Assembly: GCA_965200155.1 (NCBI GenBank) | Contig: CBDATR010000010.1 | Coordinates: 192,001-256,000, forward strand | DNA length: 64,000 bases | Origin: Nitrosopumilaceae archaeon | GTDB lineage: Archaea > Thermoproteota > Nitrososphaeria > Nitrososphaerales > Nitrosopumilaceae | Direction: 5' to 3' | Part shown: one piece after another, positions 1 through 64,000 of the stretch | Layout: each line of letters opens with the position of its first letter | Position numbering within the stretch: position 1 is the stretch's first letter | Notes under the pieces: model-generated | The model's input: the letters and a program-made list of their open reading frames with translations, nothing else | What the model was told of the DNA's origin: nothing | Databases searched by the model: none | Made by a program: the position numbers and the translations under genes

Positions 1-228
1 CTTTAGGTCATATGGTAACTTGGTGGACTCGTTCTTATTCTTGACCTTGGCCGGATCATGCTTCAATTCAAGAGTGGTTCCGGGTATGTAGTAACCACCA
101 AGACTGATCTCGGACACCGCTCTATTATAGACATAATCGGATGTGTAACCAAACATCTTTGCGCGCCGGGAGAACTCCTTATCATTTTTCAACGGTATAA
201 TGACGGTCTGAATTATGTCACCCATCAT
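1..228 (-). CDS. 5' part of a TnpB-like (IS605 OrfB-type) protein, runs off the window
   Basis: Hand translation from ATG at 228: MMGDIIQTVIIPLKNDKEFSRRAKMFGYTSDYVYNRAVSE...; FG...YVYNRA resembles the TnpB N-terminal motif; frame open to base 1. Confidence 0.5.
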   Translation of the reverse strand, partial: MMGDIIQTVIIPLKNDKEFSRRAKMFGYTSDYVYNRAVSEISLGGYYIPGTTLELKHDPAKVKNKNESTKLPYDLK

Positions 229-281
229 CTGGCGATTCTACTCTAGTAGTTGTTCTATAAAACTACGGTCCCATACCCGGT

Positions 282-304
282 AAAGACTTATGGTGGGCGC
301 TATA
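282..304 (-). repeat. IS630-type terminal inverted repeat
   Basis: Reverse complement TATAGCGCCCACCATAAGTCTTT resembles the element ends at 4328, 5136 and 16381. Confidence 0.65.
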
Positions 305-504
305 CAATACCCTTCTTGCATGCCACAGATTCATGGAACATACTACAGTATAGAAACAACTCATAAGATATTTGGATCTATATCTTTTAGGGCAAGAGAT
401 ATTGTGCATAGGCGCTCACCAATTTCATGTATAAATCATTGCCAATCGTAGCTATCCGTCGTTCATGAATTAAAATTAAAATAATTTAAAAAATGTTTGA
501 GCTA

Positions 505-2025
505 CTAATCTAGTGAATCAGTAAGACCAGTATATCTTTCGCCAGTGGGAGCCCATTGTCCGTTTTCGGTCTTGTACACTAGGTAATTTCCAAGTGCCAA
601 GTCGCCCGCTTCATTGAGGGCACCGGCGCCGTTACTCTTCATGTTCTCAGCAACATTATGGATGACTGATTTTATAGCATCTACCTCTGCGCTTTGGGCT
701 TCTATAATCGAAAGTCCCACTAGCCATACCGCGTCGTATGACGAATACACAAATGTGGATGGTCCTTTAACACCTGTTTCCTGTTCCAAATGCAGCTTTA
801 GTCTGTAATCATCCCTTGATACGTCAGGTAGATATCCGACCAACTGTACCTGATCAACGAACTCCATGACTATGGAATCATTAATGTCGGGATTACCTAC
901 AAAGGCCTCTGCCGTATACCACTGGACCATTCTTAGTATATCATAATCATTTGCGGTCTGTATAATGGGTATAGTATTATCAAATTCCACGATGAACACC
1001 GCTACCTTATCTTGCCCATACGCGTCAACGGCTTGCTGCACCTCATTAGCCAAGAAGGCTATCTCTGTAGAGAATTCAGCCTGATCTGGATTGAGTCTGA
1101 CTCCTTCATAACTTGCAAAGCCACGTTCCTCGAAGCTATTCCGTACTCCGTCCACCAAGAAATCACCATATGTGTCACCACGCCATATTGGAACGAATAC
1201 CTCGAATCCATTTGCTTCCATCAGTTTCGCGACTCCCTTGCTCTGAATGCGATCATCGGATACTACCCGGAATAAGTTGTCATCTGCAATCGCCAAGGCG
1301 GGTGATGTTGAGCAGCAACCTACCAGTAGCATGTTGTTTGTATTCGCGTATGGTAATACCTGAGTGACAGCTCCACTGCTTGCAGGCCCTATCACTATAT
1401 CAATGTTTTTTGCGTTTATAGCCTGTATCTTTTCAAAGCTTACAACAGGACTGGTTGTATTGTCCTCTTTGGTATGCGCAAAACTCCATGACTCACCTGT
1501 TGCTTCCAAGTAGTCATTAAAGTCATTAATTGCAAGTTCGGCGGCAGCGTCAATCTGTATTCCTATGGAAGACAAGTCTCCGGTTAACGGGTAAAGGGTA
1601 GCAATGCCAACCTCGCCCTCGACCATCATCATGTCGTCCATCATGGCGCCGTCTGCTGTTACAATTATCTCACCCAACATCCAGGGGTGAACACTACAGA
1701 AGTATGGGAATTTACCCTCCTCATCAAAGGTGTGTGAAAACTCGGTTCCCGGGCTGACAATATCACTGCTAAATACGCCATCAGGTCCGCCTTCTGCAAG
1801 AACTCCGCTTTCTATGAAATGGGCTGCATTATCTGGATTGTCCCAGATTACAGTATCACCCACGTTTATGGTAAGTGAATAGGGAAGAAAACATTCGTTG
1901 TTCGTTTCACATCCAGGTGCTGATGCGCCTTCTGCATTGGAAACTCGATACTCTTCTGCAAATGCTGAAGGCACTACCGCGCCAGCTGCTGTAACGATTA
2001 AAAGGACGTAAATTAAATTTCTCAT
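505..2025 (-). CDS. Secreted blue-copper (plastocyanin-like) domain fused to a LivJ-type ABC substrate-binding domain
   Basis: Signal peptide; H...YFCSVHPWM type-1 Cu ligands; Met-rich linker; LYPLTGDLS...IIGPASS...YDAVW binding-protein motifs. Confidence 0.8.
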   Translation of the reverse strand: MRNLIYVLLIVTAAGAVVPSAFAEEYRVSNAEGASAPGCETNNECFLPYSLTINVGDTVIWDNPDNAAHFIESGVLAEGGPDGVFSSDIVSPGTEFSHTFDEEGKFPYFCSVHPWMLGEIIVTADGAMMDDMMMVEGEVGIATLYPLTGDLSSIGIQIDAAAELAINDFNDYLEATGESWSFAHTKEDNTTSPVVSFEKIQAINAKNIDIVIGPASSGAVTQVLPYANTNNMLLVGCCSTSPALAIADDNLFRVVSDDRIQSKGVAKLMEANGFEVFVPIWRGDTYGDFLVDGVRNSFEERGFASYEGVRLNPDQAEFSTEIAFLANEVQQAVDAYGQDKVAVFIVEFDNTIPIIQTANDYDILRMVQWYTAEAFVGNPDINDSIVMEFVDQVQLVGYLPDVSRDDYRLKLHLEQETGVKGPSTFVYSSYDAVWLVGLSIIEAQSAEVDAIKSVIHNVAENMKSNGAGALNEAGDLALGNYLVYKTENGQWAPTGERYTGLTDSLD

Positions 2026-2156
2026 TGCTTCACCACATTATACATCCTTTAAAAAACTATTACATAGGACAGTATTCAATTAGGTAGGTAAAACAGCAGC
2101 ACTCAAACTAATTATGTATAAAATCCATAGAAATAGCATATACTTAATCGAAAACA

Positions 2157-2560
2157 GGCAAAGCATTCCCGGTTAACATGCGATATGATCACAATTACAA
2201 CAGTAAAACATAAGATTTTGGATAAAAATCAGAAAATTATGCGCAGTCATAATGTGCCCCGTATTTTGCGATATTAAAAACAGAAATTATCCCGGTGCCG
2301 GCAATAACCCAAAGGGTTCCTTTTCCCATTCTTATCTGAGGTCACATTATGACCAGGTTCACATCAGCACATATGGCCTGATACTGCTGGTAGAACACGT
2401 CGATCGTCCCGATGAATACGGTTGACATTTTGGTTCACATTTCGTCCTGCCTATGGTACGCTCCACAGCTGATCTTGACTTGCCCACCGTAGCGTTGTGT
2501 TCCTTCTAATCATCGGTCAGCTTGCCATTCCTGGGTTTCTTGACTCCCTGGACCAATATT
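2157..2560 (-). mobile_element. IS5/ISL2-type (DDE_Tnp_4) transposase 3' remnant and element end
   Basis: Near-identical reverse complement of ~19575-19978 (KKPRNGKL...NATVGKSRSAVERTIG). Confidence 0.75.
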
Positions 2561-2582
2561 AGACCTTATGCGCATAATTGAC

Positions 2583-2674
2583 GTATGAGTTCACGTATTC
2601 CGGAATCTTATACACAAATCACATTAACTGTCGCGATCAGTTATGCGTAAATTTAGACACAGGTGAACTCATAC
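2583..2674 (+). mobile_element. 92-bp IS66-type MITE, copy 1
   Basis: TIR GTATGAGTTCAC...GTGAACTCATAC; TSD TAATTGAC. Confidence 0.95.
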
Positions 2675-2841
2675 TAATTGACAGTAACAGCCCATGTTGC
2701 TTCAAACTGGGGTGTATTTTATTGCACACAATCAGTCAAGCATGAACAAACCAATGTGAGTGACACCAGCCAGCACTAACGTATGCCGTGATTGCAAATG
2801 TCGTGTAGTGGGGCGACCGGATCTTGATTACGTATATCATG

Positions 2842-2933
2842 GTATGAGTTCACATCTTCCGGAATCTTGTGCACAAATCACATTAACTGTCGCGATCAGT
2901 TGTGCGTAAATTTAGACACAGGTGAACTCATAC
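2842..2933 (+). mobile_element. 92-bp MITE, copy 2
   Basis: Same sequence and TIRs; no TSD. Confidence 0.95.
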
Positions 2934-2980
2934 AAACGGTTACGCGTACTTGTACAGGATGTCGTGATGCATATCTGTGA

Positions 2981-4207
2981 CTATGGTTTAAACTTTCTAA
3001 ACATTGATTTCTTTTTATTTTCAGAGATTTTTTCAAGAACTCTCTCTCTGTAATACGTGGCTCTTCTATTCTCTGGTTCCAATTCTAATACTTTGTCATA
3101 GCACTTTAATGATTCCTCAAGTCGATTCAGAGACAACAGTATTTTTCCCCTATAACTAATTGCATAAGCATATATTGGATTTATGACTAATGCTTGATCA
3201 CAATAAATCAATGCCTCATCATATCGCTTCTCATGCTCTAATATCCACACCATACTACAAATGGCTTTTATGTTGTCTGGCTCAATGGATATAGCTTTTT
3301 TACAAAACAATACTGCTGCCTTAACATTCTTAGTAGAGTATAATGAGACGCCCTTACTATACAATGCCCGCACATTGTCAGAATCAGTTTGAAGTGCCAT
3401 GTCAAAACATTCTAGCGCCTTTTTGAACATACCCTTACGATCGCATATCAGGCCTTTGGTTATGAGGGCATCAATATTGTGAGGTTCCGCCTCCAATGCT
3501 TTATCTAGATACGGAAATACTTCTTTAACACTGAAGCCTGCCATGTCTAGCGTCCATGCTTTTGATATCAGCGCCCGTGTGTTTTTAGGATCGAGCTCAA
3601 GCGCTCTTGTATACCATCTTAGTGCTCCCTCGTATTTCCCAGATTTGGCTAATTGTGCACCATTTTCATACATTTGCATGGACTTTGCGCAGTCCTCTCC
3701 AATTGCCTTGTTAAGATATATGATAGATTCCTGTTCTCTTCCCATTCTTCCAAGTACTTGACTCTGCGCATATAGGGCTCCAGTATTGGAATTATGCCGC
3801 CTAAGTATGGCATCTAGTATCCGTAGTGCTGCATCATGTTGGCCTATGTGACTCTTACACGATGCAATAGCTATTAGCGCCTCTGCGTGATTGGAATCCT
3901 TTTGCTGTATCTTCCGGAGAGATGAGATGGCATCCTCGTAGTTACCCAATCTCTCAAGTGCAAGACCGCGCCAGTACAGTGCCTCGCCCAACTTGTTGGC
4001 ACATATTAGCGCCGCATCAAAATGTTTTACCGATTGTTCATAATGTCCTGTCTTGTATTGAACTATACCTTTTCGTAGGTTGGCAGTAGAGTTCTTGGAG
4101 TTTATCCGTAACGCCTTTTCAAAGTTGATCATTGCTTTTTTATACTCACCATATTCTTCCCAATATGCCCCTTTGTTTATGTAGTACCACTCGTTCTTTG
4201 ACATCAA
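2981..4207 (-). CDS. Tetratricopeptide repeat protein
   Basis: About 10-11 TPR units (ALYWRGLAL...YEDAI, ALITKG...ALECFD). Confidence 0.9.
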   Translation of the reverse strand: MMSKNEWYYINKGAYWEEYGEYKKAMINFEKALRINSKNSTANLRKGIVQYKTGHYEQSVKHFDAALICANKLGEALYWRGLALERLGNYEDAISSLRKIQQKDSNHAEALIAIASCKSHIGQHDAALRILDAILRRHNSNTGALYAQSQVLGRMGREQESIIYLNKAIGEDCAKSMQMYENGAQLAKSGKYEGALRWYTRALELDPKNTRALISKAWTLDMAGFSVKEVFPYLDKALEAEPHNIDALITKGLICDRKGMFKKALECFDMALQTDSDNVRALYSKGVSLYSTKNVKAAVLFCKKAISIEPDNIKAICSMVWILEHEKRYDEALIYCDQALVINPIYAYAISYRGKILLSLNRLEESLKCYDKVLELEPENRRATYYRERVLEKISENKKKSMFRKFKP

Positions 4208-4394
4208 CAGTGTTGTTTTAACCTGTAATTATTTTTAATCTTATAGTGGAGTTTATCCAAATAAGCCAACGAATTCACGGAAATGGTGTGGTGTGCACTT
4301 ATCCTTTACCAATGTCAGGCTAGGTGCTATAGCGAACACAATAAGTCTTTGACATACAAGACTAGGATTGTATGTGATAAATGGCAAATTTGTT

Positions 4395-4486
4395 GTATGA
4401 GTTCACGTCTTCCGGAATCTTATGCACAAATCACATTAACTGTCGCGATCAGTTATGCGTAAATTTAGACACAGGTGAACTCATAC
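4395..4486 (+). mobile_element. 92-bp MITE, copy 3
   Basis: Consensus copy; no TSD; sits at the IS630 deletion junction. Confidence 0.95.
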
Positions 4487-4868
4487 AATTCTGGAGCGTA
4501 CTCAAGAGGTGGATGGATCACTCCCTACGATATTCGGATATCAATTACCACAAGTAGGCAGTGTATGATTTCAAAGATGGCCATAAGTTCGATTATGATT
4601 TTAACAAATTCTGGAACAGTAAACCAGCTGATGGATTAATGCTGCCAATCACGGAATCAGTACGCAAGGGTGAACCCAGTGATTCAAAAACAGAAAAAAC
4701 GGTTCAAAAAGTGCAGGCGGTGTGGAAAGCACATCCGCATCGGCCAGTATGACACAAAAGGCCAAACTAGGTGACCCACAAAGTAGTTGGTACACCATTT
4801 CATGCCACTCTGATCAGGGAATAAGTGGTGGATTTTTGTGCGTGATCGTTCTGGAGACCCATAGCATA

Positions 4869-4969
4869 GTATGAGTTCACGTCTTCCGGAATCTTATGCA
4901 CAAATCACATTAACTAGAACAACCTGTTCCATCAGTTATGCGTAAATTTAGACACAGGTGAACTCATAC
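4869..4969 (+). mobile_element. 101-bp MITE variant, copy 4
   Basis: Central GTCGCG replaced by AGAACAACCTGTTCC; near-TSD ATAGCATA/ATAACATA. Confidence 0.95.
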
Positions 4970-5156
4970 ATAACATATGCACAGTCATTATACGCCGCTA
5001 AACTCATCATGAAGTATTCCATGTCCATAAAGTATGGTCGAGTACATTACTTACATCTGCTGATTCAGCCTGTCTGCCATTCCCTGTTGTGATATTTTAT
5101 GGAAAATCACCGCCAAGACTTATGGTGACTGCTATATGGCAGTATAACTGCTGATT

Positions 5157-5726
5157 CTACTCACTTGGGAACTTTTTTACAAGAACAAAGCGCGGCTCGT
5201 CCGGCTCTATATCCGGGTGCATGGATACGTTACTTATTATATTCCCGCGGTATGCCTGCCAGCGCCTAGCCATGTCCCGATACCGGTATGCCCCGGATAC
5301 GGGCGCCTCGTCTTTGCGGTACACCTCACAGCTCATTATGTATGACCTTGAGATACGGTACATCTCGGCCATTCCTGCCTCCAGCGTATCATCGTCCAGA
5401 TAATTTAGTAGTTGGTGAGTGAATACCATATCCACCGACGAATCCGCCAGTGGAAGCTGTGTTATATCACCCACACGAAAGTCACCCCGGGTTTCCAGTG
5501 TGCGTGCAATCTGTAGTGCAAGTATGTTTACGTCCATGCCCAAGATTCGGATATTATCGGGCATCATCCGGAGATCTATTCCGGTGCCGCACCCAATCTC
5601 CAGTACGCTCTGGCAGCGCAGGGACGTGACCAAGCCACTGACGAACTGGGCAAAATTTTGGTTATACCTATTCTCATTCTCCAGGGCATACTTGTTCCAG
5701 TATGCCTCGTCATACTCCATATTCAT
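5157..5726 (-). CDS. Class I SAM-dependent methyltransferase
   Basis: VLEIGCGTG motif I; GDITQLPLADSSVD. Confidence 0.9.
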   Translation of the reverse strand: MNMEYDEAYWNKYALENENRYNQNFAQFVSGLVTSLRCQSVLEIGCGTGIDLRMMPDNIRILGMDVNILALQIARTLETRGDFRVGDITQLPLADSSVDMVFTHQLLNYLDDDTLEAGMAEMYRISRSYIMSCEVYRKDEAPVSGAYRYRDMARRWQAYRGNIISNVSMHPDIEPDEPRFVLVKKFPSE

Positions 5727-5972
5727 TCACAGGCATGAGTCACATTTGCACTTTATCATTATGGTGTCAAAGGTACAATCATGTGGACCCTCGGAATGGG
5801 AGTGCGCGGGTATAACTTTCATGCAATCATGGTGCCGTCCCTTCTTACAGAACCAGCATACTGAACCAGCTGGAACAGACTCGCATCTCACGGCTGTGTT
5901 TGGGAATATGGTATATTTAGGTGCTCATGGGGGCCGCCCAACTTATTTACAGACTCACGATATAGGGATATC

Positions 5973-6179
5973 ATGAACTGGACACTGGGTTTCGCGGCTC
6001 TGATATGCCTGGTGGTAGGATTGGTGGGTCAAGCCTTTGAGATGCGCCGCATACGTCAGACACAATACTTCGAGGACGAGATTGGCTCGCCGTCCATATT
6101 TGCCGATAGACGAAATTTCAAGTGGTACGGAGTGATAGGAGCGGGTGTCGTACTCTGGTATGCAGCAGAAAGAATGTAA
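5973..6179 (+). CDS. Small membrane protein
   Basis: 68 aa, two hydrophobic segments, fits between neighbouring genes. Confidence 0.7.
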   Translation: MNWTLGFAALICLVVGLVGQAFEMRRIRQTQYFEDEIGSPSIFADRRNFKWYGVIGAGVVLWYAAERM

Positions 6180-6182
6180 GTG

Positions 6183-6977
6183 TTAGGAGGAGCCGGACAG
6201 GAAACGGGCGGTATTCTTTCCGGCCTCAGTCAGTGAGACATACCTGTTGCGGCCGCGCTTTTCCACATCAAGAAATCCCCAGTTGATCAAGGGACGTACA
6301 AGATTTTGGTCCATACTGGCAAGGCTGCCGGCTTCCGCATTACCCTGGGCACCCACTATAATATGATCCGAGTGTGAATTCATTGCATTATCATCTTGAC
6401 CGCGTATCATTATGATGCCCGCCTTTCTGAGCTGGCTTAGCAAGTCTATCTTGCGTACGGGACTTTGTGCCTCATATACTATCTTTAGGGTCTCTATCTG
6501 TATGGGCGAGGGTATACGGATATCATACTTTGGCATGTCCTGTATCTGCTTGACGCCGCTGGACAGGGGCTGGGTCTTCTCCTGGCGGTGATAGGTCTCC
6601 GGCTCTACATAGTACGAGTGGACATTGCCATCTCTGTTGAACATCATGCAAGCCATGACACACCCCACGGCCTGCATCTTGGAGCCGGAAGAAAGGTTGA
6701 CGAATATGTTGTTGTTGGTCTCTTCCTGTATTATCTCCCTAGTCGCCCGTATTATATCGAATAAATCCATCCGGTCGTGGGGCTTTTCGAGTACCTCAAT
6801 CTGTTCCTTCTCCAGCCTCTCCTGAATTATATCCTGGTATTGCTTGGCCTTACGGTCACTGTTATGCGCCATGAGCCAGACCCGATCCGCCTTGCGCTGC
6901 TCGGCGGGTATTACTATCCGGTCAGTCTCAAAGCCCACCGGAGCCACATGAACTCGCAGGGACGTAACCACATTCAT
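6183..6977 (-). CDS. HFX_2341/DUF6293-type regulator (CARF-like N-domain plus winged HTH)
   Basis: RVHVAPVGFETDRI, VNLSSGSK, C-terminal KRGRNRYVSLTEAG. Confidence 0.8.
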   Translation of the reverse strand: MNVVTSLRVHVAPVGFETDRIVIPAEQRKADRVWLMAHNSDRKAKQYQDIIQERLEKEQIEVLEKPHDRMDLFDIIRATREIIQEETNNNIFVNLSSGSKMQAVGCVMACMMFNRDGNVHSYYVEPETYHRQEKTQPLSSGVKQIQDMPKYDIRIPSPIQIETLKIVYEAQSPVRKIDLLSQLRKAGIIMIRGQDDNAMNSHSDHIIVGAQGNAEAGSLASMDQNLVRPLINWGFLDVEKRGRNRYVSLTEAGKNTARFLSGSS

Positions 6978-7024
6978 GATGATATTGTAATATAAACAGT
7001 ATTTATACTAATCTAATAATTTGA

Positions 7025-7771
7025 CTATTCCCGGTTACGAAAGGGATTATTTGTATGTGGATCATTATTTCGGTAGGCCTCCAGCTCGTTTAGGCACAGT
7101 TGGTGAAAGACGGAGTGACCATTCTGTTTGGCCTGCGAGATAATATCGTTAATCTCCGAGTCCGGCATACCCTGTGCCGCCAGAAAGGAGTGATCCTGCA
7201 TGCCCATGTTATCATATATGGAGGCGCGTGTCATGGCCACATCCTGAAGATTACGATCAAGGCGTAGCGCCATATCATAGTATGTCAGGGCGTCATGAAA
7301 TTTTCCCAGTTGCTCAAGAGACAGCGCCCTGTTTAGAAGGGCAGTCATGTTATTGGGGTCCTGGAGAAGTACACACTCAAAGTATTCATTGGCGTCAGCG
7401 TACCGATCCAGCTCCACAGATGCAAGACCGGCGCTGTTGAGGGTCCAGATATCGTTGGGCTCTGTATCCAGTATTGTATCGCAGCATTCCAGGACGCCAG
7501 TGTGTTTATGCAGGTTCTCCAGGGCATATACCTTGTTTTTTAGTGCATAGGTATCCTTGCCATCCATATTTAGTACCGCATCGCAATAAGTCAAAGCCTC
7601 CTGGAACAGTCGCAGGTGCAGGCAGGCCATTGCAATATTCTGTAGTGCCAGCATGTTGCGAGGGTCTTTTTGTAGTAACGTGTTGCAGTAGTCGCGCAGC
7701 TCCGCAAACCGTCCTGCGTCGTGTAGTGTGGTGATTACAGTGGATGGATCCAGCGAGTGTGCCACAGGCAC
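7025..7771 (-). CDS. Tetratricopeptide repeat protein
   Basis: Several TPR units. Confidence 0.85.
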   Translation of the reverse strand: MPVAHSLDPSTVITTLHDAGRFAELRDYCNTLLQKDPRNMLALQNIAMACLHLRLFQEALTYCDAVLNMDGKDTYALKNKVYALENLHKHTGVLECCDTILDTEPNDIWTLNSAGLASVELDRYADANEYFECVLLQDPNNMTALLNRALSLEQLGKFHDALTYYDMALRLDRNLQDVAMTRASIYDNMGMQDHSFLAAQGMPDSEINDIISQAKQNGHSVFHQLCLNELEAYRNNDPHTNNPFRNRE

Positions 7772-7806
7772 ACTATGTCATGGAGTTATAAAAATACAAG
7801 ATAAAG

Positions 7807-8643
7807 TCATGATTTGGCCTTGCCAGCAACATCTAGAACCGCCAAGGCCCGTTTGTAGTGTACCTCGTCAATCATTTTGCCATCAAGAGTGGTGGCTCCA
7901 CGTCCCCCGGCCCTTGTGTTCTCATATGTATCGCGTACACGGCGAGCCCAGTCCAGTTCCGGCGTGGTGGGCGCAAATATATCATGGGCAATACCTACCT
8001 GGTCCGGGTGTATCAGTGACTTGCCAGCGTATCCCAGTCGGCGGCCCAACATACAGTCATTACGAAAACCGCCAGCATCCCGTATATCCTGCCAGACGCC
8101 ATCAATGGCTGGAATTCCGGCGGCAGCGGCATCCAGGGGCACCTTGGTACGGCCATACGCAGTGGCGGCAGTCTGGGCAGAGTACTCTATACCCATGTCG
8201 TGGAGCAAGTCAAATATTCCAAATACCAGTGCACGTATCATGGAGTTGTAGGTGGCTATGGGGTAACAGTTTACCACTCCCAATGCCGACTCTATGGACG
8301 GTATTATGCCAATGTTAGGAGCCAGGGTTTGAATAGTATCCAGATCCACGGGGCGATTCACTTTGGGAACAACTATACCCTCAAGTCCCGGTCTTGTCAC
8401 CGCCCCCAGATCCGCCTCCAAAAGACCGGAGGCTGGACTGTTAGTACGAACGTATACGCTGGATGAGAAGCCGCCGGAGTCCAAGGACGAGGCTATCATG
8501 TCCCGGGCATTTCCCTTCTCTTCCGGGGGAACAGAGTCTTCCAGATCCAAGCATATAATATCCGCCTGTAGGGCACGGGCTTTGTCAAGGAACCGCTTGT
8601 TGTTTCCCGGTACAAAAATAATGCTGCGGAGTAAGTTATACAT
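7807..8643 (-). CDS. CitE/HpcH-family CoA-ester lyase
   Basis: RSIIFVPG, DLEDSV, GKSLIHP, GKMIDEVH. Confidence 0.9.
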   Translation of the reverse strand: MYNLLRSIIFVPGNNKRFLDKARALQADIICLDLEDSVPPEEKGNARDMIASSLDSGGFSSSVYVRTNSPASGLLEADLGAVTRPGLEGIVVPKVNRPVDLDTIQTLAPNIGIIPSIESALGVVNCYPIATYNSMIRALVFGIFDLLHDMGIEYSAQTAATAYGRTKVPLDAAAAGIPAIDGVWQDIRDAGGFRNDCMLGRRLGYAGKSLIHPDQVGIAHDIFAPTTPELDWARRVRDTYENTRAGGRGATTLDGKMIDEVHYKRALAVLDVAGKAKS

Positions 8644-8656
8644 GCATTAGTAAAGG

Positions 8657-9730
8657 CTAATCGGGCTTTAATAGTATCTTGCCGAACATACCCCTGCCGT
8701 TAAGCATCTTGGTATGCGCTTCTGCAGCTTGCTCAAAGGGGTAAACCGAGTCTATAACCGACTTTATGTGACCGCGACCCATCCAAAAGAGGCCCTGTTC
8801 CAGTTCAGCTTTGGTACCCTGAGTGGCTCCCAGTATGTTGGTTCCCTTGAAGAATATGTGACGGAGATCCGTCTTGGCGTCATATCCGGTGGTTGCCCCA
8901 CAGGAGACCAAGGTAGCACCATACTTGAGTAGAGTTAGTTGCTTGTTCCAGTGTGTCTCGCCGATGTGATCAAATGACGTATCTATGCCTGGCAGAGTTC
9001 CCTTCTCCTTGGCAAGCTTCTTTGAGATGGACCAGACTTCCTTGTGCCAATCATCCTTGCGATGATCTACAGCATAGTCTGCCCCCAAGTCCTTGAGCTT
9101 GCCCAGTTTGTCACCGCTGGCGGTAGCTATCACGTCACAGTTGTAGAGCTTGGCTATCTGGATTCCAAAGGTGCCAACGCCGGAGCCACCACCCATTATA
9201 AGGACGGTTTGGCCTGGAATTATTTTGGCCCTTCCCACCAGCATATGCCAGGCAGTCAGTATGGTCATGGATGCGGCTGCAGCGTCATCGTATGATACGC
9301 CATTAGGTATCTTTGTGACATTTGCTTCTGGCAGGTGAACCCGCTCTGCATATGCGCCCCACAGTGGACCGGTTTGGAAACCCCAGATAGTCCTACTGGG
9401 ACAATCAAACTCCCTTCCGTCGGTACATAATTGGCACACACGACAAGCTAAGTTTGCATGGGAGACCACACGGTCGCCCACCTTAATGTTCCTGACATCA
9501 TCGCCTACTGCGACTACATCTCCTGCTGCATCAGAGCCGGATATATGGGGTAGTTTAACGGGCACAGGTGCGCCTCTCATACCCCAAATATCGTTGTAGT
9601 TCAGTGCAGCAGATTTTACCTCAAATATCACCTCATCGGGTTTGGGTACAGGATCGTCTATATCCTCAACATTCAATATCTTGGAATAGTCATCATCAGG
9701 TGCATATTCATGGTATACAACAGCTTTCAT
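8657..9730 (-). CDS. Zinc-binding alcohol dehydrogenase / quinone oxidoreductase family
   Basis: PHISGSDAAG, C-x2-C-x2-C-x7-C, GGGSGVG; start placed at MKAVVYHEY. Confidence 0.9.
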   Translation of the reverse strand: MKAVVYHEYAPDDDYSKILNVEDIDDPVPKPDEVIFEVKSAALNYNDIWGMRGAPVPVKLPHISGSDAAGDVVAVGDDVRNIKVGDRVVSHANLACRVCQLCTDGREFDCPSRTIWGFQTGPLWGAYAERVHLPEANVTKIPNGVSYDDAAAASMTILTAWHMLVGRAKIIPGQTVLIMGGGSGVGTFGIQIAKLYNCDVIATASGDKLGKLKDLGADYAVDHRKDDWHKEVWSISKKLAKEKGTLPGIDTSFDHIGETHWNKQLTLLKYGATLVSCGATTGYDAKTDLRHIFFKGTNILGATQGTKAELEQGLFWMGRGHIKSVIDSVYPFEQAAEAHTKMLNGRGMFGKILLKPD

Positions 9731-9824
9731 TAAGTGACAGCTCTTTTGGCCATAATTATACCTAGTGAAACGCGTGTTTGGCAGTGAGTTTTTCCCTATG
9801 GTGACACTATTCACGTGCCAATAG

Positions 9825-11237
9825 TCATACGAACTTTATTTTTAGCCGTTCATCGTGTACCACTGCCACTGCACGCTTTAGGTTATCACCAAAGTCCTCA
9901 ATTACTATGAGTATGCGGGATGTCTCTTCCTGGGCATCCATGTTCACTATGTTCAGGCCTGCCTCCCCAATGCGATAAGATGTCCGGGATACGGTGTGCT
10001 GTACTCTCCACATGGAGTCACCGACTAGGGTAATGATTCCCCGGTCATATGTAATTGATGCTAGGGGATCAAAGCTTAGCAGATACCGCTCGTTTCGTTT
10101 TACAAAGTCACCATCGGTGAATAGTATACGAGTAAAGAGAACCCCATCCCTTGTAAAGGGCGAGAGTAATACAAACTCGCCATATCTTTTTTCAGAAGCC
10201 AGAGAGTTCATAAGTTTTGGCGACAGACCCGCCTCCATTCTCATTATGGCACAGTTACCCTTGCCGGTTACGATCTTTATTGGGTGCCCATCTTCCTGCT
10301 TGAGCGTGCGGTGTATTGTGGTAGTTCTGGAGGGGTTTGTCATGTCGGTTATGCGCAACGGCATATCAACACCATTATCCAGTATCTCCCTTATGGCCAC
10401 AGGGTCCAGTATCTTCATACCGAACATGCCAGCTATGCGTGCCTCATTGTATGAGAGGTGGGATATGTGGGTGAGTCCCGATTTCACAATCCGTGGGTCC
10501 GCGGAGACCACCGCGCTGTCCTTCTCCCAGTCTACGCTGGTCTTGTATTGCCTGTGAAATAGTATGCCCATGTCCGCGGCTGTACGATCCGTTCCCCCCC
10601 GCTCATATGTGCTCATGATGCCCGAGGTGGTCTTGCCTATAAAACCGCCCATGCATACTACATCATGCTCTCGGACCAGTCGTGCGGTGTAATCCAGCTG
10701 CTGCCGGGATTCCTCTGCAAGAAAGTTTGTAAACTCCAGGTTTTTGTCGGTTATGATTGGCCACTCCTCATAGGGCACAAATGCAGAGGACATGTTCTGG
10801 CTACTCAGTATGTAATGCATTATGGCAGACATTAGTAGTTCGCCGGAATATCCCAAGGCCCGGGCGCGGGTCTCGTCCGCGAATTGGCGCTCCTCATATG
10901 CCTCATTTAAGGCCGTCTCTGTCTTTTCCATGTGCGTGTCTATTGTGGAAAGGCACTGGTCCTGCAAGCTTGTATCTACCATCTTTGCTATTACATCATA
11001 GGTACGCCGAACGGTACTGATATCCGGGGTCAGGCCCATCTCCGCATTACGCCCCTGCTCCAGTATGACGTCGGTTATAGAACGTCGTGTATCATTATCC
11101 CGAGTCAAGGGTGCAGATACCACTGCAATCACCTTGGAGTGGGGAATCATGTTTTGGATGCGGTCAGTTATTGTGGGTATGGAACAGCCATTCTCGCCTA
11201 TGGCACTACCGCCAAACTTGGCGATTGTCAGTTTCAT
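9825..11237 (-). CDS. Aspartate kinase
   Basis: AKFGGS, ERGGTD, SADPRIV; C-terminal ACT-like region. Confidence 0.9.
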   Translation of the reverse strand: MKLTIAKFGGSAIGENGCSIPTITDRIQNMIPHSKVIAVVSAPLTRDNDTRRSITDVILEQGRNAEMGLTPDISTVRRTYDVIAKMVDTSLQDQCLSTIDTHMEKTETALNEAYEERQFADETRARALGYSGELLMSAIMHYILSSQNMSSAFVPYEEWPIITDKNLEFTNFLAEESRQQLDYTARLVREHDVVCMGGFIGKTTSGIMSTYERGGTDRTAADMGILFHRQYKTSVDWEKDSAVVSADPRIVKSGLTHISHLSYNEARIAGMFGMKILDPVAIREILDNGVDMPLRITDMTNPSRTTTIHRTLKQEDGHPIKIVTGKGNCAIMRMEAGLSPKLMNSLASEKRYGEFVLLSPFTRDGVLFTRILFTDGDFVKRNERYLLSFDPLASITYDRGIITLVGDSMWRVQHTVSRTSYRIGEAGLNIVNMDAQEETSRILIVIEDFGDNLKRAVAVVHDERLKIKFV

Positions 11238-11405
11238 TATGGTGCAAAAAATATACACATACATTAATCATTTGTTTTTAAATACGCCAGCGGGAACTGA
11301 TTGTAATTAGCGTATACATGTCCATAATTACAAATTCACATATTTTTAATAAATTACGGATTAAAATGTGAGAGTTGGCAGCCCCGATTTTGGTGCAAGA
11401 TGCAT

Positions 11406-11497
11406 GTATGAGTTCACCTGTGTCTAAATTTACGCATAACTGATCGCGACAGTTAATGTGATTTGTGCATAAGATTCCGGAAGACGTGAACTCATAC
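11406..11497 (-). mobile_element. 92-bp MITE, copy 5
   Basis: TSD AGATGCAT. Confidence 0.95.
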
Positions 11498-11564
11498 AGA
11501 TGCATACGTGTAATTTACGTTTCCCTCGATTATGTAAATGAGATATTAGCTGCAGTGATTCATG

Positions 11565-12227
11565 CTAGGAGTGATTATTCACATAATGTAATACTATTTC
11601 ATCCCCCTGCCGGCGTGAGGATACTAGATTTAGCCGGGCAGCCCGTGAGATACGGGCAAACCCGTCACCGTCCACAATAGTGGGGGCGCGAGAGCCGCCT
11701 ACCAAATGGGGCGATATCATCAGTATTACTTCATCAAATAGATTATGTTTTACAAATTCCCAGTTTGTACTGCCGCCGCCCTCTACCATTATGCTCCGTA
11801 TATTCCTGGCCGCCAGCCTGCCCAGTAGCCACTTTATGGATATGCGGTGCCTCCTGGTCCTGATTATTTCCACGGGAAAATCAGACAACCGGGTCAGGTT
11901 CTCTGCGCTTATCCCACCGGTAACAACCAAAATGGTGGGAATTTCGTCTGCCGTACGGAGTATGTTGGACTTGTCGGGTATCTCGCCCAGGGGATCAAGT
12001 ATTACGCGAACCGGATTGGGGCCGGACACATGCCTAACGTTCAGTAACGGATTATCCAGTAGTGCAGTATTTTTGCCCACAAGTATGGCATCGGTCTTGG
12101 CCCGTAGAAGGTGTACCCGCATTGCGTCCTGCTTGGAGGATATGCCCGAGTCCCCCCTGGCGGTGGCTATCTTGCCATCTAGAGTTATTGCAGCGCTAAT
12201 TATTACACGAGGCCTAGATGCGCCCAT
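11565..12227 (-). CDS. 2,5-diamino-6-ribosylamino-pyrimidinone 5'-phosphate reductase (RibD C-terminal type)
   Basis: AITLDGKIA, AILVG, VEGGG; riboflavin operon context. Confidence 0.9.
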   Translation of the reverse strand: MGASRPRVIISAAITLDGKIATARGDSGISSKQDAMRVHLLRAKTDAILVGKNTALLDNPLLNVRHVSGPNPVRVILDPLGEIPDKSNILRTADEIPTILVVTGGISAENLTRLSDFPVEIIRTRRHRISIKWLLGRLAARNIRSIMVEGGGSTNWEFVKHNLFDEVILMISPHLVGGSRAPTIVDGDGFARISRAARLNLVSSRRQGDEIVLHYVNNHS

Positions 12228-13350
12228 GCACTATCCTACCCCCTACGGAAACTGCCCGTATGGACTCTGGCGATGCCCGATGCACAAGGGCCGCGTGTGG
12301 CCGGTGCATGGGTTCCAGGTCTATGTGATGTTTCTCTATCAGTATAAAGTCTGCCGCCGCACCCCTGTCTATTACGCCCACTCTCATGCCCAGTATATGA
12401 CCGCCATTCACCGTTGCCATGCGCAGTACTTGTAGCGGACTTAGGCTGCACCGGGTAGCCTTCCAGGCAAAGTCCATCTCCCGGAACATGTCCGGATGGT
12501 TCACCATGACGTTATCTGTGCCTAACCCCAGAGTGATGTCATGACTTGCCATGCGGGGAATATCGGGTATCATACCGGTCAGGACTGCATTACAGCGTGG
12601 ACACACTACAATGCCCGTGCCCTGGGGGATACTGCGCAGCTCAGAATCAGTGGCGGCACCCATGTGCACAAGAAAACGGGGTTTCATTTGCAACGCTCTC
12701 TCCACCTCGCCCCGGCCTGTCATGTCTCTGGATTTTTGCACTGTGTCCGGGCTTTCTGCCGCATGAATGGCGCGTATCTTGTGCATACGGGAGTAATTAG
12801 TCAGTGTGTGATCCGTGTTCTCGTTGGCGCCGCTTATTCCCATTCCGTCACATTGGGATAGTACATTTTGTATGTCAGTATCCGGAGTGTTGCCAGTGTT
12901 TGGGCGCCCCAGTATGACGGCGCGTATAGGAATATCCCGGCATGCCTTTTGTAGTAGTCTTACCCCTTCTGCACCGCCCTCCCGAAAATCGGCAAAAGTG
13001 GTTATGCCCCTAGAAAGCATGCCCTTACAGGTTGCCCTCATGAAATCGACCAGATGATCAGGGCTGGCGGCATTCAGTATTTTCGACTTTACCCCGTATG
13101 CAGGATGCACACTGTCATCAAGTCCCCGGCCCAGGGATATGTCCTTGGCCACAGAGTCACCCACATGGGTGTGGCAGTTTACAAATCCAGGTACCAAAAG
13201 CATACCCTGGCAGTCAATTATATCATCATGTACACGGGGTCTTAGGGATTGAGATATCTCCACAAACTTGCCATCCTCAATTCTGGCGCACACAGAGTCC
13301 ACGTACTCTAGCCGGGGGCCCAGCATGGCCGATACGTTACGTATTAGCAT
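12214..13350 (-). CDS. Metal-dependent amidohydrolase
   Basis: PGFVNCHTH, HAAE, LGTDN. Confidence 0.9.
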   Translation of the reverse strand: MLIRNVSAMLGPRLEYVDSVCARIEDGKFVEISQSLRPRVHDDIIDCQGMLLVPGFVNCHTHVGDSVAKDISLGRGLDDSVHPAYGVKSKILNAASPDHLVDFMRATCKGMLSRGITTFADFREGGAEGVRLLQKACRDIPIRAVILGRPNTGNTPDTDIQNVLSQCDGMGISGANENTDHTLTNYSRMHKIRAIHAAESPDTVQKSRDMTGRGEVERALQMKPRFLVHMGAATDSELRSIPQGTGIVVCPRCNAVLTGMIPDIPRMASHDITLGLGTDNVMVNHPDMFREMDFAWKATRCSLSPLQVLRMATVNGGHILGMRVGVIDRGAAADFILIEKHHIDLEPMHRPHAALVHRASPESIRAVSVGGRIVHGRI

Positions 13351-14069
13351 GACTCATAGACCTGGGGCCATTCTCCACCAGAGTCTCGCATCTCCCTTAT
13401 GGCATCCAGTGACTTGGTGGCCAGCGCCGCGGCATGCCTGCTGCGGGTGGCGCGACCGATACCGCAGTTTAGTGTTATTCCTAGATGCTCGTGAGTTTCA
13501 TGTATTAAATCCCGGACATCTTTAATGCCCTGGGAGCTGGACAGGACCATAAAATTATCACCGCCCATAAAGAATGACAGGGACTTGCGTTTCCTAAAGA
13601 AGTGTGCCATCATGCCGTATAGGTCAAGAATCTTGAGGGAGATATCATATGGCGATACGGTATGAGTCTGGGAGGTCAAATCATCCACGTCCAGGTGCAT
13701 TATGGCAATGTCATTGTTGTCATCGGGCTCGCCGCTGATAAAGACATCATCCTCTCTTGATTTTTGTGCCATGGCATTGGCGTCATAGGGAGTCAGGGCC
13801 ACCCCGGCATGCATTTGCAGTCCCACCTCAAATTCATCCAATAATTTATCCCGTATATTGATATGATCAGACTGGTCCAGGCCGTTGGATGCTATAATGT
13901 ACTCGTCATACCTGTTGGGAAAGACAAGACAGTCCCGCTCCGCAAACAGTCCTTGCAGTCTCCCGTATAATGAAGCCTGAAGCATTTGGAGGCGATGCTC
14001 CCGATCAGACCCCAGGGTCAGGGTCCAGGGTCCATATCCCTTTATTCTTGCCACCGTTACCTGTATCAT
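13344..14069 (-). CDS. gch3: GTP cyclohydrolase III (archaeal)
   Basis: YGPWTLTLGSDREH, FMGGDNF. Confidence 0.9.
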   Translation of the reverse strand: MIQVTVARIKGYGPWTLTLGSDREHRLQMLQASLYGRLQGLFAERDCLVFPNRYDEYIIASNGLDQSDHINIRDKLLDEFEVGLQMHAGVALTPYDANAMAQKSREDDVFISGEPDDNNDIAIMHLDVDDLTSQTHTVSPYDISLKILDLYGMMAHFFRKRKSLSFFMGGDNFMVLSSSQGIKDVRDLIHETHEHLGITLNCGIGRATRSRHAAALATKSLDAIREMRDSGGEWPQVYESC

Positions 14070-14479
14070 TTGATTCTGTCCAGCTCCTGACGTATATTTA
14101 CCAGAGCATCTATGGCACGCTCGGATACCGGCCGTATTCTGGCGTGTGCTTGTCGTTCATGCATTCCGGGCCCGGTTATTCCTAGGGATACAGGTTTTCC
14201 ATATTTCACAGACAGGTTTTGCAAGTGTGTCGCGGTGGTTTGTGCTATTACTTCATCATGTTTTGTCTGGCCCTTGATTATGGCTCCCAAGGTTGCCACG
14301 GCGTCTATCATATCCTTTCTGAGCAAAGCATCCACTACTACAGGCATGTCATAAGCTCCAGGCACCCGGCATACGTGTAAGACCTCCAGTCCCATCTTCT
14401 GTGCCCTCTCTTGCGCCACTTCCACCATTCGCCGAGTCACCTCATGATTGAACTCGGATACCACGATTCCTATTTTCAT
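14066..14479 (-). CDS. ribH: 6,7-dimethyl-8-ribityllumazine synthase
   Basis: IVVSEFN, VPGAYD, IKGQTKHD. Confidence 0.95.
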   Translation of the reverse strand: MKIGIVVSEFNHEVTRRMVEVAQERAQKMGLEVLHVCRVPGAYDMPVVVDALLRKDMIDAVATLGAIIKGQTKHDEVIAQTTATHLQNLSVKYGKPVSLGITGPGMHERQAHARIRPVSERAIDALVNIRQELDRIK

Positions 14480-15138
14480 GACGCATCCACTCCTGCATGC
14501 TTTGGTATATCGCTGGCCATCACTAGGGGAATGTTATTCTTTTTGGCGTAACTCGTGGCGCCATCCAGGTCCAGCGCCATGTGAGTTTCCGAGTCCACCA
14601 TTTCGCAAATGGCCGTAACCGGTTTTAGTCCCGCAAGCCTTGCCAGGAATACGGACATCTCGGTGTGCCCCATCCTCTCCTCAATCCGGGAAGCCATTAA
14701 CAGTGGCACGTGACCAGGAGTACGAAAGGACTGGATAAAGAGGCGCCGGGAATCATCCTTTCCGTATAGTGTGGACAGCTCCCTTATTGTGCGCGCCCTG
14801 TCGTTATCGGTCACTCCCGTATAGGTATCCATGTGGTTTACGGGGATGGCAAAGGTGGGATGATCACCGTAGGGAGCCTTTCCCAGAATCATTTCCCCAG
14901 GTATAGAGGATTTGGCCAGTATGTCGTGCAGATATGTCAGTCCCAGACTGCAGGACAGGTCATGATCCAGTGCTGCACAAAGCAGTCCTCCCGCGTCCAT
15001 TCTCATGGTACTGATGTGTGCCGGTGTGACAAACTGGGCGGCCACCACCAAGTCAAACTCGTTCTCCCGGTTCTCAGAGTCATGCAGTATGACAAAACCG
15101 CCGTGACGCAGCGATTCCAGTGCGTCCGGCATGGGCAT
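14476..15138 (-). CDS. ribB: 3,4-dihydroxy-2-butanone-4-phosphate synthase
   Basis: DSENRENEFD, TGVTDNDR, PGHV, GHTE, ICE. Confidence 0.95.
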   Translation of the reverse strand: MPMPDALESLRHGGFVILHDSENRENEFDLVVAAQFVTPAHISTMRMDAGGLLCAALDHDLSCSLGLTYLHDILAKSSIPGEMILGKAPYGDHPTFAIPVNHMDTYTGVTDNDRARTIRELSTLYGKDDSRRLFIQSFRTPGHVPLLMASRIEERMGHTEMSVFLARLAGLKPVTAICEMVDSETHMALDLDGATSYAKKNNIPLVMASDIPKHAGVDAS

Positions 15139-15162
15139 ATTACTGAAGTGTTGTAAATGATG

Positions 15163-15765
15163 TTATAAAGTAACTGATTTTTGCCGCATGGTGTATTTAC
15201 CCAATATATCAGTCTCGATGTTTACCCTGTCGCCTACCTTGCGCGTCTTGAAGTTTGTGACCGCCATGGTATGGGGTATAAGTGATACACATATCTTATT
15301 GTCAACGATATCAGTTACAGTAAGACTTACACCGTCTATGGCTATGGATCCCTTTTGCACTATGTATGAGGACAGGGTTTCAGGTACTGATACACACAGG
15401 CGCACCTGTTCTTCCTCTTCTGCTATTTCCTGTATGATACCGGTGCCGTCCACATGACCCAGTACAAAATGGCCCTCCAGTCTATCTCCGGCCCGCAGGC
15501 TACGCTCTATGTTTATTGTATGACCTGCCCTCAGTCCTCCCAACCCGGTGGAGCGTATTGTCTCGTGTATCATCTCAAAGGTACACACCGTGTCAAGTAT
15601 GGATGTTACAGTAAGGCAGACACCATTTATTGCAACACTGTCCCCTGTTTGCAGATCCTGCGCACATTCCATCAGGTCTATCGTTACAAGAGCGGCGCTA
15701 CGGTTTGCGGTATCATGTTTTATGGACTGGACAATTCCGGTTCCCTGTATTATCCCTGTGAACAA
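15163..15765 (-). CDS. ribE: Riboflavin synthase (bacterial-type alpha chain)
   Basis: MFTGII start, GVCLTV, GHFVLGHVD. Confidence 0.95.
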   Translation of the reverse strand: MFTGIIQGTGIVQSIKHDTANRSAALVTIDLMECAQDLQTGDSVAINGVCLTVTSILDTVCTFEMIHETIRSTGLGGLRAGHTINIERSLRAGDRLEGHFVLGHVDGTGIIQEIAEEEEQVRLCVSVPETLSSYIVQKGSIAIDGVSLTVTDIVDNKICVSLIPHTMAVTNFKTRKVGDRVNIETDILGKYTMRQKSVTL

Positions 15766-15850
15766 CTACACTTGTACATATTGTGCAGTATGTATAATTT
15801 TGCGTAATTGTGAACTGTGGTTTCTCATTATCCCTGAATCCAGTTGATCG

Positions 15851-16382
15851 TAGCCGTTACAAACAGTAAAAGTTAAAAAAATGCCCATATTTATTGATGC
15901 AATGGTCTCAGTAGATCTCCTATTACAGGCACAAAAGGATGAGGAGTCAGAGCGAATTGTCCGCAGGCTTGGCATACTAATCCAGCTTCAGAAGAATGCC
16001 TCAGAGTTCAACTGCGATATACGCACAGTATCACTGTGGAATGAGAGATTGCCTCAGGACACAGACAATATAGATGACATACGCCGCGCATTGTCGGACA
16101 AGCCAAGATCCGGCCGTCCCCCAAAGGTGGACGGGAAGCTGCTGGAGGAGGCCAAGTCATGGTACAAGAATCGAGTGTTCACGGTACCGGAACTACAAGA
16201 ACACCTGGAGAGTATTTCCGGAGTCAGTTTGAGCCAGTCGCAGATCAGGCGATATATCAGAAAATGGGGGTATGCTGCAAAAAAATATCCCAAGCCTGGA
16301 CTAGATAGACTCCCGGGAACATAGAATTAATAGTAAACATCTAAGTCCGTGTTTTAATTACATACATGAATGTAACCGTTTA
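15851..16382 (+). mobile_element. Truncated IS630-family element (HTH region ORF 15881-16324)
   Basis: DKPRSGRPPK...LSQSQIRRYIRKWGY; imperfect TIRs TA-GCCGTTACA and TGTAACCGTT-TA; DDE domain missing. Confidence 0.75.
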
Positions 16383-16413
16383 TAGCAGTCACCATAAGTC
16401 TTGGCGGTGTTTT
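16381..16413 (-). mobile_element. Isolated end of a second IS630-type element, cut off by IS66
   Basis: TATAGCAGTCACCATAAGTCTTGGCGGTG is the reverse complement of 5108-5136. Confidence 0.8.
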
Positions 16414-16765
16414 GTATGAGTTCACGTGTTTTGATCACATAATAAGATAGAATGCATCCCAGTTTTTTAATTATAATTGCATGCTGGCAGCAACCTCATT
16501 CATTACAGAAAGGCCCTGAGCCCTCCGTGTCTGAACACATGTGGACATGCGGCGCATGGCCCTTTCACCACTCTTTATCTGACCACTAATCTTACGGAAT
16601 ACCACCGCGTATCAGAACCGGTTCCACTGCTCCGCTGGATTGTTGGTGGGCTCCACACTGTCATATTCTAGGAATACGAACATGCCTGGTATGGCCTTAT
16701 TCAATCCTTTTACCTTCTTTTGCAGTTCAGTATCCTCAACATCATAATACTGATGCATCTGCTCC

Positions 16766-16857
16766 GTGTGAGTTCACCTGTGTCTAAATTTACGCATAAC
16801 TGATCGCGACAGTTAACGTGATTTGTGCATAAGATTCCGGAAGACGTGAACTCATAC
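16766..16857 (-). mobile_element. 92-bp MITE, copy 6 (inside IS66)
   Basis: TSD TCTGCTCC. Confidence 0.95.
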
Positions 16858-17395
16858 TCTGCTCCTGCCTCAAATGAGTGTCGTAATTGCGCGGACGGCC
16901 CGCAGCGATTCACGTGCGCTCCGGATCAAATCGTTGTCAAGTTTGATCCGGGCGTCATGATCACCGGGATCGATATAGAATCCTGCATGTAATATACTGG
17001 TATCGCGCAATAAATGCGCCCAGATGGTGCTTCCCATCGTCATCAAACCGGTAACACACAACGTACCTGTCTGTGACTATCGCGCCCTGGTAACCGTTCA
17101 GGTATTTGCCCACTACATATGAACTCCTACTTTTGTATATCATCCACTCTTCGGCCCGCATCCCCCATATCCAGCCACGCTTACCCGCCAGTGATATACC
17201 AGTTTCGTCCACATGAATGCTGGGTGATTTTATTATATTCTCATAAATTGTTTCCATAAATGATTCGCATGCATCGGCGGCCCTGGCAATTATGTTGTTC
17301 ACCGCACCCACCGATATATTCAGGCCGAAGAGATCCCTCGAAATTACAGGTATGCGCTTTATTGGAATCTTTTCCGCACGTAATGCAGTGATGGC

Positions 17396-17487
17396 GTATG
17401 AGTTCACGTCTTCCGGAATCTTGTGTACAAATCACATTAACTGTCGCGATCAGTTGTGCGTAAATTTAGACACAGGTGAACTCATAC
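17396..17487 (+). mobile_element. 92-bp MITE, copy 7 (inside IS66)
   Basis: TSD GTGATGGC. Confidence 0.95.
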
Positions 17488-17864
17488 GTGATGGCACCAC
17501 ATCTCAAAACCACCACTCTCTGGGACGCCCGCTGCTGGGGCTAGTTGTTTTTTGCCGCACTTGCATGCAGCCATTTCTATCACATGAAGGGTCTCCTCTA
17601 TTCTGGCTGGTATTAATTCTGTTATGCGTCGTTGTTTCCAACCACTTTTTGTCATTATATTGCTGCACTCACATTGTGGAGTATGCTCAAAGGTGTGGCG
17701 CATTACTCTGTCGGGGTTGTGGGAACGGGAAACCCCCTTGTGTCCCTTTTGCGCGCCAACCTTTTTGGCTGATTTCGTACTGGCTTCTGTCTGTTGCTTA
17801 TTATCTCCCTGTTTCCGCTTCTTGTACTGGAGGGATTGAAGGGATGGTGGCGAGTGAGCATTCT

Positions 17865-17956
17865 GTATGAGTTCACGTCTTCCGGAATATTATGCACAAA
17901 TCACATTAACTGTCGCAATCAGTTATGCGTAAATTTAGACACAGGTGAACTCATAC
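17865..17956 (+). mobile_element. 92-bp MITE, copy 8 (inside IS66)
   Basis: TSD AGCATTCT. Confidence 0.95.
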
Positions 17957-18129
17957 AGCATTCTCATAATGTTTAAGTCGCGTTGTGATTACCGCAATTT
18001 TCCCCTGTTTTTCTTTTAATTTCTCATTCAATTCATTTACATAATTCCTAATAATTTGGAAATCTTGTGTGAGATTTCGTATTTCTTTTGTGGTGCGGGA
18101 CACATATGCTTCCAATACTCTCACACGTT

Positions 18130-18309
18130 CCTTGTAATGTGCAAGATCTTTCTCGGTGGCCGCAAGACGTAGGACAAGGCGCATCTTGCCCATGGCCTCT
18201 GCCTTGTAATGTGCAAGTTCTTTCTCGGTAGCCGCAAGTATTATGTCTCCACGTTTTATCTCTCGCTCATTCTCCTTTAATGTGCAAGTTCTTTCTTGGT
18301 AGACGCAAG
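18130..18309. CRISPR. CRISPR-like mini-array: 3 x ~37-bp repeat, 2 x 35-bp unique spacer, inside the IS66 transposase gene
   Basis: Repeat CCTTGTAATGTGCAAGTTCTTTCTCGGTAGCCGCAAG at 18130-18166, 18202-18238, 18274-18309; unrelated spacers 18167-18201 and 18239-18273; no cas genes in window. Confidence 0.55.
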
Positions 18310-18670
18310 GGTATCCTGAAGAAGCTTATTTTTTAGTTCCAATTCCTTATAGGACCGGCGCCTTCTCATTAGATTCTTATTGCAAATTTGATATTTAAGC
18401 AAAATATTGTCATACCAATCTATATCTTAGTGAATGATCAAAACACGTGAACTCATACGCATAAATTATAGTCATACGTAAATAAGTATGAATTTAATTA
18501 GTGCTTAATTTTTATTAATAATTATTTCATGACAATAATTTACCTTAATTTACACATGACAAATTGTGAGGATTATTTCTTATGCGACAATACGATTTTC
18601 GAGTGCGCGATTAGAAACCGTGAATTTATCGAGGCACAGATATATGAAGGCAAATTATGCAAAAAATACA

Positions 18671-19219
18671 ATGTCTACTGCATCACTGCGAAAGGATCAT
18701 GAGCTTATAGAAAAAGTTCTCAAGGCCATGAATGCTACAATACAATTACTGGAGTCAGGAAAGCGCGTACCAGAACAGATACTGAGCCAGACCGTTGACT
18801 TTGCAAAAAATTTTACTGATGCGTGCCATCATGCAAAAGAGGAAGAAGTACTGTTTCCCGCCCTGGAACGCACGGGCATGCCCACAAAGATGGGCCCCAT
18901 CGCGGTCATGCTTATGGAGCACCGTCAAGCCAGGGAACTGGCCCATAATATGGAGACAGGCATGGAGACGTACGTTCAGGACAATAATCCACAGGCGTTG
19001 CTAGATGCCATGAAACAATATGTCAGACACGTGACCGAACACCTGTGGAAGGAGAATAACCGCCTGTTTGTAATGGCCGAAGCGCGACTGCAGAATTCCT
19101 CGGATGTCATTACAAATATAGACAATGTTGAGCACAAACAGCTCAACGATATGGGAAAGAGTAGGACATATTATGAGAATCTGGTTACAGATATGAACAA
19201 AAGACTGAGCGATGTCTAG
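18671..19219 (+). CDS. Hemerythrin HHE domain protein
   Basis: DHELI, CHHAKEEEVLFP, EH, HLWKEN. Confidence 0.9.
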   Translation: MSTASLRKDHELIEKVLKAMNATIQLLESGKRVPEQILSQTVDFAKNFTDACHHAKEEEVLFPALERTGMPTKMGPIAVMLMEHRQARELAHNMETGMETYVQDNNPQALLDAMKQYVRHVTEHLWKENNRLFVMAEARLQNSSDVITNIDNVEHKQLNDMGKSRTYYENLVTDMNKRLSDV

Positions 19220-19252
19220 CACATTTACAGACAAACGCATTGTACGGATTTT

Positions 19253-19344
19253 GTATGAGTTCACGTCTTCCGGAATCTTATGCACAAATCACATTAACTG
19301 TCGCGATCAGTTATGCGTAAATTTAGACACAGGCGAACTCACAC
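19253..19344 (+). mobile_element. 92-bp MITE, copy 9 (inner TIR degenerate)
   Basis: Right end reads GCGAACTCACAC. Confidence 0.95.
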
Positions 19345-19978
19345 AAAAGAAATTCTGCGCCTATACCATTCTGGTAATTACATCAGTCAAGACCGGAGCC
19401 ATAATATGGACCAGTGATGCCTTTGCGGGAAGCACCCATGATATCACCATGCTCAAGGAGTTTGCGCAAAAGCTGGGGGCAATCTATGACGGCATGATGG
19501 GAAGAAATGATCTAAAAGTATGACTGCATTCAGACCTTGGATTCAAGGTAATCGAAAAAGAACTCCCAGGCATAATATTTGTCCAGGGAGTCAAGAAACC
19601 CAGGAATGGCAAGCTGTCCGATGATGAAAAGGAACACAACGCTACGGTGGGCAAGTCAAGATCAGCTGTGGAGCGTACCATAGGCAGGACGAAAATGGGA
19701 ACCAAAATGTCAACCGTATTCATCGGGACGATCGACGAGTTCTACCAGCAGTATCAGGCCATATGTGCTGATGTGAACCTGACCATAATGCGGCCTCAGA
19801 TAAGAATGGGAAAAGGAACCCTTTGGGTTATTGCCGGCACCGGGATAATTTCTGTTTTTAATATCGCAAAATACGGGGCACATTATGACTGCGCATAATT
19901 TTCTGATTTTTATCCAAAATCTTGTGTTTTACCGTTGTAATTCTGATCATACCGCATGTTAACCGGGAATGCTTTGCC
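19345..19978 (+). pseudogene. IS5/ISL2-type (DDE_Tnp_4) transposase C-terminal fragment plus IS end, cargo of the composite
   Basis: GSTHD...SDLGF...KKP...EKEHN...RSAVERTIG with an internal stop. Confidence 0.8.
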
Positions 19979-20070
19979 GTATGAGTTCACCTGTGTCTAA
20001 ATTTACGCACAACTGATCGCGACAGTTAATGTGATTTGTGCACAAGATTCCGGAAGACGTGAACTCATAC
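19979..20070 (-). mobile_element. 92-bp MITE, copy 10
   Basis: Consensus copy, reverse orientation. Confidence 0.95.
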
Positions 20071-20125
20071 CGGATTTTAGCTACCGCGAATGACTGGCGC
20101 CATACTTTGTATTGTCACCAAAGTT

Positions 20126-20500
20126 TCAGGGTTTTCGCATTATGGATGAAAAGCTATGAATCGCCTGTTCCATGGATTTTATTCCCAGTATGCGTGTTTG
20201 GGCGTACCATTTTAGGAAGATTTCATAGTTATCCAGATAAGCCATAGTTGTGTTGGTCCAGATATTCACAGATGTCTTGAACATCTCCTGTGCCGGTGTG
20301 TTATCAATTGTAAAACCGGCCTGCTCCAAGGCATAGACTGACTTGAAAAAATCATCTGCCACATGCGTGTATTCCCGGTAGATATCCGAATACATCTTGA
20401 TGTAGATTGGTATCTGTGAATCCATCTTCTTGAGTATACGCTTGCTACCGTCCCGCATTATATCGCAAGAAGTATCACTTGACATGTATATTTTAGCCAT
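20126..20500 (-). CDS. Hypothetical protein
   Basis: 124-aa ORF, no overlaps. Confidence 0.65.
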   Translation of the reverse strand: MAKIYMSSDTSCDIMRDGSKRILKKMDSQIPIYIKMYSDIYREYTHVADDFFKSVYALEQAGFTIDNTPAQEMFKTSVNIWTNTTMAYLDNYEIFLKWYAQTRILGIKSMEQAIHSFSSIMRKP

Positions 20501-20557
20501 TTTTGTCTATTAAATTATAGCTAAAACCCAAATATTTGACAACCGCGCCACTCCGGT

Positions 20558-21073
20558 CTAGAACGTCTGTTGCATATCGCTGCGTATCAAGTCTATCTTC
20601 TTGCGAAATGCCTTCTTTGCCAAGTCGTTATTTTTTAGGTTCATTACTCCGCCACAATTCCCGCACTTAAAGTCCAGTCCCAGCGTCTCCTCGAAAGTTA
20701 CCCGAGGGCAGTCATTACTGCCGCAATGATAGAATTGCGTGGAATTCTCATAATCCAGCCGCTGTTGGAGTCGCTCCATTATGTGACGCTTTTGGCTCTC
20801 GATGAATGTTTCCACCTCATCACGGCGAGTTCTCCAACGGTACACAAACCACCCCTTTCTCTCATCTTTGACGCGTATACCAGTTATCAGGGATTTCCCG
20901 AACAATCCATACAGTACCTTGCGCACCATGTTTATGCGCAGGCCGGTGGAGCTGGCTATCTCCTCATCGGTTGCATACTCGGTCTTTAAGAGTGACCGTG
21001 CCACCTTGAGGTACTCGTCACCACCGATCATCGCTGCTATACGAACAAAGGGGTCATCATACTTTCTTATCAA
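20558..21073 (-). CDS. tfe: Transcription factor E (TFIIE alpha-like)
   Basis: TDEEIA winged helix, GWFVYRW, zinc ribbon. Confidence 0.95.
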   Translation of the reverse strand: MIRKYDDPFVRIAAMIGGDEYLKVARSLLKTEYATDEEIASSTGLRINMVRKVLYGLFGKSLITGIRVKDERKGWFVYRWRTRRDEVETFIESQKRHIMERLQQRLDYENSTQFYHCGSNDCPRVTFEETLGLDFKCGNCGGVMNLKNNDLAKKAFRKKIDLIRSDMQQTF

Positions 21074-21099
21074 TCACTTCAGTACTTGGAGATATTATA

Positions 21100-21621
21100 T
21101 TAATCCGTTACTACACGCTTGCCCCTATCCTGCGGAATGATACGAAACACGCCTCCGGGCATCCGTGCATCCAACTGAGCGCCCTGCTGTATGCGATCCA
21201 GCAAGACAGCCAATGCTGCTATCTCAGAGTGTGGTTGGCTTCCGACCGATACGTTATAGTCCGCCATATCATATATTTCCCTGGGCACCTTGCCTGCACC
21301 TATTACCACCAGCATACGTTGCAGGCGCATCACACCAGATAGGACATGATTAAGCATCTGCCCGTACATGGTGAGATGTACGATGCCGTATGAGTCAGCT
21401 TTTTTGCGGCGTATGACGCCCCGTATATTGTCATCCAGTATTACCTGGAATTGCCCACCCCAATTGTGATTCACTGCCTGTACGGTGTCACGTATATCCG
21501 CGCTAGCCTCGCTCATGTATATGCAACGGGCACCAAAGGCCCTGGAGACCAGTGCTGCGTGAGTGGTTACACGATCGTCCCGTACCAGCCGCTGCCCCAG
21601 CCGGGCCACCTCTATTATCAA
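21100..21621 (-). CDS. trm56: tRNA (cytidine56-2'-O)-methyltransferase
   Basis: [25 protein letters not shown]; TTG start inferred. Confidence 0.9.
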
Positions 21622-22691
21622 TTTCCCTCCACGGCAGATACCAGTTGCCGCAATGATTGCAGACCCTGTCCGGTGACCGCGGAGATTGCCACCCACCGCT
21701 GTCTCTTTATGTCCAGTGTGTCAAGACATGCCTCCATATGGGGAATGGTGACTTTGTCTACCTTGTTCAGTGCAAAGACAAGCTTGGCGCGCTCTATGCC
21801 CAGCTGGTTTAGCGTGCTCATGCAGCTGCGATACTTTTTTTTCAGATTTGTCATATTGTCGCTTATATCCAGGACTACGATAATGGTGTCAGAGTATACC
21901 ATCTCCTCAAGAGTAGACCGGAATGCCTCTACCATATATGCGGGAAGCTTGTTGATGAATCCCACAGTGTCCGAAAGAAGGTATGTCGTGCCTTCTGCCT
22001 GGAATCGCCGTACTGTAGTGGAGAGGGTAGTAAAGAGATTCTCCCCCTGTTCCCGGTCTTCGCCGGTCAGGGCGTTGAATAGGGTGGTCTTGCCCGCGGA
22101 TGTATATCCCGCAAGGGATACAGTATGGAATCCCTGGCGCTTTCTCCCCTGCCGGTGCAACATACGCTGTTTGCCCGCCTTGGCTAGTTTGGCGCGGACC
22201 GAGGTCATACGATGCCGTATGTCATTGTAGTAAACATCCACCTCAAACTTACCTATCCCCATGAATCCCGGTTGCTCACCCATCTTGGCTAGACGGACCT
22301 TGTCCTTGGCACGTCCCGCCTCGTAGCGCATCTGCGCCAGTTTTACTTGTAGGCGCGACTCAGAGCTGGAGGCGCGCTTCTCGAATATGTCAAGTATGAG
22401 GGTCTCCCGGTCCAGGACGTTCCGGTGCAAACGGGAAGCCAGATTGTAATTCTGGCTGGGTCGCAGAACCTCGTCATATATTATCACGTCAGGGGTTAGC
22501 CTCTCGGCCAGATCATCCAGGCGCTCTACCATATACTCACTTATGCCATATTTGGGACGATCCAAAAATCGCTGGCGCATGATATGTGCAACCCCGTATC
22601 CGGCAGCATTGCAGAGAGCAACTGCTTCGTCCACCGCGTCCCGGCGGTCGTATGTGATTAGTATGGCAGAGCCCTCTTGTGTGACAGCCAT
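21618..22691 (-). CDS. hflX: GTPase HflX
   Basis: [22 protein letters not shown]. Confidence 0.95.
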
Positions 22692-22694
22692 GTT

Positions 22695-23348
22695 TCACGC
22701 CACCATGGTATCCAAGGGATGGATTTGGGCTATGGTGCGAGCTGCCAGCATGTCACGCTTTCCCCTCTGGTTACAGTTCCTGCTGCGAGAGCTTGTGTTA
22801 GCCTCATTTACAAACTCCAAATTATAGGGCGGCAGATCCTCCAGGGACAGCAGGGCTGCCAGCCGCCTGGCCGTATGCATGTCACCATTACCCACTCGCA
22901 CGGTCCGATATGAGGAGCCAGACCACCGCAGCATGACAGAGATGTATGATACCAGATGAGTATCAGAAAAGAACAGTACCTGTTCCACTTCTTGGCCCGC
23001 ATAGAATACTGCCACGCCCAGGAGCTTGCCGGGATCTATGCCTATTACCAGATGATCATCAAATGCATCGGCGCCACATCTGCTCAGGAGTGTAGCTAGG
23101 GCTATTCCGTATCCCATGGCTAGTTCATAATCATACATTACGCGTACAGTTGGCGGTACGGGAATAACCTCCTGCGGCGTGGTTAGTACGATATGACCGG
23201 AATAGTCATGCATCTGCAAAGGCACCAAGACATCATATTTTATGCCCATATGCGAGAGCCATTGTGTAAACTTGTAGTACGGCTTGGCGCGGGCCGTGGC
23301 TACCCCAATGCGATATTTTTCGATGTGGTTAATGATATGATTATTCAC
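22695..23348 (-). CDS. Hypothetical protein with RNase H-like (YqgF-like) C-terminus
   Basis: VIGIDPG...VNEANTS...DMLAA. Confidence 0.65.
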   Translation of the reverse strand: MNNHIINHIEKYRIGVATARAKPYYKFTQWLSHMGIKYDVLVPLQMHDYSGHIVLTTPQEVIPVPPTVRVMYDYELAMGYGIALATLLSRCGADAFDDHLVIGIDPGKLLGVAVFYAGQEVEQVLFFSDTHLVSYISVMLRWSGSSYRTVRVGNGDMHTARRLAALLSLEDLPPYNLEFVNEANTSSRSRNCNQRGKRDMLAARTIAQIHPLDTMVA

Positions 23349-23385
23349 GTTAGGTTAATAATTTTTACGCGTCTTAGCGAGATTT

Positions 23386-24377
23386 TCAATAGTACGAAAA
23401 GTCCGCTTAGGATCCGGCGTACAGTAGTTCAGATTGCACAAGCCAGATGGTAAAGAGAATAACAGAGGAATCAAGACAAAAAGAGGCGTTGCCACAACCA
23501 AAATAGCTCAAGACATGAGACAAGACACGTACGAAGATTGTGAACCAGAGAACGGGAACGACTCGAGTAAAGATGGGCAGGTCCATGATACCAATCACCG
23601 CCACCCAGATACGAATGGTAACTGAAGCATACAGCAAGGATCCCGCCGTAGTACGTATTGCAAAGAGGCTTAGACAGAATTACAATATATCGCGCAGTAT
23701 ATCACATAATGAAAAAGAACGGTACAGCAGGATCATCACATGCAAAATCAGAGTGGGTACGCTATGAGCGTAAATATTCCAATGCAATGTGGCACTGGCA
23801 TGCCATGAATGAGCGCTTCAAGGGACTGAATCTCAGATGATGCATCCACCCACCCGCTCCAGGAGTCTCCTAGCGGCGGCGCGCTTCAAGGGACTGAATC
23901 TCATAGATGATGCATCCAGGTGTATAGTCGGAGCGGCACTATTTGAGCATGCAACCTCAGAGAACGCCATTCTATTACTGAGACGGGCAATGAAACGATT
24001 CGGCGCCCCTGCATCTCGGATAACGGCGCGTGTTTCGTAGGACAATAAAAGGGCAAAAAGAACTGGAAACCCACTATTCTAGGAAGAACTGCTGGATCAA
24101 GACATCATACTAATCAATTCCAGACCATACCACCCGCAGACAAATGGCAAACTGGAGCGCGTCCATGGAATGATTGAGGATGAGATATGACATTATGACA
24201 GTCTCCGGGATTATGTTGACTACTACAATGAGAGAATGTTGCACTTCTCACTGGATATAGATAACGGCGAAACGCCGCTTCAGGAATAAAAAGGCGACCC
24301 AGACAATTAGGGCAAATGATGTAAAATGGATGGAGCGAGATACCAATGACTAGCGGACCGACTTTTCATACATTACA
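23386..24377 (+). mobile_element. Degenerate IS481-family element, copy 1
   Basis: WVRYERKYSNAMWH, IDDASR, YHPQTNGKLER motifs; ends ...ATTACA; 16-bp flanking direct repeat CGTCTTAGCGAGATTT. Confidence 0.85.
23813..23918. repeat. 36/38-bp direct repeat around a 32-bp unique filler
   Basis: GCGCTTCAAGGGACTGAATCTCA(TA)GATGATGCATCCA at 23813-23848 and 23881-23918; single copy in IS481 copy 2. Confidence 0.9.
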
Positions 24378-24450
24378 CGTCTTAGCGAGATTTAACGCCG
24401 GATACACGTCTAAATCAATAGAGTGTATCAGGGCGAATCTCTGCCACGTT

Positions 24451-24538
24451 TGGTGCGGGAGGCGGGATTCGAACCCGCGAACCCCTTAGAGACAGGGTCC
24501 TAAGCCCTGCGCCTTTGACCAGGCTTGGCAACTCCCGC
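24451..24538 (-). tRNA. tRNA-Leu(TAG)
   Basis: Cloverleaf with long variable arm, anticodon loop CTTAGGA, encoded CCA. Confidence 0.95.
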
Positions 24539-24901
24539 AGACTATGCTGGATGATGGTGAATTTATCTATTGGTGATTGGGTGTTACCAAACAGGAACAG
24601 AACTGATCGCATAAAGACAGATCACACGGATAACAACCGTCAAGCATAAGTTGCGTATGTAAAAATAGGTCACACCTTCCCGGTATCTCACAAAAGGGGT
24701 ATCCTAGGTTTTTATCTAGTCCAGGGTTAGCTTGCTTATAACAAAATTACGTCGATTAGTCTACTCCCGTCCATTTTGAGTCGTCCTCCCCTGACGCGCA
24801 CCTGTTATGCCCTCTGAGTGATGACTCCATATTCTTCATGTTAAGCGCCCTAAACGGCCACAATATCACACTTAAAGACGCATTTGGGAAAATGTTGCGT
24901 A

Positions 24902-25771
24902 ATGGTAGACCAGTCTACAATGAAGGGTTTTGGTGGGACAGAACGGGTGAACCATGATGCAAGCGATTTTTACTCCCGAAAGATGTTTTCTGGCATAGAT
25001 TCAGACCAGTCAGAGTATGATAACAATATTGGTCAGTACCGCAATACCATACTAAATCAGGATAGTGCAAGGCTGGGAATGATACCGGATTCATGCGTTC
25101 ATTTGATGGTGACCTCACCACCGTACAACGTAGGCAAGGACTATGATGATGATATCACGTTATCACAGTATCTGGAGATGTTAAATGATGTATTCAAGGA
25201 GACATTTCGAATATTGGTGAATGGCGGCCGCGCCTGCATCAATATAGCCAATGTGGGACGCAAGCCGTACATTCCACTGCACTCGTACATCATTGGAATA
25301 ATGTCAAAGATTGGTTTTCTGATGAGGGGAGAGATAATCTGGGAGAAGGGAGCCGGTGCAGGGGCGTCTACTGCATGGGGTTCCTGGATGTCCGCCACTA
25401 ATCCCACACTCAGGGATACACATGAGTACATACTGGTATTTTCAAAGGGAAAGTTTGGCAGGAAACGCGGAATCAATACTATAACCCGGGACGAGTTCCT
25501 GGATTATACAAAAAGTGTATGGTCGTTCAAACCGGAGAGCGCTAGAGCGCTGAATCACCCGGCACCGTTCCCGGTGGAATTACCATACCGGTGCATACAG
25601 CTGTATTCATTCCAGGGCGATGTTGTGTTCGATCCATTTTGCGGTTCCGGCACCAGCGCAATAGCGGCAATCCGGTCTGGTCGTGATTACCTGATGGCCG
25701 ACAAGGACAGCGAATATGTCATGACTGCAAAGAAACGAGTAGAAAGTGAAATGTTTTACATCTCAAATTAG
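24902..25771 (+). CDS. Site-specific DNA methyltransferase (N4-C/N6-A, beta class)
   Basis: TSPPY, HPAPFP, DPFCGSGT. Confidence 0.9.
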   Translation: MVDQSTMKGFGGTERVNHDASDFYSRKMFSGIDSDQSEYDNNIGQYRNTILNQDSARLGMIPDSCVHLMVTSPPYNVGKDYDDDITLSQYLEMLNDVFKETFRILVNGGRACINIANVGRKPYIPLHSYIIGIMSKIGFLMRGEIIWEKGAGAGASTAWGSWMSATNPTLRDTHEYILVFSKGKFGRKRGINTITRDEFLDYTKSVWSFKPESARALNHPAPFPVELPYRCIQLYSFQGDVVFDPFCGSGTSAIAAIRSGRDYLMADKDSEYVMTAKKRVESEMFYISN

Positions 25772-25999
25772 TCCAACTTGGGCCATTCCCATTTGTACTG
25801 GATTTGGATTGGTATTCGTCCCATTTGGTCTATGAGTCCATGGTTCAAACGTGTGCTCAGACTGTAATAGTCGGGCGTGGACAATACTCAGGGGGACTGC
25901 TGGTGCCAAGTGCACCATTTATGCATGCCGAGACGACCCAAACGGTTACGCAGACAGCTTCACAAGATTTTTAATCTGTAGTTACTTTCAAAGCAATAA

Positions 26000-26077
26000 G
26001 CCCTTGTAGTATAGCCCGGTCTAGAATTCGGCCCTGTCACGGCTGAGACGCGTGTTCAAATCCCGCCAAGGGCGCCA
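26000..26077 (+). tRNA. tRNA-Asp(GTC)
   Basis: GCCCTTG...CAAGGGC-G-CCA; anticodon loop CTGTCAC. Confidence 0.95.
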
Positions 26078-26871
26078 TAATCCATTACAGCGTATATCTG
26101 GTCTGCCACATCTTTATCGGCCGCGGCCACAAAGGATACCCTGGTACCGTAACCCAGGTCCGCATCCAGGGGTTTCTTGTATTCATCCAGAATCAAGCCG
26201 CCAGCCTCCTTTACCAAGAGGTATCCCGCGGCTACGTCCTGTATTCTTATCTTGTTGCGAATATCCACAAAGGCATCCAACAGTCCCGCAGAGAAATGAG
26301 CCATCTCCAAGGCATTGGCCCCCATATGCCTTATGTGACTGTTCTTTAGTAGCGGCTGTATACACCGTACCATCTGCGCGTCTACGCCGGAGAGATTAAT
26401 GCCGATTATGGTGTATCCGGATTCACCCCTGCCCGCCTGTATTGGCTTATCGTCAAGAAATGCACCGCCACCACTACTAGCCTTATAGGTATGGCCACTG
26501 TGCAAATCCTTTATGACCCCGGCTACCACACCGCTCAGCGCGCAACTGGTGGCAAATGCCAGTGAGCTGCAAAAGAACGGAAAACCCCGTACCGCATTTG
26601 CCGTGCCGTCTATCGCGTCCATTATGACATAACCCTGAGGATCCGGAGATAATTCTACCCTGCCACACTCCTCGCCCAGTACCACGCAGGGAAACTCCTT
26701 CTCTCGCAAAAAGTCCAGTACCACGCCCTCTGCAGTAACGTCTATGTTCTTGCTGATATCACCACCGGCCCCCCGGCCAAAATCGCCTCCCGCGTTGGCG
26801 GTACCGGCCATATCCTTGACACTATGATATATGAGATCCGACGCTTCCTGTAGGATTGATAGGGGCTCCAT
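26056..26871 (-). CDS. Inositol monophosphatase / FBPase family
   Basis: GEE, DAIDGTAN, DVAAG. Confidence 0.9.
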   Translation of the reverse strand: MEPLSILQEASDLIYHSVKDMAGTANAGGDFGRGAGGDISKNIDVTAEGVVLDFLREKEFPCVVLGEECGRVELSPDPQGYVIMDAIDGTANAVRGFPFFCSSLAFATSCALSGVVAGVIKDLHSGHTYKASSGGGAFLDDKPIQAGRGESGYTIIGINLSGVDAQMVRCIQPLLKNSHIRHMGANALEMAHFSAGLLDAFVDIRNKIRIQDVAAGYLLVKEAGGLILDEYKKPLDADLGYGTRVSFVAAADKDVADQIYAVMDYGALGGI

Positions 26872-26963
26872 TCAAGAGGATACATACAAGCAGGTAATTA
26901 ATCCAGCGATGACATATGGGTACTCCTCAAAAGAATAAAAGGTAAGACAGGCATCCGCATGAT

Positions 26964-28064
26964 ATGATAGGCAAGGATGAATCTGTGACCAGTCGGGAAG
27001 GGCTGAGCAGTACAAAGGCAGGCAGGGCAATCATGAAAGAGGCACTCTTCAAGTCCAAGGGTTACCGCATGTTCAATCAGTACAGGGATCAAACTATAGA
27101 GCAGATGTACGATTTTGAGGAAAGATTCGTCAATGACTTGTTGCAAGCCATAAAGGAGGATAATAATCCCAACACGACACAGGAGGAGTTTGGGAGTATC
27201 GTGGGCACGGATCAGCTGGCCCTGGATCCTTCCATCACGGATACTGTGAAGACGCGACTGACAGACCGGTACACATTACAGGACAGGGTACGCCGTATAC
27301 TGAACTCAAATTTTGTCAAGATGACATTTCCCGTATTTAACGCACTCTTTGATGCCGCGAACCATGCAGACCATACAATGAAGCAAGATATAGTGGAGGG
27401 TCACATACTGGCAATAGATCTCAGCGAGCCCATGGATCGTATAGTAGACAAGGACGAGGATCAGGAATTCCTGGACGACTACAGGCTTATGATTCCATAT
27501 ATCCTAAGGATAGCACAGGAGAAGATAGGACGGGGAGGAGAGTCCGTGCTAAAGACTTTCGAGGAGGGCTTTGCGGACGCGCGCGCAGGCCAGTACATGG
27601 ACGAGAGACTCAAATCACAGCCCCATAGCATAACAGAGTCCCAGATGGACTTTTCCTACAAAAAGTATCGCGCCGTAATGGGGACGGCCGGTAGGAATAT
27701 GGCGCTCTCCGACTCTTCGTTAGGGGAGATATTCTACATGGGAATGTCCCACGCTGCAGAGGCGGTGGGATGTGGTAACGAGATGGAGGACTCGCTTCGT
27801 AACGGATACGTAAAGATACCTTCCTGGCCTCTCTATTATACCACTCTTGCAGGCGACATAAGCAAGGGATTCGCCAGTACCATGAAGAGGAGTGATACGT
27901 ATCTGGAACAGGCGCGCATATCACTGGACATATTACCGGATAACTTTACGCATATAGAGTTCCTAAAGTTTCTCTTTCTTACAGTGGAGCACTACAACCA
28001 ATTCTGGTACAACAAAATTACAAAGAACGACGCCTGGACCGGGCTTCGTATGCCGAAAGAATGA
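26964..28064 (+). CDS. Conserved hypothetical protein
   Basis: 366-aa ORF coupled to the downstream gene. Confidence 0.8.
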   Translation: MIGKDESVTSREGLSSTKAGRAIMKEALFKSKGYRMFNQYRDQTIEQMYDFEERFVNDLLQAIKEDNNPNTTQEEFGSIVGTDQLALDPSITDTVKTRLTDRYTLQDRVRRILNSNFVKMTFPVFNALFDAANHADHTMKQDIVEGHILAIDLSEPMDRIVDKDEDQEFLDDYRLMIPYILRIAQEKIGRGGESVLKTFEEGFADARAGQYMDERLKSQPHSITESQMDFSYKKYRAVMGTAGRNMALSDSSLGEIFYMGMSHAAEAVGCGNEMEDSLRNGYVKIPSWPLYYTTLAGDISKGFASTMKRSDTYLEQARISLDILPDNFTHIEFLKFLFLTVEHYNQFWYNKITKNDAWTGLRMPKE

Positions 28065-29209
28065 TGTGGTCGGAGCGGTATCGCCCCGCATCCATTGGTG
28101 ACATGGTGGGAAACGAGAAGGCGCGTAGCGAGGTAATGGAGTGGTTCCTAGAATGGAAGCCCGGAGCCAAACCACTGCTCCTTACCGGACCGCCTGGAAT
28201 AGGCAAGACCACCATAGCCAGCATAGCATCGGTCACCCTTGGCTATGACATGGTGGAGATGAACGCCAGTGATGCCCGAAGCAAGTCACGCATAAACAGG
28301 ATGCTAGGACCCACCCTGACCAGTACAGGACTGAGGGATAGAATGATGATATTCGTGGACGAGGTTGATGGCATACACGGCAGTTCCGATTATGGCGGGG
28401 GCGAGGCACTGCTACGCCTGTTAAAGAAGCCCCCAATTCCAATCGTAATGGCATCCAACTCTCAGGATACCGCCAAGATGAAGAGCATAGCAAAAGCCTC
28501 AAAGATGGTGCAGTTCCAACCGGTACCCCCCCGGCTTTTGCGCATGCGTTTAGTACACGTGCTAAAGCAGGAGGGCGCTACCCTGGGACCTGGTGCTATA
28601 ATACGAACAATATCCCAATCCCAAGGAGACATGCGCGCCCTGCTGAATCTGGCCCAATCCATGGTTACGGGATTCCGCCCGGAGACCGGACGGAGTGTCA
28701 CCGATATGGATGCCCAGAATGGAGTAGAGGCATTCTTTTCGGCAAAATCCCCCGACCAGGCTACCCTGATGCTATACACCATGCAGATAAATCCGCGTGA
28801 CAAGATAAACGCGTTCTACTCCAGTGTGGTGACCAGTACACTGGAGGCGCCCAAGATGGCACGCTTACTGAGAGTGTTATCACAAGCGGACATGTTGTAT
28901 GGTCGTATCATGGCCACACAGAACTGGAGACTCCTAAGGTACCTAAACACAATATTGACAGGGATGTACGGGAACGATACAACGGTTCAGTACGCCCAGT
29001 ATAACCTGCCGTTTCCTGCCATAAACCGAATTCGTTTTGATTCAGGCAGGATTGGCGCCATCAACAAATGGCTGGGCAAGCAGCTGCACATGTCCGCTAG
29101 CGCCGCGGCGAGTATTGCTACACCCTACTATATGGCACTGGTCCAGAACGGGACCCTGGAGGCGCCAGAAGAATTCCTGGACATCATAGCAAAGGAGGCC
29201 AAATCATGA
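28061..29209 (+). CDS. rfcL: Replication factor C large subunit
   Basis: WSERYRP, GPPGIGKT, EMNASD, DEVDG. Confidence 0.9.
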   Translation: MMWSERYRPASIGDMVGNEKARSEVMEWFLEWKPGAKPLLLTGPPGIGKTTIASIASVTLGYDMVEMNASDARSKSRINRMLGPTLTSTGLRDRMMIFVDEVDGIHGSSDYGGGEALLRLLKKPPIPIVMASNSQDTAKMKSIAKASKMVQFQPVPPRLLRMRLVHVLKQEGATLGPGAIIRTISQSQGDMRALLNLAQSMVTGFRPETGRSVTDMDAQNGVEAFFSAKSPDQATLMLYTMQINPRDKINAFYSSVVTSTLEAPKMARLLRVLSQADMLYGRIMATQNWRLLRYLNTILTGMYGNDTTVQYAQYNLPFPAINRIRFDSGRIGAINKWLGKQLHMSASAAASIATPYYMALVQNGTLEAPEEFLDIIAKEAKS

Positions 29210-29520
29210 GCTGGGTACAGATTAACATGAAGTTTGCCAGCGTCTGTATGATATGTAAGAAACGCCTAAGGGCAGGCGAGCCGGGCCTGTGGGCCAAGGG
29301 TGTGGGTGTAAAGCATGTTCAATGCGCCCAGGAGAGCGGCGCAACATGCATCATGTGTGGCAGTCCTGCCGGTTGCCAGCAGTGCTCTGTGTCAGAGGAC
29401 TGTGATTACAAGAATGTCTCCCTGTGCATATGCAGTAACTGTGAGGGTACAATTACCATAGCCAAGTATGGAATGGCCGCGGAGAAAAAGTTCCACGCCC
29501 TGAGTTCAGGCAAGGGCTAA
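29206..29520 (+). CDS. Cys-rich hypothetical protein
   Basis: Multiple CxxC; coupled start. Confidence 0.75.
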   Translation: MSWVQINMKFASVCMICKKRLRAGEPGLWAKGVGVKHVQCAQESGATCIMCGSPAGCQQCSVSEDCDYKNVSLCICSNCEGTITIAKYGMAAEKKFHALSSGKG

Positions 29521-29547
29521 ATTATACGCGCCGCAACAGAAATGTCA

Positions 29548-29621
29548 GGGTCTATGGCGCAGCCAGGTAGCGCACCGGACTTTTAATCCGGCTGTCGTGG
29601 GTTCGAATCCCTCTAGACCCG
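29548..29621 (+). tRNA. tRNA-Lys(TTT)
   Basis: CCGGA-CTTTTAA-TCCGG anticodon arm; GTTCGAATC. Confidence 0.95.
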
Positions 29622-29784
29622 CATCTATGCTCTTCCCAAGAGACACAAGTCGACATGCCATGTCGCAATAATGACCAAGGGATCATGCACATTATGTTCC
29701 CAGATTATACTTACTGTATATAGATAAAAAAGAATTATCATACTATGCGCATATTCTATATAGTATCACAGTCAATAAACAGGA

Positions 29785-30837
29785 ATGTCCGAGAAATACG
29801 AAACCCGTAAAATACAGTTTACCGGCAAGTCATCATATACAATATCCCTTCCAAAACCATGGATAGAGGACTTGGGACTGATGCAGGGGGACCTGGTTCG
29901 AATATACAGAAAGGGCTCCACTAACCTAGAACTGTATCCCCCCAATGTGAAGCCGCAAACACCACAGACTGAGGAAGCCACCATCGAGATACAACCCAAC
30001 GAGGAACCGGATGCCATCGGCCGCAAGCTTATCTCGCTGTACTTTATGGGATTCAGAATAATCAATATCAAGCCGCAGTCCGACAGACTGAGCCCGCACC
30101 ATCGCTTGCGCATAAAGGAGTCTGTCCGCCGCATGCTCATGGGCTCCGAGATAATATCAGACTCCTCGGATATGATAACTATTCAAGTACTGATCAATTT
30201 GGTGGAGCTCAATGTTGAGAGCGCCTTTAAGAGGATGGTACACTTGGCGAAGTCTGTCTCAAGGGATGCCCTCTTGGCAGTGCAGGAGAATAACCGGGAA
30301 CTGGCGAGGGAGGTAACTGACATGGACGACGAGATAGACCGGTTCAGTTTTTACATAATACGGCAGCTAAAGCTTGCCATACAGAGCGAACACATACTCA
30401 AGGAGGTGGGATTCCACAACGCTCGTGACTGCCTGGGATACCGGGTACTGGTCAAGAACATAGAGCGTGCAGGTGATCACGCAGTCATGATGGCCAAAGA
30501 CGTACTGGAATTCGACAAAAAAATAGACAAGGACGCCATTGCCGTACTGCAAGATATGAACGGCTTTGCTCTCTCTGTACTTGATGACGCCTGCCTGGCT
30601 CTGTTCAAGGCAGACTATATCCAGGCTGAGAACACCATCACAAAGGCCGCGCAGATAGCTCAGCACGAGAAGAACATTCAGGAAGTGACCGCATCTATAT
30701 GGGATAGCGAGATAGTATTCCGCATAAGACGCATAGCGGATAACATAAAGCGCATATCTGAGTATTCGGTTGACATTGCAGAGATAGTGCTAAACATGAA
30801 CGTAGAGAAGACGCTCAAGCAGAAAAGGATTGATTAA
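29785..30837 (+). CDS. phoU: Phosphate uptake regulator (AbrB plus PhoU domains)
   Basis: ETRKIQFTGKSSYTISLPK, DDEIDR, IERAGDHA. Confidence 0.9.
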   Translation: MSEKYETRKIQFTGKSSYTISLPKPWIEDLGLMQGDLVRIYRKGSTNLELYPPNVKPQTPQTEEATIEIQPNEEPDAIGRKLISLYFMGFRIINIKPQSDRLSPHHRLRIKESVRRMLMGSEIISDSSDMITIQVLINLVELNVESAFKRMVHLAKSVSRDALLAVQENNRELAREVTDMDDEIDRFSFYIIRQLKLAIQSEHILKEVGFHNARDCLGYRVLVKNIERAGDHAVMMAKDVLEFDKKIDKDAIAVLQDMNGFALSVLDDACLALFKADYIQAENTITKAAQIAQHEKNIQEVTASIWDSEIVFRIRRIADNIKRISEYSVDIAEIVLNMNVEKTLKQKRID

Positions 30838-31017
30838 TAAGTCTCATTTTCAGGGATGCGGAAAAGCGGCACATTTATTTAAATTTTAGTATGTTTTAGT
30901 ATACAATTCAATACCCTTTACTTCTGGAATAAAATTTACTTACAAATATGCCTAATTTTTTGAATAAATTAGGGATCTAATGTTAAATATGGTGTGAATC
31001 TACCATATACTATCAAA

Positions 31018-31323
31018 ATGACTTGTAAAGGAATTTGCACGAGATACAAGGCCCAAAAACCAGTAGGTACAGGCCGGTATGCATCAGGCCAACGGCGATG
31101 CCAGATATGCGAGATCTTCATAAAATGGGAGGGTCTCTGGTGTCCGTGCTGCGGGTACAGACTTCGAACAAAACCAAGAAACCTAAAGTACAAAGCAAAG
31201 CTGCGCGCCAGAGTGGAATCGATAGAAGCTCAAGAAGCCCAAAATGCAGAAGTGACCAGTTCAGGAAATGAATGGGTCCCAGACAGCCAGGCTCAAGAGG
31301 CAGAAGTACCGGTACAAAAGTAG
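31018..31323 (+). CDS. Small zinc-finger protein
   Basis: CKGIC...RCQIC...CPCCG. Confidence 0.8.
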   Translation: MTCKGICTRYKAQKPVGTGRYASGQRRCQICEIFIKWEGLWCPCCGYRLRTKPRNLKYKAKLRARVESIEAQEAQNAEVTSSGNEWVPDSQAQEAEVPVQK

Positions 31324-31667
31324 TGGCATTGGACCCTCCACGCGGATTACAAGAGGTGGATGTCTGTGTGGAGGACCGCATTTTTTCCTTACGCATAATA
31401 TCATACCAGAATGGATGTTTTGTGTCAGTAAGTGAGGGCGATGCCAGGATAGGCTCACTTATAGTATCCTTGTACAACGGTTCCACGCCGGTGACTACAC
31501 AAGTGATACCTGCCAAGTACGAATCGCTGTTTATGAGGCTGGTGTCAGAGAAGCTGGCCGTACGAACCAACGGCGTGGCCATAGTTAGCGTAAGCATAAG
31601 GCAGGACATAACCGCAGCCATCTCCAAGGAGATAATGCACGAGATAGATAGATTATCCTTAGGTTAA
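31323..31667 (+). CDS. Hypothetical protein (possibly proteasome assembly chaperone-like)
   Basis: ORF coupled to upstream stop; YQNGCFVSVSE. Confidence 0.6.
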   Translation: MALDPPRGLQEVDVCVEDRIFSLRIISYQNGCFVSVSEGDARIGSLIVSLYNGSTPVTTQVIPAKYESLFMRLVSEKLAVRTNGVAIVSVSIRQDITAAISKEIMHEIDRLSLG

Positions 31668-31672
31668 GGTAG

Positions 31673-32992
31673 TTACAAATAGTCGTCTAGGCGCGTCTTT
31701 TCAAGTCCCGGAATGCGGGCTATCTCAAACCCCTCAGGTCGCTTGTCTAGGGGTCGCGTGGCATCAATACCCAACTTGGCGGTTTTGAGATTAGCCTGAT
31801 CGCTGGACGGATCCAGGCTGGAGCCACGAACACCAGATATGACATACATGTCCTTATCCGCCTGGAAACGGGTGGCCATGGCATATTCTATTGACGCGGC
31901 ATCATCGGGGTTGATGTCATTATCTACAACTACAACCTGCTTAAGTGACCGATGCGCCTCAAAAGTTCGCTGTATTATATGGCGAACATCGGTCTTGGCA
32001 TCCTTTTTTATGCATACTACTGCATGCAACCAGTTGCACCCTCCCGAACTCAGCGTCACTGACTTTACATGAGGTATATCGCCTAGGGATACATCAATCT
32101 TGGACTCCGCAGGCATGCCCATGAGTAGCCTATGCTCGCCATAACCTGACAGTATGTCATGAAATATTGGGTTATCCCGATGGTAGACATTCTCCACTTC
32201 CAGAACCGGCTGATCCCGCGCGTGGTCATATGTTTGTAGCATCTCCACCATCCACTCCTTTCCTGTGACATCACACAGTATGCGGCCCTCTATTACAATC
32301 TCGGAGTGTGCGGGTACCTCCAGTCCGCTCCAATGCAGTGTTGACATGACAAGATTGCCCCCCAGTATAGCGTTTGATATATTCATCTCCGGCTCGCCCC
32401 ATGCAGCCTGGTATGCGCCAGCTACCAGTATGGCAGGATGCACACCTACTGATATGGCCACCCGTAGATCCTCGCCATGGTCCCGGGCATCAGTATAGCA
32501 TCGATGTAGATGCCTCCCCTCAACCATGCGCATGGTAAAGCGGTACGGGCTCAGCGGCATCATTCGGTGGAATGATGTGTTCTGCGTCTTGGTTTGGGGA
32601 TTTGCTGTAAACACCAGCGACGATGTAATGAATGGTCCGGACTCCTTCTCAAAATGTGTGACTATGGGCATATCCCCTATGTCATTGGAGTGGTTATCCA
32701 TGAAGGCTCCCGGTTGTTTGGTTTGGGGCTTCCGGGAGCCGGTTATGGCCCTGTGCATAGTTTGATGAATATGTCCGGCATCAGTGCCAAGCGCCAATGC
32801 AAAACGGCTGCGGGTTCCCAGCAGGTTGGAGACTATCATGTACTTGCTGCCGTCTACGTTCTCGAATAGTACGGCATTACCGTCTTGTGCACGGGCAGTT
32901 ATCGCCGCCACCTCGTATACGGGAGACACAGAACGGCTAATGTGCATCACTTCCTGGTCTATCTCGTTCAGATACTCCCTAAGACCGATCAA
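31673..32992 (-). CDS. UbiD-family decarboxylase
   Basis: GPFITS, SFHRM, EIVIEG, SSLDPS, KLGIDAT. Confidence 0.9.
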   Translation of the reverse strand: MIGLREYLNEIDQEVMHISRSVSPVYEVAAITARAQDGNAVLFENVDGSKYMIVSNLLGTRSRFALALGTDAGHIHQTMHRAITGSRKPQTKQPGAFMDNHSNDIGDMPIVTHFEKESGPFITSSLVFTANPQTKTQNTSFHRMMPLSPYRFTMRMVEGRHLHRCYTDARDHGEDLRVAISVGVHPAILVAGAYQAAWGEPEMNISNAILGGNLVMSTLHWSGLEVPAHSEIVIEGRILCDVTGKEWMVEMLQTYDHARDQPVLEVENVYHRDNPIFHDILSGYGEHRLLMGMPAESKIDVSLGDIPHVKSVTLSSGGCNWLHAVVCIKKDAKTDVRHIIQRTFEAHRSLKQVVVVDNDINPDDAASIEYAMATRFQADKDMYVISGVRGSSLDPSSDQANLKTAKLGIDATRPLDKRPEGFEIARIPGLEKTRLDDYL

Positions 32993-33202
32993 AATGACAT
33001 CACTCCAGATACTACTGGACGCCTTGTAATTATATCATCAGGTGCAAGCGAATGGTTGTGAGTCCTCGAGGTTGGCGCAAAACAGAACCGCGAGGATTGA
33101 CCGGAAACTTGTATTTTTTTAGTGCACCAGACATGGTTTTTCCGTAAGCGACATGACTGGAATATCATGCCGTTAATATGCAGGACATCATACCGGCAGT
33201 AT

Positions 33203-33676
33203 ATGACAGAGCCCGCAGAGAAGATAAAGAATGTGATAAAGGTTCTGTACGGGACCGGAGTTGCACGATACGTACCCAAGGATATTCGGTTCGAATACTC
33301 CAGAACGGGCAGGATTCGAAGCGTGTACAAGGACACGACGCTATTATGTACGCTGAGGCCTGACGGGGGCCTGGCACTTGGCATACCGCTCGCCCAGATG
33401 TTGCTTAGTAGCTCGCGCTTTTTGGAGTCCTGCGTAGAGATAAGTGCAGATGCAGTTCCTTTTGTTAAGGAGGGACGTAGCGTCTTTGCCAAACACGTAG
33501 TCAGATGTGGCAGTAATGTTGCAGTATCTGCAGATACGCCGGTCATATACCAAGGCAGGGTGATTGCCATAGGCAGGGCCGTACTCGGCGCCAGTATGCT
33601 AGCAGGATGCAGTAGGGGAGTGGCCATACGTGTTCGTAAGGGCTTAAAAGGAAGAGAGGTAATGCCAGAGACATGA
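33203..33676 (+). CDS. PUA-domain protein (archaeosine TGT C-terminal-like)
   Basis: SRTGRIR, LCTLRPDG, GRSVFAKHV, GVAIRVR. Confidence 0.8.
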   Translation: MTEPAEKIKNVIKVLYGTGVARYVPKDIRFEYSRTGRIRSVYKDTTLLCTLRPDGGLALGIPLAQMLLSSSRFLESCVEISADAVPFVKEGRSVFAKHVVRCGSNVAVSADTPVIYQGRVIAIGRAVLGASMLAGCSRGVAIRVRKGLKGREVMPET

Positions 33677-34017
33677 TGCGCGGAAGGAGAGGGCGCGACG
33701 TGCGTCGCAGGATGGACAAGATGGGCATGGATATGACCAATATAGACGACGTAAGGGAGGTAATCATACGCACAGAGTCCAAGGAGTATGTAATTACAAA
33801 TCCGGCAGTGAATCGAATGGATAACAAGGAGAGTACAATATTCATGGTAACCGCCAATGGATACGAGGAGAGAGAACCGGAGGTACCCACATATCCGGAG
33901 GAAGATATAGAGATGATATGTATGAGAGCCAACGTCGACAGGGATGCAGCCATATCGGCACTGACAGAGTCTGACGGGGAGCTGGCTACGGCATTATTGC
34001 GGCTCCAGTCCAGCTGA
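33673..34017 (+). CDS. nac: Nascent polypeptide-associated complex protein
   Basis: RRMDKMG, VREVII, UBA-like C-terminus. Confidence 0.9.
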   Translation: MMRGRRGRDVRRRMDKMGMDMTNIDDVREVIIRTESKEYVITNPAVNRMDNKESTIFMVTANGYEEREPEVPTYPEEDIEMICMRANVDRDAAISALTESDGELATALLRLQSS

Positions 34018-34050
34018 ATGATTTAATTAGCGGCGCGCCGCACATGGTCC

Positions 34051-34389
34051 TTGATGATGTCAGAGTCAAAGGTAAGTAGTATCATGGTCGCGCTCAGGGA
34101 TCTTGAGAATGACATGGACTCGCTTAACTCCACGGTTGCAGATATGAAGCGTCAGATGACCATACAAGTACAGAAAGAGACGGATGAATTATACGAAAAG
34201 ACCCGAGAGATGGCCAACAAACAGGCAGAGAAGATAATAGAGGAGGCTCGCGCCAAAGCCAAGGACCAAGCCGCCAAGATCACCCAGGAAGCCGAGACCC
34301 GCCTGAGCACTATTAGTACCAAGATAGACGCGGGTTTTGAAGATGCGGTGTATATTGTTCTTGAGAGCATACTAAAGCCCGGCCAGTGA
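34051..34389 (+). CDS. Coiled-coil protein, A-type ATPase subunit H-like
   Basis: AEKIIEEARAKA helical pattern. Confidence 0.6.
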   Translation: MMMSESKVSSIMVALRDLENDMDSLNSTVADMKRQMTIQVQKETDELYEKTREMANKQAEKIIEEARAKAKDQAAKITQEAETRLSTISTKIDAGFEDAVYIVLESILKPGQ

Positions 34390-34511
34390 TATTGAACGTG
34401 TGAGATGCGCGTTTTACCCAATCATTGTAATTAAAGGCATAAAGTATGATTCAGACCGCCGGATGACTCAGCGTGTATTTGACTATGCATTGCCACGGCA
34501 GCAAAAGCGTA

Positions 34512-35948
34512 TCACTCCCATCCATGCCACATTTTGGGATCTCGCGTTACTTCAGAGTTGGTCTTGGACTTGCCCACACCTATAGTTGTTATTATAACTG
34601 ATACCATTATGATAAAGAATACTATCTGGGAGTATACGGCACCATTCTCTAATCCCAGCGTAATGGGAAAGGTTGCCAGGACAGCCGCGGCCAGACCACG
34701 GGGAATCATGGTCTGAGTCACCCTTTTGTCCAGATCAGTGAACTTGGTAGTCATTGTGGCCTTGACTATAAGTGACCGGCCAAAGTATATGGCAACGGTA
34801 ATCAGTATGGCAAAGACAATGTACTCCAGCCTGCCCAGGGTGGCCATCAGCCCGACAAAGACAAAGAAGAATGAGCGAACTAAGAATGTGAGCTGGTTAT
34901 GGGTGGGATCATCATGCTCTATGTCACGCAGTTTGAGCCGAAGCCATTTGGAGAGCTGTCGCTTATTGCCAAGCATTAGGCCAAAGACCAATGCAGTCAG
35001 GGCGCCGGACTCGCCCAATGTTTGTGCCAAGAAGAACAGTACGAACAGTATGGCCAACGTAAGCATGTAGACATGCTGGGTGTTGGCCAGACGGGTAGTT
35101 ATGTAAAGCCATGGTATTCCAACTCCCAGGCCCAGAACCAGGCCCACCAGAACGGCGCGGCCCATCATGTTCCCCAGCGTGTCCATATCCAGGCCACCCT
35201 GCAGTACCGCCTCAAACATTATGAACGCCACTATGGTGGCAAGTATGTCGGTAAGGGCTGATTCAAAGTTGAGTACGGACTTGGCATCCTGGGACAGTTC
35301 AAGATTGCGAACCAGTCCAAATACAATTGCAGAGCTGCTTCCGCCTACAATTGAGCCCAGCAATATACTCTCCAGCAGACCCCATCCTAGAATGTAGTGT
35401 GCCCCCGCGGCCACCAACACTACAGATATCACAAAGCCGCCAACCACCAACGCGGCGGTAACATGAATTGTGTGGCCCAGGCGCCGCAAATCTGTTCCCA
35501 ACCCTCCATCAAACATGATAATTATCAGGGCCAGTGCGGCAAAGTAGGGGACTATCTCCAATACTGCCTGAATCTTGACTATTCCCAGTACCGGACCCAG
35601 TACCACGCCCAGTAGCATCAAGAATACCACTTCCGGAATGCCCGTCTTTCGAAAGAATGCCTCACCCATCACTCCCGCAAATATTACCACGCCCGCGGCC
35701 AGGAACAGTACGTGAACTGCAGCTATTGGTACATCAGGAATACCAAGGACAGATATATACGAGGATAACTCCGCATTCATTCGACCCACCCAATCGGAGA
35801 CGGACTCGTTCAGCGGTGCTAACACACCCAAATTCTCCTCCAAGTAACTTAGGACAAAAAGTAATTGTGGGTGCATTAGCATGTATGGTAAAAAATGTAT
35901 TAAACCGACTTGGTGCATTAATTTCTCCCCGGCGCGGGTATCCGTCAC
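34512..35948 (-). CDS. Cation:proton antiporter (CPA1)
   Basis: MFDGG, FESALTD, PRGLAAAVL; many TM helices. Confidence 0.9.
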   Translation of the reverse strand: MTDTRAGEKLMHQVGLIHFLPYMLMHPQLLFVLSYLEENLGVLAPLNESVSDWVGRMNAELSSYISVLGIPDVPIAAVHVLFLAAGVVIFAGVMGEAFFRKTGIPEVVFLMLLGVVLGPVLGIVKIQAVLEIVPYFAALALIIIMFDGGLGTDLRRLGHTIHVTAALVVGGFVISVVLVAAGAHYILGWGLLESILLGSIVGGSSSAIVFGLVRNLELSQDAKSVLNFESALTDILATIVAFIMFEAVLQGGLDMDTLGNMMGRAVLVGLVLGLGVGIPWLYITTRLANTQHVYMLTLAILFVLFFLAQTLGESGALTALVFGLMLGNKRQLSKWLRLKLRDIEHDDPTHNQLTFLVRSFFFVFVGLMATLGRLEYIVFAILITVAIYFGRSLIVKATMTTKFTDLDKRVTQTMIPRGLAAAVLATFPITLGLENGAVYSQIVFFIIMVSVIITTIGVGKSKTNSEVTRDPKMWHGWE

Positions 35949-36119
35949 ATCTTGCGCCTTACTGGCATGCCGTAAATGACTCCACCCGACAATAGTGCAG
36001 CCCCCTATTATGAAATAATATCATGTGTGGAATCGCGGTGTTGTATGCAGGGGGGCAACTGTTGTGTTCAATCAGGCATTACAAGAGTGGATGCACAAAG
36101 ATAGGCTGTTGTAAAATAG

Positions 36120-36191
36120 TGGACCGGGGGGGATTTGAACCCCCGACATCCACGTTGCGAACGTGGCGTTATACCCCTAAACCACCGGCCC
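36120..36191 (-). tRNA. tRNA-Ala(CGC)
   Basis: CCACG-TTCGCAA-CGTGG anticodon arm. Confidence 0.95.
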
Positions 36192-36263
36192 TCTCACTCG
36201 TAAATTATCTACCTTTATTTATTCGCAAAACCTCCAAAACATCATTCCCATGGCGAGGGCATC

Positions 36264-37658
36264 ATGACAGTAGATATGGTGATAGTAGATTCTCATGTGG
36301 TATTCCCACAGGGCATAGTCGACAAGAATATAGTAATAGACGAGGGAAGAATAGTCGGTCTTACTACAGATGTTCCCGCATGTGACCAAAAGGTGCGGGG
36401 GGATGGTTTGCTGTCAGTACCCGGTCCCATTGATCCCCATGTTCATTATGGCGTATATTCTTCCATAGACAAGGCAGCGGAGACGGAATCACACGCAGCT
36501 GCCATTGGAGGCATTACTACCATGATGCGAATGATGAGGTTGTGGGAACCATTCTCATCAGGACTTCAGCGCCAACTTGATGCCTCGGCCAACACGCACT
36601 ACATAGACTATACTGCACATGCGTCAATCTTCACACACCGGCAAATATCCGAGATGGAATACTGTGCAGAGAGAGGGGTGGCATCCTTCAAGATATACAT
36701 GAATCTGGGCGGCGAAATAGGACATGTCTATATGGATATGCCACCATATTCCACCGAACTTTGTGAAGATAGTGTAGATGTGACCGATGATATAGTGGAG
36801 GAGACTATTAGGGTAGCCGCGAATATGGGTTGCCCCGTATTAATTCATGCAGAGGACTATGAATCATGCGAGTGTGGCATGAAGGAGGCCAAAAAAGAGA
36901 AGCAAGACGGACTGGCTGCGTGGTCCAAGAGCAGGGATCCCCATTATGAGGCAAAGGCAATAAAAAAGGCATGCCGGTTTGGACGCAAATATGGCTGCGT
37001 GCTATACTTTGTGCACATAGGATCCCAAGTTGCACTGGACCAGATCATGGCAGAGCGCCAATTGGGGACAAGCATACGCGTGGAGAGTTGCCCGCACTAC
37101 ATGGTACTCTCCCATGAAAACAGAAACGATCATCTGGCCAAGGTGATGCCACCCATACGTGCCAATTCCGATAATAATTCGGTCTGGAGTGCAGTGAGCC
37201 AGAATCGTATAGATACCATAGGTACAGACCATGTTGCCAACCGACTGGCACGAAAAGTGGGCTCTGATGTCTGGACATCGTTGGCCGGGTTTCCGGGGAT
37301 TGGGACGATGATCCCAATCCTGCTAAGCGAGGGCGTAAATCGTAACAGAATATCCCTAGAGCAGTTCATCAGGTTGACCAGTGTAAATACGGCAAAGATC
37401 TTCTCCATGTATCCAAAAAAAGGATCATTGGAGGCAGGTACGGACGCAGACATATCCATGCTAGACCTGAAACTGGAGCGAACAGTCACAGCAGATATGT
37501 TCGGAGGGTTCTCTGATTATTCTCCGTATGAGGAATTGTGTCTGCGCGGTTGGCCAGTAAGAACTATTGTGCGAGGGTCTGTGATTGCCGAAGATTTTTC
37601 CGTGGTGGGGAAACGGGGTCACGGAAAATTAGTGTCAAGACCGGATACATGTATATGA
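36264..37658 (+). CDS. pyrC: Dihydroorotase / cyclic amidohydrolase family
   Basis: DPHVH, GGITT, FKIYM, PPIR, GTDH, GTDAD. Confidence 0.8.
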   Translation: MTVDMVIVDSHVVFPQGIVDKNIVIDEGRIVGLTTDVPACDQKVRGDGLLSVPGPIDPHVHYGVYSSIDKAAETESHAAAIGGITTMMRMMRLWEPFSSGLQRQLDASANTHYIDYTAHASIFTHRQISEMEYCAERGVASFKIYMNLGGEIGHVYMDMPPYSTELCEDSVDVTDDIVEETIRVAANMGCPVLIHAEDYESCECGMKEAKKEKQDGLAAWSKSRDPHYEAKAIKKACRFGRKYGCVLYFVHIGSQVALDQIMAERQLGTSIRVESCPHYMVLSHENRNDHLAKVMPPIRANSDNNSVWSAVSQNRIDTIGTDHVANRLARKVGSDVWTSLAGFPGIGTMIPILLSEGVNRNRISLEQFIRLTSVNTAKIFSMYPKKGSLEAGTDADISMLDLKLERTVTADMFGGFSDYSPYEELCLRGWPVRTIVRGSVIAEDFSVVGKRGHGKLVSRPDTCI

Positions 37659-37715
37659 AATACAAAGACGGTATTGACAGGGGAAACGGGGTCACGGAAA
37701 ATTAGTGTCAAGACC
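37607..37715. repeat. Perfect 36-bp direct repeat around a 37-bp unique filler
   Basis: GGGGAAACGGGGTCACGGAAAATTAGTGTCAAGACC at 37607-37642 and 37680-37715. Confidence 0.95.
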
Positions 37716-37730
37716 TCTACCCACGAATAG

Positions 37731-37909
37731 GTATGAGTTCACGTGTTTTGATCACATAATATGATAGAATGCATCCCAGTTTTTTAATTATAATTGCATT
37801 CTGGCAGCAACCTCGTTCATTACAGAAAGGCCCTGAGCCCTCCATGTCTGAACACATGTGGACATGCGGCGCATGGCCCTTTCACCACCCTTTATCTGGT
37901 CACTAATTT
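37731..37909 (-). mobile_element. IS66 element end remnant
   Basis: Near-identical to ~16414-16592, including the TIR. Confidence 0.9.
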
Positions 37910-38010
37910 GTATGAGTTCACCTGTGTCTAAATTTACGCATAACTGATGGAACAGGTTGTTCTAGTTAATGTGATTTGTGCATAAGATTCCGGAAGACGT
38001 GAACTCATAC
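37910..38010 (-). mobile_element. 101-bp MITE variant, copy 11
   Basis: Same central variant as 4869-4969; no TSD. Confidence 0.95.
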
Positions 38011-38171
38011 ATGGAATTATACTAGTTGCTGTAATTATTTAGATTAGATATTATAATATCGTCATATGTCAGCCAGCGCTATATGATCCTGCATGCCGTC
38101 TGGGACTGTAAATCCCGCATAACGGAGTAAAATACATCCGGGCTATTTGTGGGAGGAACATTACAGAATTA

Positions 38172-38846
38172 TCATGGATACAGTATCTCAAAACAGCCGT
38201 CTTGTTGCATTTTGTACAGTATATCAGGTTTGTTAAATATTCCCACCTCCAATACTCCAGGAAGTTGTCTTATGTCTGCCCCCACTGCTGAAGGATTATC
38301 CACTGTGCCAAAATCACAATCTAGTATTATGTTACCATTCTCGGTAAACATTGGATAACCACGGTCCAGTACGCGTATTTTGGAATGGATATCCACATTT
38401 TCTAAAAGCAAAGATATGGAACTTCTGGCGGCAGGGTGAATTTCTACGGGAATTGGCATACATAATTTATTAACAAACTTTGTTTCATCTGCCATAATTA
38501 TTACCATATCAGACATGCTTGCCAGTATATTCTCTCGAAGCAGGGCACCACCACCGCCTTTTACCATATATCCATCACAGTCTATCTGATCCGCCCCGTC
38601 AAATGTAATATCAATATGAGAGACCATTCCCGGCTCCACAAGATCTATACCCACTTCTTGGGCAATCTCCCTTATTTGCAGTGATGTTGGAACTCCGCGT
38701 ATACGTAAATCAGGACCTGTAACGTTGCCCAGCTCTTTTACCAGAGCGGCCGCAGCCCGACCGCTGCCTAGACCGATCACATGATCTTTGCGTACAAACT
38801 TTAGCGCATCGGTTGTTACATTTTCAATTGATTTTTTATAAGACAT
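38172..38846 (-). CDS. rpiA: Ribose-5-phosphate isomerase A
   Basis: GLGSG, DGADQ, KGGGGALLRE, TENGN. Confidence 0.95.
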   Translation of the reverse strand: MSYKKSIENVTTDALKFVRKDHVIGLGSGRAAAALVKELGNVTGPDLRIRGVPTSLQIREIAQEVGIDLVEPGMVSHIDITFDGADQIDCDGYMVKGGGGALLRENILASMSDMVIIMADETKFVNKLCMPIPVEIHPAARSSISLLLENVDIHSKIRVLDRGYPMFTENGNIILDCDFGTVDNPSAVGADIRQLPGVLEVGIFNKPDILYKMQQDGCFEILYP

Positions 38847-39631
38847 TATGATTCTGCACGATCTAATTTAGATATTGTATCTTTAATGTCTTTCATAATT
38901 TTTTCAAAGTTATCATCATCTAAGTCTGCATCAGATAGGGTACCTTCCTCTGTACCAATAGATTCAGATTTTGTTGTTTGTTGCCTGTATTCACCGGTGA
39001 CATCGGCTGTTGGTATTTCTTCTGGGGGTTGACTTGTTGTATTCAATACGCTCTCCTTTGTAGCAGGGGGTGTGGCCGGAGTGGTTGTTTGTGTGGGATC
39101 AACAACAGATGGTGTGGCCGGGGTCGCGGTTTTCTGGGATACAGATTCGGTGGCCGGGGGGGTAGTCGGAGTGGTTGTTTGTGTGGGATCCGTGATTGTG
39201 GTATCTCTTGTAGCCGGTGCCACACTAGTGGTACTGTCAGGCTCTGTAACAACGGGAACTGATTTACCGTTCCCTACAGAATTCACTCGTGTCCTAGAAC
39301 GAGATTTGTCATTTTTTATGGCTGGCTCTGGCGCGGCATTCTCAGCCGGTTGCGCATTTGCATTCCTGTCCCTCGACCGCCATAATTGCGGTCTCTCTCT
39401 AGATGCAGTGCGCCCCTCCAGTTGCGCATCTACATTCTGTAGCCGTTTTCTGTATTCTGCCAGTAATCGTTCGTCATAGGTTTTCGTATCTTTTAGTACG
39501 GATATACTGCTAAGAAGCAGGCGCCGCTCCCCTTGAAGTTGTCTCTTTTTAGAGGACGAACGATAATTTTTAAAAAAAGTAGCAGTTGCTATACCCGCCA
39601 CGGCACATGTGATTAGAATAGCTTCCTGCAT
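38846..39631 (-). CDS. Membrane-anchored protein with T/P-rich repeats
   Basis: N-terminal TM segment; duplicated DPTQTTTP.TPPAT. Confidence 0.7.
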   Translation of the reverse strand: MQEAILITCAVAGIATATFFKNYRSSSKKRQLQGERRLLLSSISVLKDTKTYDERLLAEYRKRLQNVDAQLEGRTASRERPQLWRSRDRNANAQPAENAAPEPAIKNDKSRSRTRVNSVGNGKSVPVVTEPDSTTSVAPATRDTTITDPTQTTTPTTPPATESVSQKTATPATPSVVDPTQTTTPATPPATKESVLNTTSQPPEEIPTADVTGEYRQQTTKSESIGTEEGTLSDADLDDDNFEKIMKDIKDTISKLDRAES

Positions 39632-39799
39632 CTATGTGTACCACTTGATCCAAGAATACTTTCTTATCTTAGGATCAGGGAAGCCACAGCTAGCACACCT
39701 ATAGTGTCGCTTATGCAGTGAATTTTTACCGCATCGCCTACAACGTATGTGCGTCTTTTTTCTAGTAAGATTACCCTTGGAGGTTGTGCCTTTGACCAC
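39632..39799 (-). CDS. rpl37e: 50S ribosomal protein L37e
   Basis: Hand translation (GTG)VKGTTSKG...THIRCRRCG...CASCGFP; below the ORF-track cutoff. Confidence 0.95.
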
Positions 39800-39808
39800 G
39801 CTACTCAC

Positions 39809-40051
39809 CTAATTTGATGGTGGAGGAGATATCATGACCACGTTGTCGCCTCTAACTACAATAGTTCCCAAGTCGTTTGTTTTGCCATCAGCCGTGACCT
39901 CTTCAGAACCATTCAGCATCAAGTTCATGTGTTGGTCAAAGCCCAAGAGGCTACCACGGATGGTTTTGTTACCCTTGAGCTTGATCAAGACAACCTTGTT
40001 TATACTCTCATCTAGTACCTTTACTGCCATATCAACAGACATCACGCTCAC
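39809..40051 (-). CDS. Sm-like (Lsm) RNA-binding protein
   Basis: [13 protein letters not shown]. Confidence 0.95.
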
Positions 40052-40064
40052 TACTCCTGTTCCA

Positions 40065-40781
40065 CTATATTAAAATTTCATTGGGAGCGCCGTTGATTCT
40101 GCTTATGCATTCCTTACTCAAGTTCTCCACTATCTCTTGTAGTAGCGCACGACCATCTTGAGCAGTGGCAGGGCGGGGATCCCCCCAGATACCATTTCCG
40201 GTAGCCTCTGGAAAAGAGCTTGATGCCCGCTGCTTTATGTCACGCAACTCCGAGGGGGACATTCCGTCGGTGATCAGTCCCCTCTGAGCGCGTTTCATGT
40301 GCACCTTGTCCGATATGGTAAGCATCAGAGAAGTTTCCACAAATCCCGCATGATCAAAGCGACTCTTCATAAAGCGCCAGTACGACATGACATGTATAGC
40401 AGGATTTGATTTCTGCAACAAGGCAAATCGCCTTAGAGCATTTCCATTCCCATAATGGCCGTTTATCACGAATATGCTGCAAGCTCCGTTTTGCTGTAAT
40501 GATTCACACATATCACTCAAAAGACTGACTAGTGTAGTCTCTCGTATACTAACCTGAAAGAATGGTGCATGCTCAAATGACACGCCGGTAGTTATGGTTG
40601 GCAAGACCACGAATCTGTTATCCTTGCCTACGCCAGCAGCTACTGCGCCCACTACATCCGAGTCTGTTGAGACAGGTAGGTGCGGGCCATGCTGCTCTAT
40701 TGAGCCTACGGGAATTATAATCGCGACCCCAGACTCTATACTCTGTCTTATATCAGGATCAGTAGCAGTCCAGTTCATCAT
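40065..40781 (-). CDS. Creatininase family (ArfB-like deformylase)
   Basis: [25 protein letters not shown]. Confidence 0.9.
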
Positions 40782-41614
40782 GCATCCTTAACATACACTT
40801 TTCTCCAGCGAACCTCCAGGCGGTTCTCGAGGTGTGTCTTTACAGCCTTGGTGAGTGTAACGGCCTCCAGTTCCTGCCCCTTGGACTTGATCATTGGCAG
40901 TGTATCATCAGGATTCACGGTAAAGGATTCCTGAAATATTATGGGTCCCTGATCTAGATTCTCCGTGACATAATGAGCCGTGACTCCAATTATCTTGGTT
41001 CCCCTTTCAAAGGCCTGTTGGTATGCATAGGCCCCGGGGAACGCAGGTAGTAAGGATGGATGTATATTGATTATACGCCGGGGATATCTCCAGACAAAGT
41101 TGGGCGTCAGTATGCGCATATACCTGGCCAGCACTATCAAGTCTACACCATACTTTGCACAGATAGTCAGTATCTTCTCCTCGGCCTTTTCCTGATTTCT
41201 ATCAGGTACAGTCACAAAGGGAATTCCCATCTTCCGTGCTCGATCCCCCAGTGTCTCCTCTGTGCCTATAATGACATTTATGCTCCCCTGAAGATGACCG
41301 GCGGTAGCCGATTCCAGCAGGGAGTCCAGACAATGGCTCTCCTTTGTAACCAGTATGGCAATCTTTCTCTCTCCTTGGGAGTGATAGATACTCACATCCA
41401 TCTCTTCCTGACTTGCCAGCTTCTGTAGACGCTCGCTGAAATCAGCTATGTTCACATCATGAAAGGAAGCCTCCATATACATGCCAAAGAGTCCCAGCAC
41501 GACGTTCTGGTTTATAGACTCTATGTTACCTCTTTCAGCAAAGACCAGATTGGTGAATGCTGCCACCACACCCTTTCTGTCCTTGCCTACAACGGTAATT
41601 CCTATCACTTGCAC
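40778..41614 (-). CDS. purU: Formyltetrahydrofolate deformylase
   Basis: ACT domain; LARYMRIL, INIHPSLLPAF, LDQGPII. Confidence 0.95.
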   Translation of the reverse strand: MQVIGITVVGKDRKGVVAAFTNLVFAERGNIESINQNVVLGLFGMYMEASFHDVNIADFSERLQKLASQEEMDVSIYHSQGERKIAILVTKESHCLDSLLESATAGHLQGSINVIIGTEETLGDRARKMGIPFVTVPDRNQEKAEEKILTICAKYGVDLIVLARYMRILTPNFVWRYPRRIINIHPSLLPAFPGAYAYQQAFERGTKIIGVTAHYVTENLDQGPIIFQESFTVNPDDTLPMIKSKGQELEAVTLTKAVKTHLENRLEVRWRKVYVKDA

Positions 41615-41767
41615 GATATTTCAGCGATAATGACTTATTATTAATCTGAGGTACAACAGGTATTCTTTATGAACTGGCCAGATCAAAGACAATAGCGCGT
41701 TAATAATTGCGCGTATGTTCTCCGCGTATGGAGTAAGGTCTATAATATTTGATCACAAAGTAGTACG

Positions 41768-42259
41768 GTGGCCATTGAACAGGCACTTTTAACATGGACA
41801 CATCTTATTGCTGCATCAATATGGGTAGGCGGCTCCATATTTTTGGGGGTAGTACTCTCACCCATCCTTCGGCAGGTGATCCCAGACGTACCGGAACGGT
41901 TGCACCTAATGATAGTGGTAGGGAAGCGGTTTAACAAGATAGCAATACCATCCCTTGCAGTTCTGGTGGCAACAGGTATCTTTAGCTCCCAGGGCCTGCT
42001 GGCCAACCCGCAACTATTGCCAGCCTCAAGCTATGGCATATACCTTAGCATAAAGATGGTATTGGTTGCCCTGCTGGTTGTAGTATATCTCATACATGTA
42101 AGGCTGATTCGTGGCGATGTCGAGTCCAGAATAATGGCAGGAATGGATCCCAAACAGCTGAAGAGGTTGCGAAAGCAGATAATCATTCTGGGAGAGATTA
42201 CCGTGGCGCTCTCGGTGGCCATTCTCTTCCTGGCGGCGCTTCTTGATGCCGGGGCATAA
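41768..42259 (+). CDS. CopD-family copper resistance membrane protein
   Basis: HLIAASIWVGG, K.VLV. Confidence 0.8.
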   Translation: MAIEQALLTWTHLIAASIWVGGSIFLGVVLSPILRQVIPDVPERLHLMIVVGKRFNKIAIPSLAVLVATGIFSSQGLLANPQLLPASSYGIYLSIKMVLVALLVVVYLIHVRLIRGDVESRIMAGMDPKQLKRLRKQIIILGEITVALSVAILFLAALLDAGA

Positions 42260-42582
42260 TCCAAATCAAGGGAAAACGGTACAAGGACTTGTGTGCGGTG
42301 TTTACATCTGAACCACCTAGGCAACACCAAGGCATATCTGACATGGGTTGCTCTCTTCACGGGGTCGCTTTTGTAGCGGCCAAGATATAACCGGCTCCTC
42401 CGGAGATCATCCGCGCTGATGATATTGAACGGTGAAGTTCAGCACAGCAGGACTTTGAATGTCGTGGTTTTTCAGGTCAATAATTTGCCACAATACGGAC
42501 CAGAGAAGTGCTGCAAACTACAAAAATGTATACCTTTTTTAAAAGTGGGTTCGTTCCATATACATTGAATCTCCAGAGCAAG

Positions 42583-43065
42583 ATGACAGTATATGCTGCA
42601 ATAGGCGCAATGCTGGCGCTGATGCTAGGAATTGTTTACTATAGCAGCTTGGATAATCCGTTCTTGGAGCAGGCACAGATTGAGTTACACGATGTTCAGA
42701 TACTAGAGGTGAACGAGATACAGGGCATAGCCACGCTAGAAGTGGCATTCCTGGTGACCAACCCCACAGAACTGACCTTCACCATACCATCCATATCTTA
42801 TGAGCTGTTTGGCGACGGGCAGCCAATGGGTGCCGGTCAGTATTCCACAGAGGATATAGCAATGCCAGGCCGGGCGGCGTTTTATGGTGGCGCATCAATA
42901 CCGCTCAAAAGTACCATGACGGTAAGTCTGTCTAACACAGACCCTACATTATACCAGAATATAGTGAACGAACGGATACAGCAGTATAGCGCCGAGGGAA
43001 TGATTACCGTTGAATCAGCGTGGGCGATTGTGGAGATGGATTTTGAATCATCCATGTCACGATGA
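42583..43065 (+). CDS. Membrane-anchored LEA-2-like protein
   Basis: N-terminal TM segment; FLVTNP...ISYEL. Confidence 0.65.
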   Translation: MTVYAAIGAMLALMLGIVYYSSLDNPFLEQAQIELHDVQILEVNEIQGIATLEVAFLVTNPTELTFTIPSISYELFGDGQPMGAGQYSTEDIAMPGRAAFYGGASIPLKSTMTVSLSNTDPTLYQNIVNERIQQYSAEGMITVESAWAIVEMDFESSMSR

Positions 43066-43072
43066 TCTTAAA

Positions 43073-43149
43073 TGGTGGGCCGGATGAGATTCGAACTCAC
43101 GACCACCGCCGTGTCGAGGCGGTATCCTAACCAACTAGACGACCGGCCC
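43073..43149 (-). tRNA. tRNA-Val(GAC)
   Basis: CCGCC-TCGACAC-GGCGG anticodon arm, encoded CCA. Confidence 0.9.
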
Positions 43150-43180
43150 TTATGGAATAAGGGGGCGATTCATTATTAAC

Positions 43181-43891
43181 GTTGGCGATAACGACTTTAG
43201 TGATAACGAAAAACGCGGATTTTACAAGGCCGTATACTCCAGGCGAGATGTTAGGTCACATTTTATCTCCAAACCCATACCCGAAAGAACACTTGCCAGA
43301 ATACTGCACGCAGCCCACCATGCACCATCGGTAGGATTCTCTCAACCCTGGAGCTTTATACTGATACGTGATACAGATACGCGCAAGAGAATAAAGGAGT
43401 CGTTTGAGGCAGAGAGGGGCAAATCCGAGGATATGGTAACAGAGCCCCGTCGTGCACACTACAAATCGCTGAAATTGGAGGGCATACAGGAGTCGTTTGT
43501 AAACGTCTGTGTTACATATGACCCCACAAGGTTTGGACCCTTTGTTATAGGGCGGACTAGCATACCGGAGACTGGCATATACAGTGTATGTTGCGCCATT
43601 CAGAATTTGTGGCTGGCCGCCCGTACAGAGGGGATAGGTGTGGGATGGGTCAGCATACTCTCCAATGACGTGATAATGGAGTGTCTAAGATTGCCGAAAC
43701 ATGTCACACCGGTAGCATATCTGTGTCTGGGGTACACACAGGGATTTGCCAAGAAGCCGGATCTGGAGACGGCCGGTTGGCTGTCCAGGATGGGCCTAAG
43801 CGAGGTGGTTGCATATGAAATGTGGGAGGGGGATCCCGATTCAAGATGGTCCCCACTACATAACATATTGGACAGTACAGACTACGCTTAA
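43181..43891 (+). CDS. bluB: 5,6-dimethylbenzimidazole synthase (nitroreductase); start uncertain
   Basis: Frame open upstream of 43433: YSRRDVRSHF, AHHAPSVGFSQPW; IQNLWLAARTEGIGVGWVS. Confidence 0.85.
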   Translation, partial: VGDNDFSDNEKRGFYKAVYSRRDVRSHFISKPIPERTLARILHAAHHAPSVGFSQPWSFILIRDTDTRKRIKESFEAERGKSEDMVTEPRRAHYKSLKLEGIQESFVNVCVTYDPTRFGPFVIGRTSIPETGIYSVCCAIQNLWLAARTEGIGVGWVSILSNDVIMECLRLPKHVTPVAYLCLGYTQGFAKKPDLETAGWLSRMGLSEVVAYEMWEGDPDSRWSPLHNILDSTDYA

Positions 43892-43915
43892 ATTGTTACA
43901 AGATATGACAGAGAT

Positions 43916-44006
43916 GGGCTTGTGGCGCAGAGTCGTTGACGCGTAGCATGGATAGCGCGGTAGCCTCCTAAGTTACAGGTCGTGGGATCGAAGCCCTCCA
44001 AGCCCG
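43916..44006 (+). tRNA. tRNA-Arg(CCT) with ~16-nt non-canonical D-arm intron
   Basis: GGGCTTG...CAAGCCC-G; anticodon loop CTCCTAA; 91 nt with the extra sequence in the D arm. Confidence 0.85.
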
Positions 44007-44012
44007 CTTATA

Positions 44013-45542
44013 TCACTCAGGATGGGCATAGCCATTATCACTAAGCCAGTGCAGTACCGTAGATATGGCTGTGCAGTTGTCTCTGTTGTACGTCCGGATG
44101 TATTCCAGGCAGTCCTGGCGCATAGTATCTTGCATGTATGTACGGTGCATCAGAACACCCTTGCCCCATTCCGCGTCTGAATCCGTCCATTTGAATCCCA
44201 TCCACTCGGCCACTGATCTAAGTTTGTTTCTGTAAATGGGGAACGCCACCATCGTGGTGGTAATACGATGCAGATCAACCATGGGCATCTCAGGAGATTC
44301 TGCCGTATGATGTCTTCCCATCAGCGCCGACAGGGGTGTTTCACCACCGGAACCCCAATGATAGATTGTATAATCATGCAGTCTTCCCATAAAGTCCAAA
44401 AATTCCTCCAGCATCTCCCCCTCACCTTCCTTATTGCGCATTACAAAAGGGAAGTAATTCTGGGCATTCTCCGTACTAACAAGTGCCCCGATCATGTAGA
44501 CCTCGCCGTTCATACCCTCCTCAACCCGCAAGAATACGGTAGTAGGAGTGTCCGGAACCGGCACTGTGACTCCCGTCCGGACAGCCTCACCTGTCTTGAG
44601 AGCAATGGCATGCGTCCTGCATCGCCTCACAGACTCCGGATCCAGGCCCATATTCAACAGGGAGGCCACATCCATCTCGGATAACTGGCCAACCGTACTT
44701 ATTCCGGCCGACTTTAGTATTAGATTAGTCTCTCTATCCATTCCGCTGATCAGCGAGAGATCATCACACTGTATGGCCATCTTGTCACAATAATTACTCC
44801 AAGGAAAGACACCGTGCCCATAGGTCACCGGCGGCATCTGGCCATCCTTTATGCTTTCTACACCGGAGATTATCTTGTCTATGTCACTTTTGTGGTCTTC
44901 AAACTTGTACGCGCTATCCTCGCCCTGGGCATTGAGCAGGCAGAACTCCTCTGGAACATACCCCTGAATCTCACCCAGCATTGTATTATAGAATGCCGCC
45001 TGCATGACGTGTTTTCTTTTAATTTTTTTGGATGATTTTATCTCCTTTACTACATAGTGGTGCGCTCCCAGGCACGACTCACCATCCCGCCTCTCCAGTA
45101 TGTCCGGACTCCCATGAAATCCGCGTGCAAAAAAGCATAGCTGGGGCTCAAGCAGGCTCTCGACACCCTGACACATAGACTGCACAGTCTTCTCAAAGGC
45201 CAGCACCCTGTTACGGTCACGCTGGGCGGCGCGTTCCTTGTCACTAATCCATCGGCGTGGTCGTTTGGCTTTATGATGATTCTTGGTGTGCCGTCGCTCC
45301 TCAGACTTTTGGGGATAGAGATTCCGCATAAGGCTGTCCTCGTGGCTGTGCCCGTATTGGGTAAATAGTGTCTGGGATGCATCAGGTGGGTCTCTCTCGT
45401 AGCGAGAGACAAAATTCTTGCAATATAATGAGAAAGGGGATTCAACAAACAGGGAGATATCAGAGCCGGATATTCGATGAATCGAGGCCTGACTTATACA
45501 ATTAGTCAGTATGTTGTCGGCGAATATTGATCCTGTTGTCAA
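44013..45542 (-). CDS. TM0106-family RecB-like nuclease with C-terminal RNase H-like domain
   Basis: GHSHE, PDIL...EIK...QAAFY, HhH, VDL...LRSVA...GFKW...YNRDNC. Confidence 0.85.
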   Translation of the reverse strand: MTTGSIFADNILTNCISQASIHRISGSDISLFVESPFSLYCKNFVSRYERDPPDASQTLFTQYGHSHEDSLMRNLYPQKSEERRHTKNHHKAKRPRRWISDKERAAQRDRNRVLAFEKTVQSMCQGVESLLEPQLCFFARGFHGSPDILERRDGESCLGAHHYVVKEIKSSKKIKRKHVMQAAFYNTMLGEIQGYVPEEFCLLNAQGEDSAYKFEDHKSDIDKIISGVESIKDGQMPPVTYGHGVFPWSNYCDKMAIQCDDLSLISGMDRETNLILKSAGISTVGQLSEMDVASLLNMGLDPESVRRCRTHAIALKTGEAVRTGVTVPVPDTPTTVFLRVEEGMNGEVYMIGALVSTENAQNYFPFVMRNKEGEGEMLEEFLDFMGRLHDYTIYHWGSGGETPLSALMGRHHTAESPEMPMVDLHRITTTMVAFPIYRNKLRSVAEWMGFKWTDSDAEWGKGVLMHRTYMQDTMRQDCLEYIRTYNRDNCTAISTVLHWLSDNGYAHPE

Positions 45543-45685
45543 TGAAAATAGGAAATCTCCCAGATATTTATTGCATCATTGGAACCGGGACCCGTAGCAT
45601 GATGGCACATGGCAGGCATACTGATCAAGTGAGGCAGAAACGCAGACCAGCAGGTTAATATTTTGTCAGGACTGCTACCATCTCA

Positions 45686-46213
45686 TTGAAAGTTGTAGTT
45701 ATATCCGGCAGTCCCAGAAAGAATGGCCTAACCCACATACCCATGAAATACGTGTATGATTATGCAAAGTCAAAGGAACCGGACACCAATCTCATAAATC
45801 TGTCAGGTGATGGTATAGAGTATTATCGTGGATATGGAATAGAGTATAGCGAGGCCACTACTAGGGCGGCACAGCTTTTAACTGATGCAGATGTATGGCT
45901 CGTTGGGACACCCATCTACAACTCATTCTTTAGCGGGGCCCTAAAGAATATCTTTGAGTATGTTAATTACAAGGAGACTGAAGGCAAGGTTGGGGGAATG
46001 GCCATTCTTGCCGCAGGCAACATAGGCTTTATTGATGTCCAAACACTCATGACCCAGCTATTATCCTACTTTCGAGTACTGACCAATCCCAAGGCAGTGT
46101 ACATGACCGTGGGTGATGACATAGTAGAATCAACACTTGGCGAACCGGCCAAGACAAGACTGCGAGAGATGGTAGACGGAACCCTGGGCTTGGCCAAGAG
46201 TACAAGGGCATGA
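45686..46213 (+). CDS. NADPH-dependent FMN reductase
   Basis: ISGSPRKNG, TPIYN...GALKN. Confidence 0.9.
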   Translation: MKVVVISGSPRKNGLTHIPMKYVYDYAKSKEPDTNLINLSGDGIEYYRGYGIEYSEATTRAAQLLTDADVWLVGTPIYNSFFSGALKNIFEYVNYKETEGKVGGMAILAAGNIGFIDVQTLMTQLLSYFRVLTNPKAVYMTVGDDIVESTLGEPAKTRLREMVDGTLGLAKSTRA

Positions 46214-46401
46214 CTGAATCCGAGTCAAAGTGTGACTGCGCGTGTCATTTTGGCGGGGCGCACAGCTGCCCCCGATGCAAAGCCAATCACGGCATGGGTT
46301 GCTGTCACCACTAAGGCCCCCAGACATGAGAATAGTAATTGCAAATCTTGTTTATGCCACTCGCCGATTGTGTTAGATAACAATTTCCGCGCACAAATAG
46401 T

Positions 46402-46493
46402 GTATGAGTTCACCTGTGTCTAAATTTACGCACAACTGATCGCGACAGTTAATGTGATTTGTGCACAAGATTCCGGAAGACGTGAACTCATAC
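46402..46493 (-). mobile_element. 92-bp MITE, copy 12
   Basis: TSD CAAATAGT. Confidence 0.95.
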
Positions 46494-46621
46494 CAAATAG
46501 TTGCCATCGTCCGCACGGTATCATGAACGAACTCACACCACCGATCTCAAGACCAGATTAGGCACTAACATGATGGAATTATTCTGTGTAGTGTTTGTGC
46601 AAGATTGTATTTTTTATTTGG

Positions 46622-46867
46622 TCATATAGGGGATGAGCGCTTTACGACATTCTCCGAATGCTCTGCCTTGTGCACGTAGTCTGTACTGGCCTGAGCTAGC
46701 CACAGAACAATTGTCAGAAACCACGATACAGCAACAGCCATCAGGAACAGAAAGTCCAACACGGGAGCAAAGCCGTTAAAGATAGGCCACAGTATGGTAA
46801 GTATTGCCGAGAATACACCGGTTACAAGAGTCGCCAGATGATTCTTGAGATATCCCATGCATAACAT
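46622..46867 (-). CDS. Small membrane protein
   Basis: Two hydrophobic helices. Confidence 0.7.
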   Translation of the reverse strand: MLCMGYLKNHLATLVTGVFSAILTILWPIFNGFAPVLDFLFLMAVAVSWFLTIVLWLAQASTDYVHKAEHSENVVKRSSPI

Positions 46868-46909
46868 TTGTAAAGAGATTATTTATAATTGGTGCTCTGT
46901 CGACATGAG

Positions 46910-47864
46910 TCAATAGTACGAAAAGTCCGCTTAGGATCCGGCGTACAGTAGCTGACTATTTCATTTCACAAGCCAGATGGTAAAGAGAATAACAGAGGAA
47001 TCAAGACAAAAAGAGGCGTTGCCACAACCAAAATAGCTCAAGACCTGAAACAAGGCACGTACGAAGATTGTGAACCAGAGAACGGGAACGACTCAAGATG
47101 GGCAGGTCATGATACCAATCACCGCCACCCAGATACTAATGGTAACTGAAGCATACAGCAAGGATCCCGCCGGAGTAGTACGTATTGCAAAGAGGCTTAG
47201 ACAGAATTACAATATATTGCGCAGTATATCGCATAATGAAAAAGAACGGTACGGCAGGATCATCACCTGCAAAGTCAGAGTGGGTACGCTACGAGCGTAA
47301 ATATTCCAATGCAATGTGGCACTGGCATGTCATGAAAAGATGAGCGCTTCAAGGGACTGAATCTCATAGATGATGCATCCAGGTGTATAGTCGGGGCGGC
47401 ACTATTTGAGCATGCAACCTCAGAGAACGCCACTCTACTGAGACTGGCAATGAAACGATTCGGCGCCCCTGCATCTCGGATAACGGCGCGTGTTTCGTAG
47501 GACAATAAAGTGGCAAAAAGAACTGGAAACTCACACTATTCGAGGAAGAACTGCTGGATCAAGACATCATACTAATCAATTCCAGGCCATACCACCCGCA
47601 GACAAATGGCAAACTGGAGCGCTTCCATGGAATGATTGAGGACGAGGGGACTCTTATTTAAGAGTCCAACGAGATATGACATCATGACAGTCTCCGGGAT
47701 TATGTGGACTACTACAATGAGAGAAGGTTGCACTTCTCACTGGATAGATAACGGCGAGACACCACTCCAGGAATAAAAAGGCGACCCAGACAATTAGGGC
47801 AAATGATGTAAAATGGATGGAGCGAGATACCAATGACTAGCGGACCGACTTTTCATACATTACA
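46910..47864 (+). mobile_element. Degenerate IS481-family element, copy 2
   Basis: Homologous to 23386-24377; 15-16 bp flanking direct repeat CTCTGTCGACATGAG(T). Confidence 0.85.
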
Positions 47865-47874
47865 CTCTGTCGAC

Positions 47875-47954
47875 ATGAGTTCACGGGACTGGTACACATG
47901 ATTTCATGTACTTCCCAACCACGCGTGTGAATTTGAACGCAGATGAATTCATAC
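47875..47954 (+). mobile_element. Old, diverged MITE relative
   Basis: ATGAGTTCACG...GTGAATTTGAACGCAGATGAATTCATAC resembles the MITE ends. Confidence 0.55.
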
Positions 47955-47986
47955 ATTATTATTGTACATGCAAACTGAAAGTAATA

Positions 47987-48463
47987 TTGAACACGGTTGT
48001 GATAGAGACCAATTTTGGAGTTATATCCTTTAATTTATTGCCAGATCTTGCCCCTGAGACGGTCAGAAATTTTGTAAGCCTGGCCAACAAGAAATTCTAC
48101 GACGGCACACTGTTTCACAGGGTGATACCAGGCTTTATGATACAGGGCGGAGATCCAGAGACAAAGACGCCTAATCGCAGAAGGTGGGGGACTGGCGGGC
48201 CCGGTTATTCAATCAAGGCAGAGTTTAACTCTCGTTCTCATCAGAGGGGCATAGTCTCCATGGCTAGAGCCCAAGATCCCGACAGCGCTGGTTCACAATT
48301 CTTTATTGTGGTAGCAGACAGTCCGTTTTTGGACAGAGAATACACGGTGTTTGGCGAGGTCACAAGCGGTATGGATGTGGCGGATCGTATAGTCGAACTG
48401 CCGCGGGACGGCAACGACTGCCCCCTAAAAGATGCCAAAATGCTCAAAGTTACAATAGAATGA
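47987..48463 (+). CDS. Cyclophilin-type peptidyl-prolyl isomerase
   Basis: FHRVIPGFMIQGGD, SAGSQFFI. Confidence 0.95.
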   Translation: MNTVVIETNFGVISFNLLPDLAPETVRNFVSLANKKFYDGTLFHRVIPGFMIQGGDPETKTPNRRRWGTGGPGYSIKAEFNSRSHQRGIVSMARAQDPDSAGSQFFIVVADSPFLDREYTVFGEVTSGMDVADRIVELPRDGNDCPLKDAKMLKVTIE

Positions 48464-49392
48464 AATTCGTTGTATTTTCACTGATCCTGCTGGTGTCTGT
48501 TCCTGTTGCATGGGCACAGATGAACGCGGCGCCTGTGGCAGATCATGTAGAGATCATGGTAAATATAAACCGGTCTGGCGATGCCCGGGTAGTACATGTT
48601 CTTGAGTCACACTCTCAGGCGCAGCAGATACAGCCCATAGCCGGGGCCATTGAGAATGTTACAGTGCGTGACGAGAGCGGAAGGGACTTGCAGTATGCCA
48701 TGATAACGGACGGGGCCATACTGGTCTTTCCCTCAGACACCGATGTGCGGGTGGAGTATGATATACGGGGCGCATTAAGCAAAAACGGAAACATATGGGG
48801 ATGGGACTTTTTCTACCCCCGCTCGGTACTGTTCTCGTTGCCGCCGGATTTGGCAACCATATATGCCAATGATCGGCCCGTCCACCTAGACGGGGATGAA
48901 CAAATTAGGTGTCACGGATGCCAGATGAGGCTGGAATACACTTTCCAGGAGCCTGTATCACATCACGACGTATGGTGGGAAGAACACCACTTTCTGGTGA
49001 CCATACGCAGTCACGATACCGTAGAGGAGATTGGATTTGCCCAATCCGCCAAGAGTCTTGACTTTGACATTGCCGGAGGCGAGTTTGTCACGGTCGTAAT
49101 ACCCACGGATCTGTTGGGAGGCCCCTACGAAGTGCTGCTAGAGGATGAAAAGGTATGGTTCCACAAGTACAAGTCCAATGATACCCATACATGGATAAAC
49201 TTCAGACCGGAAACTGGGGGATGGGTAACCATAGTGGGCACCACCGTGATACCGGAGTTTCCACTGGCCATTCTGGTAATGGCCGCGGCTGCGCTCCCGC
49301 TACTCGTGATTAGTCAGAACTGGAACCGCAGGCGCAAAAACCATACTCATCTATCCGGGAATCGCAAAGCGGACACTTTGTGGTATAATTGA
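48460..49392 (+). CDS. Secreted protein with PEF(G)-CTERM-like sorting signal
   Basis: Signal peptide; GTTVIPEFP, TM segment, basic tail. Confidence 0.8.
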   Translation: MKFVVFSLILLVSVPVAWAQMNAAPVADHVEIMVNINRSGDARVVHVLESHSQAQQIQPIAGAIENVTVRDESGRDLQYAMITDGAILVFPSDTDVRVEYDIRGALSKNGNIWGWDFFYPRSVLFSLPPDLATIYANDRPVHLDGDEQIRCHGCQMRLEYTFQEPVSHHDVWWEEHHFLVTIRSHDTVEEIGFAQSAKSLDFDIAGGEFVTVVIPTDLLGGPYEVLLEDEKVWFHKYKSNDTHTWINFRPETGGWVTIVGTTVIPEFPLAILVMAAAALPLLVISQNWNRRRKNHTHLSGNRKADTLWYN

Positions 49393-49517
49393 TCTCCCAC
49401 GCCTCTTTGCCGTATAGTTTGTAGTGATCATTTATCTCCGGGGGTATGATTGGATCCTCATCCATACACAAGTATTACGGGCAACAATATAATTGCATTA
49501 ACATTTTCCGGTTCATC

Positions 49518-49697
49518 ATGGAGTGTGGCTGCCATTGCATCCGGTGCAAGAGTACGAACCTGGCATCCCACAGGGTATCGGATATAGAGCCGGACGGGTA
49601 CTATGACATGCACCACACATGTAATGATTGTGGCGCACACTTTGATCATCTGGAAGGAGTGATCTTTGAGTCCTGTAAAATATGCAGAGGCCAATGA
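49518..49697 (+). CDS. Small Cys/His-rich zinc-binding protein
   Basis: CGCHCIRC...HHTCNDC...CKIC. Confidence 0.65.
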   Translation: MECGCHCIRCKSTNLASHRVSDIEPDGYYDMHHTCNDCGAHFDHLEGVIFESCKICRGQ

Positions 49698-49727
49698 GAT
49701 TTATAGACTTTGGAGGTGGCATGGGTT

Positions 49728-50627
49728 ATGCTAATCATATTTGGGACCCTAGTGCTGGATACCATACATACGCCATCCACGGTAAACAAGGAGATACTGG
49801 GCGGCTCATGCTCTTATGCGGCACTGGCCAGTAGCCTGTTCACCAAAACACACCTGGTTGCAGTTGTAGGCAGTGACTTCCCCCAGGCGCACATAGACAC
49901 ACTGGCGCAAAGAATGGACGTAAAGGGTCTCACCATAATGCAGGGAAGGACATTTCGGTATGAGGCAAGATACGAGAATGACTTTGAGTCCAGGGTGGAC
50001 ATGGTAGTAGAACCCAACATTACGGCTGACTTTAAACCTGTACTTACACAAGAATACATGGAATCTGATTACGTCTATCTGGCAAACTCGGATCCGGCGC
50101 AACAGATTGCCCTGCTGGAACAGTTAGGGGATACCAAGATGGTAATGTGTGATACAATAACTCACTGGATAGAGACAAAGAGGAATGATGTAATCAGGCT
50201 TTTGGGCATGGTTGATGCTACAATAATAAACGATGTGGAGGCCAGAGTACTTACGGGAAAGCGCAACCTGTGGGATTGCGCCCATATTATGATGGAATGG
50301 GGCTCGCCCAGCGTTATAATAAAAAAAGCCGAGCACGGATCCATACTATTTCACGAGGAAGAGGCATATTCATTGCCCGCATTTCCCCTGAGCCGTGTGC
50401 TTGATCCGACCGGGGCGGGCGACTCTTTTGCGGGAGCAGTAATGGGATACATGGACTCCACCGGATCTACCGGACCGGAGGGTCTCAGAAAGGCATGCCT
50501 GTACGGGAATGTCCTAGGATCCTTCGTAGTTGAAAAGTATGGAATGGAAGGAATACTTAGTCTGACTCGCGACATGATCAGGGAGCGGGCGCAGGCATAT
50601 AGTGACATGCTGTGCGTCAAGGTGTAG
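49728..50627 (+). CDS. PfkB-family carbohydrate kinase
   Basis: LGGS, DPTGAGDSFAG. Confidence 0.95.
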   Translation: MLIIFGTLVLDTIHTPSTVNKEILGGSCSYAALASSLFTKTHLVAVVGSDFPQAHIDTLAQRMDVKGLTIMQGRTFRYEARYENDFESRVDMVVEPNITADFKPVLTQEYMESDYVYLANSDPAQQIALLEQLGDTKMVMCDTITHWIETKRNDVIRLLGMVDATIINDVEARVLTGKRNLWDCAHIMMEWGSPSVIIKKAEHGSILFHEEEAYSLPAFPLSRVLDPTGAGDSFAGAVMGYMDSTGSTGPEGLRKACLYGNVLGSFVVEKYGMEGILSLTRDMIRERAQAYSDMLCVKV

Positions 50628-50755
50628 ATTGTTCCCGCCATCAGTGGTGTACTGGTAAGACACAATTCAGCACAATGGCTGAAAACCGTATGCTGAACCC
50701 GCTGCTGATCATTTTGTTCATGAATACAGGACCGGGAAAAAAGCTTTTACGTACA

Positions 50756-51103
50756 ATGAGATTGACTACGGACATGGACCGTCTGGATGCCATATTCAAG
50801 ATGCAGAAAGAGTTGGCCGACATGATGAAGCCTGATCGCTATCCCGCAGACAGGGAGAGGCGTGTCTCGGCATTATGCACTGCCATGATTCACGAGGCCG
50901 CGGAGCTCCAGCGTCTTACCAACTGGAAATGGTGGAAGAGTCCTGTGCCATTTGATGAGTCAAAGGCCAGAGAGGAGTTGGCCGACATACTACACTTTGT
51001 AATACAAGCTCACATAGAGATGGGCATGACTCCCGAGGACATATTGAAGGAGTATGCTAGCAAGAACCACATTAATCGGGAGCGTCAGAATAGCGGCTAC
51101 TGA
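50756..51103 (+). CDS. Dimeric dUTPase / MazG-like pyrophosphatase
   Basis: EAAEL...WKWWK...EELADILHF...KN.INRERQ..GY. Confidence 0.85.
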   Translation: MRLTTDMDRLDAIFKMQKELADMMKPDRYPADRERRVSALCTAMIHEAAELQRLTNWKWWKSPVPFDESKAREELADILHFVIQAHIEMGMTPEDILKEYASKNHINRERQNSGY

Positions 51104-52188
51104 TCTTGCATAACGCGTGCAATGTACGAGATATCATCGGGGGTCACACCAGGATGGACCGGTAGCGACAACACAGTCTGTGCCGCCCTCTCAGTCTCTG
51201 GAAGTGTAAGTGATGATCGGTACAGTGGCATCAGGTGTATTGGTGTCTTGTAATATATGGCCGCGCCTATATCACATCGATACAGCCTTTCATGCATACT
51301 GTCCCTGTTGTTTAGTGATATGGTATACAGACCCCAATTGGGAGCCTGGCCGTCACCCGGATTAGGTAGTACAAGACCGGTCTCGCGCAATAGTTCAGAG
51401 AGTAACGATGCATTACGGCGACGTACATCAAGAAAATATGGAAGCCTGTCTATCTGTATGGCTCCGATGGCCGCGGATATCTCCGGCATGCGCAAGTTTA
51501 TCCCGAACATGTTAAACTCGTTCCCGGTATTTCCATGATTGCGTATGGCCAGCAGATTATCTCGCAGCTTCTCATTGCCGGTCACCACCACTCCCCCCTC
51601 TCCGGCGGTGGCAACCTTTCCGGGATACATGCTGTAGCAACCCATCTCAGAGAGTGTCCCGGTATGCCTGCCGTTTATGGTGGAACCCAGCGACTGTGCC
51701 GCGTCCTCTATAATTGGGATATCCGGGGCTTCCTGTCGTATGGCCGGAATATCTGCCACATGTCCATATAGGTGCACCGGTATGATGGCAGCAGTATTTC
51801 CAGTAATGGCAGACCTCACACAGGCGGGATTCATGGTATAGTTGTCCCGCACATCTACAAAGACCGGAGCGGCGCCCACAGAGTATACGGCATTAGCGGT
51901 GGCCACATACGAGAAGGATGGTACAAGAACCTCGTCACCGCGTTTTACGCCAAGCGATATCAGGGCAGCCTGAAGCGCCGCGGTTCCGGAACTTACCGAT
52001 ATAGCATAACGGGCCCCGGTAAATTCGCATATCAGACGCTCCAGTCTCTGCACCGCCGGACCCCCCTCCCTGGCGGGGGATGTGAGTACGCCAGACTCTA
52101 TGACTTGTACTGCGGCCTGCCGTTCCCTCTCACCAAGCATAGGCTCGTTGATCTTTATGAACTTCCTGTCCACACACGTTATTCTCAT
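51097..52188 (-). CDS. DegT/DnrJ/EryC1/StrS aminotransferase
   Basis: SSGTAAL, PVHLYG, EDAAQS, GEGG. Confidence 0.95.
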   Translation of the reverse strand: MRITCVDRKFIKINEPMLGERERQAAVQVIESGVLTSPAREGGPAVQRLERLICEFTGARYAISVSSGTAALQAALISLGVKRGDEVLVPSFSYVATANAVYSVGAAPVFVDVRDNYTMNPACVRSAITGNTAAIIPVHLYGHVADIPAIRQEAPDIPIIEDAAQSLGSTINGRHTGTLSEMGCYSMYPGKVATAGEGGVVVTGNEKLRDNLLAIRNHGNTGNEFNMFGINLRMPEISAAIGAIQIDRLPYFLDVRRRNASLLSELLRETGLVLPNPGDGQAPNWGLYTISLNNRDSMHERLYRCDIGAAIYYKTPIHLMPLYRSSLTLPETERAAQTVLSLPVHPGVTPDDISYIARVMQDQ

Positions 52189-52218
52189 GCCAGCTTCTAT
52201 GAACCTTTATAGACAAAC

Positions 52219-52788
52219 TTGAACCCATATCTTGTGTCCAAGCACTTGCAGGAGGAGGATACAGGCTACAAAGTCTTCTTGTACGTGTTCTATGTCAGCG
52301 CCGCCATAATGATAAGCATTACAGCATTCGGGTTTTATGCCAGCACGCTGGAGTGGCTGGAGAATGGAACGTACGTCATGGGGGAGGTCATACATAATAC
52401 TGTGGTCCCCTTTGAAAATTTTGCCCGCCTTTCCACATGGCTCTTCTTCTCCAGTATAATTGGGTGGTACTGCGTCTCCCGCATAGGGTGGAAGAAGACT
52501 GTTGCAGGCAAAATATCAGATAGAAGAATAGCCCTGCTACAGCTTATGCTACTGGGGTTTCTCATAATATCACTGTATGAGGTTCTCTACAACTTTACGG
52601 TACTCAACGCAAAGATTACCGCTGGTATTGCAGAGGGTATTGTGCCTGACATCGACAAGCTGTCGGTGGCGTATCCGGATCCCGATGCCCCATGGAACCT
52701 AGTATTCGCGACAAAGATATTCCTGTCCGCCTCCATAATTAGCGGCCATGCCTTTTACCTAAGTACAAGACCCCGCAAGCAGTTATGA
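52219..52788 (+). CDS. Membrane protein
   Basis: Four TM segments; PWNLVFATK. Confidence 0.75.
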   Translation: MNPYLVSKHLQEEDTGYKVFLYVFYVSAAIMISITAFGFYASTLEWLENGTYVMGEVIHNTVVPFENFARLSTWLFFSSIIGWYCVSRIGWKKTVAGKISDRRIALLQLMLLGFLIISLYEVLYNFTVLNAKITAGIAEGIVPDIDKLSVAYPDPDAPWNLVFATKIFLSASIISGHAFYLSTRPRKQL

Positions 52789-52790
52789 TT

Positions 52791-53558
52791 TCACCCCAGA
52801 TCGTACTTTGATCTGTAACCTCTGGGATTTATCATTAGATCCTTGTACGTATAGGTAGAGGAGTTGCCAACTATTACAGTGCTTATCATGCCAAGCTTGT
52901 CAGAGTGTTCTGGTAAATCCTCTAGCGTGGTAAGTACCACGGTCTGAGACTCACGATATGCTCCCTTTATGATAGCAACTGGGGTCTCCGGCTTTCTGTA
53001 CTTGAGCATTATCTTACGGGCATCCTGGAGTTGGCGGACGCGTTTTTTACTGGACGGGTTATATATGACAGTGACAAAGTCACCTGCAGCTGCGGCATCT
53101 ACACGCTTTGCTATAATTTCCCATGGAACCAGCAGATCGCTCATACTTAGTACGGCAAAATCAGTCATAAGGGGAGAGCCCACAATGGCCGAGCACGAGT
53201 TCAAGGCCGAGACGCCGGGTATTACCTCCACAGGAAGATCGCCCCGAGGATCCCAGCCGGATTCGGCCAATGTTTCGTATATGAGACCGGCCATTCCATA
53301 TATGCCCGGATCCCCGCTGGATACCAGAGATACAATACGGCCTGACTTTGCCAAATCTATACACTGCTGAGCACGCTCAACCTCCTGGGTCATGGCATAA
53401 CTGTAGACATCCTTGTCCTGTATGAGATTCTCTACCAGTTTAACATATGTGGTATATCCCACTATGGTATCACTACGTTCTATGGCTTTCTTTGCACTGT
53501 ATGTCATGTGATCGTTGTGTCCAGGCCCAACACCCACTATGTAGAGACGCCCACTCAT
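52791..53558 (-). CDS. cobJ: Precorrin-3B C17-methyltransferase
   Basis: VGVGPG, SSGDPGIYG, YNPSS, PRGY. Confidence 0.95.
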   Translation of the reverse strand: MSGRLYIVGVGPGHNDHMTYSAKKAIERSDTIVGYTTYVKLVENLIQDKDVYSYAMTQEVERAQQCIDLAKSGRIVSLVSSGDPGIYGMAGLIYETLAESGWDPRGDLPVEVIPGVSALNSCSAIVGSPLMTDFAVLSMSDLLVPWEIIAKRVDAAAAGDFVTVIYNPSSKKRVRQLQDARKIMLKYRKPETPVAIIKGAYRESQTVVLTTLEDLPEHSDKLGMISTVIVGNSSTYTYKDLMINPRGYRSKYDLG

Positions 53559-53592
53559 GCTTTCATGTATCTTGTGAACCCAATTTAGGGTT

Positions 53593-55050
53593 TTACTGGA
53601 AAGGATCTATAAAGGGACAGTTTACTATATGATCGGCGTTCGCCGGTCGAGCTATAGAGGTAGTCAGCATCTCCTGTGACCTGTAATAGTCAATATCTCC
53701 CCTAGTTTCCAACAGCTTGGCATCTTCAGGATTATTCCACTCTACCAAGTATATACGCCACATTGGGCTATAGTTTTCATCTCCGGGAGCTGCGCTGGCT
53801 ATGCCTGGCTGGAATCCTATGGGACCGGTACCCTCTAATCCATTGGTAAACTGGAAGAGGTCCACGGCCGCGGCGTTGACTATAAGAGCTGCTGAAACCG
53901 GTGAGTAAATAACGCCCATATTGTTGGCGGGATTTGCCGGGGTTGCATCAGTTACAATATAGTAAATAGTCTCCCCATCTGGACCCCATCCACGATGAGC
54001 CACAAAGGTGACTATCATCTCTTCCTCGTCTATATTGGTAACCTGGCCCCCGCCATAGGGCATATCATCAGTGATATCGGGACTCTCACGTACCACCATC
54101 TGCCCATCCGGCCACACTATATGCGGCGCATTGACTACAATGCCAGAATACTCCATGGTAAGCCGACCAGCCCCAACGGCGTCTTCTACATCTGAGGCAT
54201 GCTGCAAGGGGGACATATTTTGTCCGGGTCTCCAAGTCAGCTCCACCATCTTACTGAGGGCGCCATACTCGACCTCTTGGCCGGGAGTATACTTGAAGAC
54301 CTCTGACTGGTATCCATACAGTCCGTCACCGGACACACCGTTGGTGAAGACATACATCACGTTTAGTATTTCCTCGGGCGTGCTACTGAGCGGCGGAGCC
54401 ACCTCCACACGCCAATCCTGCACTTCGGTTATATTCTCAGCCCATTCCTGGTCGCTCGCATCGGTTATGATATACATTACATCACCGCCTTCATGATACC
54501 CGGCATGCATGGGTAATGTAGCCGGTACACTGGCACGCGCCAGAGACAATGTAGGTACAGGTTCCTCCTGAACTGGGTTTTGTAGTACAATCTCGGTGGG
54601 CTGGCCCCTTATCCAGCCATCCACAGTTACGGTAGCAGCAAACTCGTCTCCCCTAGTATGCAGCATCAGTCCAGCGCCTGCATACTCTACTGTACCGGCA
54701 CTACTGCCACTATCAATAAAGGTCCAACCATATATCGTCTGATCATCTATACGCCATACAGGCTGTCCCAAGGCATCCTCAGGATCAATCTCGTGCAGTA
54801 TGGCAACCTGGACAGGTGCGCTAGCTGTATACGTAAGCGTTCCGTCATATATGGTTCCCGGATTGGGGGAATGTATCATTACAATCTGGTGAGTCTCATG
54901 ACCCTGGCCAGGCGAGAGTGTAGACTGATCAGTGTGAGTAAAGTGGTACTTTTTGTTTATCCCAGCAAGAGCGCTTTGTTCCGGCAAGGTAGCTGCCAAT
55001 AACAGACCCACCGCCAAAATAGCACCACAAGCGAGCAACACCTTTTTCAT
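53593..55050 (-). CDS. Secreted protein with two tandem homologous domains
   Basis: Signal peptide; YIITDAS/YIVTDAT, FTNG, YSPMW, VNCP. Confidence 0.8.
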   Translation of the reverse strand: MKKVLLACGAILAVGLLLAATLPEQSALAGINKKYHFTHTDQSTLSPGQGHETHQIVMIHSPNPGTIYDGTLTYTASAPVQVAILHEIDPEDALGQPVWRIDDQTIYGWTFIDSGSSAGTVEYAGAGLMLHTRGDEFAATVTVDGWIRGQPTEIVLQNPVQEEPVPTLSLARASVPATLPMHAGYHEGGDVMYIITDASDQEWAENITEVQDWRVEVAPPLSSTPEEILNVMYVFTNGVSGDGLYGYQSEVFKYTPGQEVEYGALSKMVELTWRPGQNMSPLQHASDVEDAVGAGRLTMEYSGIVVNAPHIVWPDGQMVVRESPDITDDMPYGGGQVTNIDEEEMIVTFVAHRGWGPDGETIYYIVTDATPANPANNMGVIYSPVSAALIVNAAAVDLFQFTNGLEGTGPIGFQPGIASAAPGDENYSPMWRIYLVEWNNPEDAKLLETRGDIDYYRSQEMLTTSIARPANADHIVNCPFIDPFQ

Positions 55051-55194
55051 ATTCTATTCCTTCTTTAGCGCGTTTAAAAGTTTTTTTTACGCGAGTTCAC
55101 ACCCCGGTTGCACGTACAAATTTGAAATATGGGCAAATTTGTGCACGGAGTATGCCATTACAATATATCATTAAAAGTATAATTTATCCCGGCT

Positions 55195-56106
55195 CTAAAT
55201 GTTGAGTGACTCTTTGAGACCCTTGTAACGGTTACGTATAGTGACTTCAGTTACATTAGCCGCCTCTGCTATGTCCCGCTGTGTCTTGTCCTCATCATAC
55301 TTGACGCAAGCCAGATACAGTGCGGCGGCCGCCAGACCCATTGGGTCCTTGCCAGCAGAGACCTCGTTCTTTTGAGCCTCCCGCAATACCTGGGTTGCGT
55401 GTCGCTTTGTCTTCTCTGAGATGCCGATGTGGCTTGCGATTCGTGCCACACATTGTATGGCATCAGTTACTGGCATTTTGAGATCAAGCTCATTGACCAG
55501 CAGGCGATAACAACGGGCAATATCTTTACGTTTTATGTTGGCAGCTTTTTCCACATCCTTAAGATTGCGGGCAGTTGCAGTATCCCGGCAGGCAGCGTAC
55601 AATGCAGACGCCATGAGAGCAGATATGGACCTGCCCCGGACTAATCCCTTGTCCAAGGCCTTGCGGTATATGTAGGCCGCCTTCTCCACTACAACATCAG
55701 ATAGCGCCAGCTTATCCTTGAGGCGGTTCAGCTCACCAAAAGCCTGACGGAAGTTGCGATCCACAGGCTCGTGTACCTGACTACGGTTGTCCCAAGTACG
55801 TAACCGCTCTATTGTAGTCTTCATAGAAGCAGTGAGTGGTCTGCCTGACGCATCCTTGTTTATCGGGTTGATTATAGTGGCCAGCCCCATATCATGTATG
55901 GTCAATGATGTTGGCGCCCCTGCCCTGGCACGGTCACCGTGCTCATCCTGTGTAAAAGAGCGCCATTCGGGTCCGGACTCTTGCAGTTTCTCAGTTATTA
56001 CAAAACCACACTTGGAGCAACACAGTTCGCCTGACTCATTGTCAGTAACCAGCATACCCTGAACACAACGTGGACAGGTCTCCTCAATTCTTTCCCTACT
56101 TACCAT
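55195..56106 (-). CDS. tfb: Transcription initiation factor IIB
   Basis: Zinc ribbon, GPEWRSF, GKDPMG, VTEVTIRNRY. Confidence 0.95.
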   Translation of the reverse strand: MVSRERIEETCPRCVQGMLVTDNESGELCCSKCGFVITEKLQESGPEWRSFTQDEHGDRARAGAPTSLTIHDMGLATIINPINKDASGRPLTASMKTTIERLRTWDNRSQVHEPVDRNFRQAFGELNRLKDKLALSDVVVEKAAYIYRKALDKGLVRGRSISALMASALYAACRDTATARNLKDVEKAANIKRKDIARCYRLLVNELDLKMPVTDAIQCVARIASHIGISEKTKRHATQVLREAQKNEVSAGKDPMGLAAAALYLACVKYDEDKTQRDIAEAANVTEVTIRNRYKGLKESLNI

Positions 56107-56184
56107 TGTTAATAGTTCTCTAATGATACATATAAATCAAAAAGCTTTTATCGCATAATTTTCCCCAAGACAACTTCGAGAGTG

Positions 56185-57333
56185 TTAAAGATGACTGAGC
56201 TTTTGATCTGCCACGTTTAGTCCGGCCTGTGGATCTGTATCATATCCCATCATGGCAAGGGTGGAGGATATAGCAGATATGGTCCTCATTACATGATAAC
56301 GGTTCACCTCACCCATGCAGCCTACACGGAAGACCTTGCCCTTCAAGTTTCCAAAACCGCCAGCTACCAATACGCGGAATTTTTCTGCCAGTGTGTTACG
56401 GAAGGTCTTGTCTTCAAGGCCCTCCAGATAGTTTAGTGCAATAACAACTGTAGAACGAGAATCTTCCTGGGCAAAGGGGGTAAGACCTATGGCGCTGAGC
56501 CCATCGTACAGAGCCGATGAGCAAACACGGTGCCGGTGTATACGATTCTCCAAACCTTCCTCCAGTATGATATCCATGGCTTCGTTGTATGCGTACAGCA
56601 AAGGCAATGCTGGTGTGAAGGGTGTATGTGTAGACTCCTCATAGTACTTGAAGTATCGTGGGAGATTAAAGTACATAGTGTTAGGGGGAGTATTCATCAT
56701 GTATTTTTTAGTTCTGGCATTTACGCATATGGGAGATATTCCCGGAGGCGCTGCAAAGGCCTTTTGGGCACCAGTCATGGCAATGTCCACACCCCATTTA
56801 TCCATCTCCAGCATCTCTCCGCCCACTATAGAGACACCGTCTACCACATAGAAAGAGTCGTTTCTAGAAGTAAGATCCTTGATTCTGTCCAGATAGTTTA
56901 TCATGGTTCCTGTGGATGTCTCATTCCATACACAGTAGAACGCCTTTACGTTAGAATTGTTATCAAAGGCCTCTCGTATCTGATCCAGCGTGGCATTTAT
57001 GCCCGGCTTGGTCTCTATACGTATGGTTTGACCGCCAGCCCATTCTATCATTTGAGCCAGCCTGCTACTGAACTCCCCATTCACTGGTATTATGACCTTG
57101 TCGCCTTTCTTGATCAAGTTTACTACACTAGCCTCCACCGCGCCAGTACCCGAGGCAGAGAGGCAGACCGCGTCACCATCAGTCCGAAATACCTGCTTTG
57201 TCTTTTCAACACACGGTTTGTAGAGTCTAACAAAGTCGTCACTGCGGTGATTTATCATGGGAACGTACATGGCCCTAGTTACCCTTTCGGGAACATTTGT
57301 AGGACCGGGAAGCATTACCAGATATTCCAACAA
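56185..57333 (-). CDS. Class V PLP aminotransferase (alanine/serine-glyoxylate type)
   Basis: MLPGPT, NETSTG, GAQKAF. Confidence 0.9.
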   Translation of the reverse strand: MLEYLVMLPGPTNVPERVTRAMYVPMINHRSDDFVRLYKPCVEKTKQVFRTDGDAVCLSASGTGAVEASVVNLIKKGDKVIIPVNGEFSSRLAQMIEWAGGQTIRIETKPGINATLDQIREAFDNNSNVKAFYCVWNETSTGTMINYLDRIKDLTSRNDSFYVVDGVSIVGGEMLEMDKWGVDIAMTGAQKAFAAPPGISPICVNARTKKYMMNTPPNTMYFNLPRYFKYYEESTHTPFTPALPLLYAYNEAMDIILEEGLENRIHRHRVCSSALYDGLSAIGLTPFAQEDSRSTVVIALNYLEGLEDKTFRNTLAEKFRVLVAGGFGNLKGKVFRVGCMGEVNRYHVMRTISAISSTLAMMGYDTDPQAGLNVADQKLSHL

Positions 57334-57362
57334 TGCATGTGGACGTTAACGCTTATTTATAA

Positions 57363-57869
57363 TTAGGTCTCAAAACCCAAACTTCTTACCACACGGGCCG
57401 TGCCTCCAGGTACCAAATGTTGCCAAGGCATATTTGTGGCCATTCTAGTCCGAATTACTGTTCCAGAGAGATCAGTCCTGTTCAGAAATGGTATACCGTA
57501 CACACTGGTATTGGCCATAAGCTTAGTGGTGAGAGAGTCATTAGTGAATATTGTATTAAAGGGCGGCAGTGTCTTGTACAACATCCTCACCCATTCCTTA
57601 TGATTGTCAACATCAGGTACCATATGTATGGTAATGCGCCCAAGCATTGCATCACTAACAGACTGGGTTATCATGTCATACCTCTCCTGTGCATTATAGG
57701 GATTATCGGTCTCCCGAGACTTGTTGGAGCTGCCTATGCCCAAGAGCAGCTGATCTACCTTAGACAAGGCATACTTCAATGCATGTAAATGCCCTAGATG
57801 GAAAGGCTGAAACCGGCCCAATAGAAGTCCCACACTGGGAGATGTATCAGACAAGTCCGTCGATGACAT
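57363..57869 (-). CDS. Nicotinamide-nucleotide adenylyltransferase
   Basis: GRFQPFHLGH, IGSS, SGTVIR. Confidence 0.9.
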   Translation of the reverse strand: MSSTDLSDTSPSVGLLLGRFQPFHLGHLHALKYALSKVDQLLLGIGSSNKSRETDNPYNAQERYDMITQSVSDAMLGRITIHMVPDVDNHKEWVRMLYKTLPPFNTIFTNDSLTTKLMANTSVYGIPFLNRTDLSGTVIRTRMATNMPWQHLVPGGTARVVRSLGFET

Positions 57870-58102
57870 AATGATAGGGCGCACCAATTTTAGGAATATG
57901 CACGTTTCCGTGAAGAGAATAGTATGGATATCTATTTGGTCAATCAGAAGCACCACTATGCAGTCGTATGATTGTGTAGGTTCACCTGTGTCAGGATTTA
58001 CACATGACGGTGTGCACTATTGATCCTGCCACTTCACGACATGTTATTCAGGAAGGCGCAATCTTTAGTAAGACTTAACAGTGGCAGTTATACTCCCCCA
58101 TC

Positions 58103-59251
58103 ATGTACTATACAGGCATAGCAGTAATTGCGTTAGGACTATTCTCGTCCGCAGGCTTTGCATTTGCAGAGATACCGGAGGAGGTTAGGATAGGCGGAAT
58201 ATTTGACAAGAATTGGGCAGAAGGTGACGAGAGTTCGCGCACCGCGGCTATAGCAGTGGAGGACTTTAATTTATACCTCGACAACATTGGCGCTGAGTGG
58301 CAGTTTTCTCTGGAAGTGGAGGATGCGGAGTCTCGCAGTTCCGTAGCCTTGGACAAAATACAGGCGTTTAGAAGTGCCGGTGTTGATAAAATCATAGGCA
58401 TGGCGTTCAGCTCACACATCAATTTAGCTGCAAGTTACATCGATAGAAATAACATGCTAGTCATATCACATGGCTCACAAGCAGAGAATCTTGCAATAGA
58501 TGATTCAATATTCAGGCTTGTGCCGAATGACGGAAACCAAGCCCCGCCAATCGTAGAAATGTTAAATGATGCCGGGATAGAGGTTCTGGTAACCGTGGTT
58601 AGAGGAGACACATGGGGCGATGGACTGATCGCGACCGTCAGTGAGCTCTACGAGGGTACCGTAGAACCGGGATTCCGGTACAACCCTGACGCGGCGGACT
58701 TTTCCGTAGAGGCGGCCTTGCTGGACGGCATCATAGCAGATTTGATAAATGAGCATGGTGCAGACAAGATAGGCGTACTTTACATCGGAACCGATGAGTT
58801 TCTGTTGCTTATGCAGGCCATGGACAGCTACAACAATGTTGACAGAGTGAGATGGTTTTCCACCAATACGCAGTCCGTCAAATCATACTTCTTCGAGGAT
58901 CCGGCAGCAATTGAGTTTGCCAAGGACACGCAGTTTACTGCCACAAGATCAGTTTTCATGGTAGATAACGGACTAAAGGACGATCTCGATTCCAAGTTCA
59001 CGGAGCTATACAATGCGACCATCAGCACGTATGGTTATGCTTCCTATGATTCAGTATGGCTCCTAGGCCTAGCAATGCTCCAGACTCAAAGCGCTGATCC
59101 CGTCATACTAACTTCTGCCATACCACACGTTGCCGCCCATATGCTGGGAACTTCAGGTGATCTTACACTCACAGAATACGGCGACTTGGCTAGCTCCTCG
59201 TTTGAAGTTTGGCAGACAGGAGATGACGGCTGGTTTCTCATAGAACCCTAG
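58103..59251 (+). CDS. LivJ-type ABC substrate-binding protein
   Basis: Paralogous to the C-terminal domain of 505-2025 (FRLVPND, RGDTWGD, YDSVWL). Confidence 0.85.
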   Translation: MYYTGIAVIALGLFSSAGFAFAEIPEEVRIGGIFDKNWAEGDESSRTAAIAVEDFNLYLDNIGAEWQFSLEVEDAESRSSVALDKIQAFRSAGVDKIIGMAFSSHINLAASYIDRNNMLVISHGSQAENLAIDDSIFRLVPNDGNQAPPIVEMLNDAGIEVLVTVVRGDTWGDGLIATVSELYEGTVEPGFRYNPDAADFSVEAALLDGIIADLINEHGADKIGVLYIGTDEFLLLMQAMDSYNNVDRVRWFSTNTQSVKSYFFEDPAAIEFAKDTQFTATRSVFMVDNGLKDDLDSKFTELYNATISTYGYASYDSVWLLGLAMLQTQSADPVILTSAIPHVAAHMLGTSGDLTLTEYGDLASSSFEVWQTGDDGWFLIEP

Positions 59252-59363
59252 TATTTTTCTTATTTCCACTGAGCGAGATTATACCCGCTTATGGCATACT
59301 ACTGATCAAGAACCGCGCACATGGCGCCGCAAAGGTTATTCGATTATCCCATCACATATCACC

Positions 59364-59786
59364 ATGAAATACTTTCTGGCCATACTGCCGCTAACCGCAA
59401 TAGCCATCCTGGTAGTATGGTTGGGCTCTACAGATAGCCCAAGAGAGGCAGAGTTTCACGTAACGCTGGCCATGTCTGATCAGTATGCATCTGGAGTATA
59501 TACCGAGTCGTTTCAAGCTGCACAGGGAGACTACTCCTTGCGATTTGTTCCCAACGGGGACAGCCCGCAGACGTTGACAATATTGCTGGATGGATCAGGG
59601 GTATCATTTAACCAGACATATACGTTAAAGGGAACACTCCATGAAACGGGCATCTCAAAGTACCATACTTGGGAATATGAGGGCATTCACGATATCAGTG
59701 TACCCCATGACCAGATGCTGAGCATAGTTGTTGATCCTCACGGAAACACAATGGGCCCAATATCAGTCAGTCTAGTTAAGAATTAA
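59364..59786 (+). CDS. Membrane-anchored hypothetical protein
   Basis: N-terminal TM segment, 140 aa. Confidence 0.75.
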   Translation: MKYFLAILPLTAIAILVVWLGSTDSPREAEFHVTLAMSDQYASGVYTESFQAAQGDYSLRFVPNGDSPQTLTILLDGSGVSFNQTYTLKGTLHETGISKYHTWEYEGIHDISVPHDQMLSIVVDPHGNTMGPISVSLVKN

Positions 59787-60132
59787 GGGCACAACCCCGT
59801 TCAGAAGTATGAGAGATTTCCTCTCCCTGTCAAGCTCGGCTTGACACCTCAATACCATTCTGTGGGGTTGCGCGGTGTCAGTCGATTGATGTTTCTATCG
59901 TTGACATTAACATAATTACGTGGTTTTAGTATAAAAATGTGTATAATGATTTATGATTAACACAGGCTATTAATCTAAATTATTTGGAAAATATAATGAA
60001 AATTATTAAATATACACACCAAAAATTCTGCAAAACATCTCCAAATCCCGGATACTGGACTTATGTTAGTGAAACGCCTGTTTCAGAGTGTGTTTCAGCC
60101 CACTCCTCTTAATACGCAGTATCGTATAGTAG

Positions 60133-60423
60133 ATGTTGACAAGAAAACAGTATAGATCCGAGATTGGGATTGTAGTTGACATACTGGATGTTACCATCAA
60201 TGCCGGAAGAGACGGTGCTCCCGTATCCATGATAACGCGGAGGGCGAATGTTTCACACTGCGCAGCGGTGCAAAAGTGCGACAAGTTAGTGGGTGCCGGT
60301 CTGGTACAGTCTAACAAGACTCCTCGTAGCAAGGTCTTTACGATTACCGAGAAAGGGCTGGGATTTGCAAGAGATCTGCGCAGGTTCCTGGATCTGGCAG
60401 ACAGTCTGAATCTTAGGTACTAG
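60133..60423 (+). CDS. Winged-helix transcriptional regulator
   Basis: YRSEIGIVVDIL...FTITEKG. Confidence 0.85.
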   Translation: MLTRKQYRSEIGIVVDILDVTINAGRDGAPVSMITRRANVSHCAAVQKCDKLVGAGLVQSNKTPRSKVFTITEKGLGFARDLRRFLDLADSLNLRY

Positions 60424-60507
60424 TCATGAATAGGATACTAGTAGCTTTGAAGGCGCGTATAGACATGGGCAATAATTTTAGTAATAAGAACAATAAGCAT
60501 CACGACT

Positions 60508-61410
60508 ATGATGCGAGTGGTAATTATGCTGGGAATGGTGGTCATTGTGGGCTGCGCGTCCAGCGCATATGCCAGCTACGATTTGTTGGACGTTACGCTA
60601 TATCGGGATGGGTTGGCGCATATTCGAGTGGTGCTTGAGGTGGATCCGCTGACACCCACATTTCCCTTGGAGTTATTTGGGCCAACAATAGACAATTTTG
60701 TAGCTGCTGATGAGGAAGGCAGACTGTTAGTAGCAGGCATAACTGATAGGGTAGCTGCCCTGTCTACATTTGGCTCTGAGACGATTGAGGTAAATTATGA
60801 TTTACATGACCTGGTGTCTAAGGAGGGGCGAGTCTGGACCTTTTATTTTGATGCACCACAAAATTACACACTCACTATGCCCAGCGATGCAGTAATAGTT
60901 GGTATTGACACCATACCGCAAAGTCTAACAGTAATTGAGGAACAGGTCAGTCTTGAGATACCGCGGGGACCAGCAGAGATAAACTATGTCCTGAATGTGC
61001 CAGTGTCCACCGAGCCCATCCTCACTGCAGATGTGCAGGACAACAGCACAACCTATGCATTACTGGCGGGAGTTCCTGCTGCCGCGGGGGCAGGAGGCAT
61101 CATACTTGCCATCAGGTCCAAGCGAGCTCGCGCTTCTGGTTTGGCTAGCATGCCACCCCCTGCACTCTCGGCGGAGGACATCTTCGCAAAGATGCCAGAT
61201 ATCAGGGAGGAAGACAGGGAGATAGTCAAGCACATAGTAGACAATGGGGGAGAGCGGCTAGAAAGCGAACTGCGTAAGGAGTTTTTACAACCCAGGACCA
61301 CCATGTGGAGGGCAGTTAAGAGGTTGGAGAGAATTGGAGTAGTCGAGGTAATAAAAAAAGATGCTCAGAATCTGGTCAGGATGAGGCCAAATCCGGAGGA
61401 TAAGGAATGA
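60508..61410 (+). CDS. Membrane-spanning protein with C-terminal winged HTH
   Basis: Signal peptide, TM segment, ESELRK...RTTMWRAVKRLE. Confidence 0.8.
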   Translation: MMRVVIMLGMVVIVGCASSAYASYDLLDVTLYRDGLAHIRVVLEVDPLTPTFPLELFGPTIDNFVAADEEGRLLVAGITDRVAALSTFGSETIEVNYDLHDLVSKEGRVWTFYFDAPQNYTLTMPSDAVIVGIDTIPQSLTVIEEQVSLEIPRGPAEINYVLNVPVSTEPILTADVQDNSTTYALLAGVPAAAGAGGIILAIRSKRARASGLASMPPPALSAEDIFAKMPDIREEDREIVKHIVDNGGERLESELRKEFLQPRTTMWRAVKRLERIGVVEVIKKDAQNLVRMRPNPEDKE

Positions 61411-62351
61411 GGAATGCGATACTGATCTTGGTGTTTGTGGCTGCGCTGAGCGTATCGGGCGCAGCAGCGGATCAAGATGCAATGTATGAGATTGCAAAGA
61501 GGGCGCAGATACAGTTGGAGATAGAGATAGGTCCGGACGACTCTGATCAGATAAATGCACTACTAGTACAGGGGACAGAGCTGGTAGAATCCATACGAAC
61601 AGCCAACATGGAGGAAGCCGCGGAGTATTTCCTTGAGGCCATGCAAGTATTTACTGACGCATTCTACATTTTGGAGGTGGACAAGAGTCAGGATGACATA
61701 GACGATGCCTCGGCAAAATTGGTAAGACAGGAGCGAGATTATAAGCACTTGGCATATTTGGCCGGTACCCACGGAGTGAGTGTGGAGACTGCCCATCTGA
61801 ATTCGCTCTTTGAGGAAGCGAGAAGGCAGACCGGGGCGGGCAAAGGTGTGGAAAACACCATCTTTACTGTCATAGATATGGCTCTGGACTCCCTACGAGA
61901 AGAAATAAGCCTGGCAGCCGCAGTGAGAGATCAGGAGCGAGAGGCAGAATACGTTTCGTGGTACGTGGATCATCTGGGGCGGCTCCTGGCCAACTTCGAA
62001 AGGTTTGACATACCATTGGATGACCAGACAAGACTGAGTGATCTCCAGAATGAGTTGGCAACCGCAACAGATTCTTCCACCATACTGTCACTAATCAAGG
62101 AGGTCATATCCATAAAGTATGACCTAAACTTGGCCAATTTTGATCGAATGGAGGTATGGATAAGACAGACAGGGGACCATGTCGATGCGTTACGAGATGC
62201 GCAGCTAGTAGACAACATTATGCACGGTGTGGTTAATGAAATGCTGAGTCAGTGCGAGGATATGATAGGTAGTGGCGCACTGGATGACGCAGAGATACTG
62301 TTAGTCAGGATAGACGGTTGGCTCATTGAGCGAGAACAGGCAGGATCCTGA
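61407..62351 (+). CDS. Secreted alpha-helical hypothetical protein
   Basis: Signal peptide; coupled to upstream gene. Confidence 0.75.
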   Translation: MRNAILILVFVAALSVSGAAADQDAMYEIAKRAQIQLEIEIGPDDSDQINALLVQGTELVESIRTANMEEAAEYFLEAMQVFTDAFYILEVDKSQDDIDDASAKLVRQERDYKHLAYLAGTHGVSVETAHLNSLFEEARRQTGAGKGVENTIFTVIDMALDSLREEISLAAAVRDQEREAEYVSWYVDHLGRLLANFERFDIPLDDQTRLSDLQNELATATDSSTILSLIKEVISIKYDLNLANFDRMEVWIRQTGDHVDALRDAQLVDNIMHGVVNEMLSQCEDMIGSGALDDAEILLVRIDGWLIEREQAGS

Positions 62352-62790
62352 CGGCGCTTGACAGAGGCAAACATTTCATAGTCAATATACAGCCACAGAT
62401 TACTGGACATTCCAAGCACCACAGGGCCCCCGGGCGCAGATCTAGTCAGAGCGCGGTAGCCATTATCCCATAAATTTATCCAAGTCTGCGACCTAACACT
62501 GTTCATGATACCGTAATTCACAACGTCGTAGGGACAACCGTGTTGCTGTAACAGATAGAACACGTTTTCATGCAGATGGTCATATGCAAGATAACATGCG
62601 TCATTGTAACGTGGCAGAATGCCCAGGGGCACCATTGGCTAATTTAGGTCAGGCATTGCCAGCAAGTGGGTTTTGGCATGACGCCGGATGCATGTATCGC
62701 GTATCTCATTTTGAGTATAGGCAAGGATTGGCGAACGCGCATTGTAACCCGATCTATACTTTAATATTATTTTTCACAGCAAAATGAATT

Positions 62791-62985
62791 GTGGTATCTA
62801 GATCCATAACAGCAGGAGTAGGAATACCCATGATTGTAGTAGGTGCCTTGATGGCCATACTTTGGGCCCCTAATGAGGGCAATATGCAATCTCTAGTGGA
62901 GTTCGTAGGTAGTTTGATAGGAGTGTTGGGGGTTGCATTCTTCATCGCGGGCCTCTTTTACGCAAAAGAGCCTACCCTTCGATGA
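62791..62985 (+). CDS. Small membrane protein
   Basis: Two TM segments, 64 aa. Confidence 0.65.
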   Translation: MVSRSITAGVGIPMIVVGALMAILWAPNEGNMQSLVEFVGSLIGVLGVAFFIAGLFYAKEPTLR

Positions 62986-63216
62986 CAGTAAGAGAGGACG
63001 TCTGATCAAATCACACCAATTAGTGCGATCTGCCGTTAAATTTAGACATGGATTAGCTGTAACTGTTTAGGTCATTCATCCTTAGAGGTGTGCAGTGTGT
63101 CCATTCCGATGGCAATCTTGAGTGCGCCACCGCTCTGCCATATCTCGGGATGAATCACTCAAGCCTAGCACATCACCACTCATACAAGTACCGTGTAACG
63201 ATAGAACAAAATTCGC

Positions 63217-63308
63217 GTATGAGTTCACCTGTGTCTAAATTTACGCATAACTGATCGCGACAGTTAATGTTATTTGTGCACAAGATTCCGGAAGACGTGA
63301 ACTCATAC
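63217..63308 (-). mobile_element. 92-bp MITE, copy 13
   Basis: TSD AAATTCGC. Confidence 0.95.
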
Positions 63309-63622
63309 AAATTCGCGTGTTGTGGACTCTGCCCAGTAGTCCGTGTAACTGTTATCTCTGCTTCAGATGACCTTAACGGTTATGAATAGAACACACTCAC
63401 TGCGCTCGAGGCATATCAACAACGGACAAATCTACGGTATAGATGAGTATATAATTAGCAAAAATAATCCAGCAATATATAGCAGATATTTACACGCACT
63501 AACATACGTCCGGCAGGCAAATTTAGCAGTAATTTTAAGTCTAGATTTTGTAATGCGAATAAGCGCGGTTTTAATTAAAATTAGTAATAAGATATAAAAG
63601 AGGGTCACAAAATAGCAGAACT

Positions 63623-64000
63623 ATGAGTGTGCAAGTAGCATCACAAGGAAAAATGCCCGTAGTTCTGCTCAAGGATGGGTCCACTGAGACAAAAGGGCGA
63701 GATGCACACAAAAACAATATTGCTGCATCTAAAATAATTGCGGAAATAGTACGCAGTAGCCTAGGTCCACGAGGTATGGATAAGATGCTAGTGGATTCAC
63801 TGGGCGATGTCACCATAACAAATGATGGTGCGACAATCCTAAAGGAGATAGACGTTCAACATCCTGCTGCAAAGATGTTGGTGGAAATATCAAAGACCAC
63901 TGATAATGAGGTAGGTGACGGGACCACATCAGCAGTAGTTCTTGCAGGAGCACTATTGGAAAATGCAGAGTCGCTTGTAAACCAAGAAGTACATCCCACA
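63623..64000 (+). CDS. Thermosome (group II chaperonin) subunit, 5' part
   Basis: [27 protein letters not shown]. Confidence 0.95.

Follow-up and report, generated by a model that had tools for sequence, protein, structure and literature searches.

The window, a stretch of 64,000 nucleotides from the genome of an ammonia-oxidising archaeon of the Nitrosopumilaceae known from sponge metagenomes, contains three loci at which local coding sequence is repeated around unrelated inserts, here called fillers, as well as three segments identical to fillers found elsewhere in the same assembly. The features are the following:

13388..13422, minus strand: source protospacer of the ectopic filler at C24:326707 (100%, 35 nt)
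18130..18166: locus 1, copy 1; 37-nt target within an IS66-family transposase pseudogene (N-terminal part)
18167..18201: locus 1, filler 1 (F1); 35 nt, an old filler common to many IS66-family copies
18202..18238: locus 1, copy 2; 95% identity to copy 1
18239..18272: locus 1, filler 2 (F2); 34 nt, common to several IS copies
18273..18309: locus 1, copy 3; 81% identity to copy 1
23813..23848: locus 2, copy 1; target in an rve-integrase (IS481/IS3-like) element, 2 nt short relative to copy 2
23849..23880: locus 2, filler; about 32 nt, read by eye
23881..23918: locus 2, copy 2; 38-nt unit, the unmodified site A of the rve IS
33674..33709, minus strand: source protospacer of the ectopic filler at C24:237593 (100%, 36 nt)
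36264..37658, plus strand: amidohydrolase (dihydroorotase-like) gene, PF01979; last codons replaced by filler-encoded residues
37607..37642: locus 3, copy 1; 36-nt target encoding the amidohydrolase C-terminal GKRGHGKLVSRP
37643..37679: locus 3, filler; 37 nt
37680..37715: locus 3, copy 2; 100% identical to copy 1
51524..51562, plus strand: source protospacer of the ectopic filler at C34:37402 (100%, 39 nt), with TTC on its 5' flank

The local duplication around a filler described in the original prediction is present at all three loci, far beyond chance, and the duplicated sequences are, as also described there, unrelated to one another. Locus 1, an intact copy of whose element matches PF03050, has spacings of 72 and 71 nt and two unrelated fillers, and the probable source protospacer of F2, judged by identity, is C24:21285-21319 in the same assembly, which is 100% identical to the version of F2 at C10:6462. 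Locus 3 has a spacing of 73 nt and a filler for which neither the assembly nor the viral collection yielded a match. The predicted period of about 70-73 bp therefore holds for loci 1 and 3 but not for locus 2, where it is 68. In the latter, situated in an element whose longest ORF matches PF00665 (rve), a gap-free comparison recovers just a 23-nt pair at spacing 68; because copy 1 is 2 nt shorter than the 38-nt unit and the filler measures only about 32 nt, locus 2 is a decayed event, and it was left out of the curated set.

Such events had been expected to be numerous across the genome, and they are. The assembly is a 51-contig metagenome bin of 2.38 Mb (87.6% complete), and a scan for isolated pairs (minimum length 30 nt, minimum identity 90%) returned 74 pairs at periods of 71-75 nt, compared with a mean of 1.49 per period (maximum 7) at the other periods within 40-150. 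Curation left 71 pairs, distributed over 65 loci and comprising at least 64 distinct fillers, that is, about 65 loci away from the CRISPR array with a spacer-sized filler between local duplicates of 36-37 nt. Among the 71 pairs the duplication measures 36 nt in 22, 37 nt in 32 and 38 nt in 7, and the period is 72 in 32, 73 in 18, 74 in 8, 75 in 6 and 71 in 5. The peak is thus sharp (duplication 36-37 nt, filler 35-37 nt, period 72-73). Of the 65 loci, 36 fall in or close to repeated DNA, an enrichment over random points (157 of 600); preference for mobile DNA and survival mainly there, the two accounts offered in the prediction, would both fit this, and besides the enrichment there are true sequence hot spots.

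As noted in the prediction, the window is free of cas1; the assembly as a whole has a single Cas1 match, a Cas4/Cas1 fusion on contig C9, where a native type I-G CRISPR-Cas system is encoded. The Cas4g/Cas1g fusion is full length (NF049935, 710.7 bits, cut-off 560) and retains those nuclease and integrase motifs that 11 homologues have in common, and Cas2 is intact (TIGR01573, 35.4 bits, cut-off 24.5). Adjoining them is an array at C9:71011-92087 with 289 repeats of 36 nt, of which 287 are identical and the last is degenerate, and with 288 spacers of 35-39 nt, most commonly 37 (101), 36 (85) and 38 (63) nt; its periods are mainly 72 (84), 73 (101) and 74 (63). The proposal that the organism should possess its own array and Cas1 with matching lengths is accordingly borne out: 54 of the 71 ectopic duplications are 36-37 nt long against the native repeat of 36 nt, 59 of the 71 pairs have an apparent filler of 34-37 nt and 69 have a period within 71-75, in agreement with the native array. 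Among the effector genes, Cas3g (TIGR02621, 709 bits), Csb2 (Cas5/6; TIGR02165, 284.5) and Csb1 (Cas7g; TIGR02570, 72.8) are present, as is a Cas3-extension protein (NF049934) at the same locus. The Cas8g/Csx17 profile TIGR04113 was not found in this assembly or in the relatives G005, G006 and G008, and was found in G001; this large subunit may have diverged or been lost, and IS5-like fragments were seen upstream of csb1.

The 51 distinct target sequences, although unrelated to one another, are weakly similar to the native repeat, which they match at a mean of 12.9 of 36 positions versus 11.4 for random 36-mers (p = 2e-6). This likeness holds overall, with rve-IS site B as the exception. A motif drawn from 76 half-sites of unique targets is characterised by T at +3 (40 half-sites), G at +4 (33) and G/C at both +11 (61) and +12 (57). 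When the model was trained only on the 35 ectopic targets outside hot spots, the native leader-proximal repeat scored 9.5 bits, a value reached by 5e-5 of random positions (top 0.005%), and the IS66 hot spot fell in the top 0.05%. A functional CRISPR array was rejected as a description of these loci, as they have 51 different targets with that low mean match to the native repeat in place of a conserved shared one.

Regarding the origin of the inserts, 31 of the 64 fillers match another place in the assembly over their full length at 94% or more, with flanks there unlike the repeat of the event, and 23 of these 31 are 100% identical to their source. The sources are distant, lying on a different contig or 36 kb or more from the event, and adjacent DNA, the template to be looked for under local copying, is not among them. 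In the same assembly none of the 288 native spacers has such a self match (Fisher p = 7e-28, computed with 32). For about half of the fillers the genome offers no source, and one of the ectopic fillers (C25:4797-4831) shares 26 nt with native spacer 58 at an offset of 11 nt, so the two derive from the same DNA. A shared PAM is seen in part: TTN, the PAM reported for the I-U/I-G Cas4/1 (PMC6547450), is enriched at the flanks (13% background, p = 0.0017), but just 11 of the 32 protospacers carry it. RTA adjoins 9 of 64 protospacer sides. The fillers are not a transposon because the 64 distinct sequences have no shared ends or inverted repeats; a transposon, insertion sequence or casposon was likewise rejected on account of unrelated inserts of about 36 nt and a duplication that is 36-37 nt rather than short.

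We consider it very probable that the events are off-target integrations by the organism's own type I-G Cas4/Cas1 fusion together with Cas2, an attribution that we infer from the matching lengths and motifs. The complex would take up a fragment of about 36 nt, each of whose 3' ends would attack a different strand of a non-CRISPR target, at positions 36-37 bp from each other; once both single-stranded gaps had been repaired, the target would be left duplicated on both sides of the insert, as happens to the CRISPR repeat in normal acquisition. Target choice would be relaxed and yet non-random, guided by a weak two-fold-symmetric half-site motif that is also present in the native repeat. The integrase with a ruler of about 37 bp and relaxed specificity that had been postulated from the window is in this way supported by the length peak, the native array, the fillers and the empty alleles. 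Because every ectopic 'repeat' differs in sequence, the inserts should escape guide-RNA processing, and self-derived inserts would therefore be tolerated, as no crRNAs would arise from them; the insertions, as mutations with no effect or a slightly harmful one, would accumulate in this IS-rich genome. Several observations count against the attribution. The ectopic period peaks at 72 and the native one at 73 (p = 0.016), the 37-nt duplication is commoner than a strict 36-nt ruler with chance extension predicts (chi-square p = 2e-4), TTN occurs at about one third of the protospacers whereas the published Cas4/1 fusion selects it efficiently, and rve-IS site B, which took up 5 independent fillers and so is the hottest by repeated use, reaches only -6.1 under the motif model, no better than 87% of random positions.

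The poor fit of site B and the weak use of the PAM would also suit another enzyme with a similar stagger, such as a casposase, a second Cas1 or a different integrase, and the roughly 12% of the genome that is unassembled could hold a second Cas1. We nevertheless regard this as very unlikely, since the sole Cas1-family match in the assembly is the type I-G fusion, the ectopic-site motif points specifically to the native type I-G repeat and one filler overlaps a native spacer.

Even less probable, in our assessment, is that the small arrays are functional, either as IS-borne guide arrays borrowing the host effector, in the manner supposed for virus-borne mini-arrays, or as regulatory elements. 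The IS66-family target site was found at 55 loci, with 42 unoccupied and 13 copies carrying arrays of up to four repeats, which have grown at one end and spread with the element, and half of the fillers match host genes, all of which could speak for a function. On the other hand, 51 unrelated targets leave no common handle for the Cas6-like Csb2, 59 of the 65 loci have a single filler only, and 11 of the 18 events in long ORFs truncate the ORF.

An assembly or sequencing artefact, in which duplications and fillers are chimeric joins made by the assembler, appears exceedingly improbable. In its favour, the genome is a metagenome bin, and the contigs from individual runs break at the repeats, with none of those listed bridging a whole event: a 3955-nt contig over the amidohydrolase gene ends at 37636, 30 nt into copy 1, in 4 of 4 runs from 2 studies. 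We read this stop as the expected break for contigs built from 31-letter words at a 36-mer that occurs twice, and runs of two studies breaking at the identical base argue against chimeric joins. An assembler would, moreover, have no reason to produce a geometry of 36-37 and 35-37 nt at 65 loci; the two copies differ from each other in 22 of the 71 pairs, and a given filler recurs with point differences across several IS copies, F1 alone having been seen by eye in 10 of them as 35-nt and 29-nt variants. Empty alleles, which had been named as a check, were found at the 42 IS66-family loci, at 80 of 85 rve-IS site-B loci and in the amidohydrolase gene of 9 of 9 relatives, in which the C-terminus is single-copy. 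The relative G006, assembled as a single contig and possessing a type I-G system, has 5 distinct events in the 800 kb sampled. No events were seen in the 400 kb sampled from G010, which has no Cas4/1 match, or in the 400 kb sampled from G005, which has a type I-G system with a 128-repeat array, so possessing the system is not sufficient. Replication template-switching or microhomology-mediated repair, which can copy sequence from elsewhere in a genome and leave a duplication with templated filler, is the least credible source and practically negligible, as it predicts broad lengths and mostly nearby templates, against a peak five periods wide, sources on other contigs or at least 36 kb off, and the half of the fillers without a genomic source.

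We lean slightly towards a broader reading in which the type I-G integrase acts as an endogenous mutagen that is still at work and as an origin of new arrays. It would have hit at least 65 non-CRISPR loci, two of the events sitting between the organism's own cas4/1 and cas2 genes, and would have truncated ORFs at some of the loci. It would also have seeded arrays inside the IS66-family transposase gene; these would then have lengthened at one end and been carried around the genome by transposition. Because the inserts would escape interference-based selection, they would form an unselected natural record of what adaptation captures, about half of it self DNA, which may be taken preferentially from the contig with the only Orc1/Cdc6 gene, while the native array would have been purged of self.

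The closest precedent is given by the neo-CRISPR loci of E. coli, formed by off-target ('non-canonical') Cas1-Cas2 integration (Nivala, Shipman and Church 2018, as cited via 10.1101/148544, PMC7054753 and PMC11788318), in which a spacer-sized insert likewise lands off the array, a target of repeat length is duplicated and new arrays can be seeded. As presented in those sources, these were rare events in culture with over-produced type I-E Cas1-Cas2; the present case differs in comprising 65 loci within a single wild archaeal assembly and a type I-G system whose Cas1 is fused to Cas4; half of its inserts come from self DNA, and some of the nascent arrays spread with an IS. The evidence from natural genomes, from two other species, is termed 'circumstantial' in 10.1101/148544, and our literature searches retrieved no report of off-target Cas1-Cas2 integration at a comparable scale in a wild genome. 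For Pyrococcus furiosus, a type I-A/I-B/III host, off-target integration by Cas1-Cas2 into a plasmid in vitro is reported to expose elements recognised by the integrase (PMC6698737); the events here do so too, and unlike those in the test tube they are chromosomal, inherited and sufficient in number for a half-site model. The Cas4/Cas1 fusion with Cas2 and the TTN PAM resemble published type I-G (formerly I-U) adaptation (PMC6547450, PMC10504553), for which correct integration is given as 60-70% on the spacer side versus 80-90% on the leader side, an imprecision that would fit the slop of +/-1 nt at the ectopic loci. In the available portions of these two papers spacers enter the array or a plasmid with leader and repeat, and genome-wide insertion at off-target sites does not feature; the term 'off-target' is absent from PMC10504553. 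Mini-CRISPR arrays of viruses and mobile elements also have one or few spacers between two repeats, yet their repeats are described as 'identical or very similar' to those of the host (PMC8616872), whereas here they are the element's own coding sequence. Similarly, 'ectopic' acquisition in Streptococcus thermophilus adds a spacer away from the leader-proximal repeat, but, according to the account in PMC7999890, at an internal repeat within the array and not elsewhere in the genome.

Off-target integration has been proposed as an origin of new CRISPR arrays and as a hidden cost of adaptive immunity, with earlier support, in the sources above, from over-expression experiments and a few circumstantial natural cases. 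The present genome supplies dozens of natural events with empty alleles, source protospacers and a native array for comparison, and makes directly testable which DNA features the type I-G integrase recognises (through the two-fold-symmetric half-site model), how much self DNA is taken up by adaptation before selection purges it, whether transposons can carry nascent arrays and how frequently immunity genes mutate their own host. For annotation, 'questionable CRISPRs' with two repeats may, in genomes like this one, represent scars of the integrase instead of arrays.

All three loci at which the original prediction had placed local sequence duplicated around a spacer-sized filler were seen as described on re-examination of the window, and its statement that the duplicated sequences are mutually unrelated was borne out:

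18130-18309: locus 1, a 37-nt stretch in three copies at spacings of 72 and 71 nt, with two unrelated fillers
23813-23918: locus 2, a 36-38-nt stretch in two copies, 68 nt apart
37607-37715: locus 3, a perfect 36-nt stretch in two copies, 73 nt apart

The hosts of these loci are a remnant of an IS66-family transposase (locus 1), an IS with an rve integrase (rve-IS, locus 2) and the final codons of an amidohydrolase (dihydroorotase-like) gene (locus 3), with profile matches to PF03050 for an intact IS66 copy elsewhere, PF00665 for the longest ORF of the rve element and PF01979 for the amidohydrolase. Copies 2 and 3 of locus 1 are 95% and 81% identical to copy 1, and copy 1 of locus 2 has lost 2 nt, which is why a gap-free repeat search reports just a 23-nt pair there. 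Read by eye, an IS end of about 20 nt is present at 18436-18460 and, in the opposite orientation, at 37731-37760; one copy terminates the IS66-family element of locus 1 and the other begins about 15 nt past locus 3, so that the original 3' end of the amidohydrolase gene runs into an IS. The window also holds a G-rich unit of about 41 nt, three times in tandem at 39060-39190 (spacings 42 and 48 nt) within a minus-strand ORF, which is an ordinary coding repeat with no relation to the duplications.

The organism is an archaeon by its match to the archaeal SSU model (1437.6 bits) and carries an archaeal amoA gene, and the window was found in runs from two studies, labelled as sponge metagenome or as a coded organism. 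In all four runs examined, a 3955-nt contig over the amidohydrolase gene stops at 37636, 30 nt into copy 1 of locus 3. We read this stop, which is seen in assembled contigs rather than spanning reads, as the forced break of contigs built from 31-letter words at a duplicated 36-mer.

Direct repeats 30-150 nt apart were listed across the whole 2.38-Mb, 51-contig assembly. With the native CRISPR array left out, pairs that reach 30 nt and 90% identity amount to 7, 33, 19, 8 and 7 at periods 71-75 (74 in total), over a background at the other periods from 40 to 150 with a mean of 1.49 pairs per period and a maximum of 7, and the sharp genome-wide peak expected under the original prediction is therefore present. 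Under relaxed limits (period 68-78, length 28-46, identity at least 0.85) there were 84 pairs, from which 13 longer tandem, protein-coding or IS-terminal repeats with the "filler" itself repeated were removed by hand (C8:1862; C9:12517; C10:347755, 347801 and 347832; C12:2392; C22:20699 and 46844; C29:837; C38:1674; C40:6293 and 6595; C43:12266). The curated set of ectopic events, each a filler between two copies of a local target outside the native array, holds 71 pairs at 65 loci, with 64 distinct fillers and 51 distinct target sequences; the filters exclude locus 2 of the window and three IS66 copies whose period is 66 nt, and these do not count towards the 71. Both copies are perfect in 49 of the 71 pairs, and the duplication is 36 nt long in 22, 37 nt in 32 and 38 nt in seven. 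Selection for reading frame was considered as a source of the 72-nt excess and rejected, as the in-frame share is 9/18 in long ancestral ORFs and 26/47 elsewhere.

The events are confined to contigs of archaeal-like GC content. About 25 short contigs of low GC content (35-41%, e.g. C4, C15, C26 and C28, versus 45-51% in the others) hold no ectopic event; some carry microsatellites, such as (CA)n at C26:1-102, and these low-GC contigs may not be part of the archaeon. Repeated DNA lies in or near 36 of the 65 event loci compared with 157 of 600 random points (odds ratio 3.5), and part of this excess is due to inherited, IS-borne events. The genome is very repeat-rich in general, the 157 random points being those within about 270 nt of DNA in at least three copies; the rve-IS alone has about 85 copies, nearly all with ORFs below 150 codons, while eight of the 55 copies of the IS66-family element have ORFs of at least 500 codons.

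A Cas1 locus of the kind that the original prediction had implied is present on contig C9, where a Cas4g/Cas1g fusion (Cas4/1; NF049935, 710.7 bits, cut-off 560) and Cas2 are followed by a leader and an array of 289 repeats of 36 nt; 287 of these share one sequence, and the leader-distal repeat is degenerate. Cas3g with an extension protein, Csb2 and Csb1 follow past the other end of the array, and the locus is of type I-G. The fusion is the sole Cas1-family match in the assembly, which is 87.6% complete. Native spacers are mostly 37 (101), 36 (85) or 38 nt long (63), with 16 of 35 nt and 15 of 39 nt, and the predicted common ruler holds, the ectopic events combining a repeat-length duplication with a spacer-length insert just as the native array does, with a modal period of 72 versus 73. 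Csx17/Cas8g (TIGR04113) was not detected in this assembly, nor in three relatives with the same type I-G system. Its expected place directly upstream of csb1 is taken by IS5-like transposase fragments (G000:C9:99400-100300), and upstream of these are DUF1156 and DUF499 anti-phage genes and a DrmD-like helicase.

Off-target integration by Cas4/1-Cas2 is our best reading of the ectopic events. The two 3' ends of a prespacer of about 36 nt would each be joined to a different strand of the target, at points 36-37 bp apart, and the target would be doubled around the insert when the gaps are repaired. Type I-G integration is described in PMC10504553 as picking the spacer-side site less precisely than the leader-side one, and this lower precision fits the slop of ±1 nt and the excess of 37-nt duplications. 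A specificity-relaxing defect in the Cas4 or Cas1 domains was rejected, as the invariant columns of 12 homologues are all retained. Over-produced Cas1-Cas2 is known to insert spacers off target in the E. coli genome, and such insertions have been proposed to give rise to "neo-CRISPR" arrays (Nivala et al. 2018, as cited in later papers); in vitro, P. furiosus Cas1-Cas2 likewise accepts off-target sites that resemble the repeat (PMC6698737). The natural evidence, from two other species, is described as circumstantial in 10.1101/148544. These precedents come from over-production or from in vitro work, and on the present reading the ectopic events would be a further case of that mechanism rather than a new one. 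The literature searched, mainly main texts from outside the subscription journals, yielded no account of a natural genome with dozens of off-target insertions, of off-target sites for type I-G, or of an IS that spreads nascent arrays.

Target choice follows a weak half-site motif, in which both target ends are read inward (n=76 half-sites from unique 36-37-nt targets): T at +3 (40/76), G at +4 (33/76), A/C at +5 (55/76) and G/C at +11 (61/76) and +12 (57/76), with T rare at -3. The native repeat itself has T3, C5 and G/C at 11-12 at each of its two ends. In a motif model trained on 35 ectopic targets, with the IS hot spots left out, the native leader-proximal repeat with its leader scores 9.5 bits, a value equalled or exceeded by a fraction of 5e-5 among 300,000 random positions; the median native repeat ranks in the top 0.18%, the IS66 site in the top 0.05% and rve-IS site A in the top 0.1%. 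Ectopic targets are also closer to the native repeat than random 36-mers (12.9/36 versus 11.4/36 identities, p = 2e-6). The exception is rve-IS site B, struck five separate times, which scores like random DNA.

Empty alleles, which the original prediction had proposed looking for, are plentiful among IS copies. The IS66-family site is single (empty) at 42 of 55 loci and present in two to four copies at 13, and rve-IS site B is empty at 80 of 85 loci, with five different fillers at the five occupied ones. Six different fillers were distinguished by eye across the occupied IS66 loci: an old one (F1) in ten IS copies, with 35-nt and 29-nt variants, a second (F2) that never changes side relative to F1, and four private ones, two of which are stacked on F2's side of F1 in the longest of these arrays:

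C24:500844-501097: four-repeat IS66 array, two private fillers stacked beside F1

Successive additions to the IS66 array fall at one end in three of three cases, and this growth end is leader-proximal if the 3' end of the site is oriented like that of the native repeat; with three additions, a chance of about 1 in 12, the polarity is suggestive only. As fillers are common to many IS copies, the element must have kept transposing with its nascent array, and a long open frame is kept in several occupied copies (503 and 549 codons). At locus 3, nine of nine relatives align to the amidohydrolase only to residue 459-460 of 464, and the C-terminal motif is single in the two relatives translated versus double here.

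A full-length match of at least 94% identity elsewhere in the assembly was found for 31 of the 64 distinct fillers (23 at 100%), counting a match only if the flanks of the source differ from the event's own repeat; three such sources fall inside the window. One apparent self protospacer, that of F1, was discarded because it represents the IS event itself in a truncated copy. Templating from adjacent DNA, the alternative raised with the original prediction, does not account for the fillers, because each source found is either on a different contig or separated from its filler by at least 36 kb. Self and non-self fillers cannot be told apart by GC content (50.1% versus 47.4%, p = 0.46). The filler of locus 3 has no exact match in a viral collection. 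The only native spacer with a partial hit is spacer 58, which has 26 nt in common, at an offset of 11 nt, with the ectopic filler at C25:4797-4831; the two are overlapping captures of one DNA that is absent from the assembly, and this 26-mer has no exact match in the viral collection or in metagenome contigs.

TTN, the PAM of the I-U/I-G Cas4/1 fusion according to PMC6547450, stands beside 11 of 32 protospacers versus 13% of random positions (p = 0.0017; the test was run before the one F1 source was discarded). The expected shared PAM is thus real as an enrichment but marks a minority of protospacers, and this weak signal suggests that many ectopic inserts may have been fragments that the Cas4 domain had not vetted. 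ATA or GTA lies directly beside 9 of 64 protospacer sides, several times expectation by a rough estimate. Self-derived protospacers lie on C10, the contig of which the window forms positions 192001-256000, in 17 of 32 cases, spread across 28-479 kb, while C10 makes up 23% of the assembly (p = 2e-4); the sole Cdc6/Orc1 match in the assembly is at G000:C10:298701-298961, and origin-proximal DNA may be favoured in spacer capture.

Unlike the fillers, the 288 native spacers are without a single full-length self match. Autoimmunity may purge self-targeting native spacers and leave ectopic ones, which would be harmless without a processable repeat; alternatively, canonical and off-target integration may be fed by different fragment pools. 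Defective interference as the cause of persistent self inserts was rejected, as Csx17 is also missing in the three relatives with the same system, and the lack of self-matching native spacers indicates that interference works or worked.

In a relative of the same genus assembled as a single contig (G006), whose Cas4/1 is 66% identical, five distinct events were found in 800 kb sampled, one of them, by eye, in two copies of a repeat. No event was found in 400 kb of G005, which has the same system with 128 repeats, or in 400 kb of G010, a genome of a different genus in which no Cas4/1 match was found. Long runs of 72-75-nt coding repeats at G006:C1:875000-895000 and 1123000-1132000 have a CRISPR-like period, and automated scans for ectopic events must therefore filter protein repeats.

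The junction between the cas4/1 stop and the cas2 start has itself been hit twice and is triplicated (G000:C9:70400-70587). Copy 1 retains the cas4/1 stop, and copy 3 supplies cas2 with its ribosome-binding site and TTG start, so both genes are intact; the adaptation operon was probably struck by its own product. Eighteen loci fall within ORFs of 150 codons or more, measured from stop to stop; seven of these ORFs are still open, usually with 24 additional codons, and 11 are truncated, including an Mrr-type nuclease gene.

What the first reader, a model, noticed from the sequence alone, without database searches (positions are those of the whole stretch)
18130..18309. CRISPR-like 3-repeat/2-spacer array embedded in frame in the IS66 transposase gene
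Seen: 37-bp repeats (2-3 differences from the middle copy) separated by two unrelated spacers of exactly 35 bp with sharp boundaries. The repeat is transposase coding sequence (LAATEKELAHYK). Collapsing to one copy gives a continuous ...KLLQDT-LAATEKELAHYK-ERVRVLE... coiled coil. Each unit is 72 bp and both spacers read stop-free (ENEREIKRGDII, AEAMGKMRLVLR), apart from a 1-bp loss in repeat 3. Inference: two successive integrations at one site, possibly tolerated by a then-active transposase, so an IS could carry and spread a mini-array within its ORF.
Basis: partly seen in the sequence, partly recalled or inferred. Interest (0 to 1): 0.85.

Follow-up and report, generated by a model that had tools for sequence, protein, structure and literature searches.

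The report
Stray CRISPR spacers in transposase gene
The host's own CRISPR spacer-inserting enzyme has pasted short pieces of host genes into the transposase gene of a jumping element, which then carried this accidental mini-array to other places in the genome, giving a natural example of how new CRISPR-like arrays can arise.

Summary
On the minus (coding) strand of a decayed IS66-family element (window 16414-18458), a stretch of transposase coding sequence occurs three times, separated by two unrelated inserts.

The true unit is 36 nt with 36-nt inserts. That equals the repeat (36 nt) and the spacer lengths (36-38 nt) of the host's only CRISPR locus: type I-G, a Cas4/Cas1 fusion, Cas2 and 289 repeats.

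Of 66 loci in the genome that match this repeat, 51 have one copy, 8 two, 6 three and 1 four. Six different inserts sit at exactly this site. The shared one always lies at the 3' end, so addition is polarised.

Insert B is 36/36 identical to the host DNA polymerase B gene and is preceded there by TTG, the type I-G PAM. Insert A is 31/36 identical to a host transketolase/epimerase gene.

One array-bearing copy has an intact 541-aa transposase, intact ends and an 8-bp target duplication.

About 51 further sites genome-wide show the same 36-nt duplication plus a roughly 36-nt insert, four of them next to the cas genes. A same-genus relative shows none in 800 kb.

Best reading: off-target spacer integration by Cas4/1-Cas2, then spread by transposition.

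The parts
16414..18458 (-). Decayed copy of an IS66-family insertion sequence. The reference copy elsewhere is 1674 bp with 24-bp inverted ends and an 8-bp target duplication.
   Evidence: End motifs at 16414-16427 (+) and 18445-18458 (-). Transposase fragments on the minus strand. Pfam DDE_Tnp_IS66 on an intact paralogue, E=6e-39. Reference copy and target duplication.
18275..18309 (-). Leader-proximal (newest) copy of the 36-nt pseudo-repeat. Here it is 35 nt because of a 1-nt deletion that breaks the frame.
18239..18274 (-). Spacer B (36 nt), the newer insert. It is a sense, in-frame piece of the host DNA polymerase B gene (36/36 identical to C24:21284-21319, preceded there by TTG).
18203..18238 (-). 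Middle copy of the pseudo-repeat (36 nt).
18167..18202 (-). Spacer A (36 nt), the older insert, shared by 14 loci. It is 31/36 identical, in sense and frame, to a host transketolase-N/ribulose-phosphate-epimerase gene (from C1:23455).
18131..18166 (-). Trailer copy of the pseudo-repeat (36 nt). This is the original transposase coding sequence (LAATEKDLAHYK) and continues into ERVRVLE...
17865..17956 (.). 92-bp miniature element carrying the IS ends, inserted in the transposase gene with an 8-bp duplication (AGCATTCT). Two more lie at 17396-17487 and 16766-16857.
   Evidence: (inverted repeat I1).
37607..37715 (.). Second, independent event of the same kind in the window. A perfect 36-nt duplication (37607-37642 and 37680-37715) flanks a 37-nt insert at the 3' end of a 464-aa ORF.
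   Evidence: Contigs spanning it were found in 4 of 4 runs from 2 studies.

Best explanation
The array is the product of off-target (ectopic) spacer integration by the host's type I-G adaptation complex (Cas4/Cas1 fusion plus Cas2) into a pseudo-repeat that is ordinary coding sequence of an IS66-family transposase.

Proposed mechanism. Each event staggers two cuts 36 bp apart, as the enzyme does at a true repeat. It inserts a roughly 36-nt prespacer, and gap repair duplicates the 36-bp target. A second event at the upstream copy adds the next unit, so the newest insert lies 5' in the coding direction.

Why it could spread. One unit is 72 nt (24 codons), and inserts A and B are sense, in-frame gene fragments, so the transposase reading frame stayed open. 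The element went on transposing, or was moved in trans, and carried the array to new sites, where some copies gained further inserts.

Shown here: the anatomy, the variable copies, the polarity, the host origin of inserts A and B, the equality of lengths with the host CRISPR locus, an intact array-bearing element, and the same signature genome-wide and beside the cas genes.

Inferred: that Cas4/1-Cas2 is the agent, that the array makes no working guide RNA, and that spread was by transposition rather than by recombination between copies.
For: 1. Ruler. The host CRISPR repeat is exactly 36 nt: 287 of 289 copies are identical and the flanking bases vary. Periods are 72-74 and spacers 36 (85), 37 (101) and 38 (63) of 288. 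The IS unit is 36 nt, with inserts of 36-37 nt and periods of 72-73; a 30-nt form of insert A gives period 66.

2. Agent present. There is one Cas1 match in the genome. It is an open 549-aa Cas4g/Cas1g protein (NCBIfam E=1e-213), followed by Cas2, the array, and Cas3g, Csb2 and Csb1.

3. Empty and filled sites. Of 66 loci, 51 have one repeat, 8 two, 6 three and 1 four. There are six different inserts at the same nucleotide position, and spacers C and D sit in copies with no other insert.

4. Polarity. Insert A is always 3'-most; B, or F then E, lie 5' of it.

5. Inserts are captured DNA. B is 36/36 identical to the host PolB gene and A is 31/36 identical to a transketolase/epimerase gene.

6. 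PAM and orientation. The source of B is preceded by TTG on the leader-facing side. TTN is the PAM, and 36 bp the main spacer length, of the Geobacter sulfurreducens I-U/I-G module (passages of PMC6547450).

7. Same signature genome-wide. Hits per period at 71-75 are 4, 24, 19, 6 and 4, against 0-12 (mean about 1.2 by my sum) at the 96 other periods from 40 to 140.
- 51 clean non-IS events have duplicated lengths of mostly 36 (18) or 37 (21), and 42 of 51 duplications are perfect.
- 27 of 51 inserts have a match of 28 nt or more elsewhere in the genome.
- TTN flanks 8 of 25 sourced inserts, against 3.2 expected (p=0.01).
- 4 of 51 events lie within 10 kb upstream of the CRISPR leader, against 0.21 expected (Poisson 7e-5, post hoc). 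One of them is a two-insert array at the 3' end of cas4/1.

8. Control. 800 kb of a same-genus genome that has Cas4/1 and 128 repeats gives 0 hits at periods 69-77 and 2 hits over periods 40-140.

9. Spread. The C43 copy is 1740 bp, has the target duplication CCTAATTT on both sides and an open 541-aa ORF. The copy at C10:6462 has GATTGATC on both sides. A-bearing arrays have 8 or more different left flanks.

10. One ectopic insert (C25) overlaps canonical spacer 58 by 26 nt, so both drew on one source.
Against: - The pseudo-repeat is not the CRISPR repeat. Only 15 of 36 positions are identical ungapped (186 of 10,000 shuffles reach this). The leader and the IS upstream region show no significant similarity (210 of 500 shuffles reach the score).
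- No shared motif was found among 47 distinct target sites plus the IS site.
- Orientation by PAM and orientation by likeness to the repeat agree in only 4 of 9 informative cases. What makes this site a target is therefore unexplained.
- The source of insert A is preceded by ATG, not TTN, and differs at 5 of 36 positions.
- Inserts C to F have no source in the genome and none in viral contigs (4 scans, 0 hits).
- The control for 'self-derived' is confounded. 21 of 51 neighbouring control segments also have second hits, because 21 of 51 targets are multi-copy and 291 of 1000 random 36-mers are multi-copy.
- No enzyme activity was measured.
- The IS array itself was not checked in reads; only the event at 37607 was.
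- The genome is a draft of 51 contigs, 87.6% complete.
Confidence: 0.9

Rival explanations
1. The IS carries a working mini-CRISPR array for its own benefit. The transposase transcript would be cut into guide RNAs that the host type I-G effector uses, for example against competitors or to regulate host genes, as virus-borne mini-arrays do.
For: The array lies in sense inside a transcribed gene, keeps acquiring spacers in a polarised way, and is carried by a mobile element. Virus-borne mini-arrays with one or two spacers are known (passages of PMC8616872 and PMC11656645).
Against: - The repeat differs from the host repeat (15 of 36).
- It lacks the host repeat's hairpin: the host repeat folds at -14.3 kcal/mol (z -2.85), the IS repeat at -4.1 and -3.0 (z -0.68 and -0.25).
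- Spacer B matches the host's own PolB gene perfectly, with a TTG PAM. A working guide would attack the chromosome (inference).
- The same structures occur at about 51 unrelated non-IS sites.
- Known viral mini-arrays have repeats identical or very similar to the host's.
Confidence: 0.04
2. Another enzyme made the insertions, for example the IS66 transposase itself or an unknown integrase, which happens to duplicate 36 bp and insert about 36 nt.
For: Eight of the distinct integration events lie in IS66 copies: six at this site and two at a second site in the 3' part of the gene.
Against: - IS66 copies here make 8-bp duplications.
- Most events are outside the IS.
- Lengths equal the CRISPR repeat and spacer lengths.
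- Events are enriched next to the cas genes, and TTN is enriched at insert sources.
- Only one Cas1 match exists, so no casposon-like second Cas1 is present.
Confidence: 0.03
3. It is an ordinary protein tandem repeat of a coiled coil, expanded by slippage or unequal recombination.
For: The region is a coiled-coil N-terminus. One distant homologue (P0006) has its own tandem coiled-coil repeat. One locus (C31:2830) has the unit with spacer B twice, which fits unequal recombination.
Against: - The inserts are unrelated to the repeat and to each other, and two are copies of other genes.
- 51 loci have a single copy.
- Nine outside homologues at 30-39% identity lack the motifs.
Confidence: 0.01
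4. It is an assembly or binning artefact.
For: The genome is a draft of 51 contigs from metagenomes, and repeats are hard to assemble.
Against: - 15 array loci lie in different flanks on 8 contigs.
- The CRISPR-cas contig itself carries IS copies and stray events.
- The event at 37607-37715 is spanned by contigs in 4 of 4 runs from 2 studies, at the depth of its flanks, with no joint that skips it.
- A duplication plus an insert taken from a distant gene is not an expected assembler error (inference).
Confidence: 0.01

Closest known systems
Neo-CRISPR arrays from non-canonical (off-target) spacer integration (Nivala, Shipman and Church 2018, Nat Microbiol). The paper itself is not held; I know it only through passages in bioRxiv 10.1101/148544 and PMC6698737.
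   Same: Cas1-Cas2 integrates spacers at non-CRISPR sites, duplicates a repeat-length stretch of the target, and can add further spacers, creating a new array. The citing text says natural evidence was circumstantial, in two other species.
   Different: The present case is natural, in an archaeon with a type I-G Cas4/1 fusion. It lies inside an open transposase reading frame and is carried to new sites by the IS. It shows six integrations at one site, and about 51 further events sit elsewhere in the same genome.
Isolated or orphan CRISPR arrays (Shmakov et al. 2020, CRISPR J). Not held; known here only from the introduction of PMC13142298.
   Same: Off-target spacer acquisition is listed there as one of three proposed origins of arrays that lie away from cas genes.
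   Different: Those arrays are recognised by CRISPR-like repeats. Here the repeat is unrelated coding sequence, and the arrays are 1-3 spacers long, so array finders tuned to CRISPR repeats would probably pass them by (inference).
Mini-CRISPR arrays of viruses and proviruses (Faure 2019 and Medvedeva 2019, as cited in PMC8616872 and PMC11656645; passages read).
   Same: A mobile element carries one or two spacers between repeats and depends on the host's machinery.
   Different: Viral mini-arrays have repeats identical or very similar to the host's, and their spacers mostly target related viruses. Here the repeat is unlike the host's (15 of 36), and the two traceable spacers come from host housekeeping genes.
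In vitro off-target integration by Pyrococcus furiosus Cas1-Cas2 (PMC6698737; passages read).
   Same: Integration occurs at non-CRISPR sites that share some features with repeats. A repeat-length ruler sets the second cut.
   Different: That work is in vitro on plasmids. Here no shared feature could be extracted from the targets.
IS66-family insertion sequences.
   Same: A DDE_Tnp_IS66 domain (E=6e-39), a weak zf-IS66 match (below the curated cut-off), terminal inverted repeats and 8-bp target duplications.
   Different: Only the transposase ORF was seen in the 1674-bp element. The TnpA/TnpB accessory genes of classical IS66 (recalled, not tested) were not looked for. The nearest homologues outside this genome are only 30-41% identical.

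Membership tests
Canonical CRISPR array of the host (type I-G) | Repeat sequence equal or near-equal to the host repeat | tested here: not met
   15 of 36 positions identical ungapped; 186 of 10,000 shuffles do as well.
Canonical CRISPR array of the host (type I-G) | Repeat length and spacer length of the system | tested here: met
   36-nt unit and 36-37-nt inserts, against a 36-nt repeat and spacers of mostly 36-38 nt.
Canonical CRISPR array of the host (type I-G) | Repeat hairpin for processing | tested here: not met
   The host repeat folds at -14.3 kcal/mol (z -2.85). The IS repeat variants fold at -4.1 and -3.0 (z -0.68, -0.25). Processing itself was not tested.
Canonical CRISPR array of the host (type I-G) | Leader next to the first repeat | tested here: not met
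   No significant similarity between the CRISPR leader and the IS upstream region (210 of 500 shuffles reach the score). Only a shared 9-mer, 5 nt out of register.
Off-target integration product (neo-CRISPR) | Target duplication of exactly repeat length around an insert of spacer length | tested here: met
   The same holds at 51 other sites.
Off-target integration product (neo-CRISPR) | Empty (unduplicated) versions of the same site exist | tested here: met
   51 of 66 loci have a single copy (two of these are arrays truncated by other insertions). An open 508-aa single-copy transposase ORF exists.
Off-target integration product (neo-CRISPR) | Inserts are captured DNA with the system's PAM at the source | tested here: inconclusive
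   B has a 36/36 source preceded by TTG. A has a 31/36 source preceded by ATG. C to F have no source. Genome-wide, TTN flanks 8 of 25 sources against 3.2 expected.
Off-target integration product (neo-CRISPR) | An adaptation module in the same genome | tested here: met
   Open Cas4g/Cas1g (549 aa) and Cas2 (91 aa) next to a 289-repeat array. Activity is not testable with these tools.
Mobile-element-borne functional mini-array | Repeats identical or very similar to the host's, and spacers against rival elements | tested here: not met
   The repeat is unlike the host's. A and B come from host PolB and transketolase/epimerase genes. C to F are unknown.
IS66 family | DDE_Tnp_IS66 transposase, inverted ends, 8-bp target duplication | tested here: met
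   Pfam PF03050, E=6e-39. A 1674-bp copy with 24-bp inverted ends and TAGGGAAG on both sides.

The most novel reading that the evidence does not exclude
In this sponge-associated archaeon the CRISPR adaptation enzyme acts as a genome-wide insertional mutagen. The IS66 site would then be a self-propagating proto-CRISPR: a target that the integrase hits again and again, that rides a transposon to new places, keeps gaining spacers there, and could seed new working arrays, or soak up integrase and spacers to the element's own advantage.
Probability: 0.2. Interest if true: 0.9.

Novelty: new variant of a known kind. Interest (0 to 1): 0.8.

Why it matters
How new CRISPR arrays arise is an old open question. 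The one experimental model I could trace comes from E. coli, and a citing preprint adds that the E. coli system needs artificial up-regulation of the acquisition machinery and that the natural evidence is circumstantial.

This genome offers several things that model lacks:
- Dozens of stray integrations in nature, with empty and filled versions of the same site side by side.
- Repeated independent hits at fixed positions. These occur at the IS site and in four other paralogous target families, one of which lies in the 3' part of the same IS.
- One site inside a transposase gene that stayed open and mobile.

That makes three things directly testable: what a type I-G integrase recognises beyond its own repeat, whether a transposon can carry a nascent array around, and what the integrase captures when selection against self-targeting is absent. 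On the last point, 27 of 51 stray inserts have a match elsewhere in the genome, against 2 of 288 canonical spacers.

It also warns that stop-free in-frame 'repeats' in proteins of CRISPR-bearing genomes can be integration scars. A same-genus relative shows none in 800 kb, so something specific to this lineage is at work, either in the enzyme or in weak purifying selection in a symbiont.

Tried and rejected
**Leads that went nowhere**
- Leader mimicry. A local alignment of the CRISPR leader plus repeat against the IS upstream region plus repeat is at chance level.
- Target motif. No 4-mer or 5-mer enrichment among 48 sites survives the number of tests (best p 0.005 among 478 tests).
- Orientation. 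Orienting targets by likeness to the repeat does not agree with orienting them by PAM (4 of 9 informative cases).
- PAM from the canonical array. Only 2 of 288 canonical spacers hit the genome outside the array (28 and 17 nt), too few to derive a PAM.
- Flank tree of the IS copies. The alignment was spoiled by truncated copies and I dropped it. I used flanks and target duplications instead.
- Other genomes. The array pattern occurs in 0 of 40 relatives. IS DNA gives one weak 48-nt match in 25 relatives. The single pattern hits in metagenome contigs (a histidine-kinase-like gene, read by eye) and in genome contigs (a Bacillus contig) are chance matches.
- Spacers C to F in viral contigs: 0 hits in 4 scans.
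- Rfam on 17900-18520: only a chance miRNA row, E=0.68.
- Is interference broken? The Csx17/Cas8g model (TIGR04113) finds nothing in this genome, but it also finds nothing in 4 of 5 relatives that have Cas4/1, and the control genomes did not ring. This says nothing either way.
- 'Self-derived' control. Neighbouring 36-mers have second hits in 21 of 51 cases because many targets are multi-copy, so the 27 of 51 figure cannot be read against it.
It shows presence in 4 runs and no empty-site contig. Contigs cannot show absence of a rare allele.
- Supplements of papers were not opened.

**Rows dropped before counts**
- One search printed 100 rows. 71 were kept after removing IS-site and tandem rows.
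- 57 of those 71 pass the length and identity limits.
- 51 of those 71 also pass a 4-mer complexity filter.
- For the PAM count, 2 of the 27 sourced rows (one duplicated locus, C10:339147 and C35:29691) were left out.
Full report
**1. What is there**

The window is G000:C10:192001-256000. The repeat finder confirms three copies of a 37-nt stretch at 18130-18166, 18202-18238 and 18273-18309, spaced 72 and 71 nt apart, with unrelated DNA between them.

The coding strand is minus. The stretch is the N-terminal coiled-coil part of an IS66-family transposase (Pfam DDE_Tnp_IS66, E=6e-39, on an intact paralogue).

The window's element runs from 16414 to 18458 between inverted ends. It is dead:
- Three 92-bp miniature elements carrying the IS's own ends interrupt the gene, at 16766-16857, 17396-17487 and 17865-17956.
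- The first repeat has lost one base.

**2. The other copies decide the question**

A search of the whole genome (51 contigs, 2.38 Mb, 87.6% complete) for the repeat, allowing up to 8 substitutions, gives 89 matches in 66 loci. Of these, 51 have one copy, 8 two, 6 three and 1 four. Two of the 'single' loci are arrays cut short by later insertions.

At exactly the same position different copies hold different inserts:
- A: 36 nt, with a common form shortened by 6 nt.
- B: 36 nt.
- C: 37 nt, found only at C10:83011.
- D: 36 nt, found only at C24:460666.
- E and F: 36 and 37 nt, found only at C24:500844.

The base after position 36 changes with the insert (A with spacer C, T with spacer D), so the duplicated unit is 36 nt. 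Insert A is always the 3'-most in the coding direction, and B, or F and then E, lie 5' of it. Addition is therefore polarised.

Single-copy forms dominate, and the nine outside homologues aligned (30-39% identical) lack the motifs.

**3. The host CRISPR locus has the same ruler**

The genome has one Cas1 match. It is an open 549-aa Cas4g/Cas1g fusion (NCBIfam E=1e-213). It is followed by Cas2, by a 289-repeat array at C9:71011-92074, and on the far side by a Cas3-extension protein, Cas3g, Csb2 and Csb1. This is a type I-G locus.

The repeat is exactly 36 nt: 287 of 289 copies are identical and the bases on either side vary. Of the 288 spacers, 85 are 36 nt, 101 are 37 nt and 63 are 38 nt. The IS unit (36 nt) and its inserts (36-37 nt) fall on these values.

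The sequences themselves are not alike:
- Only 15 of 36 positions are identical, which 186 of 10,000 shuffles reach.
- The leader is not similar to the IS upstream region.
- The host repeat folds into an 8-bp hairpin (-14.3 kcal/mol), which the IS repeat lacks.

Same-genus relatives carry related 36-nt repeats with the same ends.

**4. Where the inserts came from**

Insert B is 36/36 identical to C24:21284-21319. This lies inside the host's 844-aa family-B DNA polymerase gene, between a dCMP-deaminase-like ORF and a triosephosphate-isomerase-like ORF (both named by eye), so it is a chromosomal core region. In the source it is preceded by TTG.

TTN is the PAM, and 36 bp the main spacer length, of the Geobacter sulfurreducens I-U (now I-G) adaptation module (passages of PMC6547450). 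The PAM-side end of B faces the side where new inserts are added, as expected for a type I array.

Insert A is 31/36 identical to a 556-aa transketolase-N/ribulose-phosphate-3-epimerase gene on C1, where it is preceded by ATG.

Both inserts lie in the IS in the sense and frame of their source genes. With two cases this may be chance (about 1 in 36 by my arithmetic), or it may be a filter for inserts that keep the transposase open.

Inserts C to F have no source in the genome or in viral contigs.

**5. The array travelled with the element**

The reference element is 1674 bp, with 24-bp inverted ends and an 8-bp target duplication.
- The copy at C43:71454 is 1740 bp, that is 1674 plus 36 plus 30. 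It has CCTAATTT on both sides and an open 541-aa transposase with a 22-residue insertion.
- The copy at C10:6462 (inserts B and A) has GATTGATC on both sides.
- The copy with insert D has GCCATCTT on both sides.
- A-bearing arrays have at least 8 different left flanks, and B-bearing arrays have 4.

Some loci share flanks and may be duplicated segments, so these are loci, not counted transposition events. Recombination between copies could also move arrays. Transposition is the simpler reading, but it is inferred.

**6. The IS site is one hot spot of a genome-wide activity**

I scanned the genome for stretches of about 30 nt or more that repeat at a fixed distance. Outside the CRISPR array, periods 71, 72, 73, 74 and 75 give 4, 24, 19, 6 and 4 hits. 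Each of the other 96 periods between 40 and 140 gives 0-12, with a mean of about 1.2 by my sum.

After removing IS-site rows, tandem repeats and low-complexity rows, 51 events remain:
- Duplicated lengths are 36 nt (18 events), 37 (21), 38 (5), and other lengths in 7.
- Periods are 72 (21), 73 (13), 74 (7), 75 (6) and 71 (4).
- 42 of the 51 duplications are perfect.
- 27 of the 51 inserts have a match of 28 nt or more elsewhere in the genome, and 21 of these have a single source, often 100% identical and in an unrelated context.

The simple control for the last figure is confounded by the repeat-rich genome.

Further observations on these events:
- TTN flanks 8 of 25 sourced inserts, against 3.2 expected (p=0.01).
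- Four of the 51 events lie within 10 kb upstream of the CRISPR leader, against 0.21 expected (Poisson 7e-5, a post hoc test). One is a two-insert array that starts in the last codons of cas4/1.
- Four paralogous target families were hit at the same position (within 1 nt) with different inserts. One of them lies in the 3' part of the same IS66 gene.
- One stray insert overlaps canonical spacer 58 by 26 nt.
- The targets are slightly more like the CRISPR repeat than random DNA: the mean best match is 12.8 of 36 against 11.3 (Mann-Whitney p=1e-6). No motif emerged.

One event lies in the window, at 37607-37715, at the end of a 464-aa ORF. Contigs of 4 runs from 2 studies of sponge-associated samples span it at the depth of their flanks, and none skips it. 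The best DNA holder may be the source sample.

As a control, 800 kb (36%) of a same-genus genome that has Cas4/1 and 128 repeats gives 0 hits at periods 69-77 and 2 hits over all periods.

**7. The organism**

The PolB protein is 66-67% identical to proteins named Nitrosopumilus or Nitrosopumilaceae, and 78% identical to the best unnamed protein. The runs that hold the window are labelled sponge metagenome. It is therefore probably a sponge-associated ammonia-oxidising archaeon of the Nitrosopumilaceae.

The genome is repeat-rich. 291 of 1000 random 36-mers have a second copy, and IS66-like DNA totals about 101 kb.

**8. Mechanism and its limits**

The best reading is off-target integration by Cas4/1-Cas2 with its 36-bp ruler, followed by spread of the open-frame element. 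I put this at about 0.9.

It probably makes no working guide:
- The repeat has no hairpin.
- Insert B matches an essential host gene perfectly, with a proper PAM, which a working array should not tolerate (inference).
- Self matches are common among stray inserts (27 of 51) and rare in the canonical array (2 of 288). This fits purging of self-targeting spacers only where guides are made (inference).

Two things remain unexplained. The first is why this site is hit. Its 66 copies enlarge the target, but the nucleotide precision of independent hits needs a recognition feature that I could not find. The second is why this genome and not its relative. An altered enzyme or host factor, or weak selection in a symbiont, are both possible and untested.

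**9. Relation to what is known**

Off-target integration that spawns new arrays was shown in E. coli by Nivala et al. 2018. That paper is not held, and I read only passages in papers that cite it. One of them, a preprint, adds that the E. coli system is not naturally active and needs artificial up-regulation of the acquisition machinery, and that Nivala et al. found circumstantial natural evidence in two other species.

Off-target acquisition is also listed as one of three proposed origins of isolated arrays, in a passage of PMC13142298 that cites Shmakov et al. 2020, which is not held either.

My searches listed no report of an array inside a transposase reading frame that spreads with the IS, and none of dozens of natural stray integrations in one genome. 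These searches cover only the held library, and supplements were closed.

I rate it a new variant of a known kind.

Noticed in passing
window 37607-37715: A second stray integration: a perfect 36-nt duplication around a 37-nt insert, changing the last residues of a 464-aa ORF (36264-37658). Contigs spanning it are present in 4 of 4 runs from 2 studies.
   Followed up: yes
window, 28 end-motif matches (e.g. 2583-2674, 4395-4486, 11406-11497, 17865-17956, 46402-46493, 63217-63308): About a dozen 92-bp miniature elements built from the two ends of the IS66-family element. The one at 17865-17956 has an 8-bp target duplication (AGCATTCT). 28 matches against 0.37 expected.
   Followed up: partly
window 13388-13422 and 33674-33709: These stretches are the 100%-identical sources of stray inserts found at C24:326707 and C24:237593, so the window also donates spacers.
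   Followed up: partly
G000 C9:70400-70590 (locus L031, about 2459-2649): A three-repeat, two-insert stray array begins in the last codons of cas4/1 and fills the gap before cas2. One insert is 100% identical to C10:291117-291150.
   Followed up: partly
G000 C9:129719 and C9:154007; the same sequence at window 16558-16598: A second recurrent target lies in the 3' part of the IS66 transposase gene (the FRKISGQIKGG region). It was hit twice with different inserts. The window copy is unhit.
   Followed up: partly
G000 C25:4797-4831 and canonical spacer 58 (C9, about 75221-75246): A stray insert and a canonical spacer overlap by 26 nt, offset by about 10 nt, so both were cut from one unknown source.
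   Followed up: partly
run X6, contig laid on window 37645-37679: A 61-nt contig at depth 6 matches the insert with 2 differences and then runs on into other sequence. It may be the insert's source in another genome of the sample.
   Followed up: no
G000, e.g. C10:267609, C24:251535, C34:83785: A sister IS subfamily (open frames of 534 aa) reads LASIKKDIEDYKKDLAHYK at this place, seven residues longer. No copy of it carries an insert.
   Followed up: no
G000 C9, downstream of the array (locus L056 7429-8326 and 8754-11429): IS5-like transposase fragments and an 891-aa DUF1156 anti-phage-type protein lie just beyond csb1, where a large subunit gene might be expected. No Csx17 match was found in this genome.
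   Followed up: partly
protein P0006 (outside homologue, residues about 1-60): This distant IS66 homologue has an ordinary tandem coiled-coil repeat of its own (TIDEMTDE(R/K)R(N/D)FKK twice, then a diverged third copy). This is what the rival 'protein repeat' reading would look like.
   Followed up: no
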